Assembly: GCA_963753345.1 (NCBI GenBank)
Contig: CAVWBU010000024.1
Coordinates: 32,001-96,000 of the forward strand
Reading direction: 5' to 3'
DNA: 64,000 nt
DNA from: an uncultured Fibrobacterota bacterium
GTDB lineage: Bacteria > Fibrobacterota > Chitinivibrionia > Chitinivibrionales > FEN-1185
Shown: positions 1 to 64,000 of the stretch, in pieces
Layout of the letters: each line of letters starts with the position of its first letter
Numbering within the stretch: the first letter of the stretch is position 1
Made by a program: the position numbers and the translations under genes
Notes under the pieces: generated by a model
What the model saw: only the letters and a program-made list of their open reading frames with translations
What the model was told of the DNA's origin: nothing
Databases searched by the model: none

Positions 1-24
1 CCTCCTTTAGGTGATGGTGAAAGG

Positions 25-55
25 CCCGCCGGTTGCAGTCGCCGGCGGGTTTTTT
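25..55 (+). terminator. Probable intrinsic terminator
   Basis: 8-bp stem cccgccgg/ccggcggg followed by T6. Confidence 0.55.
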
Positions 56-344
56 GTTTCCGGTTTCCTTTAGTGTTATTAAAGTATCATGAACATTACC
101 ATCCTTTGTGATTGCACGCCGAAATAGTATAAATCGCTGATGATCGATGCCGCAAGCTCCGAAGTCGCGAAAGCAACAAATTGCCATGCCGATTCCCAGT
201 CAAGCAGTCAAAAGAATCGGACACATCCTTAAGCTTGTTCCGAATCCATAAGACCGGCATTTTCTGATTTGATAATTGCGAGCGGGCGAACCTATATTTT
301 TTCCTCAAAGAAGCGTTTCCCTGTCAATCAGCCCGGACAATAGT

Positions 345-1538
345 ATGACATACATTTACTTTCTTTACGGATTGTCTTTCTTCACCCTGGGTATTTCCGT
401 CATTTTCTTTCCAAGAAGAGGGAGCGAATTCCGGATTGCAAAGACGATTGTGTTTATTGCAGTATTCGGAATACTCCACGGACTGCACGAGTGGACGGTG
501 ATGTTCGGCCTCATGCAGAATCTCGATGGCGCCGCAGCCCTCAAGCTCTTCGGCCTTGTCCTGTTGCCGTTATCATATTATTTCCTCGTCGTGTTCGGCA
601 TGAAAAGCATCCTGAGAGCGGACGCCCCGTTTCCAGCGGTTCATGCGGTCCCGGCGGGGCTTTTTATGCTCTGGATCATCCTGACTGTCGCAGCGGGGCA
701 ACATGCTTTGATGGGATCGGTGTGGGCGCGATATCTGTTGGGCGTGCCGGGATCGGCATTGACAGGGTATGCTTTGCTCAGGCAACTGCCCGAAATGAAA
801 CGCGTGGACACCTACGTGTACAAGAATGTCGCGGTTGCCGCAAACATGTTTTTCCTCTATGGAATCTTTTCCGGACTTGTCGTGCCCAACGCAGGATTTT
901 TCCCGGCATCCGTCATCAATGACACGATCTTTGCAAAAGCAACCGGAATTCCAATTCAGATCTTCCGGACCGCATGCGCCGTCGTCATCTCCTTCAACAT
1001 CATCTCCATCTTGAACCTGTTTGCCCGGGAAACGCTGGAGCGGCTGCGCAGCCTGTCGCTGAAGGACGAACTTACCGGCCTGCTGAACCGGCGGGGTTTT
1101 TTTACGCTGGCGGAACAGCAGATCAAGATTGCAAAGCGGAAGAAGCACACTATGCTGCTTCTTGTCGGCGACATGGATAATCTCAAGCAGATCAACGATA
1201 CCCTTGGCCATGCCGAAGGCGACGCGGCGATCATTGACACCGCGGACATCCTCAGGAACAGTTTCCGGGAATCCGATATCATCGCCCGCATCGGAGGCGA
1301 TGAATTTGCGATCCTTCATGTGGAAAGCACCGGCGGCAATCCTGCGGCGTCTGTTGACCGCCTGCAAAACAACTTTATGCTTCACAACGAGCAAAAAAAG
1401 AAGAACTACCGCCTTGCAATGAGCGTCGGCACCGCCTTGTGCGATGCGGCCGGCGCGTATTCAATCAACGAGCTTATCAAGCAGGCCGACGACATCATGT
1501 ACGAACAGAAAAGAGGAAGAAACGGCGCGACCGTATGA
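345..1538 (+). CDS. Membrane-anchored diguanylate cyclase (GGDEF)
   Basis: Multi-TM N-terminus; DELTGLLNRR linker, RESD I-site and RIGGDEF motif. ATG at 345 preferred over the ORF-track start at 276. Confidence 0.9.
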   Translation: MTYIYFLYGLSFFTLGISVIFFPRRGSEFRIAKTIVFIAVFGILHGLHEWTVMFGLMQNLDGAAALKLFGLVLLPLSYYFLVVFGMKSILRADAPFPAVHAVPAGLFMLWIILTVAAGQHALMGSVWARYLLGVPGSALTGYALLRQLPEMKRVDTYVYKNVAVAANMFFLYGIFSGLVVPNAGFFPASVINDTIFAKATGIPIQIFRTACAVVISFNIISILNLFARETLERLRSLSLKDELTGLLNRRGFFTLAEQQIKIAKRKKHTMLLLVGDMDNLKQINDTLGHAEGDAAIIDTADILRNSFRESDIIARIGGDEFAILHVESTGGNPAASVDRLQNNFMLHNEQKKKNYRLAMSVGTALCDAAGAYSINELIKQADDIMYEQKRGRNGATV

Positions 1539-1809
1539 CACGCTGTTTTGTGCTCGCTGCCCGTCTTCTGCCTGCGCTGTTCGCGATCTCCCGGGCTGAA
1601 AACCTCGGTTTTGTCAATGAGAACATCTTCGCGTCGATCCTGTATCGCTTCGGTGTTCGAGCATTCTACATGCCGGTTGCTGATGGACCCGCCCGTTCTC
1701 CTTGGCGGCGTGAAGTGATGATGACGTCGCACCGGTGCGCTGTTTCGCTTTTCGGCCACGAAATCCAACTTCATTAATCATCACAACGCCATTAACGTAT
1801 TTTATCTCC

Positions 1810-2721
1810 ATGAAATCCACCCCCCGCTGCCTCCCGTGTTTCATCGACGACATTGCGGGTGCGCTTGAGTTGCTTGACGTTCAGGAAAAGATGAAGAACA
1901 AGGTACTCAAACGGTGTCTCTTGTACCTTGCACGCCACCTTGACACAAACAAACCACCATCCTACACCATCACGAACCTCCACAGGATCCTTAAACGCAC
2001 GCTGGGCATGGCTATGCCGTTTGCAAAGCTCAGGCGCGCGTGCCTCAGGGCTGGCATGGCGGCTGCTGCCGCGGTGGACAAGCGGGCGCGGAACCTGTCG
2101 GGCCTTGCGCGGTTCAGGTTTCTCGTGCGCTGGGCGGTTGCGGCAAACAGCCTTGACTTCCGCACCGCGGGCGCAGGCTACGGCCTCACCGCCGCTGCAG
2201 TGCGGAAGACACTCGATTCCTGCTTCAGAAGGCATCTTGCCGTCGATCATACGGCGAGGCTGTTTGCCACGGCACGCAGGGCGCGCAGAATTGTTTACAT
2301 TCCGGACAACGTGGGCGAGCTCGCGTTTGACAAGCTGCTGGTGGCGCTGCTCCGCTCGCAGGGGGCAGAGGTTATTGTGCCCATGCGCGGCGGCCCCATA
2401 ACCAGCGACGCGACAATGGCCGACGCGCGGGCCGTGAGCATGGGAGACGCCGCCTCGCAGGTGATTGTGGCCGGGCCCGACACGCTCGGCATTTCGTTAT
2501 CGGAAATGAGCCGTGAGCTTTCCTCTGCGCTTTCCCGCGCGGACCTTATCATCGCAAAGGGCCAGGCCAACTACTACGTATTGTCCGAATACGGAGCACA
2601 GTATCCGAAGGCGACCATCGCCTGCCTGTTTACCGCAAAATGCAACAGTGTCTGGAAAACCTTCGGCTGCAGCGGCAAGGCTTCGATCGCTGCAATCATC
2701 CAGAAAGGCCGCGCCGCATGA
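1810..2721 (+). CDS. ARMT1-like / DUF89 damage-control phosphatase
   Basis: N-terminal CLPC, ANSLDF, DNVGE, KGQANY and AKC motifs typical of DUF89. Confidence 0.8.
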   Translation: MKSTPRCLPCFIDDIAGALELLDVQEKMKNKVLKRCLLYLARHLDTNKPPSYTITNLHRILKRTLGMAMPFAKLRRACLRAGMAAAAAVDKRARNLSGLARFRFLVRWAVAANSLDFRTAGAGYGLTAAAVRKTLDSCFRRHLAVDHTARLFATARRARRIVYIPDNVGELAFDKLLVALLRSQGAEVIVPMRGGPITSDATMADARAVSMGDAASQVIVAGPDTLGISLSEMSRELSSALSRADLIIAKGQANYYVLSEYGAQYPKATIACLFTAKCNSVWKTFGCSGKASIAAIIQKGRAA

Positions 2722-3335
2722 AACCGTTCAACCTGGCCATCGCGTTCACGCTTTCGCGCATCGCAATCGCGCCGTTTTTCGCGTTCTTCTTCATCCGCAG
2801 CTTTCACGCCGCGTCTCCTGCGCTCTGGCTCTGGGCCTCCATCGGCTTGGCCGCGCTCATCGAGCTGTCCGACGTGCTCGACGGTTTCACCGCGCGGGCG
2901 CGCAACCAGGTTTCCGATTTCGGCAAGCTGCTCGACCCCATGGCCGACAGCCTTTCGCGCCAGACGGTGTTCCTCTCCTTTGTCGTGTGCGCGGGCCGCA
3001 TCATACCGCTGTGGATGTTCCTCCTGTTTCTGTATCGCGATGCGATCCTTTCCATTCTGCGCACCATGTGCGCGTACCACGGCACCGTGCTCGCGGCGCG
3101 GCGCGCGGGAAAGCTCAAGGCGGTGGTGCAGGCAGTGGGCGCGTTCGTGGTGCTGTTTCTGTGCCTCGGCATCGCGTACAACGTCCCCTGGATTCCCCGA
3201 AGCATCTGGGGCAGGCATCCGGGGTTCTGGGTGATGCTCGTGCCGGCGGTGGTGACGGTCCTTTCGGTGTACGATTACGTCGTCTCCAACTGGCGCGTGG
3301 TGAAAATTATGGCGGTCTCGCAGCTTTTCAAGTGA
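2718..3335 (+). CDS. pgsA: CDP-alcohol phosphatidyltransferase (PgsA-like)
   Basis: Signature D-x-x-DG-x-x-AR...G-x-x-LD-x-x-AD (SDVLDGFTARARNQVSDFGKLLDPMAD); ATGA overlap with the upstream stop. Confidence 0.85.
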   Translation: MKPFNLAIAFTLSRIAIAPFFAFFFIRSFHAASPALWLWASIGLAALIELSDVLDGFTARARNQVSDFGKLLDPMADSLSRQTVFLSFVVCAGRIIPLWMFLLFLYRDAILSILRTMCAYHGTVLAARRAGKLKAVVQAVGAFVVLFLCLGIAYNVPWIPRSIWGRHPGFWVMLVPAVVTVLSVYDYVVSNWRVVKIMAVSQLFK

Positions 3336-3348
3336 GAGGCATTCTTAT

Positions 3349-4014
3349 ATGTCAAAAAGGGTGATCCACGTTGCTCCATCGATACTCTCGGCCGATTTCA
3401 GGCACCTCGAACGCGAGGTGAAGGACGCCGAGGCGGCCGGCGCCGACCGCATCCACTGCGACGTGATGGACGGCCATTTCGTGCCGAACCTCACGTTCGG
3501 CCCGTTCGTGGTTGAGGCCGTAAGGAAATGCGTGTCGATCCCGCTCGACGTGCACCTCATGATTGCCAATCCCCAGAAGTACATCGCCGATTACTGCGAC
3601 GCGGGCGCGAACATTCTGCTCGTGCACGCGGAGGTGTGCCCGGACCTGGCGCAGGTACTTCTTGACATCCGCAAGCACGGCGCAAAGGCCGGCGCCGCGG
3701 TCAATCCGGACATGGGGATCGAACCGCTCGTGCCGCACCTCGGGAAAATGGACCAGGTGCTCATCATGACGGTCTATGCCGGGTTCGGCGGGCAGAAGTT
3801 CATGCCCGAAATGCTCCCCAAAATCGGCGCAATCCGCAACCAGGCGGCGCGGCTCGGCATCTCAGTTGATATCGAAGTGGACGGCGGCATCAACGCACAG
3901 ACCGCGCGGCAGTGCATTACATTGGGCGCCACGGTGCTCGTGGCCGGCAGCTACGTGTTCAGCGGCGAAAACTACAGGGACCGCATCGACGCGATCCGCG
4001 CCGCGGCGTCTTGA
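3349..4014 (+). CDS. rpe: Ribulose-phosphate 3-epimerase
   Basis: APSILSADF, HCDVMDGHFVPN, DVHLMI and VDGGIN motifs. Confidence 0.97.
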   Translation: MSKRVIHVAPSILSADFRHLEREVKDAEAAGADRIHCDVMDGHFVPNLTFGPFVVEAVRKCVSIPLDVHLMIANPQKYIADYCDAGANILLVHAEVCPDLAQVLLDIRKHGAKAGAAVNPDMGIEPLVPHLGKMDQVLIMTVYAGFGGQKFMPEMLPKIGAIRNQAARLGISVDIEVDGGINAQTARQCITLGATVLVAGSYVFSGENYRDRIDAIRAAAS

Positions 4015-4017
4015 CGC

Positions 4018-5061
4018 ATGCGCTTGCGCGGCCTGATCTTTGCATTTGCGGCAGCACTGCTTTCCATCTCCTGCCATTGCTCCAAGTACCCGGTGGCGCC
4101 GGACGGGGCCAATCTGCTCGAACTCGAAACCGTGTGGCAGTACCTCGAAACGTACTGCATCTGGCAGGACAGCATTCCCCTGGCGCCCGATCCGTTCGCG
4201 TTTGACTCGGCCGAGCAGCTTCTCGCAAGCGTAAACGACACGTTTCACGGCTACAATTATACCAGGTACAACGATGATACAACGGCCTTGCCACTTGCCA
4301 AGATCGCGGCCGGCGCGCCGGTGCGGGACACTACGGTTAGCGTGGTACCCCTCACCGACTCCACGGTTTACTTGCGAATCTGGCCCGAATTCGAAGATTC
4401 GACCTACTCCGGTTTTCTCATCGTGCTCCCGATTCTTGCAAGATATCCCAAGATAATTGTAGACTTGCGAAACAACGGCGGTGGTTTGATTGACGCAGTG
4501 GATTCGATCATCGAGTATTTCCTTCCGTCGGGCACGCCCTACATAAGCGCAAAGTACCGGAAGTACGACGCATCCTCGCGCACGGCGCAGACCATTGGAT
4601 GGGAACACTGGACCACCGTTCACGACCGCACGCCCACGCTCGCAGGCGCGCAGGTCGCCGTGCTCACCAACGGCCTTACCGCGAGCGCATCGGAGATCCT
4701 TGTCGCGGGCCTCAAGGACGGCCGCGCCCTTTCCGGCCGCGACACGGTTGCCCTTGTCGGCGAGACCACCTTCGGCAAGGGCATCGGCCAGGTCGTCATC
4801 TCGCGCACGTACCTTGGCAAACGCGACTTAAAGATCACGTTTCTGAGGCTTGACGGCCTGGGCGCAAAAACCCGGAATTACCACAGGCACGGCATAGCGC
4901 CGGACATTCGGGTTGCGGATCCACTTGCGGAAAATACCGCGCTCCTGCTTCTGGAGCCGTCGGCAAAACCGCTTGCCAAGTCCCTTGTTGCGGCCGCGCC
5001 GCAGACGGCCAGCGCCGGAGCGTATGTCGTGGTCCCGGCCAATCCGGCAATTGAGAAGTGA
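4018..5061 (+). CDS. S41 family peptidase, probable lipoprotein
   Basis: DLRNNGGG, TASASE and GETTFGKG motifs; signal peptide with Cys. Confidence 0.85.
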   Translation: MRLRGLIFAFAAALLSISCHCSKYPVAPDGANLLELETVWQYLETYCIWQDSIPLAPDPFAFDSAEQLLASVNDTFHGYNYTRYNDDTTALPLAKIAAGAPVRDTTVSVVPLTDSTVYLRIWPEFEDSTYSGFLIVLPILARYPKIIVDLRNNGGGLIDAVDSIIEYFLPSGTPYISAKYRKYDASSRTAQTIGWEHWTTVHDRTPTLAGAQVAVLTNGLTASASEILVAGLKDGRALSGRDTVALVGETTFGKGIGQVVISRTYLGKRDLKITFLRLDGLGAKTRNYHRHGIAPDIRVADPLAENTALLLLEPSAKPLAKSLVAAAPQTASAGAYVVVPANPAIEK

Positions 5062-5135
5062 TTATGCCCCGCGCGCCGCACAATAATGTGATTGAACCCG
5101 CGCAGGTTTTCTTGGAATAAGTATTTTTAACCTCC

Positions 5136-6146
5136 ATGGAAAAGACGCCCAATCCACCATCGCATGCTCCCGAACCTGTCCTCGGCCTTGTGGGCGCGTC
5201 CGCCTATCTCCAGGAGTTGCGGAAGGAGATCCGGCGCGTTGCGGAGGGCGATTTTCCCGTCCTTGTCCAGGGCGATTCCGGCACGGGAAAGGACCTTGTG
5301 GCCCGCGCGATTCACGCGTGCGGTAAGCGGAGTGGGGGCAGGCTCGTCGTCATCAACTGTTCCGCCGTTCCCGGGCCCCTCGAGGAAGCGGAATATTTCG
5401 GCTACGCAAGCAACGCGTTCACCGGCGCGACCGTGACCAAGGAGGGCAGCGTCGGCGCCGCCGACGGGTCCACGCTGTTCCTCGACGAGGTGGCCGACAT
5501 GTCGCTTGACATGCAGGCAAAAATGATCCGCTTTTTCGACAGCGGCGAGTTCGTGCCGACGGGTTCCGCCGCGGCGAAGAAGGCGGATGTGCGGATCGTG
5601 AGCGCCACCAACCGCGACCTCGAGGCGATGGTGAAGCAAATGTCGTTCCGGCAGGACCTGTTCTTCCGGCTCAAGGGCGCGGTTATCGCGACGCAGCCCC
5701 TTTCGCGGCACAAGGAGGACATTCCCGCGCTTGTCAATTATTTTCTCGCGCTGCAGGAGGACCCCAAAATCCCCCGGCACATATCGCCCGCGGCGCTCCA
5801 GATCCTTGCGAATTACGCCTGGCCCGGGGACGTGCGGGAACTCAAGTACACGGTGGAAGTGGTTCGCATGGCGAGCATCGGCACAAGGTTAGTCAGCGAG
5901 AAAACGGTCCGCGCGGTGCTCAGGATGAACGACACGGCCCCGCAGCAGCCGCTTGCCTACCGGGAAGCCAAGGCCGCGATGATGCACGATTTTGAGACCC
6001 GGTATTTTACCAAGCTCCTCACCCAGTTTAAAGGGAACATGAATCGGGCGGCAAAGGCGGCGGGCATGTACCGGCCGAACCTCCTCAAGAAGATCAAACA
6101 ACTGAATATTTCGCAGGATGCGTTTAGGATTAAGAGAGAATTATAA
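5136..6146 (+). CDS. Sigma-54-interaction AAA+ regulator with C-terminal Fis-type HTH and no sensory domain
   Basis: Walker A GDSGTGKD, LFLDEV, ATNRDL, FRQDLFFRL, WPGDVREL, C-terminal HTH; the GAFTGA loop reads NAFTGA. Confidence 0.88.
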   Translation: MEKTPNPPSHAPEPVLGLVGASAYLQELRKEIRRVAEGDFPVLVQGDSGTGKDLVARAIHACGKRSGGRLVVINCSAVPGPLEEAEYFGYASNAFTGATVTKEGSVGAADGSTLFLDEVADMSLDMQAKMIRFFDSGEFVPTGSAAAKKADVRIVSATNRDLEAMVKQMSFRQDLFFRLKGAVIATQPLSRHKEDIPALVNYFLALQEDPKIPRHISPAALQILANYAWPGDVRELKYTVEVVRMASIGTRLVSEKTVRAVLRMNDTAPQQPLAYREAKAAMMHDFETRYFTKLLTQFKGNMNRAAKAAGMYRPNLLKKIKQLNISQDAFRIKREL

Positions 6147-6162
6147 TTGCAATAAAGATTTG

Positions 6163-6335
6163 GAAAGGGCGACCGCTTCCTCCCGTTGGTCGGGTCGAAT
6201 GCCCTTTAGATCCCGCTGGGAAAGGGCAAACGACATAATGGATGGTGCGAAGCACCATTACCATACCCTTAAGAAATGAAATAACAAAATGCTTATTGTA
6301 TCCCGCCCTCCCTTCCCTCCCCCGCCGGGGAGGGC
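6163..6335. repeat. Intergenic palindromic (REP-like) hairpins
   Basis: tgcccttt...aaagggca hairpin and ccctcccc-cgcc-ggggaggg hairpin (6315-6334). Confidence 0.35.
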
Positions 6336-6431
6336 TTCAACAGATGTATTTTTCTAATGAATGGCAAAGACGTCATCAATCCACCTTGACGTACTAGAAT
6401 TTGATTCCGTCGTGCACCTTATCCCGGGAAA

Positions 6432-7469
6432 ATGGTAATGACCTTTTCATCTTCATCCGCCCGATCCTTTTGTCTTGCACTCTTTATCACCCTGGCTCTT
6501 TCGTCACTCTCTTCAACCACCTCCGCTCAAACTCTGTCAAGCCCTCTCAAGCCCGACATCCTCAGCAACAAAAGCTACACCGAGGTTTACACGCTCACTG
6601 CGCACGCCGACGACAGCACCTTTGTCCAGGTAATGTTCACCATCACCAATCTGGGCATCGAAGACAGGAACGCAGCCTGCACCGCGCTCATTTTTCATCC
6701 GTCGAAGAAAGCCTGGAAGGCGAATGAAAAATTCACCTCAAAACAGTGGGCCTATTCGCCGACGCCCAACCCGACGCTCGCCATCGGCTCCAGCGCCCTC
6801 ACCGTGTTTTCCGACAGGCTCAGCCTTCGCGCGGCCGTGGGAGGGGTAAGGATTGACATCGTGCTTCACGCCGCTTTCGCGCCCGTCAAGCCGCCCAACA
6901 CCGACTTCCCGAAATCCGCGTCCGGCAAGTTCCGCGACTTCGAGATTCTCGTTCCCTGGTCGGCCGCGCAGGCCACGATCGTGCTTCCTGGCGCGGCGCC
7001 GCAGAGCATTTCGGGCTTCGGCACGCTCGACAGGGCCCGGTCGGTGGGAACCACGAGGGACATCTGCCGGGGCTGGGTCACGTTCCGCGGCCACAGCGGT
7101 CAGGAGTATTTCCTCGCGGACTTCCGCCTCCCGCCGCAGAAGGACGCCCCGGCCGTCGGATGGGTATGGCGGACGGCAGACGCCGGGCCCGTGGCCATCC
7201 AGGGCCTTGACATCCGCAAGGAACCCCTGATTGTTGACGGAAGGAAATCGGAGCGCTGCACGATTTCCGCACTCGACGGAACGTTCACCATTGCCGGCAG
7301 GGAGGCGCTGTACCGCTATTCCTTTGTGGACGAGCTCGGCGCCGTTACGGGCGGTCTTGTCAAACTGGTGGTCGGGAAGCCCATCACCGCGTATTGCCCG
7401 GCAACGGCACGGTTCAGCGGCGGCACCCGGCCCGTGCCCGGCATGCTGGAGCTGATGACCATCGAGTAA
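6432..7469 (+). CDS. Secreted hypothetical protein (possibly lipocalin-like beta fold)
   Basis: 345-aa ORF with signal-peptide-like N-terminus and host-like codon use; no firm motif. Confidence 0.65.
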   Translation: MVMTFSSSSARSFCLALFITLALSSLSSTTSAQTLSSPLKPDILSNKSYTEVYTLTAHADDSTFVQVMFTITNLGIEDRNAACTALIFHPSKKAWKANEKFTSKQWAYSPTPNPTLAIGSSALTVFSDRLSLRAAVGGVRIDIVLHAAFAPVKPPNTDFPKSASGKFRDFEILVPWSAAQATIVLPGAAPQSISGFGTLDRARSVGTTRDICRGWVTFRGHSGQEYFLADFRLPPQKDAPAVGWVWRTADAGPVAIQGLDIRKEPLIVDGRKSERCTISALDGTFTIAGREALYRYSFVDELGAVTGGLVKLVVGKPITAYCPATARFSGGTRPVPGMLELMTIE

Positions 7470-7502
7470 CCCATCCGGCAGCGGATCGACAGGAGCAAAC
7501 CC

Positions 7503-8162
7503 GTGCGCCCGCGCTTTTTCAAACGAAGAGAATTCCCGGTTCCCACAATATGGGCGTGGTGCGTCGTGCTGGCCTCAATCGCGGCGCTGCTGCTCGTATT
7601 CGTATTCACCATTCATTCTTTTCTCGCCCCTGTCAAGCCCGTACCGTCCCGCATCATGGTGGTGGAAGGGTGGCTGCCCGAATACGCTCTTGCGCGGGCG
7701 GCCGAGGATTTCAAAGGCAAGGGTTTCCGTCTCTTGATCGTGACCGGCGGCCCGGTTGAAGTGGGCCATTTCCTCTCCGGCTACAACTCACTTGCCAATG
7801 TCGGGGCCGCGACCATGAGAAAGCTAGGGATAGACAGTTCTGCAATTGTGGTTGTCCCTGCGCCATTTGTCCAGAAGGACCGGACCTACGAGGAGGCGCT
7901 GTCGCTCAAACACTGGCTGCTCAAGTCCGGAACTCCTGAAAAAGCTCTAACGCTGTATTCAATCGGCTGCCATGCGCGGCGGTCGCACCTGCTGTACGCC
8001 AGGGTTCTCGGCAGAGAGTATACCGTGGGAGTCGTGGCATGCGTCAACAGAGACTACGACAGCCGGCACTGGTGGCATTACAGCAACGGCGTAAGGGCCG
8101 TGGCCGATGAGACGCTGGCATATTGTTATGCGTGGGTGTTTTCGTTGTTTGCGGGAGATTGA
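7503..8162 (+). CDS. YdcF/DUF218 (ElyC/SanA-like) protein
   Basis: N-terminal TM, VVEGW, IVTGG, RTYEEA and HARRS motifs. Confidence 0.75.
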   Translation: MRPRFFKRREFPVPTIWAWCVVLASIAALLLVFVFTIHSFLAPVKPVPSRIMVVEGWLPEYALARAAEDFKGKGFRLLIVTGGPVEVGHFLSGYNSLANVGAATMRKLGIDSSAIVVVPAPFVQKDRTYEEALSLKHWLLKSGTPEKALTLYSIGCHARRSHLLYARVLGREYTVGVVACVNRDYDSRHWWHYSNGVRAVADETLAYCYAWVFSLFAGD

Positions 8163-8216
8163 AATAAATACTTTAATGGGGGAAGTGCAACCTGTCTCAA
8201 AACTCAAGAGAAGATC

Positions 8217-8362
8217 TGGGCGCCCCGCCGAAGACGGCGGCGGTTCTCCTTCCGGTCTCGGCCGCAGGCCTCGGGCTGCCACGGCCCTATGGCCCACAGG
8301 GCCGGGTCCGGGCAGCATCCTGCTCTAGCGGGACCTCCAGTCGCCCTTGGCGCGCGGGCAGA
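8217..8362 (+). repeat. Dispersed structured repeat, module A (solo, slightly diverged)
   Basis: tgggcg...cggttctccttccggtctcggccgcaggcctcggg...gcgggacctccagtcgcccttggcgcgcgggcag matches the other A copies. Confidence 0.85.
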
Positions 8363-8469
8363 GGTTGACCTGCCGCGAAATGATTTTTCAAGTCAATAAG
8401 AAAAAGAGAGTTTTGGCATTCTCGTTCTTTTAAAAAGTCAGCGACGAGTTTACAGAAAGGCTGGAGTAT

Positions 8470-8850
8470 ATGCCGTTAACAAGAATATCAATGAATTATA
8501 AGATCACGGACAAGACATCGCTGGTGAAAGATATTCAAAACACGCTTGTCAATGTACTCAAGATACCCGAGCGGGACAGGCTTATTATAGTTGATGAAAA
8601 CCTGGAGGGCTTTTTCCAGCCGCCGGATACCGCCGGGAAGTACGTGCTCGTGGAACTGTCGATGTTCAGCGGCAGAACAAAGGAAACGAAACGGGCGCTT
8701 TACAAATCGCTTGTTGACGTACTGGAAAAGCACGGCATCGGGAAGGAAAACGTCAGGATCGTGATGTATGAAGTGCCGAAGGACAACTGGGGCATTCGTG
8801 GAGGGAAGATGGCGTCGGAGGTGGAGTTGGGGTTTGAGACGGAGAGGTGA
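8470..8850 (+). CDS. Tautomerase family protein (4-OT/MSAD-like)
   Basis: N-terminal Pro after Met; GRTKETKRALY and NWGIRGG motifs. Confidence 0.85.
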   Translation: MPLTRISMNYKITDKTSLVKDIQNTLVNVLKIPERDRLIIVDENLEGFFQPPDTAGKYVLVELSMFSGRTKETKRALYKSLVDVLEKHGIGKENVRIVMYEVPKDNWGIRGGKMASEVELGFETER

Positions 8851-9038
8851 AGGGAAAGTAGGGTTATTTGCGGATAAGAATGCGCGGGTTGCACTAAAAA
8901 GTCGCCGGCGAAAATGAAATATCAAAAGCAAATGACAAGTCCTGTGAAATTATCTATTTTGCTATTTGCAAGGTATCTGACGAAGATCTGAGTGATTACC
9001 TCTCTGTTAAACGAACGCGAGCGAAAGAGGATAATGCC

Positions 9039-9635
9039 TTGGAAAGAAATGTTGTAGATAATGCGAAATTCAATAAGAAGGCGGAATTACCTTTTGAGCT
9101 CAGGCAACAGGATTTTCAAATGGCAATGCAGGATGTGTACGATTTCTTTTATGATGTAAATTCGCACCTATCTAAAAAGGGACTGCAACGACTCGATGAA
9201 ATGCTTCGACCTGCTATAATGTCTGGTGTATTGTCGGACATGATCACTGCAAGCCTAGCCAAGCACTCAAGAACGCTAATAGAAAACCACTATTTTAATG
9301 GGCATCCCGATTTGGTTGTCCAAGGAGTTTACCCTGGCAATTCTATCAAAGCTGGTACAAAGGGTGTTGAGATTAAGACAACTCGAAAAACAGGCGGAGC
9401 AGTTGACACGCACGGCGCTCGTGATCAGTTCATGTGTGTTTTTCTTTATGATGTCGATAACGAAACGGAACCCGCACACGACCGTCATCCGATGACATTC
9501 ACGGAAGTATATATAGGCAAAGTTTCAGTGGAAGATTTCCGAAAGAACCCGCGTGGCGAACTTGGCACTCGCACTGCAACTCTTCACAAAGATGGTATTA
9601 AGAAACTTCGACAGAACTGGGTGTATCGTTTGTAA
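9039..9635 (+). CDS. Putative type II restriction endonuclease (PD-(D/E)xK)
   Basis: HPDL...GVEIKT motif; convergent with and overlapping a DNA MTase; AT-rich island. Confidence 0.6.
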   Translation: MERNVVDNAKFNKKAELPFELRQQDFQMAMQDVYDFFYDVNSHLSKKGLQRLDEMLRPAIMSGVLSDMITASLAKHSRTLIENHYFNGHPDLVVQGVYPGNSIKAGTKGVEIKTTRKTGGAVDTHGARDQFMCVFLYDVDNETEPAHDRHPMTFTEVYIGKVSVEDFRKNPRGELGTRTATLHKDGIKKLRQNWVYRL

Positions 9636-10776
9636 CGTACCCACTACACCGGAGCTTTGCGAGTTTGGGTATGCTTGCACTTGCAAGTTTGAAGTACTTT
9701 TCATCTTTCTCGACACCAATACTTGAGTACCCATAAAACTCGGCAGCAGCCAAGGTAGACCCCGCCCCTGCAAAAGGGTCTAATATCTTGCCCTCGCCAA
9801 GAGGGAGTACAGCTCTGACAATCTGCCTCAGAAATGCCTGGGGCTTTAGGCTAGGATGTGGGGCTAGTGTACGCTCTGTCTGTCGTGTTGGTGCTGACGG
9901 TATTACATCTCCAAATGGCCTTTCGTCACTCGGTCGTCGGAATCCACCCGTTTTCCACTTTCGAAGGTTATCTTGCACTCGTCCTTCAATTGGTTTTCTA
10001 TATACTAGCCATGGCTCCCACATTGACCTCGGCATGACACTGATTTCTTTGAATTCTTCGTGCGCTGCCTTCGGTCTATCTCCTCCTCGCATTGTCATTG
10101 TAAGACGAATTACTTCGCCCCTTCTCTCAAGCCCTGCCTCTGACAAGGCCCCTGCTACGATATACGATAATAAGGGATTCGAAGCAACGATAACATTCGC
10201 ACCGGGTACAAGTTTAGGAAGAAGAACTTTTCCCCATCTCAGGAAAAAAGTATACAAGTCATCGAGTTGTTCTTTCGTCAATGTTGTAAAGCGTGGTAAA
10301 GGCGATCTCTTGTGGCCGTCAAAAGAAGGCGGTATTCTCCACACTCCACCTTTGCCATTTCTTAATTTCTCTTGTTGTTCAGGCGAGTATTCATGAAGAC
10401 CATAGGGTGGATCAGTTACTACTGCATGGATGCTATTGTATTCTTGCTTCTCAATCCAATCAAAGCAGTCTGCATGAAATATGATCGACTTTCCAATTTG
10501 TGCGGGCTTGTTCCAACTCGTGGGTGTATGTTTTGCTTGAATAAAAGATTCCTTGGTCTCTCGCATTCCATACATACCGCGTTCTTCGCGCACAAATTGT
10601 TGAGGCGTGTTGAGCCGAAGATAAGATCTTATAGAAGAGCCGGGGGTTGGTCCGATCATCTCACATACTTGAGTCTCAATAGCGGAAACCCCCATTGGTT
10701 TTCTACTGCTCTTCAACACTTTAATAATTGCATCACGAACCCGCCCTGGAGCACTTCTTTGACTAATCTTCTTCAT
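9598..10776 (-). CDS. N4/N6 DNA methyltransferase (beta class) with N-terminal winged-HTH-like domain
   Basis: TDPPY precedes HPSLKP and LDPFAGAGST (beta order); about 75-aa basic helical N-terminal extension. Confidence 0.9.
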   Translation of the reverse strand: MKKISQRSAPGRVRDAIIKVLKSSRKPMGVSAIETQVCEMIGPTPGSSIRSYLRLNTPQQFVREERGMYGMRETKESFIQAKHTPTSWNKPAQIGKSIIFHADCFDWIEKQEYNSIHAVVTDPPYGLHEYSPEQQEKLRNGKGGVWRIPPSFDGHKRSPLPRFTTLTKEQLDDLYTFFLRWGKVLLPKLVPGANVIVASNPLLSYIVAGALSEAGLERRGEVIRLTMTMRGGDRPKAAHEEFKEISVMPRSMWEPWLVYRKPIEGRVQDNLRKWKTGGFRRPSDERPFGDVIPSAPTRQTERTLAPHPSLKPQAFLRQIVRAVLPLGEGKILDPFAGAGSTLAAAEFYGYSSIGVEKDEKYFKLASASIPKLAKLRCSGYVTNDTPSSVEVS

Positions 10777-11082
10777 AAAGATAATATAAGACGTTTGGAC
10801 GTTTTATGTCAATACTTATTTTGTTTTTTATTTCGAATTCACGTTGCAATTTTTCAGCTGTTGGGACGTTTCGGAAAAGTCCAGGATTAACACAATGATC
10901 AAATCCTCCTCCTCTTCATCTTCCCCTGCTTCCCCCAGTCCTTCCTCTGCCAGCAGAAAAAAACCTCCCCGCTTCCTTACCACAGAAGACAAAAGAGAAT
11001 AAGAGAAAGAATAGCGCACGAGAAAAAAACCGCCCAATAAAACCAATCCCTCTTCGTATTTTTTACTGCAAACAAAACCCAC

Positions 11083-13782
11083 GTGGGGCATTCCGAGAAG
11101 GCAATACTGTTGTATTGGTCAAGCAGACATATTGCATTATCGCTGAATTGGGTTCTTATCACGACGTTCTTGTTTGCGTCCACGATCTTCGCTGACGCGC
11201 TTGACTCTGTCAAGAGCGAACCGCCGATTCTCGTCACCGACCCGCTTATTCGTACAACACCCGAGATGCTCAAGCATGGTCTTTGGGGATCTTCCTCCGT
11301 CGAGGTCGGGATCGACTCTACAGGTTCGGTAGATTCATGTACCGTTGCGCCATCGGGAAACCATGGGTTCGATTCTTTAGTCAGGTGCAACGTTGCTACA
11401 GCGCGTTTTACTCCGGCCATAGGAAACGGCCGCGCCGTGCCTTCTGCCGTCAGGTTTGAAATCGCCGTGCCCTGCGATTCACTTGTTTCACAGTGTTTGC
11501 GCCTGCCGCCTAATTTTGTTGGTACGGTGATCGACACCTTCCGAAGGAAGTCTCTCCCGGAAACGCGCATTTTTGTCCACTATACTGACACAACCCAAGA
11601 CAGTGCGGCTGCCATCGGGTTCAGTCGCTACCTTGGCCTCATTGGCGATAGGGCTGGTCAGAAGTATGACGGAACGTTGATTGTTGCCGTCACCGATTCA
11701 CTCGGACGTTTTGCATTCAGGCTTCTGCCGCGCGGGCGCTTCACCATGTCGGTACAGTCGGCAGGATACGAGGTCGGTCATTTCCGCGGCAGCATTTCCG
11801 GAGACAAACAGCAGGAAAGCCGATATATTCTCAGGTCACTGGAGGAACGTTCTCATGGCAGTGCCTATGTAATCACCGTGTACGGACGGCAGACCTTTGC
11901 CGAAAAAAAAATCGACGTTGCCGAAGAGGAGAAACATGTCGGATTCTCCCCTTTGCTGAGCAACGTCGTGCAGGCAAAGGCCGAAATCCGTCGCGTTCCC
12001 GAAGGACCGTCGATGATGCTCGTGCGGTCGGGGTGCCCGTACGACAATGTGTACGTGGTCGCCGGAGTGCCCATGCTGGCACCATTCCATTTTGGCGGTT
12101 ACCCCTATGCCGACATAGACGGCTTGATGATCTCCGCGCTATCAAATGTCAATGTAACGATAAACGATATTGCTGCCAAAATGGTGGATGCAAGCGAATG
12201 CATTGTGGCGGCCGACCCGGGAAAAATTTCGTATGATAATGACAGCGCAGCAAAAGGGTTTTATCTGAAGGGCGATTTCAGCATGCTTGGCGTAGATTTA
12301 TTGGCGGCATATTCGGCTAAGAAAAAAACGGGGGATTTTGTGCAGGTCGGGTATTCGGCGTGCGATAATTATTTGTTGAAATTTGATACTGCTTTCTACC
12401 CATCAGTCAAGCAGGGGAATCAAGAAATCGGCATCCCGCTTAACTATGGGAATGCAACTCTTGCCGGATCGAAATCCGTCGGCCCACTGCGGTGCACAGC
12501 CTTCGGATGGTTGGCGTGGGACTCGTATAAGGTGCTCCAGGCGACCACCAACCAGGGAATTCGCGACTCATTAGTATATTACGGGCTCGCCGGCAAGGCT
12601 GTCTTGCCGTGGGGAATGGGAAGCATCAAATTCACCAATGACTCCTCAAATATGTCGCTCATAATCGGTGGATCGCATCAGTTCTTTGGCACCGGAAAGC
12701 AAGTCATTTCCACCGTGTTTTCCACGCGCGCTTTCCTTAACAACGGCGAAGTAACCGCCGACTTCGACACAATCATTCGCAAACCGTTAGTGGCTAAACT
12801 CACCGCTCATGTTAGCAACGACCAATGGAACGGCTATCTCTCACGACAAGTAAATAATCAAATAGACACGATTTATCGCGCACAAGGCACAGAAACGGGT
12901 TTACACTTCAATACCTCGCTCATCAAGCAAACAGGTCGCATCACTACCGAGTTGGACCTGCTCGCTTCAGCCATCAAATATACCGACAGTATCCAACTCA
13001 TCGGCGATGCGGGAGCATCGATAACATATGAGGGTGATAACTTTCATACCGGCATCTATTTCGGTCGCATCACCTCGCGCCCCGATGTTCGCGGGCTTCC
13101 CGATTCACTTTTCAGAATGCAGCTTGATCGCACCTATGTCGCTTCTCTGCCTATCTTTTTTCGCTATGGCATGGTTACAAAACTCGGCATCGAACCCTAT
13201 TTCCGCTACAGCACGAATGCACCTCAACTTGATCCCATCAGACAAGTGTGGCAGCAAGATGGAGCGACACGAGTTTTAGCATACGGATCGGATTTCGACT
13301 TTCGTATTGTGCCGTTATCGTGGGCGGAACTTTCTGCCGCGCTTAACCTCGCCGACGCTCAAAGGCTAAGCGCAGCCGGCGACCCTCTCGCATACGAATG
13401 GAACCTTCCCTGGACAATCCGCGCCAACCTGCATCTTCATTCGAAAAGCGACCGCTTTCATCTTTATGTCGATTACATCCGCTCCCAAGGTCTGCCCTAC
13501 TACGATCTCGACAACCAGGCCTATGGAACGTTGCCGGTCTATCGTAGTCTCGATCTTAATTTTCAGATCCGCTCTATCCTTCCTCCACCGCTTCGCAATC
13601 TCTTTCATTCGAAATTATTTGTTAATAAACTCGACTGCTATATGACGTTCAAAAACGTGCAGGACCTTGTTCATATATCGAATGTGCGTGACTATTATTG
13701 GGACAGTAATGGCCGCCGCCAGCCGGTATATCTTGGATTTGGCAGGGTTGATATTGGCGCGCGATTTGGGATTAAATGGTAA
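11083..13782 (+). CDS. TonB-C domain / carboxypeptidase-regulatory-like / TonB-dependent receptor-like outer-membrane protein
   Basis: VGIDSTGSV...ARFTPAIGNGRAV (TonB-C-like), TDSLGRF Ig-like domain, VRSG...N.YVV.GVP...PFHFGG plug-like segment, beta-rich C-terminus ending in W. Start uncertain. Confidence 0.65.
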   Translation: MGHSEKAILLYWSSRHIALSLNWVLITTFLFASTIFADALDSVKSEPPILVTDPLIRTTPEMLKHGLWGSSSVEVGIDSTGSVDSCTVAPSGNHGFDSLVRCNVATARFTPAIGNGRAVPSAVRFEIAVPCDSLVSQCLRLPPNFVGTVIDTFRRKSLPETRIFVHYTDTTQDSAAAIGFSRYLGLIGDRAGQKYDGTLIVAVTDSLGRFAFRLLPRGRFTMSVQSAGYEVGHFRGSISGDKQQESRYILRSLEERSHGSAYVITVYGRQTFAEKKIDVAEEEKHVGFSPLLSNVVQAKAEIRRVPEGPSMMLVRSGCPYDNVYVVAGVPMLAPFHFGGYPYADIDGLMISALSNVNVTINDIAAKMVDASECIVAADPGKISYDNDSAAKGFYLKGDFSMLGVDLLAAYSAKKKTGDFVQVGYSACDNYLLKFDTAFYPSVKQGNQEIGIPLNYGNATLAGSKSVGPLRCTAFGWLAWDSYKVLQATTNQGIRDSLVYYGLAGKAVLPWGMGSIKFTNDSSNMSLIIGGSHQFFGTGKQVISTVFSTRAFLNNGEVTADFDTIIRKPLVAKLTAHVSNDQWNGYLSRQVNNQIDTIYRAQGTETGLHFNTSLIKQTGRITTELDLLASAIKYTDSIQLIGDAGASITYEGDNFHTGIYFGRITSRPDVRGLPDSLFRMQLDRTYVASLPIFFRYGMVTKLGIEPYFRYSTNAPQLDPIRQVWQQDGATRVLAYGSDFDFRIVPLSWAELSAALNLADAQRLSAAGDPLAYEWNLPWTIRANLHLHSKSDRFHLYVDYIRSQGLPYYDLDNQAYGTLPVYRSLDLNFQIRSILPPPLRNLFHSKLFVNKLDCYMTFKNVQDLVHISNVRDYYWDSNGRRQPVYLGFGRVDIGARFGIKW

Positions 13783-13853
13783 AAGAGATCAAATATATTC
13801 AATCGACGGCAGGAGCGGTTGATTCATCCGGTAGGCACGCGAGGCGGGTGAAG

Positions 13854-14411
13854 TCAAGCAACCGTTTGGCCCGTCATTCCCCTCTCCAAATCCATTTCCA
13901 GCAAAAACACCTTTTCCCCTTTGTACACAAGCTCGCCGATCACGCGCAGGCCGACCGCCTGGTACGGCCGCACTCTGCGCTCCGAGCACGTGCCGTACAT
14001 TTTTGTCACGCCCTTTGCGTGGAGTCTTTCCAGAAAAAACTTTGTGAACGACCTCAGGAGGGTCGCGCTGCTCATCACGTCGAGCAGGCAGAACATCTGG
14101 ATGATCTCACACACGCCAGGCGCGGCCTTGTCTATGGAGAATCCTTCGAGCTCGAGCTGCAGCGGCGAGCCGACGCCGAAATTCACCGCGGCCGCCGCCA
14201 CGATCCTTTCCCCCGTACTTGCAGTATAGATTTCCTGCGTGTCGTAGGGGATTTTCGCAACGGTCCGCTTTGATTGGCGGTCTATGGTCCAGATGCGCTC
14301 GAGGATCTCGGACGGGCCGAAGGCGCGGTACAGTGCGCGCTCGTAGGACAAACGCTGCGCATCGGACGCGGTGTCGAGGACCGAAAATACGAAGTTCTTC
14401 CGGGTTTCCAA
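13854..14411 (-). CDS. Putative GNAT-fold acyltransferase (N-acyl amino acid synthase-like)
   Basis: TTG start at 14411 with GGAG RBS; C-terminal GVTKMYGTCSERRVRPYQAVGLRVIG resembles GNAT motif B; last gene of the KS/ACP operon. Confidence 0.5.
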   Translation of the reverse strand: METRKNFVFSVLDTASDAQRLSYERALYRAFGPSEILERIWTIDRQSKRTVAKIPYDTQEIYTASTGERIVAAAAVNFGVGSPLQLELEGFSIDKAAPGVCEIIQMFCLLDVMSSATLLRSFTKFFLERLHAKGVTKMYGTCSERRVRPYQAVGLRVIGELVYKGEKVFLLEMDLERGMTGQTVA

Positions 14412-14451
14412 GAATGCTCCGCGGAAAGGGATTTTGACAAAGCGGAATGCG

Positions 14452-15561
14452 CTACAGTTCGTCGAGCTTGACCGTGAGGCTTTTTGGCATGATGGGCGGC
14501 ATTGAAATGGTATGCAGCTCGGGTCCGCGCTCCGCGCCCAGGTTGAACGTGAGCCCGGCAAACGCGATGTCCACCGGCAGAAGGGCCAGGCCCACCTGCG
14601 CGTTTAACACATAGGAAAAGCACGACGCCACAATTTCGCCCGCCTTTGCGGCGCCGCTAAACACGGACGCGCCCTTTGCAACCTCCTTGACGCCGGGAGC
14701 CGCAGACACGCCGACGATCTTGTGCGAAAGCCCTTTGGCCCTGCGCTCGAAAATCGCCGTGCTGCCCGAAAAACTTTCTTTGCCGAAATCGATCATCCAC
14801 TGCAAGCCGAGCGGAAGCGGGTCGCGCACAATCGCGCCTTCGGCGAAGATATTGAAGAACCTGCCTTCGAGCCGCAAATCGTTGTGAATGTCGACCCCGC
14901 ACAGGCCGCCCTTGTTTTCCAGCGCAAACGACAGGCACGCATCGAACAAGCCCGCGGCGTTTGCCGCAGGGGCCAAAAGGTAATAGCCGAACTCCGAGGT
15001 CTTGCCGGCCCGGAACAGCGACAGCGGCTGGCCTCCGAACTCGTAGCGCTCCACCGACAGGTAGGGCAGGCCGAGCACGTCCGCGCCGAACAGGCCCTTT
15101 GCCGCGGCCCAGGCCCTGTATCCATCGATTGACAAAAGCGCGTGGCTTTCCGAAAGGTCGACCATGCCTGCGCCCTCGGCACCCCGGGAAAGAAGCAATG
15201 CCTTGAATGCCGCATCGTCCATGATGCTTTCGGCTAAAAGGAAAAACTGTTCATCGTTGTTGGCAACATAGCAGTCGGCAATAAGGTTGCCGCCTTCGTC
15301 GGCGATAAACGTATGCAGCATGCGGCCGAACCGCACCTTTGCCACGTTGCCGGCGCACAGCGCATCGAGAAAGTCGAGCCCCTTGTCTTCCGGGAAACTG
15401 CAGCGGTGCATGTAGGAGACGTCGGTGAGCCCGAGGCCGTCGCGCACGAGGCCGTATTCGATCCTCCTATCGGAGACCTTGGAAACAACCTCGGCCCCGA
15501 GCCGTTCGGTAAACACGGCATTCTTCTTTGCAAAGCTATCGTGGAAATGCGAAGCCCTCAT
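14452..15561 (-). CDS. GcvT-like aminomethyltransferase / folate-binding protein
   Basis: EYGLVRDGLGLTDVSYM, GKTSEFGY, LRLEG and DFGKESFSG motifs of the GcvT family; ATGA-coupled to the ACP stop. Confidence 0.85.
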   Translation of the reverse strand: MRASHFHDSFAKKNAVFTERLGAEVVSKVSDRRIEYGLVRDGLGLTDVSYMHRCSFPEDKGLDFLDALCAGNVAKVRFGRMLHTFIADEGGNLIADCYVANNDEQFFLLAESIMDDAAFKALLLSRGAEGAGMVDLSESHALLSIDGYRAWAAAKGLFGADVLGLPYLSVERYEFGGQPLSLFRAGKTSEFGYYLLAPAANAAGLFDACLSFALENKGGLCGVDIHNDLRLEGRFFNIFAEGAIVRDPLPLGLQWMIDFGKESFSGSTAIFERRAKGLSHKIVGVSAAPGVKEVAKGASVFSGAAKAGEIVASCFSYVLNAQVGLALLPVDIAFAGLTFNLGAERGPELHTISMPPIMPKSLTVKLDEL

Positions 15562-15854
15562 CGTCCCGCCCCGCTTTCCGCCTTCTGGGCGAGCACGAAA
15601 TCGACCACCGTGTTGATGGACCGCAATACCGCGATGTTCTCGTCGGGGATTTTGATGCCGAAGGAGTTCTCGATGCACAAAACGATCTCAAGCGCGTCCA
15701 GGGAATCGAGGCCAAGCCCCGCTCCCAGGAGCGCGACATCCTCGTGCAGGTCCTCGGGAGTGTAGGGCAGGTTGAGCCGCCGGATGAGTTCCTGCTTGAA
15801 CGTGTCGATTACGGCGCGGCGCTTGTCGATGACCGCCTTCATTGCATCCGTCAT
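15558..15854 (-). CDS. Acyl carrier protein
   Basis: 98 aa from ATG 15854; GLGLDSLDALEI phosphopantetheine site and FGIKI. Confidence 0.92.
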   Translation of the reverse strand: MTDAMKAVIDKRRAVIDTFKQELIRRLNLPYTPEDLHEDVALLGAGLGLDSLDALEIVLCIENSFGIKIPDENIAVLRSINTVVDFVLAQKAESGAGR

Positions 15855-15859
15855 ATCGA

Positions 15860-18190
15860 TTACTCTTTCGCCTTGCCTTTGCGGAAAACCGCTGCGCAAT
15901 TGACGCCCTGCGGTGAGCTGAAAACGGTGAGAATATAGTTTTTTCCGCGCCCCTTTTCCAGGGAAGAATCGGCCAGGCCGTGCGAAAGGGCAAACAGTGG
16001 CACCGTGGCTTCCGCGTGCCCGAGCCGGGAGGAAGGATCGAGCCAAGCGGCGTCGCCCTCCCCCATCACGGCGCGGACCGCTTCGGCCCCCCGGCCTATG
16101 CTCGGGCCGCAGCACACTGTCCCGATGTCGGCCGCCGTGATTCCGGCGTTGGCAAGAGCGGTCTTGGCCGTTGCGGTCAGCATCGCTTCACCGCTATCGG
16201 GGTTCATGCAATCCCCGGTTTCCGTGGAATAGGTAACCGAACACACCGTCCCGAGCACCGCGGCGCCGCGCGCCGCTGCGCTTGATTCGGTCTCCAGCAT
16301 CACGGCGCAGGCGCCCTCGCCGTAGGGGACCCCACCGGGCGGGACCACGCCCGCCGCATGCGCGTCGGACAGAATGCGTTTGGACAGCTCGTCCACGCTC
16401 AGGCTCACGATCGCATTCGCGTGACCGTTCTCGATTGCAAACGCGGCAAACCCGAGCCCCATGAGGCCCGCGCCCGGGCCGAAGCTCAGGGTGGTGTTGT
16501 GGCCGGTGAGACGCAGCGCCTTGCATACGTTGCCGGCCACCGAATTCGGCACAACGTACGGAAACGCAGCCACCTGGTTGATGCGGAAATTGCCGCGCAG
16601 GAGCGGGACTATGTGCTCGGATTCTGCCCAGGAAGGGCCTGCGGAAATATGAAGGAACAGCCCGATATCCCTTCGGCCGCCCGGCCGCTCCGCGCCCATC
16701 GCCTGCGAAAGCGCCAGCCTTGTCGCCGCAACCGCGAAGACGCTCGACCTGTCCATGTTGCGGGTGTCGATGCGGCGGTCAATGGCGGCCATGTCGAAGT
16801 CCGGGACCATGGCCGCGCAAACAGCCGCGCCCCCGTCAATGTCAACATCCCGGAAAAGACTTTCAGAAGATTTTACTGCCGCGGCAAGGCGATCAACGCC
16901 CACGCCCGCCGGCGACACCGCGCCGATGCCGGTGATCACCACAGGTCCGGCCGATCCCCTGTCGGGCGGACACCCGGCGGAATCGGGCTTTACTTTTACA
17001 ACAATGCTTGCGTTGTTGCCGCCGAACGCAAAATTGTTCTTGAGCATGGGGCCGGAATCATCCGCGCGTCGGCCCGCGTCCGGGACGTAATCGAGGGTGC
17101 AGCCGTCGCGGCGCTCCGAAAAATGCGCCGTGGCCGGGAGTATCCCCTTTGACAGGCACAGGATGCTTGCCGTTGTTTCGAGCGCGCCCGCGGCCCCGAG
17201 GCAATGGCCGATAATTGACTTTGTGGAACTCACCGGCATCGACGCAGCCGCGGCGCCGAATGTCTTGCGGATCGCCCTGGTCTCGGCCTTGTCGTTGGCC
17301 TCGGTGCCGGTGCCGTGCGCGTTGATGTAGCGAATTGACAATGGCGAAACACCGGCGTCGGCGAGCGCGCGCTCCATGGCAAGCGACTGGCCCGCGCCCG
17401 ACGGGTCGGGCGCGGTGCAATGGTACGCGTCGTTGCTGAGCCCGAACCCGAGGATTTCGGCGTGCAGGGAAGCGCCCCTGGCCTGCGCGGCCTCCATGCT
17501 TTCCAGAACAAGAAACGCCGCGCCTTCGCCCAGGTTGAGGCCGGCGGGCTTTGAAAACGGCGCGCAGGTCCCCTCGCAGGTCGCCTTGAGACCGTCGAAC
17601 CCTGCAAGTGTAGTCTCGGCAAAGGTGTCGCTGCCCCCGGCGACTGCGGCGTCCACAACCCCCATGCGGATGAGGTCGGCGGCAATCCCTATGGCCGCGG
17701 TGCTCGCCGAGCACGCGGTGACCACCGTCGAGCTCGGGCCGGAAATGCCGAATAAATGGGCAAGCGCCTTGGCGCCGGAATAATAGCGAAGCGAGAAGAA
17801 CTCTTCTTTGGTAAGCGATATATCGCCAGCCAGCACGGCCGCATACCGGCGCTCGATGGTCTGCATGGGCCCGCTGCACGTGGCGAACACCAGCCCCATT
17901 CTCGGGCCGAGTTCGCGCGGGTCGAGGTGCGCCCGGTCGAGCGCCTCGCGGCACGCGGCGGCGGCAAAATGGACGAACTTGTCAAGAAAACGTACGTGCG
18001 GCGGCAGGAATGCGCGTTCGTCAAAGTGCCGGACAAGGCCCGCGTGCGTGGCACGGAGATGGGAAAGGTGCGGCCGGCCGATGGGCGAAAACGACGCAGC
18101 GCCCTGCGCCACGGCTTGTGCAAACGAATCGCAGTCGATCCCGGCGCTGCACACCGCGCCCATGCCGGTTACCATTACGCGCCGCCTCAC
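15860..18190 (-). CDS. Tandem beta-ketoacyl-ACP synthase: active KS fused to an inactive CLF-like KS
   Basis: TACSAS, HGTGT and KSIIGH triad in domain 1; domain 2 (VITGIGAVSPAG...) lacks the Cys (LSFGPGAG) and the His motifs. Confidence 0.9.
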   Translation of the reverse strand: MRRRVMVTGMGAVCSAGIDCDSFAQAVAQGAASFSPIGRPHLSHLRATHAGLVRHFDERAFLPPHVRFLDKFVHFAAAACREALDRAHLDPRELGPRMGLVFATCSGPMQTIERRYAAVLAGDISLTKEEFFSLRYYSGAKALAHLFGISGPSSTVVTACSASTAAIGIAADLIRMGVVDAAVAGGSDTFAETTLAGFDGLKATCEGTCAPFSKPAGLNLGEGAAFLVLESMEAAQARGASLHAEILGFGLSNDAYHCTAPDPSGAGQSLAMERALADAGVSPLSIRYINAHGTGTEANDKAETRAIRKTFGAAAASMPVSSTKSIIGHCLGAAGALETTASILCLSKGILPATAHFSERRDGCTLDYVPDAGRRADDSGPMLKNNFAFGGNNASIVVKVKPDSAGCPPDRGSAGPVVITGIGAVSPAGVGVDRLAAAVKSSESLFRDVDIDGGAAVCAAMVPDFDMAAIDRRIDTRNMDRSSVFAVAATRLALSQAMGAERPGGRRDIGLFLHISAGPSWAESEHIVPLLRGNFRINQVAAFPYVVPNSVAGNVCKALRLTGHNTTLSFGPGAGLMGLGFAAFAIENGHANAIVSLSVDELSKRILSDAHAAGVVPPGGVPYGEGACAVMLETESSAAARGAAVLGTVCSVTYSTETGDCMNPDSGEAMLTATAKTALANAGITAADIGTVCCGPSIGRGAEAVRAVMGEGDAAWLDPSSRLGHAEATVPLFALSHGLADSSLEKGRGKNYILTVFSSPQGVNCAAVFRKGKAKE

Positions 18191-21100
18191 GGCCGCACCG
18201 CGCCCGGTGAAAGAACCAGGGCAAAGTTGTAGCCGAGGTCGGTGCTCGCGAGCGCGAGCGCGTACCGAGGCTGCGCAACCTCTCCCCGGTTGTCAAGATC
18301 GGCAATGCCGGTTTTCTGCGGCCACAGCCCCTTGCCGCTCGCCAGGCCCGAAAGCGCGCAGGCGACCGAAACCAGAATGGAGGCAGTCTCTATGTACCCG
18401 GTGTTGAACGTGGTGGCGGCAAGCGGAACGCTTCCGAGGCCGCTGTCTGCAAGCACGTCGAGCACCTTCTTGTCCTGGCCGTTACCTTGCGGCGCCCAAA
18501 TAATAAGCCCGATGTCCCCAAAGCCGATGCCCGCGCGCGACAGCGCGACATCGCAGGCGTGCGCCAGGCCGTCGGGCGCAAGGCTGGGCGCGGAGAATTC
18601 CTTTCCGTCAATGCTCATGGCGTACGACAGCACCTCGGCCAGCACGGGCGCGCTGCGCTCCGCAGCGCACTCCACGGTTTCGAGCACGATTGCGGCCGCG
18701 CCTTCGCCGATCACCTTCCGTCTTGGTTCCGATATGTCAAGGCGGTACTCATCCTCGGCCGCGCCCTGCTTGAGGAACCCAATGAGGTCGTAATTGTAAA
18801 ACATCTGGCCGTAGATTTCGTCGGACGCGGCGGCCAGCATGGCCTTTGCGCGGCGCTGGCGCAGCGCGTTGAACGCGTAGGCCACGCTTGCCAGGCCCGC
18901 GTGCGGCCCTGGCGCCACGGTCATATTGACGCCCTTGAGGCTCAGCGCATTGGAGACCCAGCCTGCCGTGGAGTTGGCCGTGATGTTCGAGAAGCAGTTG
19001 ATGTGCGGCTCAAAGGTGTCCGATTTGAAAACGCTGTTCATGTGGTCCGATTCCGGCGGGCCGTTGCACACGCCCATCACGATGCCCGCGTCGTCGCAGT
19101 TCTTCTGGCCCACGCGCAGGCCCGCGGCCTCGAGCGCAAGCCGCGAAGCTGCTGTAGCATACCTGCTGATGGCGTTCATTTCCGAAAAATCAAGCCTCCG
19201 ATCCACGTCCGCCGCGGAAAACAGAGGCACCAGTCCCGCCCGCTTCGACGCGGCGCCGGGGTGCCCCAGCCGGTCTGCCGGCCCGATGCCCTTCTCGCCC
19301 CGGCGGAGCCGCTCGAGCGTTTTTTCGACCCCAAGCCCCAGCGACGTCACCGTGCCCGCTCCGGTAATCACCACGCGGCTGAGGTCTCGCTTCCGGGGCG
19401 GAAGCGCAAAGTCCCATTGCGTGATGCAGGCGGCTGCGTTGTTGCCGCCGAAAGCGTAATTCGCGGAAAGAAAGGCGCTGTACCGGGCGGGGCGCGCCGC
19501 ATTGGGAACATAGTCGAGCGTGCAGCCGGGCCGGGGCGAAGAGAAATTGAGCGTCGCCGGGATAAACCCGTCGTTCATCGCAAGAAGGTTGCAGGTGGCC
19601 TCAAGGATGCCGGTGGTGCCCATGCAGTGACCGAAAAACGACTTTGTTGACGTAACAGGAATCTGCGCCGTGCCGCAGAACTTGGCGATGCCTTTGGATT
19701 CCGCGCGGTCGTTGGCCTCGGTGCCTGTGCCGTGCGCGTTGATGCAGCCGATATCGGCCAGCGCGATGCCCGCGTCGGCGAGCGCTCCCGCGAGCGTTTT
19801 GGCAACCCCGTCGCCGCGCGGGTCGGGCGATGTGGGGTGGTAGGCGTCCGAGGTGAGTGAATGTCCCGCCACCTTCGCGTAGATGCGCGCGTGCCGGAGC
19901 AGGGCCTGCTCCAGGTCTTCGAGCACCCAGAACACGGATGCTTCCCCTATGTTAAGTCCTACGGGCAGGGAAAACGGCGCGGTTTGCCCGGTGGAAACCG
20001 CCTTGAGGCCGTTGAACCCGCTCACGTTCGCCACGCACAGCGAATCCGATCCGCCTACCACCACCGTGGAAAACAGCCCGAGGTTGACAAGCGAGGCCGC
20101 AAGCCCGATCGCGCCGGTGGTCGAGGAGCACGCCGTGGTCACGATCCAGATTTCGCCGCCGATCCCCAGCGCCCGCGACAGGGCCTTGCCGAACCCGTAA
20201 TACTGCGCCTGCAGATTCATCTTCTCGTCGAACACCCTGCTGCCCTTGGCGTGGAGCCACTTGTACTCCTCTTCGGCCGAACGGAGCCCGCCGTTGCAGG
20301 TGCCGAGCACGAGCGCTATGTCGCGCCTCGCCTGGCCGGGCTTCCACGAAAGGCCCGCGTCGGCGAGCGCGGCACGCGCGGATGCCACTGCATACAAAAG
20401 GTACCGGTCGTCGTATTCGGCGATTTCGTCTTTGTCAAGATACGCGCCCGGATCGAACCCCTTTATCTCGCCGCCCAGGTTGGTGCGGAAATGACGCGCG
20501 TCGAACTGGGTGATCGGCGCGAGGCCGTGTTTCCCTTCCCGCAGCGCCCTGAGAATCGCCCCAATGCCGTTGCCGATGGGGCTCAGCGCGCCGATGCCGG
20601 TTATCACCGCCTGCCCGCGCACGCCCTGGCGCGTTAGCGGCTTGCCCACCACCTTGCGGCCGTCCTTGAACGTGGACGGCTCAAGGCTTGCCGTATGCGA
20701 ATCCTTCTGACGCCTGAAAAAGGCGTTCCAGATGCCGATGAATTCCCGGTACAGCTCGTCCCGTGTCATGTTGAGCGGCTCGAACACCACGTGCGCGCCG
20801 TTGTAATGCGACCAGTTCCTGTCGACGATGCGGTTCTGGCGTTCGAGCCTGTCCCAGTGCACCGAGCCGGGGTACGGCGTAAACAGGAAGAATTCCGACG
20901 TGTGGATGTTTGCCTTGTCGAACAGGTCGACCACCCTGTCGCCGATGCCGGGCCCGTCCCAGTCGCGTCCTACGGCGCACGAGCCGAAGAACCTTATGTC
21001 GTGGTTGCCAAGTTTCTTGACAAGATCGAAAAGCATCTGCCGCTCTTTGGCCTCGCCGGCGAGCGCCCGTATCGACACAGGGTCGACGTTGAGCGTGCAG

Positions 21101-21936
21101 TAGAAATTCTTGACGCCCGCACGCGCCATGAGGCCGAGGAATTCCTCGTCGGTGTTGAGCGCCATGGTGGAGGACACGAAATATTTCTTCCCGAGCGGGA
21201 TAAGCGCGGCAAGCAGGCTGCGGGCGTATTCCGCCATCTTGCGCTGGGTGAAAAAGAGCGTATCGTCGGCAAGGTAGACGTTCTCGTACTTGAGCTGGCG
21301 TATCTCCTCCACCACGTTGTCAATCGGCCTGAACCGGATTTTACTCCCCATGTGCGCGGGAATGGCGCACATGGCGCAGTTGTAGGAGCAACCGCGCGTG
21401 AGCTGGACCAGGTCTTCGTCCCAGTCGTAATAGTCCTTTTTGTAAAAGAGGTCCCGCCTGGGGATCTTCATCTTCGCCATATCGAAGGTGCAACCGCCCT
21501 TGTAGATCCTCTTGAGGTTTCCTGCCTTCAGGTCTTCGAGAATAAGGGGCCATGTGGGTTCGCCCTCGCCGAGGTTGACGCTGTCCGCGTGCCGCAGGCA
21601 TTCCTCATGCATGAACGACGGGAAAAACCCACCCGTGATGACTTTGGTGCCGCGGCTGCGGAACCCGTCCCCTATTTCGAAGGCCCGCGTTGCCTGCGGG
21701 GTAAAGCAGTTGATGGCCACGAGATCGGCGGCCGCGGAAAAATCGACCGGATCGCCGGCATTATCGTCGACAAGCTCTACCTCGAATTCCGGCGGCGTCA
21801 ACGACGCGAGAATGGGGATGCCCAGCGACGGCGGCGTGGTGAAATCACCGAGGAAATAGTCGACAAGCCCCTGGTCGAGCTCAGGGTTGTTCGTGAGAAA
21901 TTTTTCGAATCGAGGATAAATAAAGATGATTTTCAC
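18187..21936 (-). CDS. Cobalamin-binding radical SAM - KS - inactive KS (CLF-like) fusion protein
   Basis: B12-binding-like N-terminus, TRGCSYNCAMC, ADDTLF, TPYPGS; then KS with TACSS/HGTGT/KSFFGH; then a KS fold with VAPGPHAG in place of the catalytic Cys. Confidence 0.9.
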   Translation of the reverse strand: MKIIFIYPRFEKFLTNNPELDQGLVDYFLGDFTTPPSLGIPILASLTPPEFEVELVDDNAGDPVDFSAAADLVAINCFTPQATRAFEIGDGFRSRGTKVITGGFFPSFMHEECLRHADSVNLGEGEPTWPLILEDLKAGNLKRIYKGGCTFDMAKMKIPRRDLFYKKDYYDWDEDLVQLTRGCSYNCAMCAIPAHMGSKIRFRPIDNVVEEIRQLKYENVYLADDTLFFTQRKMAEYARSLLAALIPLGKKYFVSSTMALNTDEEFLGLMARAGVKNFYCTLNVDPVSIRALAGEAKERQMLFDLVKKLGNHDIRFFGSCAVGRDWDGPGIGDRVVDLFDKANIHTSEFFLFTPYPGSVHWDRLERQNRIVDRNWSHYNGAHVVFEPLNMTRDELYREFIGIWNAFFRRQKDSHTASLEPSTFKDGRKVVGKPLTRQGVRGQAVITGIGALSPIGNGIGAILRALREGKHGLAPITQFDARHFRTNLGGEIKGFDPGAYLDKDEIAEYDDRYLLYAVASARAALADAGLSWKPGQARRDIALVLGTCNGGLRSAEEEYKWLHAKGSRVFDEKMNLQAQYYGFGKALSRALGIGGEIWIVTTACSSTTGAIGLAASLVNLGLFSTVVVGGSDSLCVANVSGFNGLKAVSTGQTAPFSLPVGLNIGEASVFWVLEDLEQALLRHARIYAKVAGHSLTSDAYHPTSPDPRGDGVAKTLAGALADAGIALADIGCINAHGTGTEANDRAESKGIAKFCGTAQIPVTSTKSFFGHCMGTTGILEATCNLLAMNDGFIPATLNFSSPRPGCTLDYVPNAARPARYSAFLSANYAFGGNNAAACITQWDFALPPRKRDLSRVVITGAGTVTSLGLGVEKTLERLRRGEKGIGPADRLGHPGAASKRAGLVPLFSAADVDRRLDFSEMNAISRYATAASRLALEAAGLRVGQKNCDDAGIVMGVCNGPPESDHMNSVFKSDTFEPHINCFSNITANSTAGWVSNALSLKGVNMTVAPGPHAGLASVAYAFNALRQRRAKAMLAAASDEIYGQMFYNYDLIGFLKQGAAEDEYRLDISEPRRKVIGEGAAAIVLETVECAAERSAPVLAEVLSYAMSIDGKEFSAPSLAPDGLAHACDVALSRAGIGFGDIGLIIWAPQGNGQDKKVLDVLADSGLGSVPLAATTFNTGYIETASILVSVACALSGLASGKGLWPQKTGIADLDNRGEVAQPRYALALASTDLGYNFALVLSPGAVRP

Positions 21937-22009
21937 GGGATTTGTACCAACATTAAGTAAAAATAACCCATGGAGAATTGATAGAAGACATGAAAAACAT
22001 CCTATTGGC

Positions 22010-22483
22010 GGGGGAGGTTTCCCCCTGCCTGCGGCCGCCTCCGGCGTCCTCCGTCACCCCCTCCTGGGTGCACCCCAAGAGAGGGTCGTTGCAAGAGTCA
22101 AGCTTCGGTTGGGGGGCACCCGTGGAGAGTAGTTGTACCGAGCACTTTTCTTTCTCTGTCTCTTTGTCACTTTGTAAGTTTCTGCCTGTGGCGGCACCCA
22201 AGGAGAGCAGTGGGAAATAGAGCCGTTGCAAAGTTGAGTAATTGTAATGTTGACAACAGGGAGGAAGCCAGGCCAATCTTTTGCGAATGCTAATTGGCGC
22301 AAGAAAAAGTAATTGGCTGAATAGAATTTCCCATGCCGCGCGTTAGGCAGGACTGGAAAAATGGTCCCGCTTGAGGCGGGATGCTGCCTGACCACGGCCC
22401 GCAGGGCCCTCGTGGCAGGCGGCCCGAGGCCGAAGGCCGAGACCGTAAGGACGGCCGACCCGAGCGCAACGAGGGGAACGCCA
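22010..22483. repeat. Composite structured repeat: module B (+, 22010-22130) and module A (-, 22334-22483)
   Basis: gggggaggtttccccc...ctcctgggtgcaccccaag...ggggggcacccgtggag, then tgccgcgcgttagg...gaggggaacgcca. Confidence 0.9.
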
Positions 22484-22518
22484 CGCTTATTTACTAAATG
22501 CGAAACTACGCCTGCAAA

Positions 22519-23676
22519 TCATGGCACTATCCACCGCCCTATCCCCTCGATCTGCGGATCGCTCCCGTTCTTCCATGGCCCCGGATGGCCGGCGACAAAT
22601 TCGTGCACCGAAAGACCGAGCGCGAGCGGGATGCGCATGGCCGCCGGGATGCCGGCGTCTTCCACGCTCTGGACCTTGACGGGATGGAAATAGGTGGAGA
22701 GATATTCGAGCAGGGTGAGGTTGTGCGCGCCCCCGCCCGACACCCACACGGTCTCCGGCGTCAGCACGTGGCGGTACTCGCGCTTGTAAAAATCGAACAC
22801 GGTGCGCGCGGTGAGGGCCGTGAGCGTGGCAGCCCTGTCTTGGGGAGAAAGCGCCGCGACCTTCGGATGGCGATAGAGTTCCGTGAAGTCCTGCACAAAG
22901 GCCTGCTTTGGGCCGGGCCGATTGAACCATTCCTGCGACGCAAGCTCGCTCACACATTCGTTGTTGACGGTACCCCGGGCCGCAAGCGTCCCGTCGCGGT
23001 CAAAGCCGTCGGCGCCGCCCGCGTCGCGGGCCGCAAGGTTGACCAGGCACGTGCCCGGCCCGATATCGGTGTCGAGCACGGTGTGCATTGCCTGATTGTC
23101 AACCACCGTGAGATGCGCCATGAGGCCGATGTTGAGGTACACCGACACCGGCTCAACGTTCTTTGCGACCTTGACGTTGCCCGGAAACAGCGGCAGTGTC
23201 CCTGCGCCCCCGGCCAGGATGTTGTGCCGGGCAAACTCGGTGACCACAGGAACGCCGAACGCCGACGCCAGGAGCTGACCGTCGCCGAGCGTCACGTCCC
23301 AGCAGCGCACCTGCCCGCCGTTGTCCATGGGGCCGCTGTAAAGAGTGCATTTGTTAAGCACCACGCAGTGCGGCGTGCGCACGGACTTGTGCGCGTGCGA
23401 TAGCACCGCGCGGCCGCATTCCAGGAACAGGTGCGACACCTTCCCGTCGAGCCAGGCAAGCCTCCGGATCTCCAGCGCAGCCTGCGGCGAGAACGCCGCG
23501 GCCCCTATGGCTTCCTCCACCGCGTCCGGATACGGCACCACCGCGTGCGAAACCGTCTCCCACGCGTCGCCCTCCACGCAGATGTAAATCCCCTGGATGC
23601 CGCTCTGCGGCCCGCCCGCAGAAAGGATGAGCATGCGGAGCTTCTTGGTCTTTCTGAGCTTGAGGAGATGGTTCAT
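22519..23676 (-). CDS. anmK: Anhydro-N-acetylmuramic acid kinase-like protein with degenerate motifs
   Basis: LNIG, DIGPG, FDRDG, ATLTALTA and SGGGAHN match the AnmK layout; N-terminal phosphate-loop motif altered. Confidence 0.7.
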   Translation of the reverse strand: MNHLLKLRKTKKLRMLILSAGGPQSGIQGIYICVEGDAWETVSHAVVPYPDAVEEAIGAAAFSPQAALEIRRLAWLDGKVSHLFLECGRAVLSHAHKSVRTPHCVVLNKCTLYSGPMDNGGQVRCWDVTLGDGQLLASAFGVPVVTEFARHNILAGGAGTLPLFPGNVKVAKNVEPVSVYLNIGLMAHLTVVDNQAMHTVLDTDIGPGTCLVNLAARDAGGADGFDRDGTLAARGTVNNECVSELASQEWFNRPGPKQAFVQDFTELYRHPKVAALSPQDRAATLTALTARTVFDFYKREYRHVLTPETVWVSGGGAHNLTLLEYLSTYFHPVKVQSVEDAGIPAAMRIPLALGLSVHEFVAGHPGPWKNGSDPQIEGIGRWIVP

Positions 23677-23713
23677 GGTTTGGTTCCAAGAGTTATTAAT
23701 GAAAGCGATAAAC

Positions 23714-23813
23714 AGATGACAAGTCATGAAACTGATAACGTCCGTTCGTGCTGAGCTTGTCGAAGCATGAACGGACGCCCTTCGACTAGGCTCAGGGCGA
23801 ACGGTTGTCATCT
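23714..23813. repeat. REP-like inverted-repeat doublet
   Basis: ccgttcgtgctgagcttgtcgaag / cttcgactaggctcagggcgaacgg inside outer IR agatgacaa/ttgtcatct. Confidence 0.7.
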
Positions 23814-24008
23814 ATTTTCTGACCGGATTAATACAATGTATAAATACTACATAGCCGGGAAGGGAGCAACAGGGGATTGGAGAGGCGGCAGGTAGATAGG
23901 TTTAAGCTATGTTATCAAGCTGTGATATGACTGATTTGGTCGCGAATCAGGGCACTTTATGGTGGAACACGTGGTTTTCCTGCAGAAAACACTTTCTTTA
24001 CTTTGTCC

Positions 24009-24152
24009 TTGCTTTTTGATTTTGGTCACGTATATTATCAACAAGGAGGCGGGGGTGCAAGCCCCACCTAAAAGGAATCGGAACTGTTTTTGTTCCGATT
24101 TTGGAAGAGGTTTCCGGGAGAAAGCAATCCTTTAGATAAAGGACAAAAGATC
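24009..24152 (+). promoter_or_regulatory. Putative sigma-70 promoter and structured 5' leader
   Basis: TTGCTT-N16-TATATT, then three hairpins; the last (tccttta-ga-taaagga) covers the RBS. Confidence 0.4.
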
Positions 24153-25304
24153 ATGAAAAGAATCACCCTTGTTGTCCTGTCTGTGGTTATGCCCTTATCT
24201 TCGTCATTCGCATCTACCTGCGCCGCCAAGATTGACAATGCGCTGTGTCAACAGATGGCGAGCCTGGCACAGTCATCATCATTAATCCCAATCGAAATCC
24301 TGCTGCCCGAACCCCCCTTCAGCTATCCTAATAAAATGGAAGTCAGCGTGGACAGCGCGCGGAACTACAGCCTGATGGTCCAGGACTCTCTGAGCCGCCA
24401 CCTGAAGGCCATCGAACCGCAGATTGATTCGCTGTTTGTGAAATATGTCCTGCTGTCCATTTCAACCGGCCAAAGAATTTCTCCGCCGAATATTTCTTAT
24501 GACTATTTTTTGGACGTTAAGGCATCGGTTGCAACAATCAATCAACTGGCGCAGGAGAATCTGGTTGCAAGAATAGATTTGTTTTCGGCCCCCGGTGTCC
24601 CCACCGGTATGCCGGCTTTGACTATCCTGGCAATGCAATTTCCTTTTGACACGGTGCTTGCCGGTCTTATCACGGACAATGGAACGCTTTTAGCGGATAC
24701 GGTCGTCATCGCGCGGTACGGCATGAAATTCAAGTTCGGCCCCTTGTCAACAAGCCTCGTTTGTTGTCCCCAGGACATAGCATTTGATTTTGGAGTTTCG
24801 ACCCTTAAAGACAACAGGTTCCCCCAGGACGGAACCACGCTTTTGTCCGGGGGAAGCTATGACGGATCGGTGTGCTCTCCTCCATGCACTTCCTATGTAA
24901 ACATAGACAGCAGCTACAAGACACACGAGTATCGATTTCCGCTGGCAGACCCGCTTGGCCATGTTTTGTACATGAAAGTTATGGATGGGTCAAGACCTGA
25001 TTCGATAAGGGTTCGTTTTGACACAGTATCCTTTCTCACCAATACCAGCATTAGTGTTCGGTCTTCAGTAACAAATTCCGGGAAGATTGCGGTTGCTTTC
25101 GACAAGAACTTTGTGACCGTCTACGGACTTGACAACGCAAGAATCGCAATTTATGACGTCTCGGGCAGGAAGCTCTTTTCATCCATTCTCAATTCAAAAG
25201 ATTCACGAATACCCTTGCCGGCATTATCAAAGCCCGGAGTCTTTGTCGTCAAGGTGACGTCAGGCCGTGAAGAACTTGTGATCAAGAAATGTATGGTGCG
25301 CTGA
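24153..25304 (+). CDS. Secreted protein with T9SS-like C-terminal sorting domain
   Basis: Signal peptide MKRITLVVL...FA; C-terminal IAIYDVSGRKL...GVFVVKV. Confidence 0.75.
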   Translation: MKRITLVVLSVVMPLSSSFASTCAAKIDNALCQQMASLAQSSSLIPIEILLPEPPFSYPNKMEVSVDSARNYSLMVQDSLSRHLKAIEPQIDSLFVKYVLLSISTGQRISPPNISYDYFLDVKASVATINQLAQENLVARIDLFSAPGVPTGMPALTILAMQFPFDTVLAGLITDNGTLLADTVVIARYGMKFKFGPLSTSLVCCPQDIAFDFGVSTLKDNRFPQDGTTLLSGGSYDGSVCSPPCTSYVNIDSSYKTHEYRFPLADPLGHVLYMKVMDGSRPDSIRVRFDTVSFLTNTSISVRSSVTNSGKIAVAFDKNFVTVYGLDNARIAIYDVSGRKLFSSILNSKDSRIPLPALSKPGVFVVKVTSGREELVIKKCMVR

Positions 25305-25335
25305 TCTTAGAACTTTGTTTCGGGGAAACGTGAGT

Positions 25336-25362
25336 AGATTGCTTCGCTCCGCTCGCAATGAC
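25336..25362. repeat. Solo REP-like palindrome
   Basis: agattgcttcgctccgctcgcaatgac (reverse strand gtcattgcgagcggagcgaagcaatct). Confidence 0.6.
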
Positions 25363-25412
25363 AATCATCCCATTTATTCCCCTAAAATGACTGCGCATTG
25401 CTGATGCCACCG

Positions 25413-25567
25413 CTCTCCTCGGGTGCCCCCGCAACAGAGTATGGTTTTGCAACCACCCTTTCTTGGGGTGCACCCAGGAGAGGGTAGCGGAGGACCGGCG
25501 CGCGGTTGGTAGCGTGAAAAAAGACGAGAGCGCGCGCCGGGCCGCAGCGAGGGGGAAACTTCCCCCC
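25413..25567 (-). repeat. Dispersed structured repeat, module B (solo)
   Basis: Reverse strand ggggggaagtttccccctcgctgcggcc...cctccgctaccctctcctgggtgcaccccaag...gcgggggcacccgaggagag. Confidence 0.88.
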
Positions 25568-25691
25568 ATGAATACTCTTCATTTTTAATTTTCTTCATCA
25601 CCTGACTCCAAACTTTTCCTCTCAATATCTTCCCCTTACCCCTGTATCCTGTTATATTTTACCCCCTACCGAAAACCGGGAGAAAACAAAC

Positions 25692-26033
25692 ATGCGAGAC
25701 ATCTTTTCGTACACGAATTTCAGGCGCTATCTCAAGGACTACTACCGGGAGCAGAAAAGGGTGAACCCCGAGTTTTCCCACCGGTGGTTTGTGAGGAAGC
25801 TCGGCCTCTCAACGTCCAACTACGTGCTGTCGATCATGGAGGGAAGGCGGAACCTGCCGCAGGACATTTCGCTCAGGTTCTCCGCCCACATGGGGCTCAA
25901 GAAGAAGGAAACGCTCTACTTCGAGTATATGGTGGCCTTCCTGCAATCAAAGACCGCCTTTGAAAGGAAGGAATACTGGTCCCGCATGGCGGGCCTCAAC
26001 CCGAAGCTCAGGAAAAGAAAGAGAAAACGTTAG
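25692..26033 (+). CDS. TIGR02147-like HTH protein (N-terminal domain only)
   Basis: IFSYTNFRRYLKDYY...FSHRWF...LGLS...IMEGRRNL...E..YF..MV.F.Q pattern of the Fibrobacter paralogous family; GGGAGA RBS. Confidence 0.75.
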   Translation: MRDIFSYTNFRRYLKDYYREQKRVNPEFSHRWFVRKLGLSTSNYVLSIMEGRRNLPQDISLRFSAHMGLKKKETLYFEYMVAFLQSKTAFERKEYWSRMAGLNPKLRKRKRKR

Positions 26034-26083
26034 ATCCTGGTTCTGCGACCGCACCGCAGACCTTTGCAAACACGACCGGAAAT

Positions 26084-26122
26084 AAAAACGCCGGAGCGCT
26101 TGAGAGCGCTCCGGCGTTTTTT
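26084..26122. terminator. Bidirectional intrinsic terminator
   Basis: aaaaacgccggagcgct-tgag-agcgctccggcgtttttt between convergent genes. Confidence 0.85.
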
Positions 26123-26142
26123 GTTCTTCTCGCGCAAAGGTT

Positions 26143-28941
26143 CTATTTCTTGGGAGACGGCGGCTGGGCGAACCCGGGTGCCGCTGCCGAAGGCTGCCTG
26201 GGTTGCTGCTGCGCGGCATAGGCCATCATCTGCTGCCTGAACTGTTCGGCCCGCTTGTCGCCCGGATGCGATTCCTCAAACGAGGTTATCACGGCGATGG
26301 CGCTGTCGAACTGCCTCATCTCGAGATAGTTCTTGGCAAGACTTTCGAATCCCGCGTAGTAGTTGGGGTCCTGCCTGATGAGTTCCTTGAGCGCGGGGAT
26401 CGCGTCCTTGCTCTTGCCCTGCATTTCCAACGCCTGCGACAGCATGCGCATGTACTCGGGGTTTTGCGGGTCGGAGGCGATGGCGTCGCGCGCTGCTTTT
26501 TCCGCTTCCGCGTATCTTCCGTGGTTGACGTAGAATTCCTGGAGCAGGGCGCGCGGCCGCCAGTCCCACGGAACGTGGGCGATGCACTTCTGGAGTTCCG
26601 CGGTAACGAGGTCCAGCTTGCTCTGGTAGTCCTTCTGCTGCGCGACAAACGCCGCCTTCTTCGCCTCTGCGTCGGGCAGCTTCTTCACCGAAGCGGCTGC
26701 GATCTGGGTCTGCAGGCTGTCGAGCTCGTTCTTCTGGTCGAGCAGCGGTTTCCTGAGCGACAGCGCGAGCTCCACGTAGCAGGCGGTGTAATTCGCCTCG
26801 AGGCCGCGCGCCGCCTCGTCCACGGGCTCGTCGGTCACCTTGCCGGTGCCGAACCTGTAGACTTTGTCAAGCATGTACGCCGTCTTTTCGATGTTCATGC
26901 GCCTGTCCTGCGGCACCGGCGTCGGGTTGATCCGGTACACCAGGCCTTCCATCTGAAGATAGGGGTCCAGTCCCATGAAGTTGTCTTCCGAGACCGTAAC
27001 CGCGAAATACATGGGCTTGCGCCAGCGGTTGGAATCCACGATGTTGAGCACCATACGGTCCTGCACCCGCATCACCTGCTGCTGCTTCCGGCTGGGAATC
27101 ACCACCTGGATGCCGGCGTTTGACAGGGTGTAGGGGGCCGGCTCGATAAACGGGTTGAGCTCCGCGTTGAGCGCGTCGATCTGGCTGTAGGAGAACGACA
27201 CCGGCACGCGCGGCTCCACGTCCTTGAGCTGTTTGATGTACCAGTCGGTGTTGAGAAGGCTCAGATTGACAATCCGGACGTCCTTCCTGATGCCGTACGC
27301 CTCCTGGACCGCCCACAGCGGGAACGTGTCGTTGTCGCCGTTGGTGATGAGCACCGCGTCCTTGTCGCACGACATGAGAAAATTGTAGGCGGCGTCGTAC
27401 GGAATCCAGTTCATGTGCCTGTCGCGCGGGCCCCAGTTCTGCGTGAGCGGGAGCGCGGGCGACACGAACAGCGCGATCACCGCGAGCGGCGCGACCGTGG
27501 TGCGCAGCAGCTTGTTCTTGTTGGTGAACAGGAACGTGAGAAAGCACCCCGCGGCGATGCCGAGCCACATGCTGTAAAACATGAAACCCGCGTTCCAGAA
27601 GTAGTCGCGGACGCGCACCTCGCGGTGGACATTGGGCACCGGCCCTTCCCTGCCCGCGTGCATCCACGCGAGATAGTCCTGGTGCTCCGGCCTGTTGCCG
27701 TCGGCGAAATTCATGTACCACGTGAGGACGACGGTGGTCATGAGGGTCACGAGAATGAGCATGACGGCGACGTTGCGGTCCTTCCGATAGTAGTAGTACC
27801 ACGCCATCAGCATAAAGGCGGTCGGCAGCAGGTAGATGAGGAGTTTGAGGAACCCGAGCAGGGGGTTTGCCGCCATGAAATTCTTCTGCGTGTCCTTGAG
27901 GCTGAAATGAAAGAACTGCGTGATGTGGAACCCGCCGAAGCCCATGTTGCTTTCGATGCCGAACTGGTTGGAAAGCTTGCCGCGACGCCAGAACGACCGC
28001 GTTACCATGCTCTCCGAACCGTATTGCTTTCTGTCAAGCGTCGAGGAGAACGCCTTCCACGTGACGGGATGGTCTTCGTCGATGATGGGGTTGAGGTTGG
28101 AGCGTATGGGCATGTAGATATGGTTGGAAAACCCGATCACCGCCATGAACGAGAACCAGAAGCAGAACTGCCACTTCGGCTTGTTGCGTCCCTCCATGAA
28201 CATCATGATGAGGGTGATGAGCGTGGCGCAGATACTCACCGCGATGAACCACGACAGGTTGAACATGAACGTGGACATGCATACGCCGATGAGCCACAGC
28301 CGCCAGTCGGTGAGTTTGGATTTGTCGACCATCATGACAAAGAGGAACACCGCCGGAAGCGTGATGCCGGAAATCATGTGCATGCCGACGCCGGAGAACC
28401 CGATATAGGCGATGAGGAGCAGCAGCCGGTCGCGCTTGGGATCCTTGGACTGCGCCCACATGAGCGCAAGCCAGAGCGTGAGCACCACCGGAAGCAGGCA
28501 GAGGTTGCACTGTTCCGAGAACTCAAGCGAGCAGAACCAGAATGTGCTGCTGTAGGCGCACAGGAGCGCGCCGGTCACGCCGGAGCAGTACAGCGTAAGC
28601 CGCTTCCAAAGCGTGTCGGCCTCGCCCACCACATACCACATGACGCGGATGATGATAAGGTAAACGAACATGGCCGTGGCAGCGCTGCCGAACGCCGCGA
28701 GCAGATTGAGGCGGAACCCGGGGTCCTTGAGGAACGAAAACACCATCAGGAAAAATCTGGCAATGGGAATGAGCAAGGGCGTGCCCGGCGGGTGCGGAAT
28801 GCCGAGACAACCGGCCGCCGCAAGATACTCGCCGCAGTCCCAGAGCGCGACCGTGGGGCCTGCGGTGAGGATGTACACGATTGACGAAGCAAGAAACACG
28901 AAAATGGCGAGCGCGACATTGACGTTCTTGTGGGCGAACAT
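26143..28941 (-). CDS. DUF2723 (TMEM260-like GT-C glycosyltransferase) with C-terminal TPRs
   Basis: WDCGEY...LGIPHPPG, RKQY, HREVRVRDYF, TNGDNDTFPLW and NLSLLNTDWY motifs; TPR-like tail. Confidence 0.88.
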   Translation of the reverse strand: MFAHKNVNVALAIFVFLASSIVYILTAGPTVALWDCGEYLAAAGCLGIPHPPGTPLLIPIARFFLMVFSFLKDPGFRLNLLAAFGSAATAMFVYLIIIRVMWYVVGEADTLWKRLTLYCSGVTGALLCAYSSTFWFCSLEFSEQCNLCLLPVVLTLWLALMWAQSKDPKRDRLLLLIAYIGFSGVGMHMISGITLPAVFLFVMMVDKSKLTDWRLWLIGVCMSTFMFNLSWFIAVSICATLITLIMMFMEGRNKPKWQFCFWFSFMAVIGFSNHIYMPIRSNLNPIIDEDHPVTWKAFSSTLDRKQYGSESMVTRSFWRRGKLSNQFGIESNMGFGGFHITQFFHFSLKDTQKNFMAANPLLGFLKLLIYLLPTAFMLMAWYYYYRKDRNVAVMLILVTLMTTVVLTWYMNFADGNRPEHQDYLAWMHAGREGPVPNVHREVRVRDYFWNAGFMFYSMWLGIAAGCFLTFLFTNKNKLLRTTVAPLAVIALFVSPALPLTQNWGPRDRHMNWIPYDAAYNFLMSCDKDAVLITNGDNDTFPLWAVQEAYGIRKDVRIVNLSLLNTDWYIKQLKDVEPRVPVSFSYSQIDALNAELNPFIEPAPYTLSNAGIQVVIPSRKQQQVMRVQDRMVLNIVDSNRWRKPMYFAVTVSEDNFMGLDPYLQMEGLVYRINPTPVPQDRRMNIEKTAYMLDKVYRFGTGKVTDEPVDEAARGLEANYTACYVELALSLRKPLLDQKNELDSLQTQIAAASVKKLPDAEAKKAAFVAQQKDYQSKLDLVTAELQKCIAHVPWDWRPRALLQEFYVNHGRYAEAEKAARDAIASDPQNPEYMRMLSQALEMQGKSKDAIPALKELIRQDPNYYAGFESLAKNYLEMRQFDSAIAVITSFEESHPGDKRAEQFRQQMMAYAAQQQPRQPSAAAPGFAQPPSPKK

Positions 28942-29070
28942 AACCCGACCTTTCCCAGTCCGGAAAAATGGCGTGTGAGGGTGAATCAGAAACAATCGGT
29001 TAAAAATACGTATTTCCACGGGGAGAAGGGAATGAGAAGTTGTATCTGTAATTATTACATAATAAGAATA

Positions 29071-29214
29071 TGGGCGTTTCCCTCGCTACGCTCGGGCCGG
29101 TCTCCCTCCGGGCTCGGCCTTCGGCCTCGTTGCCGGATCGCCCTATGCCTATCGGCCGGGTCGACCGGCAATCCCGCTATGGCGGGACCGCTCCGGTCCA
29201 CCTAACGCGCGGCA
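29071..29214 (+). repeat. Dispersed structured repeat, module A (solo)
   Basis: tgggcgtttccctcgctacgctcggg...tcccgctatggcgggacc...cctaacgcgcggca. Confidence 0.9.
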
Positions 29215-29304
29215 AGGGGAATCTGTTTTGTCAAGAAGTAATATTTGCGCCGCAAGGAATTATCATGGATAAGCACATATGAGTCCTTACTTATTAGTCA
29301 TTGA

Positions 29305-31854
29305 ATGAGTATAGTATTTTCATCCAGAATGATACTCGACACCAAATTCTCCTCCTGGTACGAACGTAACCGCCCCTACCTTACCGGACATGGTCTCTGG
29401 CTGGCCGGAAACGAGATCAACACGCTTGACCCATCGGAATACGATGCGCGGCCGAACAGGATCCTTATTGCCCGGCTGTCCACCTACTACGACACCGCCG
29501 AATCGTTCTCGCACAAGGTGCTGTACCAGATCGCGCGCAGGCAGCGCGGCACGTTTCCCGATTTCGCGTTTCTCCCGCCCGTGAACGACGGCCCGATCAT
29601 GCTCTCCGACAACGTGCCGTGGCTTCTTGGCACCTCCACCAAACGCGGGCCGCTCGATTTCAACCTTGTCGCGTTCTCCAATGCCACGCTGCAGGAACTG
29701 GTGAACATCCCGGCGATGCTTGAAAACAGCGGCATGCCGCCGGGCAAGAGCGCGCGGCTTTCGGACGAGAACTTCCCGCTTGTCATTCTCGGCGGATCAA
29801 ACGCGCTGCACGCCACGGTCTTTTTCACGGCCGACCCTCCCGTGGATGGCATTTTTGTGGGCGAGTCCGTGGAGTGCATTTCCCGGATATTCGACATCTG
29901 CGGCCAATCGCGCCGGAAGGGACTTTCCAAGCGGGAAACGCTTTCCCTGCTTGAAGAAGTGCCCGGCTTTGTCCAGCCGGACAAACCAAAGAAGACCTGT
30001 CGCGCGCACGCAGAATCGCCAGCCCTTAATGGGCTTCTCGAAGATGCGCCGGTTTCCAACCTTGCCCATCGGTACGGTGAGGGCAATCTCCAGATTTCGG
30101 AAGGATGCCCGTGCTTCTGCAGCTTCTGCTCCGAAAGCCTCGGCAGGAAACCGTACCGCGAGGTTCCGGCGAGCGACGTCGTCGCGCAGGCCCGTTGCAT
30201 GAAGGCGGGCATGGGCCTTGATAAAGTGGAACTCTACAGCTTCAACTTCAATATGCACTCCGGACTTCGCTCGATTCTGGAAGGCCTGGCGCGCCTGTTT
30301 CCCTCGGTGGGCCTCAAGAGCCAGCGGTTCGACATGCTCGCGGCCGAGCCGGACATGCTCCCGAGCCTGCTCGCCATAGGGAAATCGAGCCTCACCTGCG
30401 GCCTGGAAGGCATTTCCCCGCGGCTGCGTCGGTACCTGCACAAAAGCCTTTCAGAAAACGATCTCACACGCGGGCTTTCGCTTATACTTTTGTCACCGGT
30501 GCGCGAGCTGAAAATTTTCCTGCTCATTACCGGCAAGGAAGAGGAGCCAGACATGGCAGCCTTTGAGGCGCTTCTCGCATTAATCAAGGAGAAGACGGCC
30601 GGGGCCGGCTGCGGTGCTAACGCACGCGTCATTTTCTCAGCCACGCCGCTGGTGCGTTTCCCGTGGACGCCGCTTGAATTCGAGAACGCGCCGACGCCCG
30701 AGGCGCTCCGTCCGATTGCGGCGCGGCTCCACAACACCGTCGAACGCCGCGGCTTTGAATTCCGCATGTCAAGCGACCTGGGCGATTATCACCTGTCGCA
30801 GATGCTGGCGCGCGCCTCGCACCCGCGAACGTACGAGGCCCTACTGTCCGCCATCCACAGGACGGGGTATGTGTATTACCGGTCGGTGCCTGCGTCGTTT
30901 GTCAATGCATTCGTCGAATCGTGCGAAGGTCTCGGGATTTCCCACGAGGCGATGCTCGCCGGCGCCTCGCCCCTCGACACGGCAAAGCCGTGGCTTGCCA
31001 TTGAAACCGGCGTTGACAGGAGCTTTTTGATAGAACAGCACACAAACGCAGTCGCATTTGTCGACAAAGGTTATTGTCTCGGCGCGCCGGGCAGGGAGAG
31101 CGAATGCAGGGGTTGCGGCGCTTGCGAACAGGCTGATTGCAAGGCCATTACGGCCGCGCGCACAAACGCGCCGTTGCGTCCGGCGCAGCTTAAAGAACTT
31201 TCGCAGCAATGGCATAGTTGCGAGGAAATCAGTTTTCTTGTCAATGTGCAGGAACCCTGCCGCGGCCTTCCCCGGCAAAGCGTGGGCATTGCCCTTGCGC
31301 GCGCGCTCATGACCGCCGAACCCGGGCTCGTCGATTTCTACGTAGGATACCGGGGGTCGTTCTGGGCAAAAGGGGACCAGCCGTGCTGGATCACGGGCAA
31401 AGACATCGTGACCCTTTGCTTCCGCAGGCCGGGTGCGGAACTGGTTGAGAAAACCGTATCAACCAAGTCGCGTCTGTCAAAAGTGAACACCGTCTTCGGC
31501 AGGTGGGGCACGCTTGTCGGACCGGTCCGAGACACTTCTGACCAATGGACCCTCTCGATCCGGTCACCCTATGAATTTACGGCAAAGGAATATTTTGCGA
31601 AAAAAGGACTTCCCTATGTTTTGAGGAAGATCGCGGAGGGAAAGTACGTGTTTGATTTTTCCGCCAAGGCGAAAAAGAAAAAACTTGTGAAGTCGCTTGA
31701 GCATGCGGTGACAACAGACGGAGGGGCGGAGCTGCGCATGACAGTGTTTGACAAATTCGACTCTGAGGAGTTTGTCAAAGCGGCGTTTGGGTTCGGGGAT
31801 GAGAGGGAATGGGTAAGGGTGAGGGTGGAGGCGATTGATAAAGTATTCGCCTGA
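29305..31854 (+). CDS. Radical SAM protein (TIGR03960-like layout)
   Basis: EGCPCFCSFC; GNEIN N-terminus; PLVILGG; later CRGCGAC cluster. Confidence 0.8.
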   Translation: MSIVFSSRMILDTKFSSWYERNRPYLTGHGLWLAGNEINTLDPSEYDARPNRILIARLSTYYDTAESFSHKVLYQIARRQRGTFPDFAFLPPVNDGPIMLSDNVPWLLGTSTKRGPLDFNLVAFSNATLQELVNIPAMLENSGMPPGKSARLSDENFPLVILGGSNALHATVFFTADPPVDGIFVGESVECISRIFDICGQSRRKGLSKRETLSLLEEVPGFVQPDKPKKTCRAHAESPALNGLLEDAPVSNLAHRYGEGNLQISEGCPCFCSFCSESLGRKPYREVPASDVVAQARCMKAGMGLDKVELYSFNFNMHSGLRSILEGLARLFPSVGLKSQRFDMLAAEPDMLPSLLAIGKSSLTCGLEGISPRLRRYLHKSLSENDLTRGLSLILLSPVRELKIFLLITGKEEEPDMAAFEALLALIKEKTAGAGCGANARVIFSATPLVRFPWTPLEFENAPTPEALRPIAARLHNTVERRGFEFRMSSDLGDYHLSQMLARASHPRTYEALLSAIHRTGYVYYRSVPASFVNAFVESCEGLGISHEAMLAGASPLDTAKPWLAIETGVDRSFLIEQHTNAVAFVDKGYCLGAPGRESECRGCGACEQADCKAITAARTNAPLRPAQLKELSQQWHSCEEISFLVNVQEPCRGLPRQSVGIALARALMTAEPGLVDFYVGYRGSFWAKGDQPCWITGKDIVTLCFRRPGAELVEKTVSTKSRLSKVNTVFGRWGTLVGPVRDTSDQWTLSIRSPYEFTAKEYFAKKGLPYVLRKIAEGKYVFDFSAKAKKKKLVKSLEHAVTTDGGAELRMTVFDKFDSEEFVKAAFGFGDEREWVRVRVEAIDKVFA

Positions 31855-31897
31855 CAATCTATTGCTAAAATTAATAAATTAAGAAATCAAAACGTCT

Positions 31898-31980
31898 TTG
31901 GGTGCTTCGCGGGGTGCAGCGTGGTTGGGCCTGTGGCAAGACCGACACACCCGTTGCGCGCACCCTTGGAGCGGCAGTTG
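31898..31980 (+). repeat. Degenerate module-B-like remnant
   Basis: gggtgc...gcacccttggagcggcagttg resembles the B 3' end (gcacccgtggagagtagttg). Confidence 0.35.
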
Positions 31981-32174
31981 TAAAGTAACGATGTTGTATC
32001 CGCTCAAACCCATGGTATTTGGGGGTGTCAGGTGAAAGGGACGATCATGATTTAGCGGCATGTTCTTTTCGCAAGGCGATTAGCAGCGATGTTTAGGACG
32101 TGGGCGCTGCTTTTCTTGAATAATATTTGAGACCTTTCATCCTTGAATTTTCGTTGTGAGAAGCCTTCGGGTAA

Positions 32175-32996
32175 TCAAAGTTTCTTTAGATATTCTTTTT
32201 GAGTTTTTGTCACGTAGTAATGTGATTCCCTCCAATCTTCTAGACTTTTATTGCATAGCGAGCCATCAGAGTAAAGCCGTCTTCTTTGGTCTAGGTGTGC
32301 GCTACTAAAGCTAGAGGTAAATGCGGAAGCGTATTTGTTCTCCCGACAAAGAATTTCTCTTTGTCGTAGAATTTCTGGAATCGTGTCGCTTGATAAGACA
32401 TATTCCAAATAGGCCCATATTTTAGGATTGGCAGGACAAATCTGATTTATCCAATATTCACGGCTATCTTCGCCAAGTTTTGCCTCAAAATCTATATCGC
32501 GACAATATCGCCTTAGATTAAAGATGGCTTCATCTAATAAAGCTACGAAATTCAATTCAGGTGTGGTCCAGAAAGCAGAGAAAAAGGACGGGAAAGAAAT
32601 TACCCCATATCGATCTACGTGCTGCTCTACAATATCATAAAAAGAGAACTCATGATTTCGATGAGAAAAAATGAGATCGATGTTGATGTTTAAAGTATTC
32701 TTGACCTGATCTCTAAGTTTTCCAATGTCGTGAGAATGGTCTTTTATGGAAACATTGTCGTATAGCAATACCGACTTTAGATATTTTTCAAGAGCTTGAG
32801 AAATGTGAAACAGTGCTTCCTCTTTTAAGCCCAGTCTTAGTAGATCGCGGCTAATGATGTAGTCGCGGTCTGCTGTTTCGACAAAACAAATCTGAATTTC
32901 TTCATTTCTCTTAGCTCGAAAACAATATAGATATTGTGGATCGTCACTTTTATGCGGACATGAATCACAGAATTTACCTTGAACTTCTTGCCACAT
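32175..32996 (-). CDS. HEPN domain protein
   Basis: ADRDY..SR...ALFHISQALEKYLKSVL...HSHDI pattern of classical HEPN; AT-rich. Confidence 0.75.
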   Translation of the reverse strand: MWQEVQGKFCDSCPHKSDDPQYLYCFRAKRNEEIQICFVETADRDYIISRDLLRLGLKEEALFHISQALEKYLKSVLLYDNVSIKDHSHDIGKLRDQVKNTLNINIDLIFSHRNHEFSFYDIVEQHVDRYGVISFPSFFSAFWTTPELNFVALLDEAIFNLRRYCRDIDFEAKLGEDSREYWINQICPANPKIWAYLEYVLSSDTIPEILRQREILCRENKYASAFTSSFSSAHLDQRRRLYSDGSLCNKSLEDWRESHYYVTKTQKEYLKKL

Positions 32997-33098
32997 TTAT
33001 TGCCTCATTTTATGGTCGGTCATATCGTGAAAACAAAGAAGGAAGATAACGTAGAATCTTTCGGCGCATTTTCATATTCATGTTTCCCAGAAAGACGG

Positions 33099-33752
33099 TT
33101 ACAGGTCGCTATCGTAAACCGAGTCAAGGAGGCATGTACATCCATCATGTGCCGGATATTTAGGCCCGGTTCCTTTCTTGTACCTTCCTTCATTCTTCTT
33201 GCATATTTTGCAATGCGTGTCGGGATCGCTCAATGTCCATTCCCAGCCTGTTGCGTCTTCATCTTCCATAAGGTCATAGAAGAACTTTTCGCCAATGGCG
33301 GATGCGAACTTTGTATCCCTTTTCGTGGCCAATTCATCTGTCTTCTTACGATATTCCTCCCGCAATATTTCCTTTTGAGCTTTTTTGGATTTCTTTGTTG
33401 CGGGGTCATCTTTTCGGGATAAATTGTATTTTGACAATTCCAAGCATAAATTCTGATAGAGGATTTTCCGTTCGCTCTTAAATTCCAGATCGGAATTTCG
33501 AATTATGTCATTTCGTTCTTTTTCTTTGACTGCTGACCTTACATATTTGTTATCTATGCCATGAGTCAAACACCATTCCAGCTTCTCCGTGTTTAATTTT
33601 CGAGTAAGCCCATCGGAAATATGTAAATCCTCGCTTGTAATTTCCTTTTCATTTGGTTCCTGTGTTTTGGGTTTTAATTCAATACCCGGATCTTCAGGGA
33701 CAATTGCGGAATCAGATTTGAAGATTTTCAAAATACCGTCAACGAGTCCCAT
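33099..33752 (-). CDS. Hypothetical protein with MuF-like C-terminal Cys/His motif
   Basis: WEW...DTHCKIC...G...YPAHDGCTC resembles the C..C...P.HPNCRC end of phage MuF domains; AT-rich. Confidence 0.5.
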   Translation of the reverse strand: MGLVDGILKIFKSDSAIVPEDPGIELKPKTQEPNEKEITSEDLHISDGLTRKLNTEKLEWCLTHGIDNKYVRSAVKEKERNDIIRNSDLEFKSERKILYQNLCLELSKYNLSRKDDPATKKSKKAQKEILREEYRKKTDELATKRDTKFASAIGEKFFYDLMEDEDATGWEWTLSDPDTHCKICKKNEGRYKKGTGPKYPAHDGCTCLLDSVYDSDL

Positions 33753-34273
33753 TTTATCATGTCCTTTTCGATTAACCCGTTTGGCCGCCCCGCCACGACT
33801 GCGGTCTATTTTTTAGAGTGCGCCATGGTCTTATTAATTCTATTTATATTCTTGGGCGGCGGTTAATAATATCATTGGTTAAAAATAATTGGCTTCAATT
33901 TCACGTTTCCCAGCACAATTCCCACCATTTACGCCCGCCAGAGTGCCGTTTTAAATTGTCTTTTGTCTTGTTATATATTCCTTTTTATTCATCGCCCAGG
34001 ATGGGCGATTTCTCGCCTTGCAAAAGAACAGGTATTATTCAGTAACCGGCATATTCAATATTTCCCTAAACTTCCAAACATATTATGCTGTCTTGCCATA
34101 ATGTCCACCATGTCAACTTCCCTTCGCTTGCCGATCCTGCAACCGCCCATGTCCACCCTTCAGAAACTAGATATTCCCTGTCCTCAAAAGCAAATCCCCC
34201 GTCCTCTTGGTCAAGCAATGTACCGTCCTCCCGAATGAAACAGAAACGCCGCGGCTCTCGGGACCGCGCCAAC

Positions 34274-34309
34274 AAAAAAGGAGGAGTGGTGCCAAACCCG
34301 CTCCTCCTT
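34274..34309 (-). terminator. Intrinsic terminator of the 650-aa gene
   Basis: Stem aaggaggagtgg/ccgctcctcctt with an A-tract on the left (U-tract on the minus strand). Confidence 0.7.
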
Positions 34310-34332
34310 CCTTGCCGTCAGGATGCGTTCTC

Positions 34333-36285
34333 TTATTCCGTCAACGCCAGCTTCCTCTGAACGATGTAGGAACCCGCCTGGAATTTAAGGAAGTAGTATC
34401 CTACGGGCAGTTTCGCGCGGTCGAAGTTTACCGAATAGGAACCGGCGCCCTGCACGCCGCTCGCGAAGTGACTGACCAGTTTCCCTCGCATGTCGTAGAG
34501 AGCTATGGAAACGCTCGCGGCGGAGGCGAGATTGTACTTGATCCCCGACTTGGAAACCGACACCATGTTTGAACGAAGGGTCATTTCCTGCTGGAGCACG
34601 CCCGCGCCCGGCGTAAGGAACCAGCCGAGCGTGGTGGTCTGGCCGGCGACAATGGCAACAGCCAAGCCCGTGTCGGCAGCAAAGCCCGGCGCGCTGACCG
34701 AGAACTTGTAATTGCCCGCCGCAAGGCCGCTTAAGGAAGCAACGCCGCTGGCGTTCGTTGTCGCGCTCTGGCTCCCGCCCGAGGTCATCTGAATGGTTGC
34801 CCCGGAAATCGGAGCGCCGGTGGTTGTATTATACACGGTGGCGTTCAGGTTGCCCGTTGGCACCGCGACAGAAGCGTAGTACACCGCGCCGGCAAACTGA
34901 CGGGGAAAAAACGAGGCAGTCGCGCTTGTGAAGTCTGATCCGAGCACGGCCCAGCACTGGGTGTCGAAGGACAGATTTGCGTCCGAGAAAACATACGGGC
35001 CGCCCGCACCGGTCTGATATCCTACGCCTAGGTTGGCGGGCGCGAATATGGCGACGCCCAGCTTCTGCTGGACAGAGAGAACGCCGATTGAGGACAGGTC
35101 AACGGGAATTATCGTATAGCCGGTGCTCGCCATGGTAAGTCCGGTTGCCGTGCCGACTTTTACCCACAGTCCGTCCTGGAAATTGGCGGGGCTTGCGGCG
35201 CGGGGCCACGGCAGACCATTCGGATGGACCCATATTTCAAGGGTCACGCCGGTCGAACCCACAGGGTAGCCCGCCAGGCTGATCTGGCAGAGCTGAACGG
35301 GCTTCAAGGCCGTGATCTCGAACGTGATCCCGTTATAACCGTTGTTCGCGGCAAGGCCGGTCGACAGCATGCCTGAGCATACGAGCGGCGTCAGAAACCA
35401 ACCCACGGTCGTCGTTTGGCCCGAGGCGATGGCGACGGCCAAGCCGGTATCAGCCACAAAGCCGGGCGCAGTGACCTTGAATTTGTAATTGCCGGCCGGA
35501 AGGCCGGTAAAGGATGCAACGCCGCTGGCATTCGTTGTCGTTGTGTCAAGGCTCGCGCCGGAGGTTATCTGAACCGTTGCGCCGGAAATCGGAGCGTTGG
35601 TGCCTGAGTTATAAACAGCGGCGTTGAGGTTGCCGATGTTGATCGGGGCAAGGGTGTACGAAACAGCGCCCGCAAACTGGCGGGGGAAAAACGAGGGGGT
35701 CGCGGTTGTAAACGATGTTCCCTGCAGAGCCCAGCACTGAGTGTCGAAGGACAGATTCGTGTCCGCAATAGTGTACGGGCCGCCCACGCCGGTCTGGTAT
35801 CCCACGCCTACATTGGCGGGCGCGAATATGGCAACGCCCAGCTTCTGCTGGGCGGCGAGTGTGCCGATTGAAGACAGATCAACGGGAATTGCCGTATACC
35901 CGGTGCTCGCCATGGCAAGTCCTGTTGCCGTGCCGACCTTGACCCACAGGCCGTCCTGGAAATTGGCGGGACTTGCGGCGCGGGGCCACGGCAGACCATT
36001 CGGATGGACCCATATTTCAAGGGTTACGCCGGTCGCGCCCGCAGGGTACGCAGCCAGGCTGATCTGGCAGAGTTTAAGGGACTTGAGCGCCGTGATCTCG
36101 AACGTAATCCCGGTTTGACCGTTGTTCGCCGCAAGACCGGTTGACAACGAGTTTGCGCATTGCGCAAAGACAGCGCCGCCGACGGACGAGCTCATCAGAA
36201 CAATCGTGCACGCCGCCGCGGTCAAACAGGCCAGCCGCACCAACGCCCTTTCGGTTTTTCCAAAATAGGCGGAAGACATACACAC
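34333..36285 (-). CDS. Secreted protein with two tandem (beta-domain + carboxypeptidase-regulatory-like Ig) repeats and T9SS-like CTD
   Basis: Near-identical duplicated ~255-aa unit (LSTGLAANNG...GWFLTP); PISGAT, TTNASG.A.F and L.AGNY Ig motifs; C-terminal LYDMRGKLV...GYYFLK. Confidence 0.8.
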   Translation of the reverse strand: MCMSSAYFGKTERALVRLACLTAAACTIVLMSSSVGGAVFAQCANSLSTGLAANNGQTGITFEITALKSLKLCQISLAAYPAGATGVTLEIWVHPNGLPWPRAASPANFQDGLWVKVGTATGLAMASTGYTAIPVDLSSIGTLAAQQKLGVAIFAPANVGVGYQTGVGGPYTIADTNLSFDTQCWALQGTSFTTATPSFFPRQFAGAVSYTLAPINIGNLNAAVYNSGTNAPISGATVQITSGASLDTTTTNASGVASFTGLPAGNYKFKVTAPGFVADTGLAVAIASGQTTTVGWFLTPLVCSGMLSTGLAANNGYNGITFEITALKPVQLCQISLAGYPVGSTGVTLEIWVHPNGLPWPRAASPANFQDGLWVKVGTATGLTMASTGYTIIPVDLSSIGVLSVQQKLGVAIFAPANLGVGYQTGAGGPYVFSDANLSFDTQCWAVLGSDFTSATASFFPRQFAGAVYYASVAVPTGNLNATVYNTTTGAPISGATIQMTSGGSQSATTNASGVASLSGLAAGNYKFSVSAPGFAADTGLAVAIVAGQTTTLGWFLTPGAGVLQQEMTLRSNMVSVSKSGIKYNLASAASVSIALYDMRGKLVSHFASGVQGAGSYSVNFDRAKLPVGYYFLKFQAGSYIVQRKLALTE

Positions 36286-36579
36286 CCCCTTTTAGGAGAG
36301 AGTTTGGATGATAGGGGAAGAGAATTGGGAAATGCTTGTACGATTATAAAAGACACTACGGGAATTTCACGTGATCGCTTGAACTCTCGGTTTACGTTCA
36401 TGTTGCCGGGCTTCCCCATTGCCTTTCGGGAAAGCAGACATAGTAATTATAGACTCTTCCGCTGCTGCTGTCAACCACAAAACGGCAAGGCTCGCGGCTT
36501 TGGATCGGGCATTTTGGTTTTGGGCGTAATATGATTCCACCGAAAAACGTGCAAGGAATGTTCAATCCCACAGCGAGCG

Positions 36580-36671
36580 GATTCCCCGGAGCTTACTCCG
36601 GGGTTAGCGAGCGACTATAAGTATGTTTTCTTTCCATAGGGATGGAAGATTCCCCGCAGCTTGCTGCGGGG
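36580..36671. repeat. Pair of directly repeated GATTCCCCG hairpins (REP / IS200-IS605 end-like)
   Basis: gatt-ccccggag-ctta-ctccgggg and gatt-ccccgcag-cttg-ctgcgggg, with a compensatory change between them. Confidence 0.65.
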
Positions 36672-36754
36672 TTCTTCAATCCTGGTTGGCGCTTACTGAG
36701 ATTATTGTCAGCAAATACTTAATGAGGCTGGAACCACTTTACATTTCGTCCCCG

Positions 36755-37246
36755 TCACTTCCCTCTCAGCGCGTCAAGCGCCAGGCCCACGGCGCCATGC
36801 GCGTCGAACGCCTCTTTGTACAGCGACGCGTCGATGGGTTCGATTTTCTGCAGGTTCCAAGCGCCGGGCAGGTACACCACGGGCTTGGCGAGGTTGAGCG
36901 CAAGCCCGATTTCGCTTAAGGTCCCGAATTTTCCGGGGAAAGCGATGAGCACGTCGGAAGCGTTGACGACAAGCGCATTCCGCGCAATGCCCATGCCCGT
37001 CGGGATCACGATACGGACATAAGGGTTTGCCGCGCTCTTGTCTGTTCCCGGAATGATGCCCACCACGGTCCCGTTGTTTTCAAACGCGCCGCGGCTCGCA
37101 GCCTCCATCACGCCGCCGAGCCCTCCGCACACCAGGACCGCGTTGTTGTTGGCAATGTACTTGCCCACTTCGTAGGCCACGCTAAGCGTCGCTTCGGAGG
37201 CCTCTGCGCCGCCGATCACGCCGATGGCGGGATTCGTTCTTGACAT
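36755..37246 (-). CDS. TIGR00725 family (LOG/DprA-like Rossmann) protein
   Basis: IGVIGG, CGGLGGVMEAASRGA, TGMGIARN and GTLSEI motifs. Confidence 0.88.
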   Translation of the reverse strand: MSRTNPAIGVIGGAEASEATLSVAYEVGKYIANNNAVLVCGGLGGVMEAASRGAFENNGTVVGIIPGTDKSAANPYVRIVIPTGMGIARNALVVNASDVLIAFPGKFGTLSEIGLALNLAKPVVYLPGAWNLQKIEPIDASLYKEAFDAHGAVGLALDALRGK

Positions 37247-37249
37247 ACG

Positions 37250-37666
37250 CTATTCCCCTATGATTTTTATAAGGACCCGTTTCTTCCTTCGTCCGTCGAA
37301 CTCGCCGTAGAAGATCTGCTCCCAAGGGCCGAAATCCAGCTTTCCGTTGGTGATTGCGACAATCACCTCGCTTCCCATCACCTGGCGCTTGAGGTGCGCG
37401 TCGCCATTGTCTTCCGCGCCGTTGTGTCGGTAGCGGCTCACGGGTTCGTGCGGGGCGAGCCGCTCGAGCCAGTCGTCGAAGTCCTGGTGCAGACCCGGCT
37501 CGTCGTCATTGACAAACACGCTTGCCGTGATGTGCATGGCGTTTACGAGGCACAGTCCCTCACTAATCCCGCTTTCGGCAAGCGCGGTCTCCACCTGCGG
37601 CGTGATGTTGACAAACTCACGCCGGGTCTTCGTGCAGAACTCGAGGGTTTTTCTGTATGATTTCAT
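37250..37666 (-). CDS. yjbQ: YjbQ / UPF0047 family protein
   Basis: [14 protein letters not shown] and [13 protein letters not shown] motifs. Confidence 0.92.
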
Positions 37667-37718
37667 ACCGATACATCTATTCTCGCTGCCCCCTCGCGGG
37701 GCTTGGGGGCATTTTTTC

Positions 37719-39062
37719 CTACAACCCTAATTTCGCAAGCCTCTGCTTGAGCTCGCTCCCCTTCTTTTCGTTGCCGGGCTTTGACAGAAGCGCAAACATG
37801 TTCTTCTTGTACGCTTCGACGCCGGGCTGGTCGAACGGATTGACGCGCAGGAGATAGCCGGACAGCGCGATCGCCTTTTCGAAAAAGTAAAACGCCTGAC
37901 CGAGCGTCTCCTCGGTCCGGTCCGCAAGCGTGATGGTGGCGCAGGGCACGTTTCCGTCAAGGTGGGCCAGCAGGGTCCCGCGATACGCCTCGGCGTTGAC
38001 GTCCTCGAAGTTCTTTCCCGCAAGATAATTGAGCTCGTCGCTGTCGTCGCCGAGTTTGGGCAGCGCCACGGACGTGTTGGTGCGGCCGAGCACGACAAAA
38101 GTCTCGAACACGTTGCGCAGGCCCTCCTGCATCCACTGGCCAAGAGAATGAAGGTCGGTGGTATAGTCCACGGAGGCGGGAAAAATACCGGTGAGGTTCT
38201 TCCCCTCGCTCTCGCCCGCAAGCTGCTTGAACCAGTCGCCCAAGTAATGGAGCTGCGGCGCGAACAGGGCCATCACCTCGGTGGTCCTGCCGCGGCGGAA
38301 CAAAATGTTTCTTGCCGCGGCATAGCGGCCCGCGATGTTTTTGTCAAGCGTCGATGCAGAGCAGAACCCCATGGCCTCCTTGGCGCCCGCAAGCAGCTTT
38401 GAAACATCGAGGCCGGCCATGGCGCAGGGGAAAAGGCCCACCGGGGTGAGCACCGAGAAGCGTCCGCCCACGTCCGAAGGAATGTCGAAGGTGGCGTAGT
38501 GTTCCTCGTTCGCAAGCTTGCGCAGCGCGCCTTTCGCCGGATCGGTGGTGGCCACGATGCGGCCCGCCGCGTCCTTCTTTCCATACCGTTTTTCCATCCA
38601 CTGCTTGATTATGCGGAACGCGATGCCCGGCTCGGTTGTGGTGCCGCTCTTGGATATCACGTTCACCGCAACATTCCTGTCCTTGACAAGTTCGAGAAGG
38701 TCGGTGATGTAATCGGAATTTATCTGATGCCCCGCAAAGATCACCCGGGGCTTGCGCAGGTCTTCAAACGACGGCGACACAAACTCGATTGCCGCCCTTG
38801 CGCCGAGGTACGACCCGCCGATGCCGATGCAGATGAGAACGTCGGTTTTCGGCCTGAGCGCGGCCGTCGTGTCGCGGACCTTCTTGACAACTGCCGCATC
38901 TATGGCCGCAGGCAGGTCGAGCCAGCCGAGAAAATCCCTGCCAGGGCCGTTCTTTTTTTCGAGCATGGTCTGCGCGGCCGCAAAGGAGTCGTTGTAGGCC
39001 GCCCATTCGTTCTCCTTTATCCAGTCGCCGAGGCATTTGTCGTCATAACTAATTTTCTGCAT
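37719..39062 (-). CDS. pgi: Glucose-6-phosphate isomerase
   Basis: [28 protein letters not shown] and [12 protein letters not shown] motifs. Confidence 0.97.
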
Positions 39063-39100
39063 GATTCTATTCCTTTCCTATTTATTAATACCAAAAAGAT

Positions 39101-39517
39101 TGGGCGTTCCCCTCGCTTTCGCTCGGGTCGGTTCTCCTTCCGGTCTCGGCCGTTCGGCCTCGGGCCGCCACGGCCCTATGCCGCGAGTACGCGGCCGGGT
39201 CCGGGCGGCACCCCGCTATGGCGGGACCTCCAGTCGCCCCTAACGCGCGGCAGAGGAATTCTATTAAGTCAACTCCTTCTTCTCGCGCCAATCCAATTGA
39301 CCTCACCCCTATCCCCTCTCCTAATGGAGAGGGGCACGGACATGCTATGGCCCCTTCCAATTTTCGCTCGTGGGTGCCGCCGCAACAATGTATGGTCTTG
39401 CCGCTGCTTTATCAAGGCGGCTACCCAGGAGGGGGTAGCGGAAGACCGGCGCGCGATGGACGATGGGAAATAAATGAAAATAGCGCACCGGGCTGAAGCG
39501 AGGGGGAACCTTCCCCC
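39101..39517. repeat. Composite structured repeat: module A (+, 39101-39252) and module B (-, 39367-39517), with nested CCCCTCTCC hairpin
   Basis: tgggcgttcccctcgct...cagtcgcccctaacgcgcggcag; cccctctcc-taat-ggagagggg near 39313-39334; tgggtgccgcc...ggaaccttccccc. Confidence 0.92.
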
Positions 39518-39544
39518 ACCAAATATTTATTGGCATATCCTGGT

Positions 39545-40930
39545 TTATAAATAAGTATGAACCGAACTCTTCTCCCGCTCCACAGGTTTCGATATTGTCA
39601 AGACAATCGCCCCGTTCTTGAACAGCGTCACCATGCCGGTGGACTCAGATACGGTGATCGACAGCGCCTTGGTGCAGGCGGTGATGCCCGCTGCAGCCGC
39701 GTGGCGCGAGCCGAACCCGCTCGGCAGCAGCTCCACTTCGGCCTGCGGCCGCAGATAGCTCCCCGCCGACAGCACGATGCCGTCGCCCGTGATGACGAAC
39801 GCGCCGTCGATGCTCGCGAATTCCTTGACCGTTTCGGCGAGCGCCGGGTCGATGATGTTCCGCTCGGCCTCGCTGTAGCCGCGGAACGGATTGATGATGA
39901 GCTGCGTAACGTACTTGTTGACCGTGTTGGTGTCGCCCAGAACGAAGATAGTCCCGAGCGGTTTGCCCTCGCGTCCCTCCACGGCGATCTCGCCCGCGAG
40001 CCCGAGCACGCGTTCGAGAACCTCGGGCATGATGTCGGGCGGCAGCAGCGCCGGCGAATTCGTGAAGAAGAATTCGTATTCGCTCGACACGTCGATCGCC
40101 ACGATGGTGTCGAACTGTCCCGCCTTGGAGTTTCCCGAAATGCAGACCACTTTGTCGCTGTTGTCAATAAGGTTGCGGGACAGGGCGAGCAGCATGCCGA
40201 TCCTCACCTGCCCCGTTCGCGACGCGGGATACGACGGCGCCTGGATGCACGCGGCGATCCTTTTATCGTCGGGGTCGAACCGCGACTTGTTGCTCGTCAC
40301 CACAATCACCTTGCCGCGGTTCTTGAGCACGTCGAGGAAATCGTTGTCGCGGACCGTGTCCGCGAACACCATGAGCGCGGTCGCCTTGATGTCCTTGGCG
40401 AGGTCGACGGCCGCGTTGAGCACGGGCTGCGGGCCCTTCTTCGCGCTTTTCGCCCCCTTGTCCTCGCCCGCGGTTCCGCCCTGCGCCGCTTCGAGTTCCC
40501 CAAAATCAACGGTCGTCGGATCGGTGCGTATCTTCTCCCGCACCAGATCGTTCTTGAAGAACGAGGCGACCTCCGACATGATCTGGAGGTGCTCGGAGCT
40601 GTCGGCCTTCTCGTTGGTGATGACCAGCACCAGAATGTACGCGAGCGCGCCCCGCGCCGCGTCGTACTTGATGCCTGCAGCGCTGCGGCCCACCGCGATG
40701 GCGAAATCGCCCTTGATGTCGGCGCGGAGATGCGGGATGGCGATTCCCTGGCCGATGAACGTCGAAGCGGCCTCTTCGCGCTTGAGGATCTCATCGACGA
40801 ACGCCTTCTGCCGCCGCGAGATCCGGAGCGCCTTGCACAGCTCATGCACCAGCTCGCGAATCGCCTCGACCTTCTCCGTCGACGCGAGATCGACCACTCG
40901 GGGAATCCTGAGGTAATTCTGGAACGACAT
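39545..40930 (-). CDS. PTS EIIA - DacZ-like diadenylate cyclase fusion
   Basis: EIIA motif REEAASTFIGQGIAIPH; DAC motifs EGREGKPLGT, EFASIDGAF, GSRHAAA and VSESTG. Confidence 0.85.
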   Translation of the reverse strand: MSFQNYLRIPRVVDLASTEKVEAIRELVHELCKALRISRRQKAFVDEILKREEAASTFIGQGIAIPHLRADIKGDFAIAVGRSAAGIKYDAARGALAYILVLVITNEKADSSEHLQIMSEVASFFKNDLVREKIRTDPTTVDFGELEAAQGGTAGEDKGAKSAKKGPQPVLNAAVDLAKDIKATALMVFADTVRDNDFLDVLKNRGKVIVVTSNKSRFDPDDKRIAACIQAPSYPASRTGQVRIGMLLALSRNLIDNSDKVVCISGNSKAGQFDTIVAIDVSSEYEFFFTNSPALLPPDIMPEVLERVLGLAGEIAVEGREGKPLGTIFVLGDTNTVNKYVTQLIINPFRGYSEAERNIIDPALAETVKEFASIDGAFVITGDGIVLSAGSYLRPQAEVELLPSGFGSRHAAAAGITACTKALSITVSESTGMVTLFKNGAIVLTISKPVEREKSSVHTYL

Positions 40931-40941
40931 ACTGATCCCTC

Positions 40942-42054
40942 CTATTCGGAAACCGCGGACGCGTAGTAGTCTACAATCGGCTGCTTCCTTGTTTTCACCG
41001 CATCGCCCCGCACCGACACGGCCTTGACATACCGCAATTGCTCCAGGCCCTTGGCCACGATCTGCTTCGGCGACAGGGAATCGAGGGTTTTAAGGTTCCG
41101 CTTCTGCGAGCGAAGGCGTGCAAGGACCGGCCCCACCGCCTGCGCCGCGGCCCCCGTGGTCATCGACGGCCGTTCCCTGAGAACGCTTGCCAGCACGTGC
41201 TCGGGAAGCAGCCGGTACAATGACTGCAGCGTGTCGCGCAATTGCGCGCAAACGGCCCGCATGGACGCCTGGTGGCCGGACATCTCGTCGCGGGCCGTCG
41301 CTTTGAAGTTTGCCTTGATGTCAACCATTTCCTTCACGCACAGGGGCGTCCCGAAATCAATGAAGACCTCGCCGCGCTTGATGCCGAGGCGCGTCTCGAG
41401 AATGAATTTCACAAACGCGATGATGTCGGCGCCGAAATAGAACGGTATGCCTACAAGCCTGGAAACAACATTGGACTGTTTCTTCCGCATCTCCTTGCCC
41501 TTGCGGAGCATTTCGAAATACGGCAGCTCGGGGAGGTGCTCATACGAGACCGCGCAGGGGAGCAGCAAAACTTTTTTGTCAGGGTTCCGCGCCTGCGCGA
41601 GGATCGCCGACATGAGGATGCCGCCTTTCATCTCCATGGTGCCGCCGCCGTAGCTCCGCCCGCCCTCCGGAAACACGAGAATCGGCTCGCCGTTCTCCAT
41701 CATGTTCACAACGTCAAGGCACAGCTGCCGCACATAGGATTTGCGGAACGCCATGTCCCTTCGCACGGAAAACGCGCCGAAAGCGCGGAACCGCTTTCCG
41801 AGGAAGGGGAAGCCGGTAAGGTTGTCGCCCGCCGCGATGCGCAGGTAAGGGACGCCGTTGTTATAGAGGAGCCAGCCGAGCAGAAAGTAATCGGTCTGGC
41901 TCCGATGCGTGGCAACGACCATCACCATGGAATCCTTGAGGGACTCCGGCTCATAGCCGTTCCGGTCAATGGTGATCCGCGTGAATGCCCGGCGGAAGAA
42001 CCACTCAAGGCCGTCCGTAATATTGTCAACCGCTTGTTCGTAGGGTTTCTTCAC
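40942..42054 (-). CDS. Glycerolipid acyltransferase (PlsB/PlsC family)
   Basis: THRSQTD (HxxxxD), AAGDNL and FPEGGRS motifs. Confidence 0.88.
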   Translation of the reverse strand: MKKPYEQAVDNITDGLEWFFRRAFTRITIDRNGYEPESLKDSMVMVVATHRSQTDYFLLGWLLYNNGVPYLRIAAGDNLTGFPFLGKRFRAFGAFSVRRDMAFRKSYVRQLCLDVVNMMENGEPILVFPEGGRSYGGGTMEMKGGILMSAILAQARNPDKKVLLLPCAVSYEHLPELPYFEMLRKGKEMRKKQSNVVSRLVGIPFYFGADIIAFVKFILETRLGIKRGEVFIDFGTPLCVKEMVDIKANFKATARDEMSGHQASMRAVCAQLRDTLQSLYRLLPEHVLASVLRERPSMTTGAAAQAVGPVLARLRSQKRNLKTLDSLSPKQIVAKGLEQLRYVKAVSVRGDAVKTRKQPIVDYYASAVSE

Positions 42055-42114
42055 AGGAGATGGAAAATACCTTGTGAGGGAAAACCTTGCAAAGGCATTC
42101 CGCAGTCGCGGCCG

Positions 42115-43842
42115 TCAACCGGGCCCGTTGCCGGCTAGAGGTACCCTGTATCGCTCCGAATTGACGGACGGCGCGATTTCCCCGTCGTCAAAGCCGAAGG
42201 AAACCGTACACCGCCCGCGGTCCGGCTTTTCAAGGGGAATCACGGCCTCCACCGTTCTTGCCGCGTGCGCGCCGATGCTGTCGCGGGCCGACAGTTCCTG
42301 CGCAAGGACCGTGCTGTCTTTCCCGGCGTCTTCACGATGAAGAACGCAGACCAGCCGCACGGGCTCTCCATAGCTGTCGCGTGCAAAAGTCAACGGTGTG
42401 CCGCGATGGTTGACGATTTCCAGGGACACGCTCTCCCCGTCCTGCGCCGGGAGCCTGCGGCGCATGGTCTTCAGGGTGATCCGGATGTCCAGGTAGGACG
42501 CAAAATGCCTGATCGACACGTAGTTTATCTCTTTGCCCATCCTCGTGACCAATCGCGTGCAATGCCTGTTCCTGCCGTACTTGACAAGCGTGACATCGCG
42601 TCCCTGGATGCCGTCTTCCGCCCCGCGTATCTCGTATTCCGATTTCTTGTTCCCGCCGGGATAGAGCGCGATCCCCTGCATGCCGGAGTAGAACGAATAC
42701 AGCGGAGCCTCGCGGAGCTGGCTCTCAAACACCACGGGGCTTCCGCCCGCGACGCCGCGGATGTCCTGCGCCCACTGCTCTCGGCCGTGGTAGAAATCGA
42801 CGTTGTTGAAGGTGTTGACGGGAAGGATTGGAAAAGCAAGATAGGTCCTCAGAAAAAGGACGAACAAAAGCGGGGGAACAGACAGCCAATACAGAAGCAT
42901 CTTTCTTCTGCTGCCATAGTATGAACAGCCAAGGATGATGAGGGGCATCAGCGCAATCGACGTCCAATGGAATTGCACATAACCCTTAAGGGTCGCAAGG
43001 CAGAAAAACGCCAGCGTGCCGATTGCGATGAATTTGAGCGCCCGCTCAAAAGCGTCCTTGGTTTTATAAATGAATGGAACGAATACAAGGGCCGGGCCGA
43101 GCACAAGGGGCTGCACCCCGAGAAACTCGGTGAGAAAATCGATCCTAAAGCCGCTCGACCGCCCCACCAGATGATACTTGAACGAGACAAAGTCGTGGGT
43201 GTACTGCCACCAGAGGTGAGGGACAAACATGACAAGGGCGATGCCGGCCGCGAGCATGAACTTCCTGTTACGCAACAACGACAGATTAGACAGGACAACG
43301 AAAAGGATAAGAAGAATCGCATGATACTTGGCGTATAGCATCAGCCCGAGCACGAGTCCCATTGAAACGCCCGACGCATAATCATCCTTTTCAAGGAACC
43401 TCTTGTAGCAATAGAGAAATACCGCCGACAGCGCAACCAGCGGCGTATCCGGGAACACAATGAACGTGAGATAATTGAAGAGCGGCAGTGACAGAATTAT
43501 CAGGTACGGATAGAACTTCCTGTTGATTTTATCGCCGAGCAGCTTCAGGAGAAAAAAAAGCCCGATGCAGACGAGCGCCACATTTACAATCCGGACTCCG
43601 AGCTCGCCCGGAAACAGGCGGCATCCCAGAGCGATACACAGCGGGAGAAGAGGAGGATGATCGTAATATCCCCAATCCGCATGGGACGACAAATACCAAT
43701 AGTAACCTTCATCGCTCGTGAGCGTAGTGAGGGAGGCCTGGACGATGTTCAGAAGGAGATACAGGAGAACAAAAAGAAGCGGCAGCGACTGCGGCGGAAT
43801 TGCTTTGAGCGAAAAACCGGCGGGATTTCTTAACAAGCGCAC
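42115..43842 (-). CDS. GT-C glycosyltransferase (family 39/ArnT-like)
   Basis: DEGYYW...WGYYDHPP, PDTPL and AKYH motifs; multi-TM. Confidence 0.85.
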   Translation of the reverse strand: MRLLRNPAGFSLKAIPPQSLPLLFVLLYLLLNIVQASLTTLTSDEGYYWYLSSHADWGYYDHPPLLPLCIALGCRLFPGELGVRIVNVALVCIGLFFLLKLLGDKINRKFYPYLIILSLPLFNYLTFIVFPDTPLVALSAVFLYCYKRFLEKDDYASGVSMGLVLGLMLYAKYHAILLILFVVLSNLSLLRNRKFMLAAGIALVMFVPHLWWQYTHDFVSFKYHLVGRSSGFRIDFLTEFLGVQPLVLGPALVFVPFIYKTKDAFERALKFIAIGTLAFFCLATLKGYVQFHWTSIALMPLIILGCSYYGSRRKMLLYWLSVPPLLFVLFLRTYLAFPILPVNTFNNVDFYHGREQWAQDIRGVAGGSPVVFESQLREAPLYSFYSGMQGIALYPGGNKKSEYEIRGAEDGIQGRDVTLVKYGRNRHCTRLVTRMGKEINYVSIRHFASYLDIRITLKTMRRRLPAQDGESVSLEIVNHRGTPLTFARDSYGEPVRLVCVLHREDAGKDSTVLAQELSARDSIGAHAARTVEAVIPLEKPDRGRCTVSFGFDDGEIAPSVNSERYRVPLAGNGPG

Positions 43843-44063
43843 AAAAAAGCCCTCACGTCGTTTCTCTGCAAGTCAATCGAATATAATTCTTCGCCGCCCG
43901 GATTCTTGTAGGGAAACAGGGCGAAGGACCGTGTCGCGGACCGCTCGCGGCTGTTGAGTGGGCGCGGCCCGCGAGCTATATTCTACCCTTCGTTCATTGC
44001 CAGGGGATTTTTTTTCAATCCCGTACCGGTGCTCATCCACCCTTCACCCAAAAGGACCTCTTC

Positions 44064-44576
44064 ATGACGCAAGCATCCTCCCTCACCGCCTCAATCAAGA
44101 CCGAAAAAGGCGCCATCCGTCTCAATCTGTTTGCCGACAAGGCGCCGCTCACGGTCGCCAACTTCGTGAACCTCGCCAGGCGCGGGTTCTACAACAACCT
44201 TAGATTTCACCGCGTGATTGCCGACTTCATGATCCAGGGCGGGTGCCCCAAGGGCAACGGCACCGGCGGGCCCGGGTACAAGTTCCGGGATGAATTTGTC
44301 AAGGACCTGCGCCACGACAGGCCCGGCGTCCTTTCCATGGCCAATTCCGGACCCAACACCAACGGCAGCCAGTTTTTCATCACGCATGTGCCGACGCCCT
44401 GGCTCGACGACCATCACACCGTGTTCGGCGCGGTGACCGGCGAACAGGACATGGCGGTTGTCAACAGCATCAAGTCGGGAGACAGGATCGATGTGATTGA
44501 GATCGAGGGCAACGCGGAGGGGCTGCTCAAAGAGCAGAGGGAGGATGTGGAGAAGTGGAATAAAAAGCTGGGATAA
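44064..44576 (+). CDS. Cyclophilin-type peptidyl-prolyl isomerase
   Basis: [31 protein letters not shown] and [10 protein letters not shown] motifs. Confidence 0.96.
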
Positions 44577-44586
44577 GGAAAAAAAC

Positions 44587-44793
44587 TGGGCGTTCCCCCG
44601 CTTCGCGGGGTCGGTTCTCCTTCCAGCTCGGCTGGTCAGCCTCGTTGCCGGTCCGCCCCTAGTCGCGTTCACGCTTCGCGCCCTCCGGGCCGCCTGCGGC
44701 GGTGGTCTCCGCGCCTTCGGCGCTCCGGCTCGGCGAGGGGTCGGCCGGCAATCCCGCATTGGCGGGACTTCCAGTCGCCCCTAACGCGCGGCA
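44587..44793 (+). repeat. Dispersed structured repeat, module A (solo, with ~60-nt internal hairpin insertion)
   Basis: First 80 nt identical to the copy at 46570; ends ccagtcgcccctaacgcgcggca. Confidence 0.92.
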
Positions 44794-44941
44794 ACAGAGC
44801 TCTTTTCCGTCAAGTTTCAATAATTGCGCCATCCGGAATTCTCACCAAATAATTCGGAATCACCCCTTCAACACCATCCGTCAACTGTCAACTATATTGA
44901 CTTCGCTCATTGGTGCCTCTTGTCAAGGCCGCATCAACCGG

Positions 44942-46395
44942 TCATTTCATCAACGAAATCATCTTTTCCTGATGTTCCTCGCCCGCTTTGAAGACGACCA
45001 GATATGCGCCTGCGGCAAGCTTGCCCCGTTGCATGCTCAATGAATAATTCCCGGCATCCTGATGCTTGTTGACAAGTTCGGATTGCAATTGGCCATTGAT
45101 ACTATACAGCCGCAGGGAGACATGCCCGGCTTGGGGAATTGAATAGGCGAACTTAACTAATGCGCATTTGCAACTGCTTACCTGCAAACCGGCATGCTTT
45201 GCGGTTGATGACGCTGAGATGGGTTGGGTCACAAGGGAAGGGGAAGTGCTATCGAACTGGGCGAAATAGGCCTGACCAAAACCCTGGCCTTCGCTGGCGA
45301 ACAACCCTCCGGCATATATCGTTGATCCCTTCACGGCGAGTGAATAGACACCGCCAGGTAAGTTCGGTTTCCAAGCTAAGACAGTCCCTGCTGTCCCATC
45401 CAAGGCTGCCATATCGGAGCGGGTCTGCCCGCCAATGCTGTCAAAGAGCCCCCCGCATATATCGTTGTCCCGCTCACAGCGATTGAATTGACAATGCAAT
45501 AACTGGCGGGATAGTAGAAATGCCGAAATGCATTCGGGTTCCAAGCCAATGCATTCCCTGTTGTCGCATCCAATGCAGCAATATAGTTGCGGTTCTGCCC
45601 GCCAATGTTGGTGAAGCGCCCTCCAGCATACACTGTTGTCCCGTTCACGGCGAGTGATTTGACCCAGTAGTCCGCATTTGGGTTCCAGCTCAATACATTA
45701 CCCGTTGTCGCCTCCAAGGCCGCGATATAGTTGCGGGTCTGCGCGCCAATGGTGTTGAAGGCTCCTCCTACGTATATCGTTGTCCCGCTCACCGCGAGTG
45801 AATAGACACCGTCGCTCGCATCCGGGTTCCATGCCAGGGCATTCCCTGTTGTCGCATCCAATGCTCCTATGTTTTTACGGCTCTGGCCGCCAATGCTGTC
45901 GAACAAGCCTCCTACATATACGGTAGTCCCGCTCACGGCAATAGACAAGACATCGCTTATTAAATTGCCGTTCGCATTCGGGTTCCAGCTCGTTGCATTC
46001 CCTGTTGTCACATCCAGTGCGGCGATATGGTTGCGTCTTTGCCCGTCGATGATGGTGAAATCCCCTCCAGCATATACTGTTGTCCCGCTCACAGTGAGTG
46101 TTTGGACACCGCTGTTTGCATTCGGATTCCAGGCCGTGGGTTCCCCCGTTGTCGCATCCAAGGCTGCGATATTGTTGCGAACCACACTGTGAATGGTGTC
46201 GAAGACCCTGTCGAAGACCCCGCCGATACATGGCCCAACCCGAGTAAAATTCCCTCCAATGTAAACTTTGTCCCCGGCGGGCGCAATCGCAGAGACCGGG
46301 CCATTGGTGACCCATGTGTTCTGGTTGCACGTGTCCGACGGCAAGGCCTGCAGGAGCGCTGCGAGGGAAATGATAATAAGAGCCATCTTTTTCAT
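44942..46395 (-). pseudogene. Beta-propeller-like repeat protein with T9SS-like CTD, frameshifted at a G6 run
   Basis: About 6 repeats of RN.IAALDATTG...WNP.A...V.SLAVSGTT.Y.GG.F; the frame switches at the C run 45449-45454 (G7 would restore it); C-terminal LYSINGQL...GAYLVVF. Confidence 0.75.
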
Positions 46396-46569
46396 AGCGT
46401 CCTCCTTGCAGATGATTTTAGCAAATCGTCGCTTTCCGCATTTGACCATTCCTTCCCTATTCAATAATATACAGTATATACCTTTTTGTCCACGGCAATA
46501 CAACACCCTGCCGAACAAAGCGGTTTCTGCCAGAAAACACCCCTCGCAGCAATGAAGAAGAAAAGAAAT

Positions 46570-46935
46570 TGGGCGTTCCCCCGCTTCGCGGGGTCGGTTC
46601 TCCTTCCAGCTCGGCTGGTCAGCCTCGTTGCCGGTCCGCCCCTAGTCGCCTTCGGCGAGGGGTCGGCCGGCAATGTGCTCCGGCACACTTCCAGTCGCCC
46701 CTAACGCGCGGCAGAGGAAATTTCTTCAGTCAATTGTTATTTCTTGCGCCAGCCGAAATTTTCAAGGAGCAAATCATTGTTTTCTTCTTGAACTTCTCAA
46801 CTACTCTCCGTGGGTGCCCCCACACCAAGGTATGATTCCACAGCTATCTTTTCTTGGGGGCCACCCAGGAAGGGGTAGCGCAGGACACCGCAGGCCGAAG
46901 GCCGAGGAGGCCGGAGCTAGGGGGATACCTCCCCC
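46570..46935. repeat. Composite structured repeat: module A (+, 46570-46713) and module B (-, 46804-46935)
   Basis: Same conserved blocks as the other composites. Confidence 0.92.
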
Positions 46936-47094
46936 GCAGAGCAGCTTTTCTCCACTTTCTAATTGAAACTCTTACATTGTCAAAATCCCTCCCCATCCAG
47001 CTTTTGACATTCAATAATGTATATTCCTAAGATTGTAGCATCTGCCTCTTATCTGCAAACATGTCGACGTAAAGGTCCCGGGAAAGGGAACCCC

Positions 47095-48405
47095 ATGAAG
47101 GACATAAACATAGGCCTGGTCGGCGCGGGAGTTGTGGGCGGCGGGGTGGTTAAGATGCTGTCCCAGAAGGCGGCCTATTTCCGCGAAAGCCTGGGTCTTC
47201 CGCTTGTCCTTAAGCGGATCGCAGACAAGGCCGCCAACCGCTTCACGGAGCTGCCGGTGGGCACTGCGGTGTGCACCGAAAATGCCGATGATATCCTGAA
47301 CGACAAAGACATTCAGATTGTGATCGAGCTGGTCGGTGGGACCGCCTTTGCACGGTCTCTCATCACCTCGGCGGTCTCGAAGGGCAAGCACGTGATCACC
47401 GCGAACAAGGCGCTTATCGCGGAATGCGGCCCGGAACTTTTCCAGCTTGCCGAAAAGAACAACGTGTCCATACTCTTCGAAGCCGCGGTGGGCGGCGGCA
47501 TGCCCGTGATAAAGACCATCCGCGAGGCCCTGCTTGCCAACGAGATCACCATGGTGAAGACCATCATCAACGGCACCTGCAATTACATCCTTACGCAGAT
47601 GGCCGACAAGGGCCTTCTGTTCGACACCGCGCTCAAGAAGGCGCAGAAGGCCGGCTTTGCCGAGGCCGACCCGACGCTCGACATCGGCGGCGGCGACAGC
47701 GGCCACAAGGTGGCCATCATGGCCTCGCTCATCCACGGCGGGTATGTTCCCCTTAACAAAGTGTACATCGAGGGCATCACCAATATTTCCAAGGAAGACA
47801 TCACCTTTGCCCAGGACCTGGGATACTGCATAAAACTGCTCGGCATCATCCGGAAGACCCAGGGCGACGACCGCGTTGATGTGCGCGTGCACCCGGCGAT
47901 GCTCCATCGCAAGCACATCCTGGCCTCGGTGGGCGACGTGTTCAACGCGGTCCTCCTCGAGGGAAACGCGGTGGGCGCCACGCTCCTGTACGGCCGCGGC
48001 GCGGGCGAACTGCCCACGGCCTCAGCCGTGGTGAGCGACATCGTGGACGTTGCGAGGAACATCTCGTCCGGCGCGCCGAAGCGCATCCCCATGAGCTACT
48101 ACCGTCTTGACAACGAGATAAAAGTGAAGCCCATCGGCGAAGTGGTGTCCCGGTACTACCTGTGCTTCTGGGTGTCCGACAAGCCGAAAGTCCTGGCGTC
48201 CATAGCGGCCGTGCTCGGCAATTATTCCATCTCGATCGCCTCGGTGCTCCAGAAGGAGTCCACCGAGGAAAGCTGTGTGCCCGTCATCTTTCTCACCCAC
48301 AAGGCGGTGGAGAAGAACATGCGCGACGCGCTCAAGGAAATCGAGACCATGGAGTTCATCAAGAAGCCGACGCACGTGATAAGGATAACGGGGCAGACGT
48401 ATTAG
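47095..48405 (+). CDS. hom: Homoserine dehydrogenase with C-terminal ACT domain
   Basis: GAGVVGGG, TANK, EAAVGGGMP, INGTCNYIL, AEADP, GRGAG..PTASAV and DKPKVL motifs. Confidence 0.96.
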   Translation: MKDINIGLVGAGVVGGGVVKMLSQKAAYFRESLGLPLVLKRIADKAANRFTELPVGTAVCTENADDILNDKDIQIVIELVGGTAFARSLITSAVSKGKHVITANKALIAECGPELFQLAEKNNVSILFEAAVGGGMPVIKTIREALLANEITMVKTIINGTCNYILTQMADKGLLFDTALKKAQKAGFAEADPTLDIGGGDSGHKVAIMASLIHGGYVPLNKVYIEGITNISKEDITFAQDLGYCIKLLGIIRKTQGDDRVDVRVHPAMLHRKHILASVGDVFNAVLLEGNAVGATLLYGRGAGELPTASAVVSDIVDVARNISSGAPKRIPMSYYRLDNEIKVKPIGEVVSRYYLCFWVSDKPKVLASIAAVLGNYSISIASVLQKESTEESCVPVIFLTHKAVEKNMRDALKEIETMEFIKKPTHVIRITGQTY

Positions 48406-48413
48406 GATTTTTG

Positions 48414-48508
48414 CGCCTCACCCTTTCCCCCCCACCCCCTCTTCCCCTCTCCACTCGTGGAGAGGGGAAGAGGGGGTGGCCGACAGGCCGGGGAGATGAG
48501 GTGAGGCG
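48414..48508. repeat. Long purine/pyrimidine-segregated palindrome (REP-like)
   Basis: Perfect arms ccaccccctcttcccctctccac / gtggagaggggaagagggggtgg inside outer IR cgcctcacc/ggtgaggcg. Confidence 0.8.
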
Positions 48509-48549
48509 AACGAAAAAGCAAATTTCACTATTAACCAGAATTTGTCATC

Positions 48550-49896
48550 ATGAATAAACCACATCTTCGTCCCTTCGGCAAAAGCGACAAAACCTACCCC
48601 ATCACCGACATCAGATACCGCAGCGACGACGGCCGCACGCTCGAGGTTGACAATTGCATCGCTCCCATGGACGCAAGAAAAGCGTCCGCGCTGCGCGCAC
48701 TGTTTGACACAAGGCTCATGTCGCGCAAGCCCCTTGACAGAAGCGGCGTATGGCGCTACCGGGAGTTTTTGCCCGCGTTCAAACCGTATGGCGGCGTGGT
48801 TACCATGGAAGAAGGCAACACTACGATTTTCGACATGCCGAAATGCGCGGCGTTCTGCGGCATTGATTCTCTTTTTGCAAAGCACCAGGGGCTCAACCCG
48901 ACCGGCTCGTTCAAGGACAACGGCATGACCACCGCTGTCACCATGGCAAAAAAGCTCGGCGCGACCATGGTGGCGTGCGCGTCAACCGGCAACACCTCGG
49001 CCTCCATGGCCGCGTACGCGGCGCGCGCGGGCATGAAGAGCATCGTCTTTATCCCGGACGGCCAGATCGCGTACGGCAAGCTGTCGCAGTCGCTCGACTA
49101 CGGCGCGCTTACCATCCAGATCGCGGGCGATTTCGACAAGGCAATGGAGATCGTGGAAAGCCTGTGCAACCGCGGAAAAATTTATCTGCTCAATTCGATC
49201 AACCCGTTCCGCATCGAGGGACAGAAGACAATCATGATCGAAATGCTCCACCAGCTTTCGTGGAAAGCGCCGGACTGGGTGATTGTTCCGGGAGGGAACC
49301 TGGGCAACTCCAGTTCGTTCGGGAAGGCGTTTGACGAAATGGTGCGGGCGAAGTTCATCAAGAAGGCCCCGAGGATCGCGGTGATCCAGGCGCAGGGCGC
49401 CAACCCGCTGTACAACAGCTTCGTGTCGGGCGACAGAACGCTGCATCCGGTTCACGCCGACACACGGGCGACCGCCATCAAGATAGGAAATCCTGTAAGC
49501 TTCGACAAGGCGGTGTTCGCGGTGGATTCCACCAAAGGCACGGTGGAACAGGTTGACGAACAGGAAATCGCTGCGGCCAAGTCCTTTATCGGCAGGGACG
49601 GCGTGGGGTCCGAGCCCGCCTCGGCCACCACGGTGGCGGGCTGCAGGAAACTTGTCGGAAAGGGAATTGTCGGGAACTCCGACAGCGTGGTGTGCATCCT
49701 CACCGGCCATCTTCTCAAGGACCCGGACTATACCGTTGAATTCCACAGGGACGAACTGTATCTTGACGCGCAGCGAAACACAACATTGTCCGGCACCAAG
49801 CGTATTTCCACCGGCGGGTTGCATAATAAACCGGTGAAGCTTCCCGCGGATGAGAATGAGATTATAAAGTATATAGATTCGTGGGCGAAGAAATAA
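48550..49896 (+). CDS. thrC: Threonine synthase
   Basis: NPTGSFKD (PLP Lys), CASTGNTSAS, NSINPFR.EGQKT and PGGNLGN motifs. Confidence 0.95.
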   Translation: MNKPHLRPFGKSDKTYPITDIRYRSDDGRTLEVDNCIAPMDARKASALRALFDTRLMSRKPLDRSGVWRYREFLPAFKPYGGVVTMEEGNTTIFDMPKCAAFCGIDSLFAKHQGLNPTGSFKDNGMTTAVTMAKKLGATMVACASTGNTSASMAAYAARAGMKSIVFIPDGQIAYGKLSQSLDYGALTIQIAGDFDKAMEIVESLCNRGKIYLLNSINPFRIEGQKTIMIEMLHQLSWKAPDWVIVPGGNLGNSSSFGKAFDEMVRAKFIKKAPRIAVIQAQGANPLYNSFVSGDRTLHPVHADTRATAIKIGNPVSFDKAVFAVDSTKGTVEQVDEQEIAAAKSFIGRDGVGSEPASATTVAGCRKLVGKGIVGNSDSVVCILTGHLLKDPDYTVEFHRDELYLDAQRNTTLSGTKRISTGGLHNKPVKLPADENEIIKYIDSWAKK

Positions 49897-49912
49897 TAAT
49901 AGTGTTCTTGGT

Positions 49913-50394
49913 GGGGGAAGTGTCCCCCTAGGGTGCGGCTTCCGTCGCCTCCTTGATAAATGCAAAACCAGAAAATCCGGAGGCGACGGCGATCCGCACC
50001 CATACCCCCTCGTGGGTAGCCCCCAAGAAAGCTGATTTGCAAGAAAGAAACATCGGCTGCGGGGGCACCGAGAAAGAGAGTTGAATAGTTGAGAAGTTGA
50101 GGAGTTGAAGAAGATCAAAACAAATTGGTGATCTTTTCTTCGAGAATTCAAGCTGGCGCAGAAAAAGGACGTGGCTGAATATATTTCATCCTGCCGCGCG
50201 TTAGGCAGGACTGGAAAAATGGTCCCGCTGATGCGGGATGCGCCCTGACCGCGGCCGGAGGGCCTTTGTGGCAGGCAGCCCGAGGCCGAAGGCCGACGAC
50301 CCTTGTGACCCTTGGAAATCCCTGGCGAGGGAGAAGCACCCGAAGGGGTGGACCGGAAGGAGGGCCGACCCGAGCGTGGCGAGGGGAACGCCCA
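49913..50394. repeat. Composite structured repeat: module B (+, 49913-50080) and module A (-, 50191-50394)
   Basis: gggggaagtgtccccc...tacccc...gggtagcccccaag...gggggcacc; 8-mer agttga repeats in the spacer; ctgccgcgcgttagg...gaggggaacgccca. Confidence 0.9.
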
Positions 50395-50424
50395 TCTCTA
50401 TTTGAAAAGGAAAAAGGATTAACG

Positions 50425-51616
50425 ATGAAATATATAATATTAGTAGGCGACGGCATGGCCGACTTCCCCATCCCCGAGCTTGACAACCGCACACCGCTCG
50501 AATACGCCAGGACCCCGAACATGGACGCAGTGGCGAAGGCGGGCCGCGTGGGGCTCGTAAAAACCGTTCCCGACGGTGTCCCGCCGGGCAGCGACGTGGC
50601 CAACATGTCGCTTATGGGATACGACCCCGTGAAGTACTATTCCGGCCGCGCACCTATCGAGGCGGCGAGCATGGGAATCGCGCTTGACAAAACCGACGTG
50701 GCGTTCCGCTGCAACCTGGTGACGCTCAAGTGCGGGCTCATGGAAGACTATTCCTCGGGCCACATTGAGACGCCGGACGCACACGAAATAATTGCTGCTT
50801 TACAGAAGGAACTCGGCGCTCCGGCCGTGACATTCCATCCCGGCGTGAGCTACCGTCACCTCACCGTGATTTCTCATTTCCCGGATGGCAAGCTCGACTG
50901 CACGCCGCCGCACGATATTTCCGGAAAGGCCTACGGGGAACACCTTCCCTCGGGGTGCGGCCAGGATATTGTCCGGCGCCTCATGGAGGATGCCCGGCCC
51001 GTGCTTGCCTCCTCGCCCGTCAACAAACGGCGCGAAGCGCAGGGAAAAAAGCCCGCCACCGACATCTGGCTGTGGGGCCAGGGAAAGGCCGTGTGTGCTG
51101 CCCACGATGAAGGAACGGTTCGCGATTTCCGGGTCCGTGGTTTCGGCGGTGGACCTTGTGCGCGGCCTTGGCGTGCTGGCGGGACTCAACGTGCGCATCG
51201 TCCCGGGCGCCACCGGCTACCTCGGCACCAACTACGCCGGCAAGGTCGCGGCCGCCCGCGAGGCCCTTGCGAAAGAGGACTTCGCGTTCGTGCACGTGGA
51301 GGCGCCCGACGAGACCTCGCACGAGGGCGACCGCGAAAAGAAACTGCAGGCCATCGAGGAGTTCGACAAAAACGTCGTGGGCGAGGTGCTCAAATTCCGC
51401 GAAACATTCCCCGATCTCCGGATCATGGTGCTCCCGGACCACGCCACGCCCCTGTCGCTCAAAACCCATCACGCCGCGCCGGTTCCGTTTGCCGTGTGCG
51501 GAAAAGGCGTTGATCCGGACGGCAGTCTTGCGTATTGCGAAAAAGCCGCGGTTGGGAAAAAGATGTATACGGGAGTGACGCTGTTTGAGACGTTTATAAA
51601 AGGCAAATTTGAATAA
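50425..51616 (+). pseudogene. apgM: ApgM-family cofactor-independent phosphoglycerate mutase / proposed homoserine kinase, with +1 frameshift
   Basis: GDGMAD, GSDVAN, SYRH, PPHDI and WLWGQG in one frame; SAVDL, HVEAPDE.SH, PDH and TH in the next. Switch at gtgtgtg 51091-51097, probably an assembly error. Confidence 0.85.
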
Positions 51617-51636
51617 TAATAATACAATATTTTTGT

Positions 51637-52040
51637 GGGGGAAGTATCCCCCTCGCTCCGGCCGTCTCCGGCGTCCTCCGCTACCCCCTCCTGGGTGACC
51701 CCCAAGTAGGAGTAGTTGCAAGAATCAAGCACCTGTGTGGGGGCACCCACGGAGAGCAGTGAAATAGTTGAGAAGGCGAGACAGTAGAGAAGCTACAAGA
51801 TAAAACGTTGTTTTACTCCCTGGGGAATCCGGCTGGCGCAAAAAGATTGTTCTTGACAGAATGGATTCCTTCTGCCGCGCGTTAGGGGCGACTGGAGGTC
51901 CCGCCATAGCGGGATGCTGCCTGACCACGGCCCGAAGGGCCCTCGTGGCAGGCGGCCCGAGGCCGAAGGCCGAGACCGGAAGAAGAACCGACCCTTTGTA
52001 GAGCCGCATAGCAGTGCGGCTCTACAAAGGGGAACGCCCA
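51637..52040. repeat. Composite structured repeat: module B (+, 51637-51760) and module A (-, 51872-52040)
   Basis: Same conserved blocks; the terminal A hairpin is replaced by a perfect 17-bp stem. Confidence 0.92.
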
Positions 52041-52067
52041 CCTAAATGCATAATTGAAGAATTAATT

Positions 52068-53513
52068 ATGTTTGCACGATTCATCGAAAAAGCCCTCACC
52101 TTCCTCATCGACATCGTCGCCTTCAACGTTGCGTTTGCAACGGCATTCTGGATCCGGTACAAGAGCAATTTCTTTCCCGAAAGCTTCAACGCCGACATCG
52201 AGTTTTCGTCGTATATCCTATTGTCAATTACCGTCGCGGGCTGCTGGGCGGCGCTGTTTTTTGTTACCGGCCTGTACCGCGACTGGTACAAAGAGTCGCG
52301 GCTCGACGAGTTCTTCGTGGTCGTGCGCACCATTCTCATCGGCATCTTTCTCTTGTTTCTCATAACGAGCGCATCGCAGATCATCGATTTCGCGACCAGC
52401 GGCAATTTCGAACAGGTCTTTACAAGAACGAAGTTCGCTGTGCTGATCACCTATGCCGTGTGCCTCGTTTTCTTCACCACCGCAGACCGCTTCATCATGC
52501 ACAGCCTTCTGTCGTTCCTGTTTGTGCGCGGCATCGGCGTGAGCAAGGTGCTCATCATCGGCGCGCAGGAACCCGGCGCGCAGCTGCTCGACGAGCTGAA
52601 GCATTATCCCCAGCTCGGATACCAGGTGAAGGGCTTTGTCGACGACAACGGCAGGCTCACTGGCACGCAATGCGGCGGCCTTCCCGTGCTCGGCACCTAT
52701 TCCGACATTCCCGCTCTTGTCAAGAGAGACCGGGTGACCGGCCTCATCATTTCCCACGTGTCCGGTTCGGCAAACGAAATTCTCAAGATCGTCAACTACT
52801 GCGGCGAGCTCCGGCTCACCATTTCCATGGTGCCGTCGCTTATGGACGTAATCTCGGGACACCTCAAGACCCACCAGATCTTCGGCGTGCCGCTCATGAT
52901 CCTTCTCCAGGACCACATGCCCGCGTGGGAGGCGCAGATCAAGCGCATCACCGACATTGTCGTTTCGCTGCTCGTGTTGGCGCTCGGCGCGCCGGTCTGG
53001 CTGGCCGTTGCCGCGGTGATACGCCTCACCTCACCGGGCCCCGCCATTTACAACCAGGAACGCGTGGGCCAGAACGGCAAGCCCTTCATCATGCACAAGT
53101 TCCGCTCCATGTACCAGGACGCCGAAAAGCGCACCGGTCCCATGTGGGCAAAGGAAAAGGACCCCCGCATCACGCCCATGGGGCGTTTTATCCGGAAGAC
53201 AAGGCTTGACGAAATACCCCAGTTTTTCAACGTGCTGGTGGGCGAAATGAGCCTCGTGGGCCCGCGGCCGGAGCGGGCGTTTTTCATCCAGCAGCTCAAG
53301 CAGGAGATCCCCTGGTACGTCCGCCGCATCAAGATGAAGCCGGGCATCACGGGCTGGGCGCAGGTGAAACACAAGTACGATGCGTCAATCGAGGATGTCA
53401 AGCAGAAAGTGATGTACGACCTGTACTATTTCGAAAACATGTCCCTCATGCTCGACCTCAAAATAATGCTGCACACCATTCTGGTGGTGTTCACGGGCAA
53501 AGGGGCGCATTGA
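52068..53513 (+). CDS. Undecaprenyl-phosphate sugar phosphotransferase (WcaJ-like)
   Basis: KRITDI, KFRSM, DPRITPMG, LDEIPQ, SLVGPRPE and KPGITGWAQV motifs; CoA-binding-like central domain. Confidence 0.93.
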   Translation: MFARFIEKALTFLIDIVAFNVAFATAFWIRYKSNFFPESFNADIEFSSYILLSITVAGCWAALFFVTGLYRDWYKESRLDEFFVVVRTILIGIFLLFLITSASQIIDFATSGNFEQVFTRTKFAVLITYAVCLVFFTTADRFIMHSLLSFLFVRGIGVSKVLIIGAQEPGAQLLDELKHYPQLGYQVKGFVDDNGRLTGTQCGGLPVLGTYSDIPALVKRDRVTGLIISHVSGSANEILKIVNYCGELRLTISMVPSLMDVISGHLKTHQIFGVPLMILLQDHMPAWEAQIKRITDIVVSLLVLALGAPVWLAVAAVIRLTSPGPAIYNQERVGQNGKPFIMHKFRSMYQDAEKRTGPMWAKEKDPRITPMGRFIRKTRLDEIPQFFNVLVGEMSLVGPRPERAFFIQQLKQEIPWYVRRIKMKPGITGWAQVKHKYDASIEDVKQKVMYDLYYFENMSLMLDLKIMLHTILVVFTGKGAH

Positions 53514-53518
53514 AGAAG

Positions 53519-53623
53519 GTTGGAGCGTTGGTGCGTTAGAGTGTTGGAGCATTGGGAAATAATAATGTGTATATTTCATAGCTTCACAATCGCTCGAACG
53601 CTCCAACGCTCTAACTCTCCAAC
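53519..53623. repeat. Inverted arrays of an 8-mer (gttggagc x4 / gctccaac x4) around an AT-rich core
   Basis: Degenerate tandem units at 53519-53550 and their reverse complements at 53592-53623. Confidence 0.7.
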
Positions 53624-53647
53624 GGGCAACGTTATAAGGAACAATCT

Positions 53648-54064
53648 ATGAGCTCCCTCTACCGTTTCGGCGTCTCGCTCGAAAAGAGCCTTATCGATGA
53701 TTTCGACAGGCACATCGGCGGCAGGAACTACCGGAACCGGTCCGAGGCCATCCGCGACCTTATCCGCGAGGACCTTGTCAAAAAGCAATGGCTCTGCGGC
53801 AACGAGGTTGCGGGAGCGGTGGTCATGAGCTACGACCACCACAAGCGCGAGCTTGTCAACAAGCTCATGGACATCCAGCACGATTTCCAGAAGATCATCA
53901 TCTCGAGCCAGCACGTGCACATCGACCACCACAACTGCATGGAGATCGTTGCCGTCAAGGGCAAGGCGCGGGACGTGGAAAAGCTGACAAGCCTTTTAAA
54001 AGCGCAGAAGGGCGTGAAACATGTCGCGCTGTCGATGAGCACCACGGGAGAGGGACTGGAGTAA
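53648..54064 (+). CDS. nikR: Nickel-responsive regulator NikR
   Basis: RFGVSL RHH domain, NRSEAIRDLIR, YDHH and HVHIDHHNCME motifs. Confidence 0.96.
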   Translation: MSSLYRFGVSLEKSLIDDFDRHIGGRNYRNRSEAIRDLIREDLVKKQWLCGNEVAGAVVMSYDHHKRELVNKLMDIQHDFQKIIISSQHVHIDHHNCMEIVAVKGKARDVEKLTSLLKAQKGVKHVALSMSTTGEGLE

Positions 54065-54093
54065 AATTGCCGGGCCAAAAAACGGCCTCATTC

Positions 54094-54636
54094 CTAAACT
54101 TTCTTTCCCATTTCATGCGCTTGATTCATGGCTTCGCTTTTCTTGATCTCTCCAATGTTCCAGGCGCCGATTCCATAGATAATACCCTTTTCTTTTGCTC
54201 CGTCAAGGCAGGAGGTGAATGCCCTGAATCCTTCCAGCGTTCGTTCCATTGCCCGTTTATTGGTGTCGGCGGCAGTGACAATGAAATGGAAATCCTTGTT
54301 GCTGATTTCGGTATAGCGCGAACAACACCTGTCGATCAGTGTCTTCATCTGCCCGCACATGGTATAGAAATAAACGGGCGTGGCCATCACCATCACATCG
54401 GCCGCAACCATTTTCTCCAAGACTTCGGCCATGTCGTCTTTCTGTGGACACGGCTTTTTCCCTTTGAGACAGGCGCCGCACCCTGTACAGTAATTGATTT
54501 TCCTGTCTTTCAAAAAAATCTTTTCGGCATGATTACCGGCCTCCTGCGCTCCCCTTATTAATTGGTCGCACAGCAGGTCGGAATTCCCGCCCCTTCGCGG
54601 GCTGGAACTCAGAACCACTACTTTTTTGCCGCTCAT
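54094..54636 (-). CDS. Flavodoxin-like / iron-sulfur flavoprotein
   Basis: SSPRRGGNS, CTGCGAC...CPQKDD and ATPVYFY motifs. Confidence 0.9.
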   Translation of the reverse strand: MSGKKVVVLSSSPRRGGNSDLLCDQLIRGAQEAGNHAEKIFLKDRKINYCTGCGACLKGKKPCPQKDDMAEVLEKMVAADVMVMATPVYFYTMCGQMKTLIDRCCSRYTEISNKDFHFIVTAADTNKRAMERTLEGFRAFTSCLDGAKEKGIIYGIGAWNIGEIKKSEAMNQAHEMGKKV

Positions 54637-55556
54637 AGCGTTATCTCCCGAATCTGAAGCGATGATAGATTGATTTTTCCCAGTCCAAACTCGTACGCCA
54701 TTCTGGTCGTTCGAACCTCTTCACCTTTGATGCCGAGGAGATTAGCACCATACACATCCATAGCGACCCGGTCCACACCGGCGAACACTTTCTGCGGTGC
54801 GACCATTTTTCCGGGACCCTGCGGCCCATTCGTCGTGATCATTTGTGTGCCGTCGAAAATACACAGATCCGGCTTTCGTAAAAGATTTATATCTGCGATG
54901 CATTGTGAGAGGAACTCGACATCGTCGTAGGAGCCGCTTGTCCCTGATGATCCGGCGTGGAAAAAGCGGTTGGTGCTGCGGGACGTTGCACCCATCATGT
55001 TCTTCATGGTGCCGGTAAACCGGACCCCATTGTGATTTTTGGCAATCGGCATGTTGATGAGCACATCGCAATTCAGCAATCCTTTCGCGATTTCGGCTTT
55101 CTTGAGCGACCGGCCTTGCGGAATGGAAACATTTACCAATTCATCTCCGCGAAATCGGATGACCTTCGCCTCATCATGGGATTTCTCGGTGCGCGCGCTG
55201 CGGCTCCAGTAGGAGTCATCGAGGCTTTTGAAAACCCAGATTTCCCTGGCGCCGGCATCCAGGCACATGCGGATTACCGCCAGGGCAATCTCCGGGTTCA
55301 CGTAACTTCCCGGATACTTCCAGGGAGAATTGATTAACAGGCCCACGCTCGATTGTTTCGATACGAACTTGGGCATTCCGCCGAGGATTTCAACGGCCTT
55401 AATCGTGTTCCCGAAGTAATCCGTACCCTTTACCGCCGCGATGTCGACATTGACATCAGCGAACGCCAATCCCATTGTACCGCTTCCCAGGATCGTTGAT
55501 GCGCCCAGTAACGCGCCGCTTTTTATAAACGAGCGGCGACTGATTGATTCACTCAT
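54633..55556 (-). CDS. DUF362 domain protein with Tat signal
   Basis: SRRSFIK Tat motif; INMPIAKNH, MKNMMG, GPQGPG and DRVAMD motifs. Confidence 0.85.
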   Translation of the reverse strand: MSESISRRSFIKSGALLGASTILGSGTMGLAFADVNVDIAAVKGTDYFGNTIKAVEILGGMPKFVSKQSSVGLLINSPWKYPGSYVNPEIALAVIRMCLDAGAREIWVFKSLDDSYWSRSARTEKSHDEAKVIRFRGDELVNVSIPQGRSLKKAEIAKGLLNCDVLINMPIAKNHNGVRFTGTMKNMMGATSRSTNRFFHAGSSGTSGSYDDVEFLSQCIADINLLRKPDLCIFDGTQMITTNGPQGPGKMVAPQKVFAGVDRVAMDVYGANLLGIKGEEVRTTRMAYEFGLGKINLSSLQIREITL

Positions 55557-55583
55557 GTGGATTCCCCTTTCTCCAATACCATT

Positions 55584-56588
<1,005 letters not shown>

Positions 56589-56891
56589 CTATTAAATCAG
56601 CAGCAAGGACGAGATGTACCTCATGATACCAAAATAAGCAAGGCAATGCTTGGAGGACAAATACAAAAGGCGGGATTTCAGATACAATTTTACTATGCTG
56701 CCCTTGCGGCAGGCGCACCGACATTTCCCGGAATTGAAAAAATCTTGGATCAACCATGTTCAGTATTGTCAAAACATTTATTTTAATGGACAAAGGACAG
56801 TGAGAATCCGTTAGCAAGGTGACAAAATGAACAAACTCTCACAGGGTAATTTACGCAGCCACGGTAAGCATGGGAGCAGGGTGTTAAGTAC

Positions 56892-57718
56892 ATGAACAAA
56901 TCGTCATCCGTCAATACGACAATGCCCGTCCTCTTCCTCGGCCACGGCAGCCCCACCAACGCGATCGAGGACAACGAATTTTCGCGCGGCTGGCACAGGA
57001 TCGCGCAGACATTCTCTCGGCCCAAAGCCATTCTTTGCATTTCCGCGCATTGGGAAACGTGGGGCGCAATGGTAACGGCAATGGAAAAACCCCGCACCAT
57101 CCACGATTTCGGCGGGTTTCCAAGGGAGCTTTACGAAGTGCAATACCCTGCTCCGGGCAGCCCGGCACTTGCGGGTGAAGTCAAAAGGTTGTTGAACAAG
57201 AATGGGCTTATGCTCGATCATGAATGGGGCCTTGATCACGGCTGCTGGAGCGTTATTTCGCGCATGTATCCTGACGCCGGTATTCCCGTGGTGCAACTGA
57301 GTCTGGACACGTCGCGGCCCGCGCAGGAGCACTACAAAATCGCGCACGGAGCTGGCACCGCTCAGGTCACAAGGCGTGCTCATTGTCGGGAGCGGAAACA
57401 TGGTGCATAATCTCAGGCTGGTTGAGTTCACGCAGAGACACCATGAGCGACTTCAACAAGCCCTTCGGACTCGATTGGGCCATTGAGGCAAATGAGATTT
57501 TCGAGAAGTTGATTAATGATAATCTTCACAACAAACTGATCAATTACCAGTCCCTTGGAAAATCCGTTCGGCTCGCCGTTCCCACGCCGGAACACTACCT
57601 GCCGATGCTGTATGCGCTTGCGCTGAAGGAAAAAGGGGAATCGGTCGCCTTCTTTAACGACGTGCCGGTGGCGGGTTCGCTCACCATGACGTCGTTTGTG
57701 ACAACAACGACGGATTAG
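56892..57718 (+). pseudogene. ygiD: 4,5-DOPA dioxygenase extradiol (YgiD/LigB family), with two +1 frameshifts
   Basis: GHGSP, SAHW, HDFGGFP and DHG in frame 1; GSGNMVHNL in frame 2 (after ~57347); PTPEHYLP in frame 3 (after ~57433). Confidence 0.85.
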
Positions 57719-57739
57719 CTTCCCGAAATCGCCGGCCGG

Positions 57740-58451
57740 TTATTTCTCTATCGACCCGCTGATGGATATTTCCGGTTTGTCAGGATGGTCGGTGGTGATC
57801 ACGAACTGTCCGGCAATGCGCTCCTTCACCGCGGGCGCGGCGAGTTCGAGCCCAAACACCCGGTAGCCGTCGGGCCGCGTGGCGCCGGCGGTCCATTTGA
57901 ACGGGATCGGCAGCGGGAGATTCGTCTGCCAGAGGGTCGCGGTCGGCGATGATGTTCCGGAGGTCAACCCCACGGCGGTGACGTGGAGGTCTTTCTTTGC
58001 GCATGCGAACACGATCGATCGGGGCTTATGCTGCTGGAGCGTTATGTATAGTTCCGACACCTCGATGATCGGCTTTATCGCGGCGGTGATGGTGAGCTGC
58101 ATCGAGCCGTTGTTCGCGGCATTGGACTTGACGGTAATGTACTTTGACAAGGGGCCGGCGTGGAAACCGGCAAGGTTGACCGTGGCGAGGATCACGCTGG
58201 ATTTTCCCGGCAAAACCAGGGTGTCGAACTTGACCACCGTGCATCCGCAGCCCGGGCGGACGTTTTCGATTTCAAGCGGCGCGTCGCCGGTGTTTTTGAT
58301 GGTGAACTGCGCATGGAGCTGGTCGGTTTTTCCTTCGAAAACGGTGCCGCAGTCAACGGAAGACTTGTCGGCTTCTATCGTGGGACCGGCAAAAGCGCAG
58401 GAGAGTGAAATGACAATGACATGAAGAAACCAGGCGGGAAATACGAAACAT
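57740..58451 (-). pseudogene. DUF1573 domain protein, with apparent +1 frameshift in the signal peptide
   Basis: FTIKNTGDAPLEIENVRPGCGCT motif upstream of the listed ORF start; ATG 58451 with GAGGT RBS is out of frame by one base near 58427. Confidence 0.75.
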
Positions 58452-58469
58452 TGAGACCTCAGCTTTCAT

Positions 58470-61577
<3,108 letters not shown>

Positions 61578-61833
61578 TCGCAGTGTAAACGGGTTCAAGG
61601 GAGTGCTCGAGGCGTTCAGGATTCCCTTAAGTGAAGTGAACTAATGATGAAGGCTGGACATTGATTGATTTTTTGAACGGGCTGCGGTGGTTTTTTCTAT
61701 CGCAGCCATTATATTTTACGTCACCGCGCTCCCGTGATCGCGGCAGACACGGACGTCAAGGTTTTTTCATGCCTGAGAATAATCCAGCATGCCAAGACGT
61801 AATCCGGGTTCACGAGGGGGAAGTCCCGTAACC

Positions 61834-62136
61834 ATGACAATCTTTCGACATCAAAGCCTTTTCCGCATTTTTTCCGTCGTCGTCATCGCCGAGATGATTG
61901 CGATCGGCGGAATAATTGCGCCTCTGCACCATCACGACGATTTAAAGGACCACGACGATTGCCAGCTCTGCCTCGTTTCGCATCAGCCGGCCACCGATTC
62001 CCCTATTGTCCAGATCGCTCCGTCCGTCGCCGTAATCATCGATTATTATTCCGTGCCAAAGTCTCTTGTAAGACAATATGCTCAGTCATTCTTCTCCTCC
62101 CGCGCCCCGCCTTCCCTGCTCTGTTCCATCAGCTGA
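61834..62136 (+). CDS. DUF2946-like leader ORF (His-rich, CxxC, C-terminal RAPP)
   Basis: Hydrophobic N-terminus, LHHHDDLKDHDDCQLC and SSRAPP near the C-terminus, immediately upstream of metal-uptake genes. Confidence 0.7.
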   Translation: MTIFRHQSLFRIFSVVVIAEMIAIGGIIAPLHHHDDLKDHDDCQLCLVSHQPATDSPIVQIAPSVAVIIDYYSVPKSLVRQYAQSFFSSRAPPSLLCSIS

Positions 62137-62233
62137 TTCTTATTGGCAAGCGCCATCCGGTCGTTTGAATGTTTGTGCCGTGACGACCGAGCAGTGCGTC
62201 TTCTTTAGCAACAACAGATCCAGGGAGTTCACC

Positions 62234-63292
62234 ATGATTGAAAAAACATCTCGTGTAACGGCGCTTATCATTGCATCATTGCTGTCCTATGCCTGCGGAG
62301 GCGTCACCAATCCCGATATTTCCGCCATCGGCCAGGTGATCGGGAAATATACCAATGATACCTCCTCCGCGTTTTCCAAGAAGCCGACGCTTGAGCTCGG
62401 CGAAGTCGAGCTTATGCTTGACGCCGCGCTCAATCCCTATTTGACCGGCGCGTTCGTGTTGTCGCTCGGAACAAAGTCCATTGAGATCGAAGAGGCATAT
62501 GCCTCGGTGATCCGGGGATTGCCGCTCAATCTCGGCCTAAAGGCGGGGAAATACAGGTTGGGCTTTGGAAGGCTCAACCCGGCGCATCCGCATGCATATC
62601 CGTTCATCAGCACGCCGCATGTCATGGATCCGGGCATTGCCAAGCTGCTTCCGGGCGATGAGAGCTTTAATGACGTGGCGGTGCAGGCGTCGACATTGAT
62701 ACCCGTTGTCGGGAGCTGGGCCATTTCCATTTCCGGCGACCTGCTGCAGGGAGACTCGTTTCATCCCGACACCGTCACCGCAAATTTTGGCGGGCTCGGC
62801 AGGATTGTCAATTCATTCGTGATCGCGGACATGGTTCCTTCGGAGATCGGTTTTTCCCTGACGCAGGGAACGAACGATCCCCGGCAGGGAACAAAAACGC
62901 TTGTCGCCGGCGCCGATGTAAAGACAAAACTTGCGCTGTCTCCTGTTGTCAATGCAATCGTGCAGGGCGAATTGCTCTATAAGAATGCCGGCCACAGGGA
63001 TTCTCTCGGCATCTTCAGCACCGAAAATCGCATGGGATTCTATGCATTCACCGATTTCCGGTTCCAGGCCCATTACAATGCCGGTATTTTGTACGAGCAA
63101 TATCAGTCGCCAAACAATGCGGCCCAAACGGATCGCGGCATAAAACCCTTTGTGGGATTTGCCGTTCTTGAAGAAAGCACCCTTGTACGGTTGGCCTACG
63201 AGTACTTCATGCCTCAGTCGGAAAAGGCGTCGAGCACCGTGGAGCTGCAATTCCTTTTCAGCATGGGACCGCACAAGGCGCACCTGTTTTGA
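62234..63292 (+). CDS. Outer-membrane beta-barrel protein associated with metal uptake
   Basis: TNPDISAIG, IEEAY, GRLNPAHPH and C-terminal GPHKAHLF motifs; GGGAG RBS. Confidence 0.75.
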   Translation: MIEKTSRVTALIIASLLSYACGGVTNPDISAIGQVIGKYTNDTSSAFSKKPTLELGEVELMLDAALNPYLTGAFVLSLGTKSIEIEEAYASVIRGLPLNLGLKAGKYRLGFGRLNPAHPHAYPFISTPHVMDPGIAKLLPGDESFNDVAVQASTLIPVVGSWAISISGDLLQGDSFHPDTVTANFGGLGRIVNSFVIADMVPSEIGFSLTQGTNDPRQGTKTLVAGADVKTKLALSPVVNAIVQGELLYKNAGHRDSLGIFSTENRMGFYAFTDFRFQAHYNAGILYEQYQSPNNAAQTDRGIKPFVGFAVLEESTLVRLAYEYFMPQSEKASSTVELQFLFSMGPHKAHLF

Positions 63293-63373
63293 CCAGGATT
63301 TTCAGGATTGGAAAGATTGCCCGGATCAAAAAAGGGAAGAAGACTTTTGATGATTAACAAAGGAGAACAAACC

Positions 63374-64000
63374 ATGGGAGCGCAATTAAGGATTGTGTAT
63401 GCAGGGATCCTCGTTTTGTTTCTATTGGCGACAGCGCCGACATCGGCGGCGATACGCATCGTGGCCGCGCTGCCGGATCTGGGTTCGATTGCGTCGTACA
63501 TCGGCGGCGACAACGTGGAAGTCTCGGCGATCGCCAAGGCGTCGTCCAACCCCCATTCTGTTGAGGTCTTCCCCTCGTACATGGCCAAAGTCTCGAAAGC
63601 GTCGGTATACCTGAAATGCGGACTAGGGCTTGACCAGTGGTCTGATGCGATCATCGACGGATCGCGAAATAACAAGATCATAACCGTGGATTGTTCAAAT
63701 GGAATTTCCGTTCTTGAGAAACCCACAGGCAAGGTCGATGCGTCTCTGGGAGACGTGCACCCCTTCGGCAATCCGCATTACTGGCTCAATCCGGAAAACG
63801 GCATCATCATCGCTCAAAACATTTTGGCGGAACTCCAGAAGATCGATCCGGCAAACGCCGCTGTGTATTCCGCACATTTCGAACAGTTCAAAAAGGAATG
63901 TCTTGACAAGACAGAAGCATGGAAGACAAGGCTGAAATTGCTCAACGGAGCAAAGATCATAACCTATCATTCTTCCTGGGCGTATTGGGCCGACGCTTTC
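63374..64000 (+). CDS. Metal ABC transporter substrate-binding protein (ZnuA/TroA family), truncated by the window end
   Basis: Read directly from the sequence: SNPHSV, GDVHPFGNPHYWLNP and TYHSSWAY; AGGAGA RBS. Confidence 0.9.
   Translation, partial: MGAQLRIVYAGILVLFLLATAPTSAAIRIVAALPDLGSIASYIGGDNVEVSAIAKASSNPHSVEVFPSYMAKVSKASVYLKCGLGLDQWSDAIIDGSRNNKIITVDCSNGISVLEKPTGKVDASLGDVHPFGNPHYWLNPENGIIIAQNILAELQKIDPANAAVYSAHFEQFKKECLDKTEAWKTRLKLLNGAKIITYHSSWAYWADAF

Follow-up and report, generated by a model that had tools for sequence, protein, structure and literature searches.

On balance, the modules A and B described here appear to be two independent families of gene-less, GC-rich, multi-hairpin DNA repeats, which together form an intergenic mosaic of the REP/BIME kind. 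A and B are each their own unit of gain and loss, and B belongs to an undescribed family found across Fibrobacterota. On this account, A would have multiplied once the sister species G003, one of the six in its genus, had split off, in the ancestor of the other five; B would descend from an older, phylum-wide family; the copies now present would mostly be inherited vertically, and reshuffled through sequence exchange between copies, deletion and occasional new insertion. Each module would settle independently and in a set orientation, beside a central A-tract sequence of the AGTTGAAAAG type or beside the other module, and the fixed tail-to-tail layout of A and B would follow from such independent, oriented settling, not from copying of the pair. 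The initial annotation had proposed a REPIN/BIME-like element or, alternatively, a multi-copy structured RNA; the BIME-like architecture stands, but not the notion of a composite mobilised as one unit by a RAYT-type enzyme, whereas the structured-RNA alternative may hold.

The window, the whole 64-kb stretch of DNA that was analysed, comes from an uncultured peat bacterium of the Chitinivibrionales, Fibrobacterota. Profiles for nhmmer, built from the window copies themselves, recovered in the same places all eight copies of A, all six of B and the five A+B composites that the initial annotation had listed, with no additional A or B in the window (Table 1); three copies of A and one of B stand alone. 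Chance origin of these repeats is excluded by the expectations from shuffles: the 14-mer CCTAACGCGCGGCA occurs seven times at no more than one mismatch, against 0.06 expected, and the first hairpin of B has nine strand matches, against 0.16 expected. The closing helix of the first A copy is a compensatory variant, GCGCC/GGCGC. R1, the covariance model of the phylum-wide B type, matches A only once, weakly (E=0.02, at 29059-29189), over the solitary copy that begins at 29071. By the calls of a crude, home-made codon-usage gene caller, run with the modules masked, all window copies are intergenic as had been claimed, the term being approximate; nor is there a transposase within the window, again in agreement with the first description.

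Table 1. Modules and adjoining unit array in the window; R1 is the phylum-wide B-type covariance model
Feature	Position	Strand	nhmmer E	R1 E	Other
Module A, solitary	8217..8364	+	1e-26		
Module B, composite 22004-22482	22004..22137	+	4e-28	1.6e-9	
Module A, composite 22004-22482	22321..22482	-	2e-30		
Module B, solitary	25406..25573	-	4e-36	4e-11	
Module A, solitary	29071..29228	+	9e-31		
Module A, composite 39101-39524	39101..39267	+	2e-35		
Module B, composite 39101-39524	39357..39524	-	3e-35	2e-11	
Module A, solitary, long insertion within main hairpin	44587..44807	+	9e-23		
Module A, composite 46570-46940	46570..46728	+	3e-28		
Module B, composite 46570-46940	46797..46940	-	1e-32	4e-9	
Module B, composite 49906-50394	49906..50085	+	4e-30		
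AGTTGAA(A/G)AG-like unit array, adjoining inner end of B, outside B	50074..50113	+			Tandem Repeats Finder: period 8, 3.9 copies
Module A, composite 49906-50394	50176..50394	-	1.5e-26		
Module B, composite 51630-52040	51630..51762	+	2e-34	2e-15	
Module A, composite 51630-52040	51858..52040	-	3.5e-34		

A forecast of hundreds of copies was borne out: nhmmer found 400 matches to A and 287 to B in the 4.52-Mb genome, raw counts that are slightly inflated by strain-variant duplicate contigs in this metagenome-assembled genome (MAG). Together the modules occupy 2.4% of the 4.5-Mb MAG. A copy of B lies within 600 nt of 202 of the 400 A copies, and in 199 of those 202 the arrangement is the fixed inverted one reported from the window, with B on the tail side of A and on the opposite strand. 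The gap between paired modules has a median of 96 nt (interquartile range 82-118 nt in 136 composites) and contains the phased A-tract units; the AGTTGAA(A/G)AG-like units are kept beside the inner end of B across the genome. About half of A and about 88 copies of B are solitary. Median identity to the nearest neighbour is 91% for A and 85% for B, and a neighbour at 97% identity or more exists for just 4 of 215 A copies; with so few near-identical copies, nothing points to recent transposition.

Both modules are built of several hairpins and show strong compensatory variation, as their first description as structured elements implied. A (150-170 nt) consists of a closing helix enclosing at least four hairpins, plus a conserved tail of ~60 nt that carries a TTGAC and a TGGCGC motif; B (~150 nt) has a hairpin at its 5' end, another that varies, and a long one at its 3' end. 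Copies differ widely in inserted hairpins. Sub-families shift the register across all copies, so covariance-model alignments were used instead of RNAalifold; the covariance model of A covers the 3' 102 positions of the module, and the pair statistics for A come from an alignment fitted to the model. In this alignment, 94.1% of 3111 cells pair, compared with 34.7-45.9% when the partners are slid; both sides have changed at 17 of 21 pairs; none of 500 shuffles attains the observed score; and two-sided changes outnumber one-sided ones by 523 to 13. The B-type family pairs at 86.5%, against 49-64% slid, with both sides changed at 7 of 18 pairs. G-U pairs (16, against 26 A-C) show no strand excess there, and base-pair statistics of this sort indicate no consistent strand for A or for the B-type family. 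Standard pairs have been swapped for standard pairs with almost no G-U intermediates, which suggests a constraint on folding of the DNA, or of both strands.

The two modules differ in taxonomic range. The A model matches 5 of 151 Fibrobacterota genomes and one of 54 genera, and A is confined to five of the six species of that one genus. The B-type model, for a family of ~100 nt, matches 98 of the 151 genomes and 31 of the 54 genera; matches were scored up to 26 per genome, and many genomes reach at least that number. One family, f13, has B-type matches in 53 of its 55 sampled genomes, and itself makes up about half of the phylum genome set. G003, of the same genus as the window, has neither A nor B. 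At the gathering score, Rfam 15 gave no match in the window or in locus L121 (best E-value 0.11 over window positions 49880-52070, and 1.5 over a Fibrobacter-type copy); a full-text literature search found no intergenic repeat family of Fibrobacterota. Among viral contigs the A pattern had no match and the B-head pattern matched five, which does not show a phage vector.

One way to account for the composites is to suppose that A and B are the two ends of a single non-autonomous transposon, a MITE or REPIN, the composite of ~400 bp being copied whole in trans. The 199 composites, with their one inverted layout and narrow spacer, are what such an element would give; both outer ends start with TTGG after an A-rich run; and at some sites the composite is all-or-none, as at 49906-50394, which is filled in the window genome (G000) and in G004 and empty in G005 and G003. 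The two parts, however, are not inherited together. Over 136 composites, relatedness among the A parts and among the B parts is uncorrelated (Mantel r = -0.02, a value equalled or exceeded in 430 of 500 permutations). When each composite is matched to the one whose A is nearest, their B parts are at distance 0.319, no nearer than B parts picked at random (0.321 over all pairs).

Site histories within the genus tell against a single element as well. At orthologous loci, sister species differ in whether a copy occupies the matching site. The site at 39101-39524 is empty in G003 (55 bp) and has a different B variant at the junction in G001; where the window has a solitary A at 44587, G001 carries B+A in the opposite orientation in that intergenic region; the composite at 46570-46940 is represented in G001 by B only. 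The site at 49906-50394 has B+A in G000, G002 and G004 and A alone in G001, which lacks exactly the B core, yet retains the AGTTGAA(A/G)AG-like array. At 51630-52040, three species have B+A, G001 and G005 keep only A, and G003 has an empty site of 89 bp; besides the window genome, an A copy is found here in G001, G002, G004 and G005. Strain contig C4 has a single module in place of a composite at a matching site, and mosaic copies and replaced cassettes are seen between strains whose flanks are 97-99.9% identical. Unrelated histories, single modules at the same sites and differing taxonomic ranges, together with the many solitary copies, argue that A+B is not the one element that the initial annotation had proposed. 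Copying of the pair as one transposon is thus largely refuted and most improbable; the rejection is strong without being absolute, as frequent sequence exchange between copies could also erase co-inheritance.

The search for a parent element or mobilising enzyme gives little comfort to the transposon either. The window genome, a MAG 94% complete, has no match to Y1_Tnp (PF01797), for which control genomes were positive; no match to the TnpB-type zinc ribbon (PF07282, the sole TnpB model used); and none to the reverse transcriptase model RVT_1. Its one IS110 gene lies at an end of contig C16, with neither A nor B close by, and is unrelated to the modules. PF01797 is present in 155 of 296 genomes of the phylum, and 22 Y1 loci, with ~1.5 kb of flank where the contig permits, contain no match to A, B or the B type (E<=0.1); among the 22 are six identical IS200-like units of ~550 bp in G002. 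Conversely, five MAGs (G000, G001, G025, G030 and G053) have at least ten B-type matches each and no Y1. Mobilisation of the RAYT type, the REPIN route first suggested, therefore fails on both counts: no Y1 in the genome, and modules flanking none of the 22 Y1 loci in the phylum. In thirteen cases A and B are 350-8000 bp apart and no module intervenes; the four inspected (1.4-2 kb between) contain ordinary secreted-protein genes (CarboxypepD_reg-like, Ig-like, Exo_endo_phos and an OMP-like protein) and no transposase, and the idea of a copy carrying its own gene was rejected on that ground.

Ends and targets were examined for the marks of a MITE of a DDE transposon. Profiles anchored on 240 A heads and 231 B heads share just the TTGG and its preceding A-rich run, with no terminal inverted repeat. 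The sole clean junction, where the B core at 49906-50085 is present in G000 and absent in G001, permits a repeat of at most 2 bp; the remaining filled and empty pairs are too diverged, or are replacements, and the sister species and strains compared offered no clean empty site together with a target duplication.

Two independent repeat families in a shared mosaic have their closest parallel in the REP/BIME sequences of Escherichia coli and other Proteobacteria, and in the REPINs of Pseudomonas. As with those, there are hundreds of GC-rich, hairpin-forming copies, intergenic only, enriched behind gene ends and between convergent genes; two repeat types face each other, inverted, across a short linker rich in A/T; and modules occur singly as well as in pairs, each combining independently. 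The differences are equally clear. A REP unit is an imperfect palindrome of about 20-40 nt, whereas the modules here are 150-170 nt with at least four helices; a REPIN pairs one unit with an inverted copy of itself, whereas A and B belong to separate families that differ in taxonomic range; and in the REP/REPIN-RAYT system the RAYT gene, a Y1 transposase, is itself flanked by repeats, whereas here the genome has no such gene for repeats to flank. Phylum-wide conservation of one module, B, also sets this case apart from REP/BIME. The linker between the inverted repeats of a BIME binds IHF or another nucleoid protein; the phased A-tract units of the A/B spacer are at most suggestive of such binding.

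Larger intergenic repeats provide a second comparison: BOX of Streptococcus pneumoniae, ERIC/IRU of enterobacteria, Correia of Neisseria and bcr1 of the Bacillus cereus group resemble A and B in their 100-200 nt class, high copy number, intergenic location, strong predicted folding and modular build (the boxA/B/C idea). For several of these families, too, no mobilising enzyme is known. Terminal inverted repeats and target duplications, which Correia and bcr1 possess, are not seen in A or B; and each of the four is, to our knowledge, limited to a genus or family, unlike the B type with its 31 sampled genera.

Non-autonomous derivatives of IS200/IS605 (PATEs), together with the omega/reRNA scaffolds of TnpB, are a third point of reference. 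They too have dissimilar left and right ends, each with hairpins, and a structured segment of ~150 nt at one end, adjoining the flank; terminal inverted repeats and target duplications, of which A and B gave no convincing case, are absent from them. Against a derivation from IS200/IS605 stand the missing Y1 and TnpB-type matches in the window genome, the lack of Y1 in the B-type-rich G025, G030 and G053, the IS200-like units of G002 that have neither A nor B, and the separate inheritance of the two supposed ends.

A further idea is that each module is a small RNA gene, or the guide or scaffold RNA of some unrecognised RNA-dependent system, with transcription running outward from the spacer and ending at the T-rich runs past the heads. 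The reverse strands are predicted to be 3-4 kcal/mol more stable, the reverse fold being the more stable one for A in 154 of 205 copies and for B in 171 of 230, and both reverse strands read outward from the spacer to the T-rich flanks; the fold of A is complex, with several helices and conserved unpaired stretches, and its tail has the two conserved motifs. The spacing of these motifs, however, fits neither a sigma-70 nor a sigma-54 promoter; a scan for promoter and terminator patterns found none recurrent at the modules; a strand-specific G-U signal is lacking; and the genome has no match to the TnpB-type, Y1 or reverse transcriptase models. Moreover, we know of no RNA gene family that approaches several hundred diverged copies. 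RNA genes are accordingly a very improbable explanation. A promoter in the tail of A was also considered in its own right, and rejected on the same counts of spacing and scan.

Position relative to genes bears on a more serious alternative. By the crude gene calls already mentioned, on which all orientation counts rest, both modules exceed expectation between convergent genes (115 copies of A where 61 would be expected, 74 of B where 44 would be); in co-directional regions B is on the sense strand 103 times against 35, and A on the reverse strand 116 times against 67; and the head of B points to a gene end in 177 cases against 89. Both orientations with respect to genes occur, as was noted for the window. 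The heads adjoin A/T-rich runs; their median distance is 22-30 nt from a preceding stop codon, or ~80-87 nt from a start codon that follows. Within the RNA of neighbouring genes the modules would fold very stably, and this predicted stability makes an effect on transcript 3' ends plausible.

The modules, and B above all, may then be conserved cis-acting elements kept for function, their copy number reflecting recruitment and not selfish spread; possible versions are an RNA structure in 3'-UTRs or between cistrons, by which transcripts would be stabilised, terminated or insulated, or a platform for binding of a conserved host protein. Phylum-wide conservation of B sequence and its 3:1 sense bias are unusual in selfish repeats, are more in keeping with a conserved function, and count against the reading of A and B as a repeat mosaic. 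The B-type sequence boxes and helices are kept in all those 98 genomes and 31 genera; B is sense in 103 of the 138 regions between co-directional genes, and its head follows stop codons at a median distance of ~22 nt; five species retain A copies at the same site; folds are predicted to be very stable (for A, a mean of -79 to -82 kcal/mol); and the three C-rich segments of the B type could vie for its one G-rich segment, so that alternative folds may arise. Yet one quarter to one third of the copies are oppositely oriented; the modules are dispensable, in that G003 lives without them; inserted hairpins vary widely among copies; and neither strand has an excess of G-U. The signature of a hairpin followed directly by a U tract is absent at module ends: terminal helices are separated from T-rich runs by 4-8 nt, and between 38000 and 53000 a scan for terminators gave 16 terminator-like sites where 18 were expected, with no recurrence at module heads. 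Maintenance as cis-acting elements is a tentative explanation, though one to be taken seriously.

A narrower proposal confines function to the B type, as an undescribed, phylum-conserved structured nucleic-acid motif kept for function at 26 copies or more in many genomes, with A as its genus-specific partner. Candidate functions would be a 3'-end RNA module whose predicted alternative folds might set transcript ends or stability, or a docking site for a conserved protein or RNA-guided enzyme that might also drive the spread of the motif. This is rather unlikely; if the B type does prove functional, it would be an unusually widespread cis-element.

The B-type motif is a candidate for RNA-family catalogues, and the genus offers a natural experiment, one species without the repeats and five with hundreds, that could expose a spreading enzyme or host factor in a setting without RAYT. 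There is a practical side too: the repeats break short-read assemblies at every copy and so limit MAG quality in this peat and soil lineage. In four public DNA runs no contig spans an empty site; contigs end at the repeats, the joints observed connect different copies, and repeat bins reach up to 35 times the depth of their flanks.

The two intergenic repeat modules, A and B, both GC-rich and multi-hairpin, are real, and the finding is larger in scale than the initial annotation saw. Every copy it listed (eight A, six B) was recovered by repeat finding, profile searches and motif counts; in the window these make up five composites (an A and a B in inverted layout, with a spacer), three lone A and one lone B. 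A 14-mer from the 3' end of the A core occurs seven times in the window versus 0.06 expected, and the first hairpin of B has nine strand matches versus 0.16 expected. Across the 4.52-Mb source genome (55 contigs), nhmmer profiles built from the window copies gave 400 matches for A (365 with E<1e-10) and 287 for B (269 with E<1e-10); second-round profiles gave 406 and 282, and the two modules together account for 2.4% of the genome, these raw counts being slightly inflated by strain-variant duplicate contigs inside the assembly. Such small contigs (C4/C5 versus C16, C44/C45 versus C46, C54 versus C32, C55 versus C15 and others) are 80-99.9% identical to parts of large ones; as strain variants, they make the bin a population composite. 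The only large contig with zero A or B copies, C40 (93 kb), may be foreign DNA, a plasmid or mis-binned. The window stretch, at 32001-96000 of contig C24, is also found in metagenome runs from peat, sediment and soil, and in no RNA run.

Module A, read by convention from TGGGCG to GCGCGGCA, has a closing helix of GCGTT with AACGC, or in ~80 copies GCGCC with GGCGC. The first hairpin inside this helix is variable; the helix also encloses a conserved GGTTCTCCTTCCGG stretch, a short hairpin with GGCC, a long one in three parts and one with CCCGC/GCGGG; the tail, on the inner side of the module, is conserved over ~60 nt and includes a TTGAC and a TTGCGCCA motif. A covariance model covering only 102 positions at the 3' end was used to align 150 further genomic copies; 94.1% of 3111 cells are paired versus 34.7-45.9% with the partners slid, 17 of 21 pairs are changed on both sides, and none of 500 shuffles reached the observed score. 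The cell counts overstate the independent events, since the alignment follows the model and its sub-families are related to one another. Module B has, in order, its 5' hairpin (GGGGGAAGTNTCCCCC) and a TCGCT box, then a variable-length hairpin and a CGCTACCCC box, and lastly a 3' hairpin that is long and imperfect. The outer ends (heads) of A and B have only the sequence TTGG in common. An A-rich run precedes both heads, so that a composite reads A-run, A, tail, spacer, reversed B, T-run.

Other repeats adjoin the modules. Tandem AGTTGAA(A/G)AG-like units border the inner end of B; they are separate from it, since G001, another species of the genus, has units without B at window site 49906. A composite spacer contains, at window 39297-39336, a distinct small hairpin repeat, CCCCTCTCC..GGAGAGGGG, with GGGGTGAGG often behind it; the hairpin repeat recurs in many spacers of the source genome, has many copies in a neighbouring genus (G006) and is also present in G033, G016, G012, G020 and G007, being in other genera the sole segment of the query with a match. 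Several of the spacers next to lone B copies contain a third dispersed repeat, GTCATTGCGAGCG..GCGAAGCAATCT. With at least four kinds of repeat in it, the DNA between the genes of this genome is a patchwork.

One way to understand the composite is as a single MITE- or REPIN-like element. The layout is indeed regular: a B is found within 600 nt of 202 of the 400 A copies, and 199 of these 202 have it at their tail side and on the opposite strand, with a median gap of 96 nt. The reading is nevertheless rejected, as the modules are not co-inherited and either may stand alone at the same site. Over 136 composites, distances among the A parts did not predict those among the B parts (Mantel r = -0.02; 430 of 500 permutations at least as high), and the B partner of the nearest A lay at a distance of 0.319, versus 0.321 for a random B. 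A composite is not inherited as a whole. Synteny within the genus agrees with the Mantel test (see table).

Module content at five window sites in the source genome (G000) and in five other species of the genus
Window site	G000	G001	G002	G004	G005	G003
39101-39524	A+B	A+B	A+B	A+B	no module (240 bp)	empty (55 bp)
44587-44807	A	B+A, inverted	gene 42115-43842 unmatched; partial B and A matches in its place	not covered	A	not covered
46570-46940	A+B	B alone	not covered	not covered	no module in 1.5 kb upstream	no module in 1.5 kb beyond gene
49906-50394	B+A	A alone (B core exactly missing)	B+A, IS inside B	B+A	empty (78 bp)	empty
51630-52040	B+A	A alone	B+A	B+A	A alone	empty (89 bp)

Orthologous copies are mosaics: in the A at 51858-52040, the source genome and G001 have a unique first hairpin in common, but different main-hairpin variants. 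Among the strain-variant contigs, flanks are 97-99.9% identical and whole intergenic cassettes between them have been replaced; C54 and C32 share ~70-75% identity over a composite, and C4 has B plus 58 bp in the place where C16 has 478 bp including A. Mosaics and replaced cassettes point to frequent exchange between copies, with insertions and deletions, rather than to clean cut-and-paste. The gene after one composite, at window 50266-51616, matches relatives from ~50425 to 51610 and is here split over two frames (ORFs 50266-51513 and 50885-51616), which may be a frameshift or an assembly error.

The two modules also differ in range. The first 60 nt of B were matched in other genera by phylum-wide BLAST, and distant genomes contain a multi-copy element of ~100 nt (at least 45 matches in G100, for example). 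When 26 copies from beyond the genus are aligned, three helices and conserved boxes emerge; 86.5% of cells are paired versus 49-64% when slid, and 7 of 18 pairs are changed on both sides. A model of this B-type family built solely from those 26 copies recovers all six window B copies (E 2e-15 to 2e-3) and matches 98 of 151 sampled phylum genomes in 31 of 54 genera; in family f13 it matches 53 of 55 genomes, and many genomes have at least 26 matches. The A model matches five of the 151 genomes, in one of 54 genera: the source genome, G001, G002, G004 and G005. Neither type matched Rfam, and judged from search results alone, the literature yielded nothing on repeats in Fibrobacterota. The whole is best classed as a new mosaic of the REP/BIME-like type, composed of two structured repeat families that are independent of each other: one is genus-specific, the other belongs to an undescribed phylum-wide family. 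Complete B-type elements are present in five IMG/VR contigs classed as viral (L177-L181), and in three of these contigs the second hairpin has a long insertion; the A pattern was found in no IMG/VR contig.

Presence and absence of modules differ among species, and thus record both gain and loss. G003, the most diverged species (99% complete), has zero A or B by BLAST and both covariance models, and A therefore probably expanded after G003 branched off. At two of its empty sites (L059, L064), runs of CTTTACT- or CTTTAAT-like heptamers lie just upstream of start codons, at places where other species have modules and AGTTGAAAAG arrays. The copies are not young: median nearest-neighbour identity is 91% for A and 85% for B, and only 4 of 215 A copies are at least 97% identical to a neighbour, two of the four being a contig-end overlap.

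No enzyme that could move the modules turned up. No gene-bearing module copy was found in the genome, which is without Y1 transposase, TnpB-type domain or reverse transcriptase; the only IS110 gene it carries has no relation to the modules. Y1 transposases occur in 155 of 296 phylum genomes, and modules lay beside none of the 22 Y1 loci examined; five genomes with at least 10 B-type copies all lack Y1. G002 is reported to carry six identical copies of a 144-aa Y1 transposase; the four loci examined (L168-L171) are ~550-bp IS200-like units with no A or B within 1.5 kb. The single clean junction found leaves room for a duplication of at most 2 bp. Candidate target motifs are the A/T runs and the AGTTGAAAAG arrays. 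Contigs from four public runs break at the repeats and contain no empty-site joint. In one relative (L018 4380-5722, at the place of window 49928), a 1.34-kb IS encoding a 369-aa DUF772 + DDE_Tnp_1 transposase lies inside B, ~24 nt from the head and just past the first hairpin; it may target the repeat.

A second perspective supposes that the modules have a conserved cis-acting or protein-binding function, for which the phylum-wide conservation of B and its strand bias speak. Context figures rest on our own codon-usage gene calls with modules masked. Heads face gene starts and gene ends 184 and 183 times for A, 89 and 177 times for B, at median distances of 30 nt (A) and 22 nt (B) to the stop codon, and ~80 and ~87 nt to the start codon. 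Convergent regions hold 115 A copies versus 61 expected, and 74 B versus 44. Between co-directional genes, the reverse strand of A is sense in 116 cases and antisense in 67, and the forward strand of B in 103 and 35. The modules thus favour positions behind genes, and one of the two orientations; the opposite orientation is found in a quarter to a third of copies, and the modules show no recurrent pattern of a canonical terminator or promoter. A conserved function is a serious but less likely alternative to the mosaic of two repeat families. As to the level of constraint, reverse strands fold 3-4 kcal/mol more stably in 154 of 205 A and 171 of 230 B copies; base-pair statistics single out neither strand. 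The B-type alignment has 16 G-U versus 26 A-C, and that of A has one-sided changes in 13 of 3111 cells versus 523 two-sided; from this near-absence of G-U intermediates we infer a constraint on both strands or on DNA.

The window holds other repeats. A 144-bp tandem repeat (45295-46212; at least 4.4 copies, ~70% identical) lies within the minus-strand ORF 45376-46518, which indicates a protein with repeated domains; the region downstream differs in G001. At 15860-21936, two long ORFs on the minus strand (776 and 1249 aa) contain repeats spaced 2417 and ~1236 bp; judging by sequence, this resembles the duplication of a multi-domain gene of synthase-like type. At 34609-35849, within the minus-strand ORF 34333-36285, two stretches (155 and 300 bp) reappear 777-780 bp further downstream with 79% identity. 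The 2 kb at 32001-34000 have 40% G+C versus a window average of ~57%.

Follow-up and report, generated by a model that had tools for sequence, protein, structure and literature searches.

A high-copy modular repeat with exchanged hairpins in an uncultured Fibrobacterota bacterium and its probable relationship to the Flavo-1 motif

Flavo-1 is an abundant motif in other bacterial phyla, and its function is unknown; this RNA motif is reportedly that of Rfam family RF01705, described by Weinberg et al. in 2010. Duplex roles involving IHF and gyrase have been proposed for another class of repeats, the BIMEs, and tandem G·A pairs are a typical feature of RNA motifs. Flavo-1 appears in PMC2864571 as a catalogued candidate sRNA. 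Its matches lie sense, antisense or outside transcribed regions, and in F. psychrophilum several 5′ transcribed regions coincide with Flavo-1 matches (PMC9723704); a Leptospira long-read preprint places Flavo-1 among the regions with transcripts. The G4-type ssi, ssiA and sso sites and the phage N4 hairpin promoters are described as strand-specific ssDNA folds of 100-300 nt with C(GNA)G mini-hairpins, and melting temperatures of 76.5 °C for d(GCGAAGC) and d(GCGAAAGC), as against 39 °C for r(GCGAAAGC), are given in the same source (PMC13037366).

How does the present locus compare with these systems? Positions 44587..52040 of the window (the whole 64-kb stretch of DNA analysed) contain four copies of a folded, composite repeat unit of about 420 bases, in which a full copy is ordered as module B, an AGTTGA heptad tract with a linker, and module A. 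A search with nhmmer, using the copy at 51622..52043 as the query, returned 454 matches in the 4.5-Mb source genome (G000) and 531 after one iteration, which is far above chance expectation; after merging, about 504 copies occupy 141,425 nt, or 3.1% of the genome. Six of the 504 lie mostly within called genes and the remainder constitute an intergenic repeat, the outer ends of which are a median of 15-23 nt from stop codons. Many copies are present in four of five other genomes of the same genus, and none in one congener. The median nearest-neighbour identity of module A is 90.8%, and because only three of 215 copies reach 98% or more, we deduced that there has been no recent burst in G000. 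In our judgement, this is probably a high-copy modular interspersed repeat in which module A is related to the Flavo-1 superfamily but has diverged from it and has three arms, with mosaic swapping of hairpins and a fold that belongs to the GGAACGCCCA strand.

The individual copies illustrate this modularity. On the minus strand at 44579..44917 lies a copy without module B, consisting of linker and module A (nhmmer model positions 122-403). Its module A (44586-44793, minus strand, from the sequence and alignment A1) has the terminal hairpin CCCC-GCGAAGC-GGGG and an arm H1 of TCCCGC-CAAT-GCGGGA, and its arm H2 carries an extra 60-75 nt or so (about 44662-44736) that form three small GNA-triloop hairpins; when it is aligned with other copies, 75 nt at 44661-44737 are skipped. 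The full minus-strand copy at 46568..46942 (model positions 10-422, 268 bits) has module A at 46569-46713 (136 bits with covariance model R1; G000:C24:78569-78713) and, beyond the linker, module B at about 46790-46942; here H1 is TGTGC-CGGA-GCACA and H5, the terminal hairpin, is CCCC-GCGAAGC-GGGG. Between thrC and apgM, a full plus-strand copy at 49903..50397 (model positions 7-423, with orthologous sites) has a long replacement hairpin in module B at 49931-50001, the AGTTGA heptad tract at about 50078-50115, and a plus-strand module A (50192-50395, from the sequence) in which about 55 nt of cassette X, itself interrupted, follow arm H3 at 50297-50350 (census entry C24:82333, window position 50333). 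In the full plus-strand copy between apgM and the next gene (51622..52043; module B at about 51635-51765, module A at 51873-52041, both plus), the terminal hairpin is replaced by a 40-nt GTAG-bearing palindrome cassette at 51992-52031 (census C24:83998-84025), which is a perfect 17-bp stem, CCCTTTGTAGAGCCGCA/TGCGGCTCTACAAAGGG.

Outside 44587..52040, nhmmer and the sequence reveal further copies in the window. The full copy at 39099..39530 (minus) ends in CCC-GA-GC-GAAA-GC-GA-GGG, and its module B stem is CCGCC/GGCGG in place of CCCCC/GGGGG; of 145 distinct full copies, 102 have CG and 38 have GC at the pair concerned. A copy of module A only, at 29069..29281 (minus), ends in CCC-GA-GC-GTA-GC-GA-GGG. 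There are also a full copy whose linker contains additional sequence at 21996..22490 (plus), a copy of module B only at 25402..25575 (minus) and a partial, diverged copy of module A at 8232..8433 (minus). The loops GGCC-GAA-GGCC with GA/GA flanks, GGCCC-GCA-GGGCC and GGCCC-GAA-GGGCC are all present, and every hairpin, loop and insertion quoted in the initial annotation was recovered in place when read on the GGAACGCCCA strand.

The constant parts of module A are the closing stem GCGTT/AACGC, purine-rich junctions, a tandem-G·A hairpin (CGAGGC...GCCGAG) and the 3′ end GGGGAACGCCCA; between them, the arms vary freely in sequence, length and base composition, and the scaffold as a whole is a multibranch fold of 140-200 nt with three arms (H1-H3). 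The initial annotation had proposed that selection acts on such a folded structure and had named covariation as a check, and the alignments bear this out. In an alignment of 30 copies drawn from five genomes, the paired fraction of cells is 94.3%, against 84.3% for shuffles and 29-48% when partners are slid; both sides have changed in 17 of 34 pairs, and the covariation score is 0.245 versus 0.093, with none of 500 shuffles as high. Helices P1 and P2 covary over a long range, across about 130 nt. Module B contains 95 double-change cells against 20.8 in shuffles, a level reached in 0 of 200. A Watson-Crick pair is restored in 31 of 35 double changes, and derived single changes affect 1.13% of 9296 paired but 4.9% of 6823 unpaired site-observations; on terminal branches the stems are about four-fold better conserved than unpaired sites, a ratio that loop misalignment may inflate.

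Whole hairpins are swapped while the scaffold is kept, as had been suggested, and mosaic reassortment, reuse of cassettes and compensatory changes are all seen. Normalised mutual information is 0.8-0.9 for the closest neighbouring covarying pairs, mostly 0.05-0.6 otherwise and at most 0.08 between the terminal hairpin and every other pair, and all four variant combinations are common among copies. The GTAG palindrome occurs inside copies in 23 of 23 cases, 16 times as the terminal hairpin and 7 times at the tip of arm H2, and palindrome variants are perfectly complementary despite their differing sequences. Cassette X has 74 matches, 66 of them inside copies and 65 of these 66 on the strand of the element; it occupies at least three scaffold positions, and its sites share the microhomology CGAC|GAC...ACC. 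At the orthologous thrC|apgM and apgM|next sites, the congeners contain remodelled copies: in the G001 ortholog the terminal palindrome cassette is retained, though its loop differs, and this copy has other arms and lacks module B; in both G005 and G003, modules A and B are missing from one site. Some of what looks like compensatory evolution reflects ready-made hairpins being reassorted between copies and not change in place. Hairpins probably come to be swapped in three ways: copies reassort through recombination or gene conversion, the breakpoints falling within the conserved scaffold; ready-made hairpin cassettes are reused at different scaffold positions; and paired changes arise within stems.

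On a single-strand reading, it is the fold of the strand ending GGAACGCCCA that matters, and the specificity claimed for this strand is supported by three asymmetries. On this strand, triloops are of the GNA and TNC types in a ratio of 386:106 (GNA has a background of 7% in the rest of the genome), 2x2 loops are GA/GA rather than TC/TC in 113:6, and stem changes are C>A rather than G>T in 21:4. The triloops keep their G and A but vary freely at the centre; arm H3, for example, has G in 67 and A in 75 of 81 cases, with a mixture of bases between them. Of 219 copies, 156 fold more stably on the forward strand under RNA parameters and 177 under DNA parameters. It had been cautioned that the opposite strand reads CUUCGG-like; the string CTTCGG is indeed found there, but in the register of the stem it is a TTC triloop and not a C(UUCG)G tetraloop.

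Whether the fold is read on DNA or on RNA is a separate question, to which the initial annotation had answered that ssDNA was the likelier. The census of 1330 tetraloops contains 24 GNRA and just 2 UNCG loops. Recent single stem changes produced 34 G·T and 26 A·C mismatches, and therefore no RNA-like wobble excess emerged from the proposed mismatch comparison; over all copies, the G·T and A·C counts are 152 versus 233 in module A and 96 versus 73 in module B. In tandem-gene contexts, module A alone is oriented with and against the genes in 19:20 cases, but the sense orientation is favoured by module B (32:9) and by full copies (56:22). The scarcity of GNRA and UNCG loops, the lack of a G·T excess, the even orientation of module A and the higher melting temperature of the DNA mini-hairpins cited above favour ssDNA, and the orientation of module B and the status of Flavo-1 as a candidate sRNA oppose it, so that the earlier preference survives as a lean only; the comparison of folding energies that had been proposed cannot separate DNA from RNA. 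We regard a fold read on DNA as somewhat more likely than one read on RNA, with a share of the probability going to neither.

As a probable relative of Flavo-1, module A is a diverged one. At the Rfam gathering score of 42 bits, the Flavo-1 model has no match in the 64-kb window; none was found in 46500-47000 at E up to 5, nor in G000 at E up to 0.01, where 150 of the 456 candidates were scored. The pattern GCGCGTTAGG-N105-135-GGGGAACGCCCA was found at 62 or more loci and, among the matches listed, 15 loci were in records labelled Bacteroidota, Ignavibacteriota, Spirochaetota or Bifidobacterium. When these 15 and one labelled Fibrobacter were scanned, six of the 16 matched Flavo-1 at E up to 0.1, and three exceeded the gathering score (L107, L097 and L085, with 54.1, 51.4 and 50.2 bits and both exact end motifs). 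Because the cross-phylum loci were chosen by a pattern that imposes both ends, R1 scores on them are non-independent evidence. A Treponemataceae MAG contains 33 copies of the pattern and none of a reversed-pattern control; the five copies read have the closing stem and purine-rich junctions of module A, the terminal hairpin CCC-GA-(G/A)C-GATA-G(C/T)-GA-GGG and upstream hairpin modules in mosaic combination, and they are near-identical within one subtype. Among Flavo-1 matches picked without the pattern, the closing stem was seen by eye in 5 of 6 from Algibacter and 0 of 7 from Flavobacterium. The extended Algibacter members, which pass or come near the Flavo-1 threshold, have the closing stem, CCGACCC junction and terminal hairpin of module A and a GGGGAACGCC-type 3′ end, whereas the top Flavobacterium matches are of a core-only type without closing stem and terminal hairpin.

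Like module A, Flavo-1 is multi-copy and intergenic (94 model matches in one 3.6 Mb Flavobacterium genome) and lies in either orientation relative to transcription, and both have a 5′ GCGUUAGG motif and, apparently, an irregular long stem whose internal loops are rich in purines; in an alignment made by eye only, module A has GGNGACYGGAGG / CCGGARGGAGAACC where the irregular stem of the Flavo-1 core has GGGAUAGUAGCGGAAAUCC / GGAUUGAAGCGGAUAGCCC, both purine-rich. In contrast, Flavo-1 has one hairpin in place of the three arms of module A, and the present element, whose host belongs to the Fibrobacterota, has module B and a heptad tract attached to it. The closing stem, purine-rich junctions and terminal hairpin of module A recur in multi-copy elements of Flavobacteriia, Ignavibacteriota and Spirochaetota.

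We also compared the repeat with mobile and other structured elements. It resembles REP, BIME and REPIN sequences in its high copy number, its intergenic location just past stop codons and its mosaic hairpin modules; its folded single strand would be a plausible substrate, and one cassette has GTAG beside a palindrome. However, unlike the REP palindrome of 20-40 nt, it has a 150-nt multibranch scaffold and a second module, and unlike the REPINs, which are moved by RAYT, it has its GTAG palindrome only inside the element. We rejected a REP/BIME-RAYT origin, as PF01797 (Y1 transposase, including RAYT) has no match in G000, which is 94% complete, and the fold is no short 5′-GTAG palindrome. The PATEs of IS200/IS605 are similar in that they lack target duplications and long terminal inverted repeats, carry hairpins close to each end and have a strand-specific fold; they were rejected because G000 has neither TnpA (Y1) nor TnpB (PF07282, no match in G000, G155 or G156), the two end hairpins are dissimilar, and copy orientation agrees only weakly with GC skew (191 of 334 copies at 25 kb). 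A MITE of a DDE transposon was dismissed because the composite ends are dissimilar, with only the 5-7-nt inverted GCGTT/AACGC in module A alone, and no target-site duplication was found (the longest flank-shared string averages 4.27, versus 4.14 in shuffles). At orthologous sites in congeners, no clean empty site could be aligned, and in two cases of the arrangement B...gene...A, the intervening genes encode an EEP-family protein and a methyltransferase. Integron attC sites, which are folded ssDNA with a GTTAGGC-like string, likewise conserve structure while leaving sequence free, but the order here, 5′ GTT...AAC 3′, is the reverse of 5′ RYYYAAC...GTTRRRY 3′, and copies are found between housekeeping genes in either orientation, not in one-way cassette arrays. 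The ssi, sso and N4 structures are a putative parallel in their strand-specific folds with C(GNA)G mini-hairpins, but these are single sites on phages and plasmids, in contrast to about 500 chromosomal copies in both orientations. An intrinsic terminator was discarded, in that 44000-53000 contains 9 terminator-like sites against 10.5 expected, and the T-rich tract 3′ of the element end in G000 is missing in other phyla.

Among the alternatives to the preferred reading, we attach some, though limited, probability to module A, and Flavo-1 generally, being a structured RNA (the product of a small RNA gene, or part of a UTR that works, for instance, as mRNA stabiliser, processing site or terminator) with RNA-level selection on each copy. 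The cataloguing of Flavo-1 and the transcribed regions that coincide with it in F. psychrophilum and Leptospira are consistent with this, as are the purine-rich unpaired regions, the tandem G·A pairs, the with-gene orientation of module B and full copies, the T-rich tract and the conservation of stems, which is unexpected for a purely selfish element. Against it stand the even orientation of module A alone, the Flavo-1 matches that are antisense or outside transcribed regions, the loop and mismatch counts, the terminator count and the absence of the T-rich flank elsewhere; furthermore, no conserved sigma-70-like promoter precedes module A, and presence or absence varies among congeners at orthologous sites.

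It is improbable that the repeat is instead neutral and decaying, its hairpins being perfected by quasi-palindrome template switching and gene conversion between copies without selection on the fold. Perfectly complementary palindromes of differing sequence, mosaic copies, the microhomology at cassette X sites and the lack of near-identical copies in G000 fit such processes, but these are strand-symmetric and leave the three asymmetries unexplained, together with the conservation, in four phyla, of junction motifs that are neither paired nor palindromic and with the covarying helices P1 and P2. Action as double-stranded DNA, as a platform for a nucleoid or other protein or as a supercoil-driven cruciform, seems very improbable: although the element is intergenic, modular and mosaic like the BIMEs, both of its strands fold well (z about -3 each) and the linker has a conserved unpaired stretch (TTGGCGCAAGAA...TTGAC), a duplex role gives no reason for G·A pairs and GNA loops on one strand or for arms whose sequence is free while pairing is kept.

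Under the preferred reading of a modular interspersed repeat with a strand-specific fold, a single-stranded nucleic acid structure would be read by the machinery, including a putative partner enzyme, that spreads or maintains the element. The probable relationship to Flavo-1, the reality and modes of hairpin swapping and the identity of the folded strand are new here, and on this reading the Flavo-1 superfamily is multi-copy in Bacteroidota, Ignavibacteriota, Spirochaetota and, in this genome, Fibrobacterota.

The span 44587-52040 contains four copies of one interspersed repeat, read on the strand ending GGAACGCCCA: full copies at 46568-46942 (minus strand), 49903-50397 and 51622-52043 (both plus), and a copy without module B at 44579-44917 (minus). 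Five further copies lie elsewhere in the window. The hairpin variants, insertions and module B changes that the initial annotation quoted for this repeat are all present in the sequence. According to the consensus of 146 full copies, a full copy is ~420 nt long and has three parts: module B (~140 nt), a linker that carries AGTTGA heptads in tandem as well as a conserved stretch, TTGGCGCAAGAA...TTGAC, and module A (~145-200 nt). With one copy as the query, nhmmer found 454 matches in the 4,516,072-bp assembly and, after one iteration, 531 matches covering 141,425 nt (3.1% of the assembly). When merged, these matches represent 504 copies, with both ends in 146, the 5′ end only in 139, the 3′ end only in 130 and neither in 89. 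Six of the 504 lie mostly within genes, as called by our own crude gene caller. Because the identity of module A copies to their nearest neighbours has a median of 90.8% (n = 215) and reaches 98% in only three of the 215, this genome shows no recent burst. Our literature search on repeats in Chitinivibrionales or Fibrobacterota returned nothing relevant.

We considered that the repeat might act as a 5′-UTR or promoter, because six of the nine window copies end 26-50 nt ahead of a co-oriented start codon. However, genome-wide, the gene that follows the repeat's 3′ end has the repeat's orientation 135 times and the opposite one 136 times, and this role was rejected. The heptad tract itself may not belong to the repeat and may instead be native promoter or leader sequence. 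Many copies carry a heptad-periodic (AGTTGAA)n tract between modules B and A (50078-50115 in the window); in G003, an element-free congener, (CTTTACT)n-like tracts occur directly 5′ of the start codons at the same loci (L015, the intergenic regions adjoining apgM), and a GAGTTGA-like stretch is retained at the site of another congener, G005, that lacks modules A and B.

The module A fold is real. In an alignment of 30 copies from five genomes of the genus, with 34 curated pairs in nine helices, 94.3% of the cells pair, compared with 84.3% in shuffled alignments and 29-48% when the partners are slid. Seventeen of the 34 pairs are changed on both sides (10.2 in shuffles, 3-8 with slid partners), and the covariation score of 0.245 (0.093 in shuffles) was reached by none of 500 shuffles. 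In module B (24 pairs in 145 distinct full copies), 95 cells are double changes, against 20.8 ± 3.5 in shuffles, and none of 200 shuffles reached this number. The replacement of CCCCC/GGGGG by CCGCC/GGCGG, to which the initial annotation had drawn attention, is part of this covariation (CG in 102 of these copies, GC in 38). Recent changes, scored by comparing each copy in this genome with its five nearest copies, point the same way: derived single changes affect 1.13% of 9296 paired and 4.9% of 6823 unpaired site-observations, the latter rate possibly inflated by misaligned loops, and Watson-Crick pairing is regained in 31 of the 35 double changes.

How are the hairpins swapped? Three processes are visible: reassortment between copies, the reuse of cassettes, and paired changes within stems, the last being observed both in the nearest-copy comparison and in the count over the module A structure. 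The linkage of arms was scored state by state, single-linkage clustering having put all arms in one type. The normalised mutual information of covarying pairs is 0.8-0.9 for the closest neighbours and mostly 0.05-0.6 otherwise; for the terminal hairpin (H5) against all else, it is at most 0.08, with a shuffle level of ~0.004. All four combinations of the covarying variants are frequent. At the orthologous sites between thrC and apgM and between apgM and the next gene, the copies in five congeners are differently built. In G001, a congener whose genes are 90% identical, the counterpart of the copy at 51622 retains its terminal palindrome, together with different H1 and H2 arms of module A and a cassette after arm H3, and lacks module B; in G005 and in G003, modules A and B are absent from one of these sites. 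A GTAG-bearing palindrome of 40 nt occurs 23 times, always within copies (16 times as the terminal hairpin and seven times at the H2 tip, with both positions occupied in two copies), and its arms remain perfectly complementary through seven sequence variants. The 27-nt cassette X, with the core GAAGCACCCGAAGGGGTGG, has 74 matches, of which 66 lie within copies, 65 of them on the element's strand. Among the 40 of the 74 matches listed, it is located after H3, at the junction or in the 5′ strand of H2, and a CGAC|GAC microhomology adjoins it at each site. Given this reassortment and cassette reuse, part of the apparent compensatory evolution is the exchange of ready-made hairpins. The element combines a strand-specific, conserved scaffold and free arms with mosaic exchange among copies and the reuse of cassettes.

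Several other features were noted around these copies. A different hairpin repeat, CCCCACCCCCTCTTCCCCTCTCC...GGAGAGGGGAAGAGGGGGTGG, is located between hom and thrC (48418-48490 in the window). Hairpins similar to it, CCCTCTCC...GAGAGGG, contain cassette X elsewhere in the genome (C18:30561 and C26:200148), and these are among the eight cassette X matches outside merged copies. In one copy, at C18:57841-57869, the H2-tip palindrome is fused straight to the 3′ terminus of the element, as if the intervening sequence had been lost by recombination between the two palindrome cassettes. The apgM gene (cofactor-independent phosphoglycerate mutase, 50426-51616) is split between two ORFs that overlap in different frames (50266..51513 and 50885..51616); its orthologs align across the full 1191 nt, which suggests a frameshift or assembly error near 51090. 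On the minus strand, the gene at 45376-46449 contains six tandem 144-nt (48-aa) repeats, and its product resembles repeat proteins of the beta-propeller type and begins with what looks like a signal peptide.

Four asymmetries favour the strand ending GGAACGCCCA. In a census of 1239 triloops closed by perfect stems of at least 4 bp, chance hairpins included, 386 are GNA and 106 TNC, and the GNA share in the rest of the genome is 7%. In homologous loops, a fixed G and a fixed A surround a free middle base: the H3 triloop has G in 67 and A in 75 of 81 copies, with A (53) or G (22) in the middle, and H5 hairpins of the CCC-GA-GC type have a triloop with G in 28 and A in 27 of 35, with C (15), T (10), A (6) or G (4) in the middle. 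Tandem 2x2 loops are GA/GA in 113 cases and TC/TC in six. Recent stem changes include 21 C>A and four G>T, compared with 18 and 21 at unpaired sites. A slightly better fold on this strand was likewise obtained for 156 of 219 copies using RNA parameters and for 177 of 219 using DNA parameters. The mismatch bias that the initial annotation had proposed as a further guide favours neither strand: G·T and A·C number 34 and 26 among recent single stem changes and, over all copies, 152 and 233 in module A and 96 and 73 in module B.

Is the fold read as DNA or as RNA? Reading as DNA is, in our tentative estimate, just short of an even chance, reading as RNA is possible but doubtful, and we leave the remainder undecided. 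The loops are C(GNA)G triloops, and RNA-type tetraloops are rare (24 GNRA and two UNCG, n = 1330), which we counted for DNA. The passages of PMC13037366 on GNA mini-hairpins give melting temperatures of 76.5 C for d(GCGAAGC) and d(GCGAAAGC) and 39 C for r(GCGAAAGC), and locate such hairpins in ssDNA priming sites and N4 promoters. Also counted for DNA were the absence of an excess of G·T over A·C, the even split of module A alone in tandem-gene contexts (19 sense, 20 antisense) and the balanced orientation of downstream genes (135 vs 136). An RNA, on the other hand, would fit the preference of module B (32:9) and of full copies (56:22) for the sense orientation, the purine-rich unpaired regions and a T-rich tract 3′ of the element's end in this genome, although that tract is missing from the other phyla. 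The folding energies, which had been put forward as a test, prefer the same strand with either parameter set and do not tell DNA from RNA, because neither set reproduces the special stability of GNA mini-hairpins. Orientation agrees only weakly with GC skew (191 of 334 copies); this argues against a lagging-strand route of the IS200/IS605 type, which we rejected, and not against ssDNA as such. The observation in the initial annotation is confirmed, and its interpretation, a selected single-stranded fold more likely to be DNA, is supported in part.

The covariance model built from module A gives 93-148 bits in four congeners, had no match in a fifth, and in other genera reaches 40-63 bits, in several from the same order and a few from elsewhere in the phylum; 17 of 151 genomes have a match at E ≤1e-4, and in one of them H2 is cut to a 3-nt loop with the scaffold retained. 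Scanning one genome per GTDB species for GCGCGTTAGG-N105-135-GGGGAACGCCCA gave at least 62 loci, against a chance expectation that we estimate at ~2. Among the matches listed, 47 come from records labelled Fibrobacterota, Fibrobacter or Chitinivibrionales, and 15 from records labelled Flavobacteriia/Bacteroidota, Ignavibacteriota, Spirochaetota or (once) Bifidobacterium. These 15 and one locus labelled Fibrobacter were scanned against Rfam. Six of the 16 match Flavo-1 (RF01705) at E ≤0.1, three of them above its 42-bit gathering score (54.1, 51.4 and 50.2 bits). The module A model matches 14 of the 16, which is not independent evidence, as the loci were chosen with both ends imposed. The locus in the uncultured Bifidobacterium sp. 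record (L107) has a 54-bit Flavo-1 match and both end motifs on a contig of 49% G+C; the host being unexpected, this contig may be mis-binned.

The element is multi-copy in hosts of other phyla. Pairs of end motifs number two in Flavobacterium, three in Algibacter, seven in an Ignavibacteria MAG and 33 in a Treponemataceae MAG, compared with 0, 0, 1 and 0 for the reversed pattern. In the five Treponemataceae copies read, those of one subtype are near-identical; they share with module A the closing stem, the GA-rich junctions and the terminal hairpin, CCC-GA-(G/A)C-GATA-G(C/T)-GA-GGG, but their arms are AT-rich, and the upstream hairpin modules form mosaic combinations. No long version was found in that genome when the two end motifs were searched separately. 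Flavo-1 is also found in Spirochaetes. The Rfam model has 94 matches in the Flavobacterium genome, where the top matches are of a core-only type, and 14 in Algibacter, where five of six matches have the closing stem as judged by eye; it has none in the Treponemataceae genome, and no copy in our genome reaches it, with 150 of 456 candidates scored there. The passages on Flavo-1 in PMC2864571 present it as a candidate sRNA of Bacteroidetes found by comparative genomics, with 239 hits, and those in PMC9029176 place it among the most abundant Rfam sRNA families, giving no function. The parts of the Flavo-1 literature that we consulted contain no description of it as a mobile or ssDNA element. We regard the present element as a three-armed, composite Fibrobacterota branch of a Flavo-1 superfamily, which looks more like a mosaic mobile repeat than an sRNA gene family.

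The data show turnover at orthologous sites and a patchy distribution across phyla, one lineage having near-identical copies. We infer that the element is, or was, mobile. Its fold would be read on a single strand by a protein partner. No Y1 transposase (PF01797, including RAYT) was found in our genome, where two candidates were scored, and no TnpB in it or in two further genomes, G155 and G156. IS110 was rejected as a partner: there is one copy each in our genome and G155 and a sub-threshold match in G156, and the family is too common to mean anything. None of four candidates for an autonomous B...gene...A arrangement has a transposase. No target duplication was found at the element flanks, and the DNA contigs of four runs, which break at repeats, contained no clean empty-site joint, the joints seen being other copies of the family. 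At L022 (C47:84184-85368), a 394-aa endonuclease/exonuclease/phosphatase-family gene is flanked by a lone module B and a lone module A and shares their orientation, a placement that is probably coincidence.

We speculate, on a reading that we hold to be rather unlikely as a whole, that the entire Flavo-1 superfamily, including the ~500 copies here and the near-identical Treponemataceae copies, consists of cross-phylum mobile elements and not small RNAs, whose folded single-stranded DNA would be recognised by an enzyme not yet linked to them that reads only the GA-rich multibranch scaffold and leaves the arms as free cargo. If true, this would explain growth by added hairpins, the swapping of arms and the uptake of host base composition. 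Flavo-1, without a function since 2010, is here placed in a wider family that spans four phyla and behaves like a mosaic mobile repeat with a conserved strand-specific scaffold and free arms. This raises the concrete question of which protein reads the element, on which strand, and as DNA or RNA. In genome annotation, what are listed as Flavo-1-like 'sRNA genes', hundreds per genome, may be repeats and not genes; for evolution, the family offers a clear example in bacteria of a folded element growing through the addition and exchange of hairpins.
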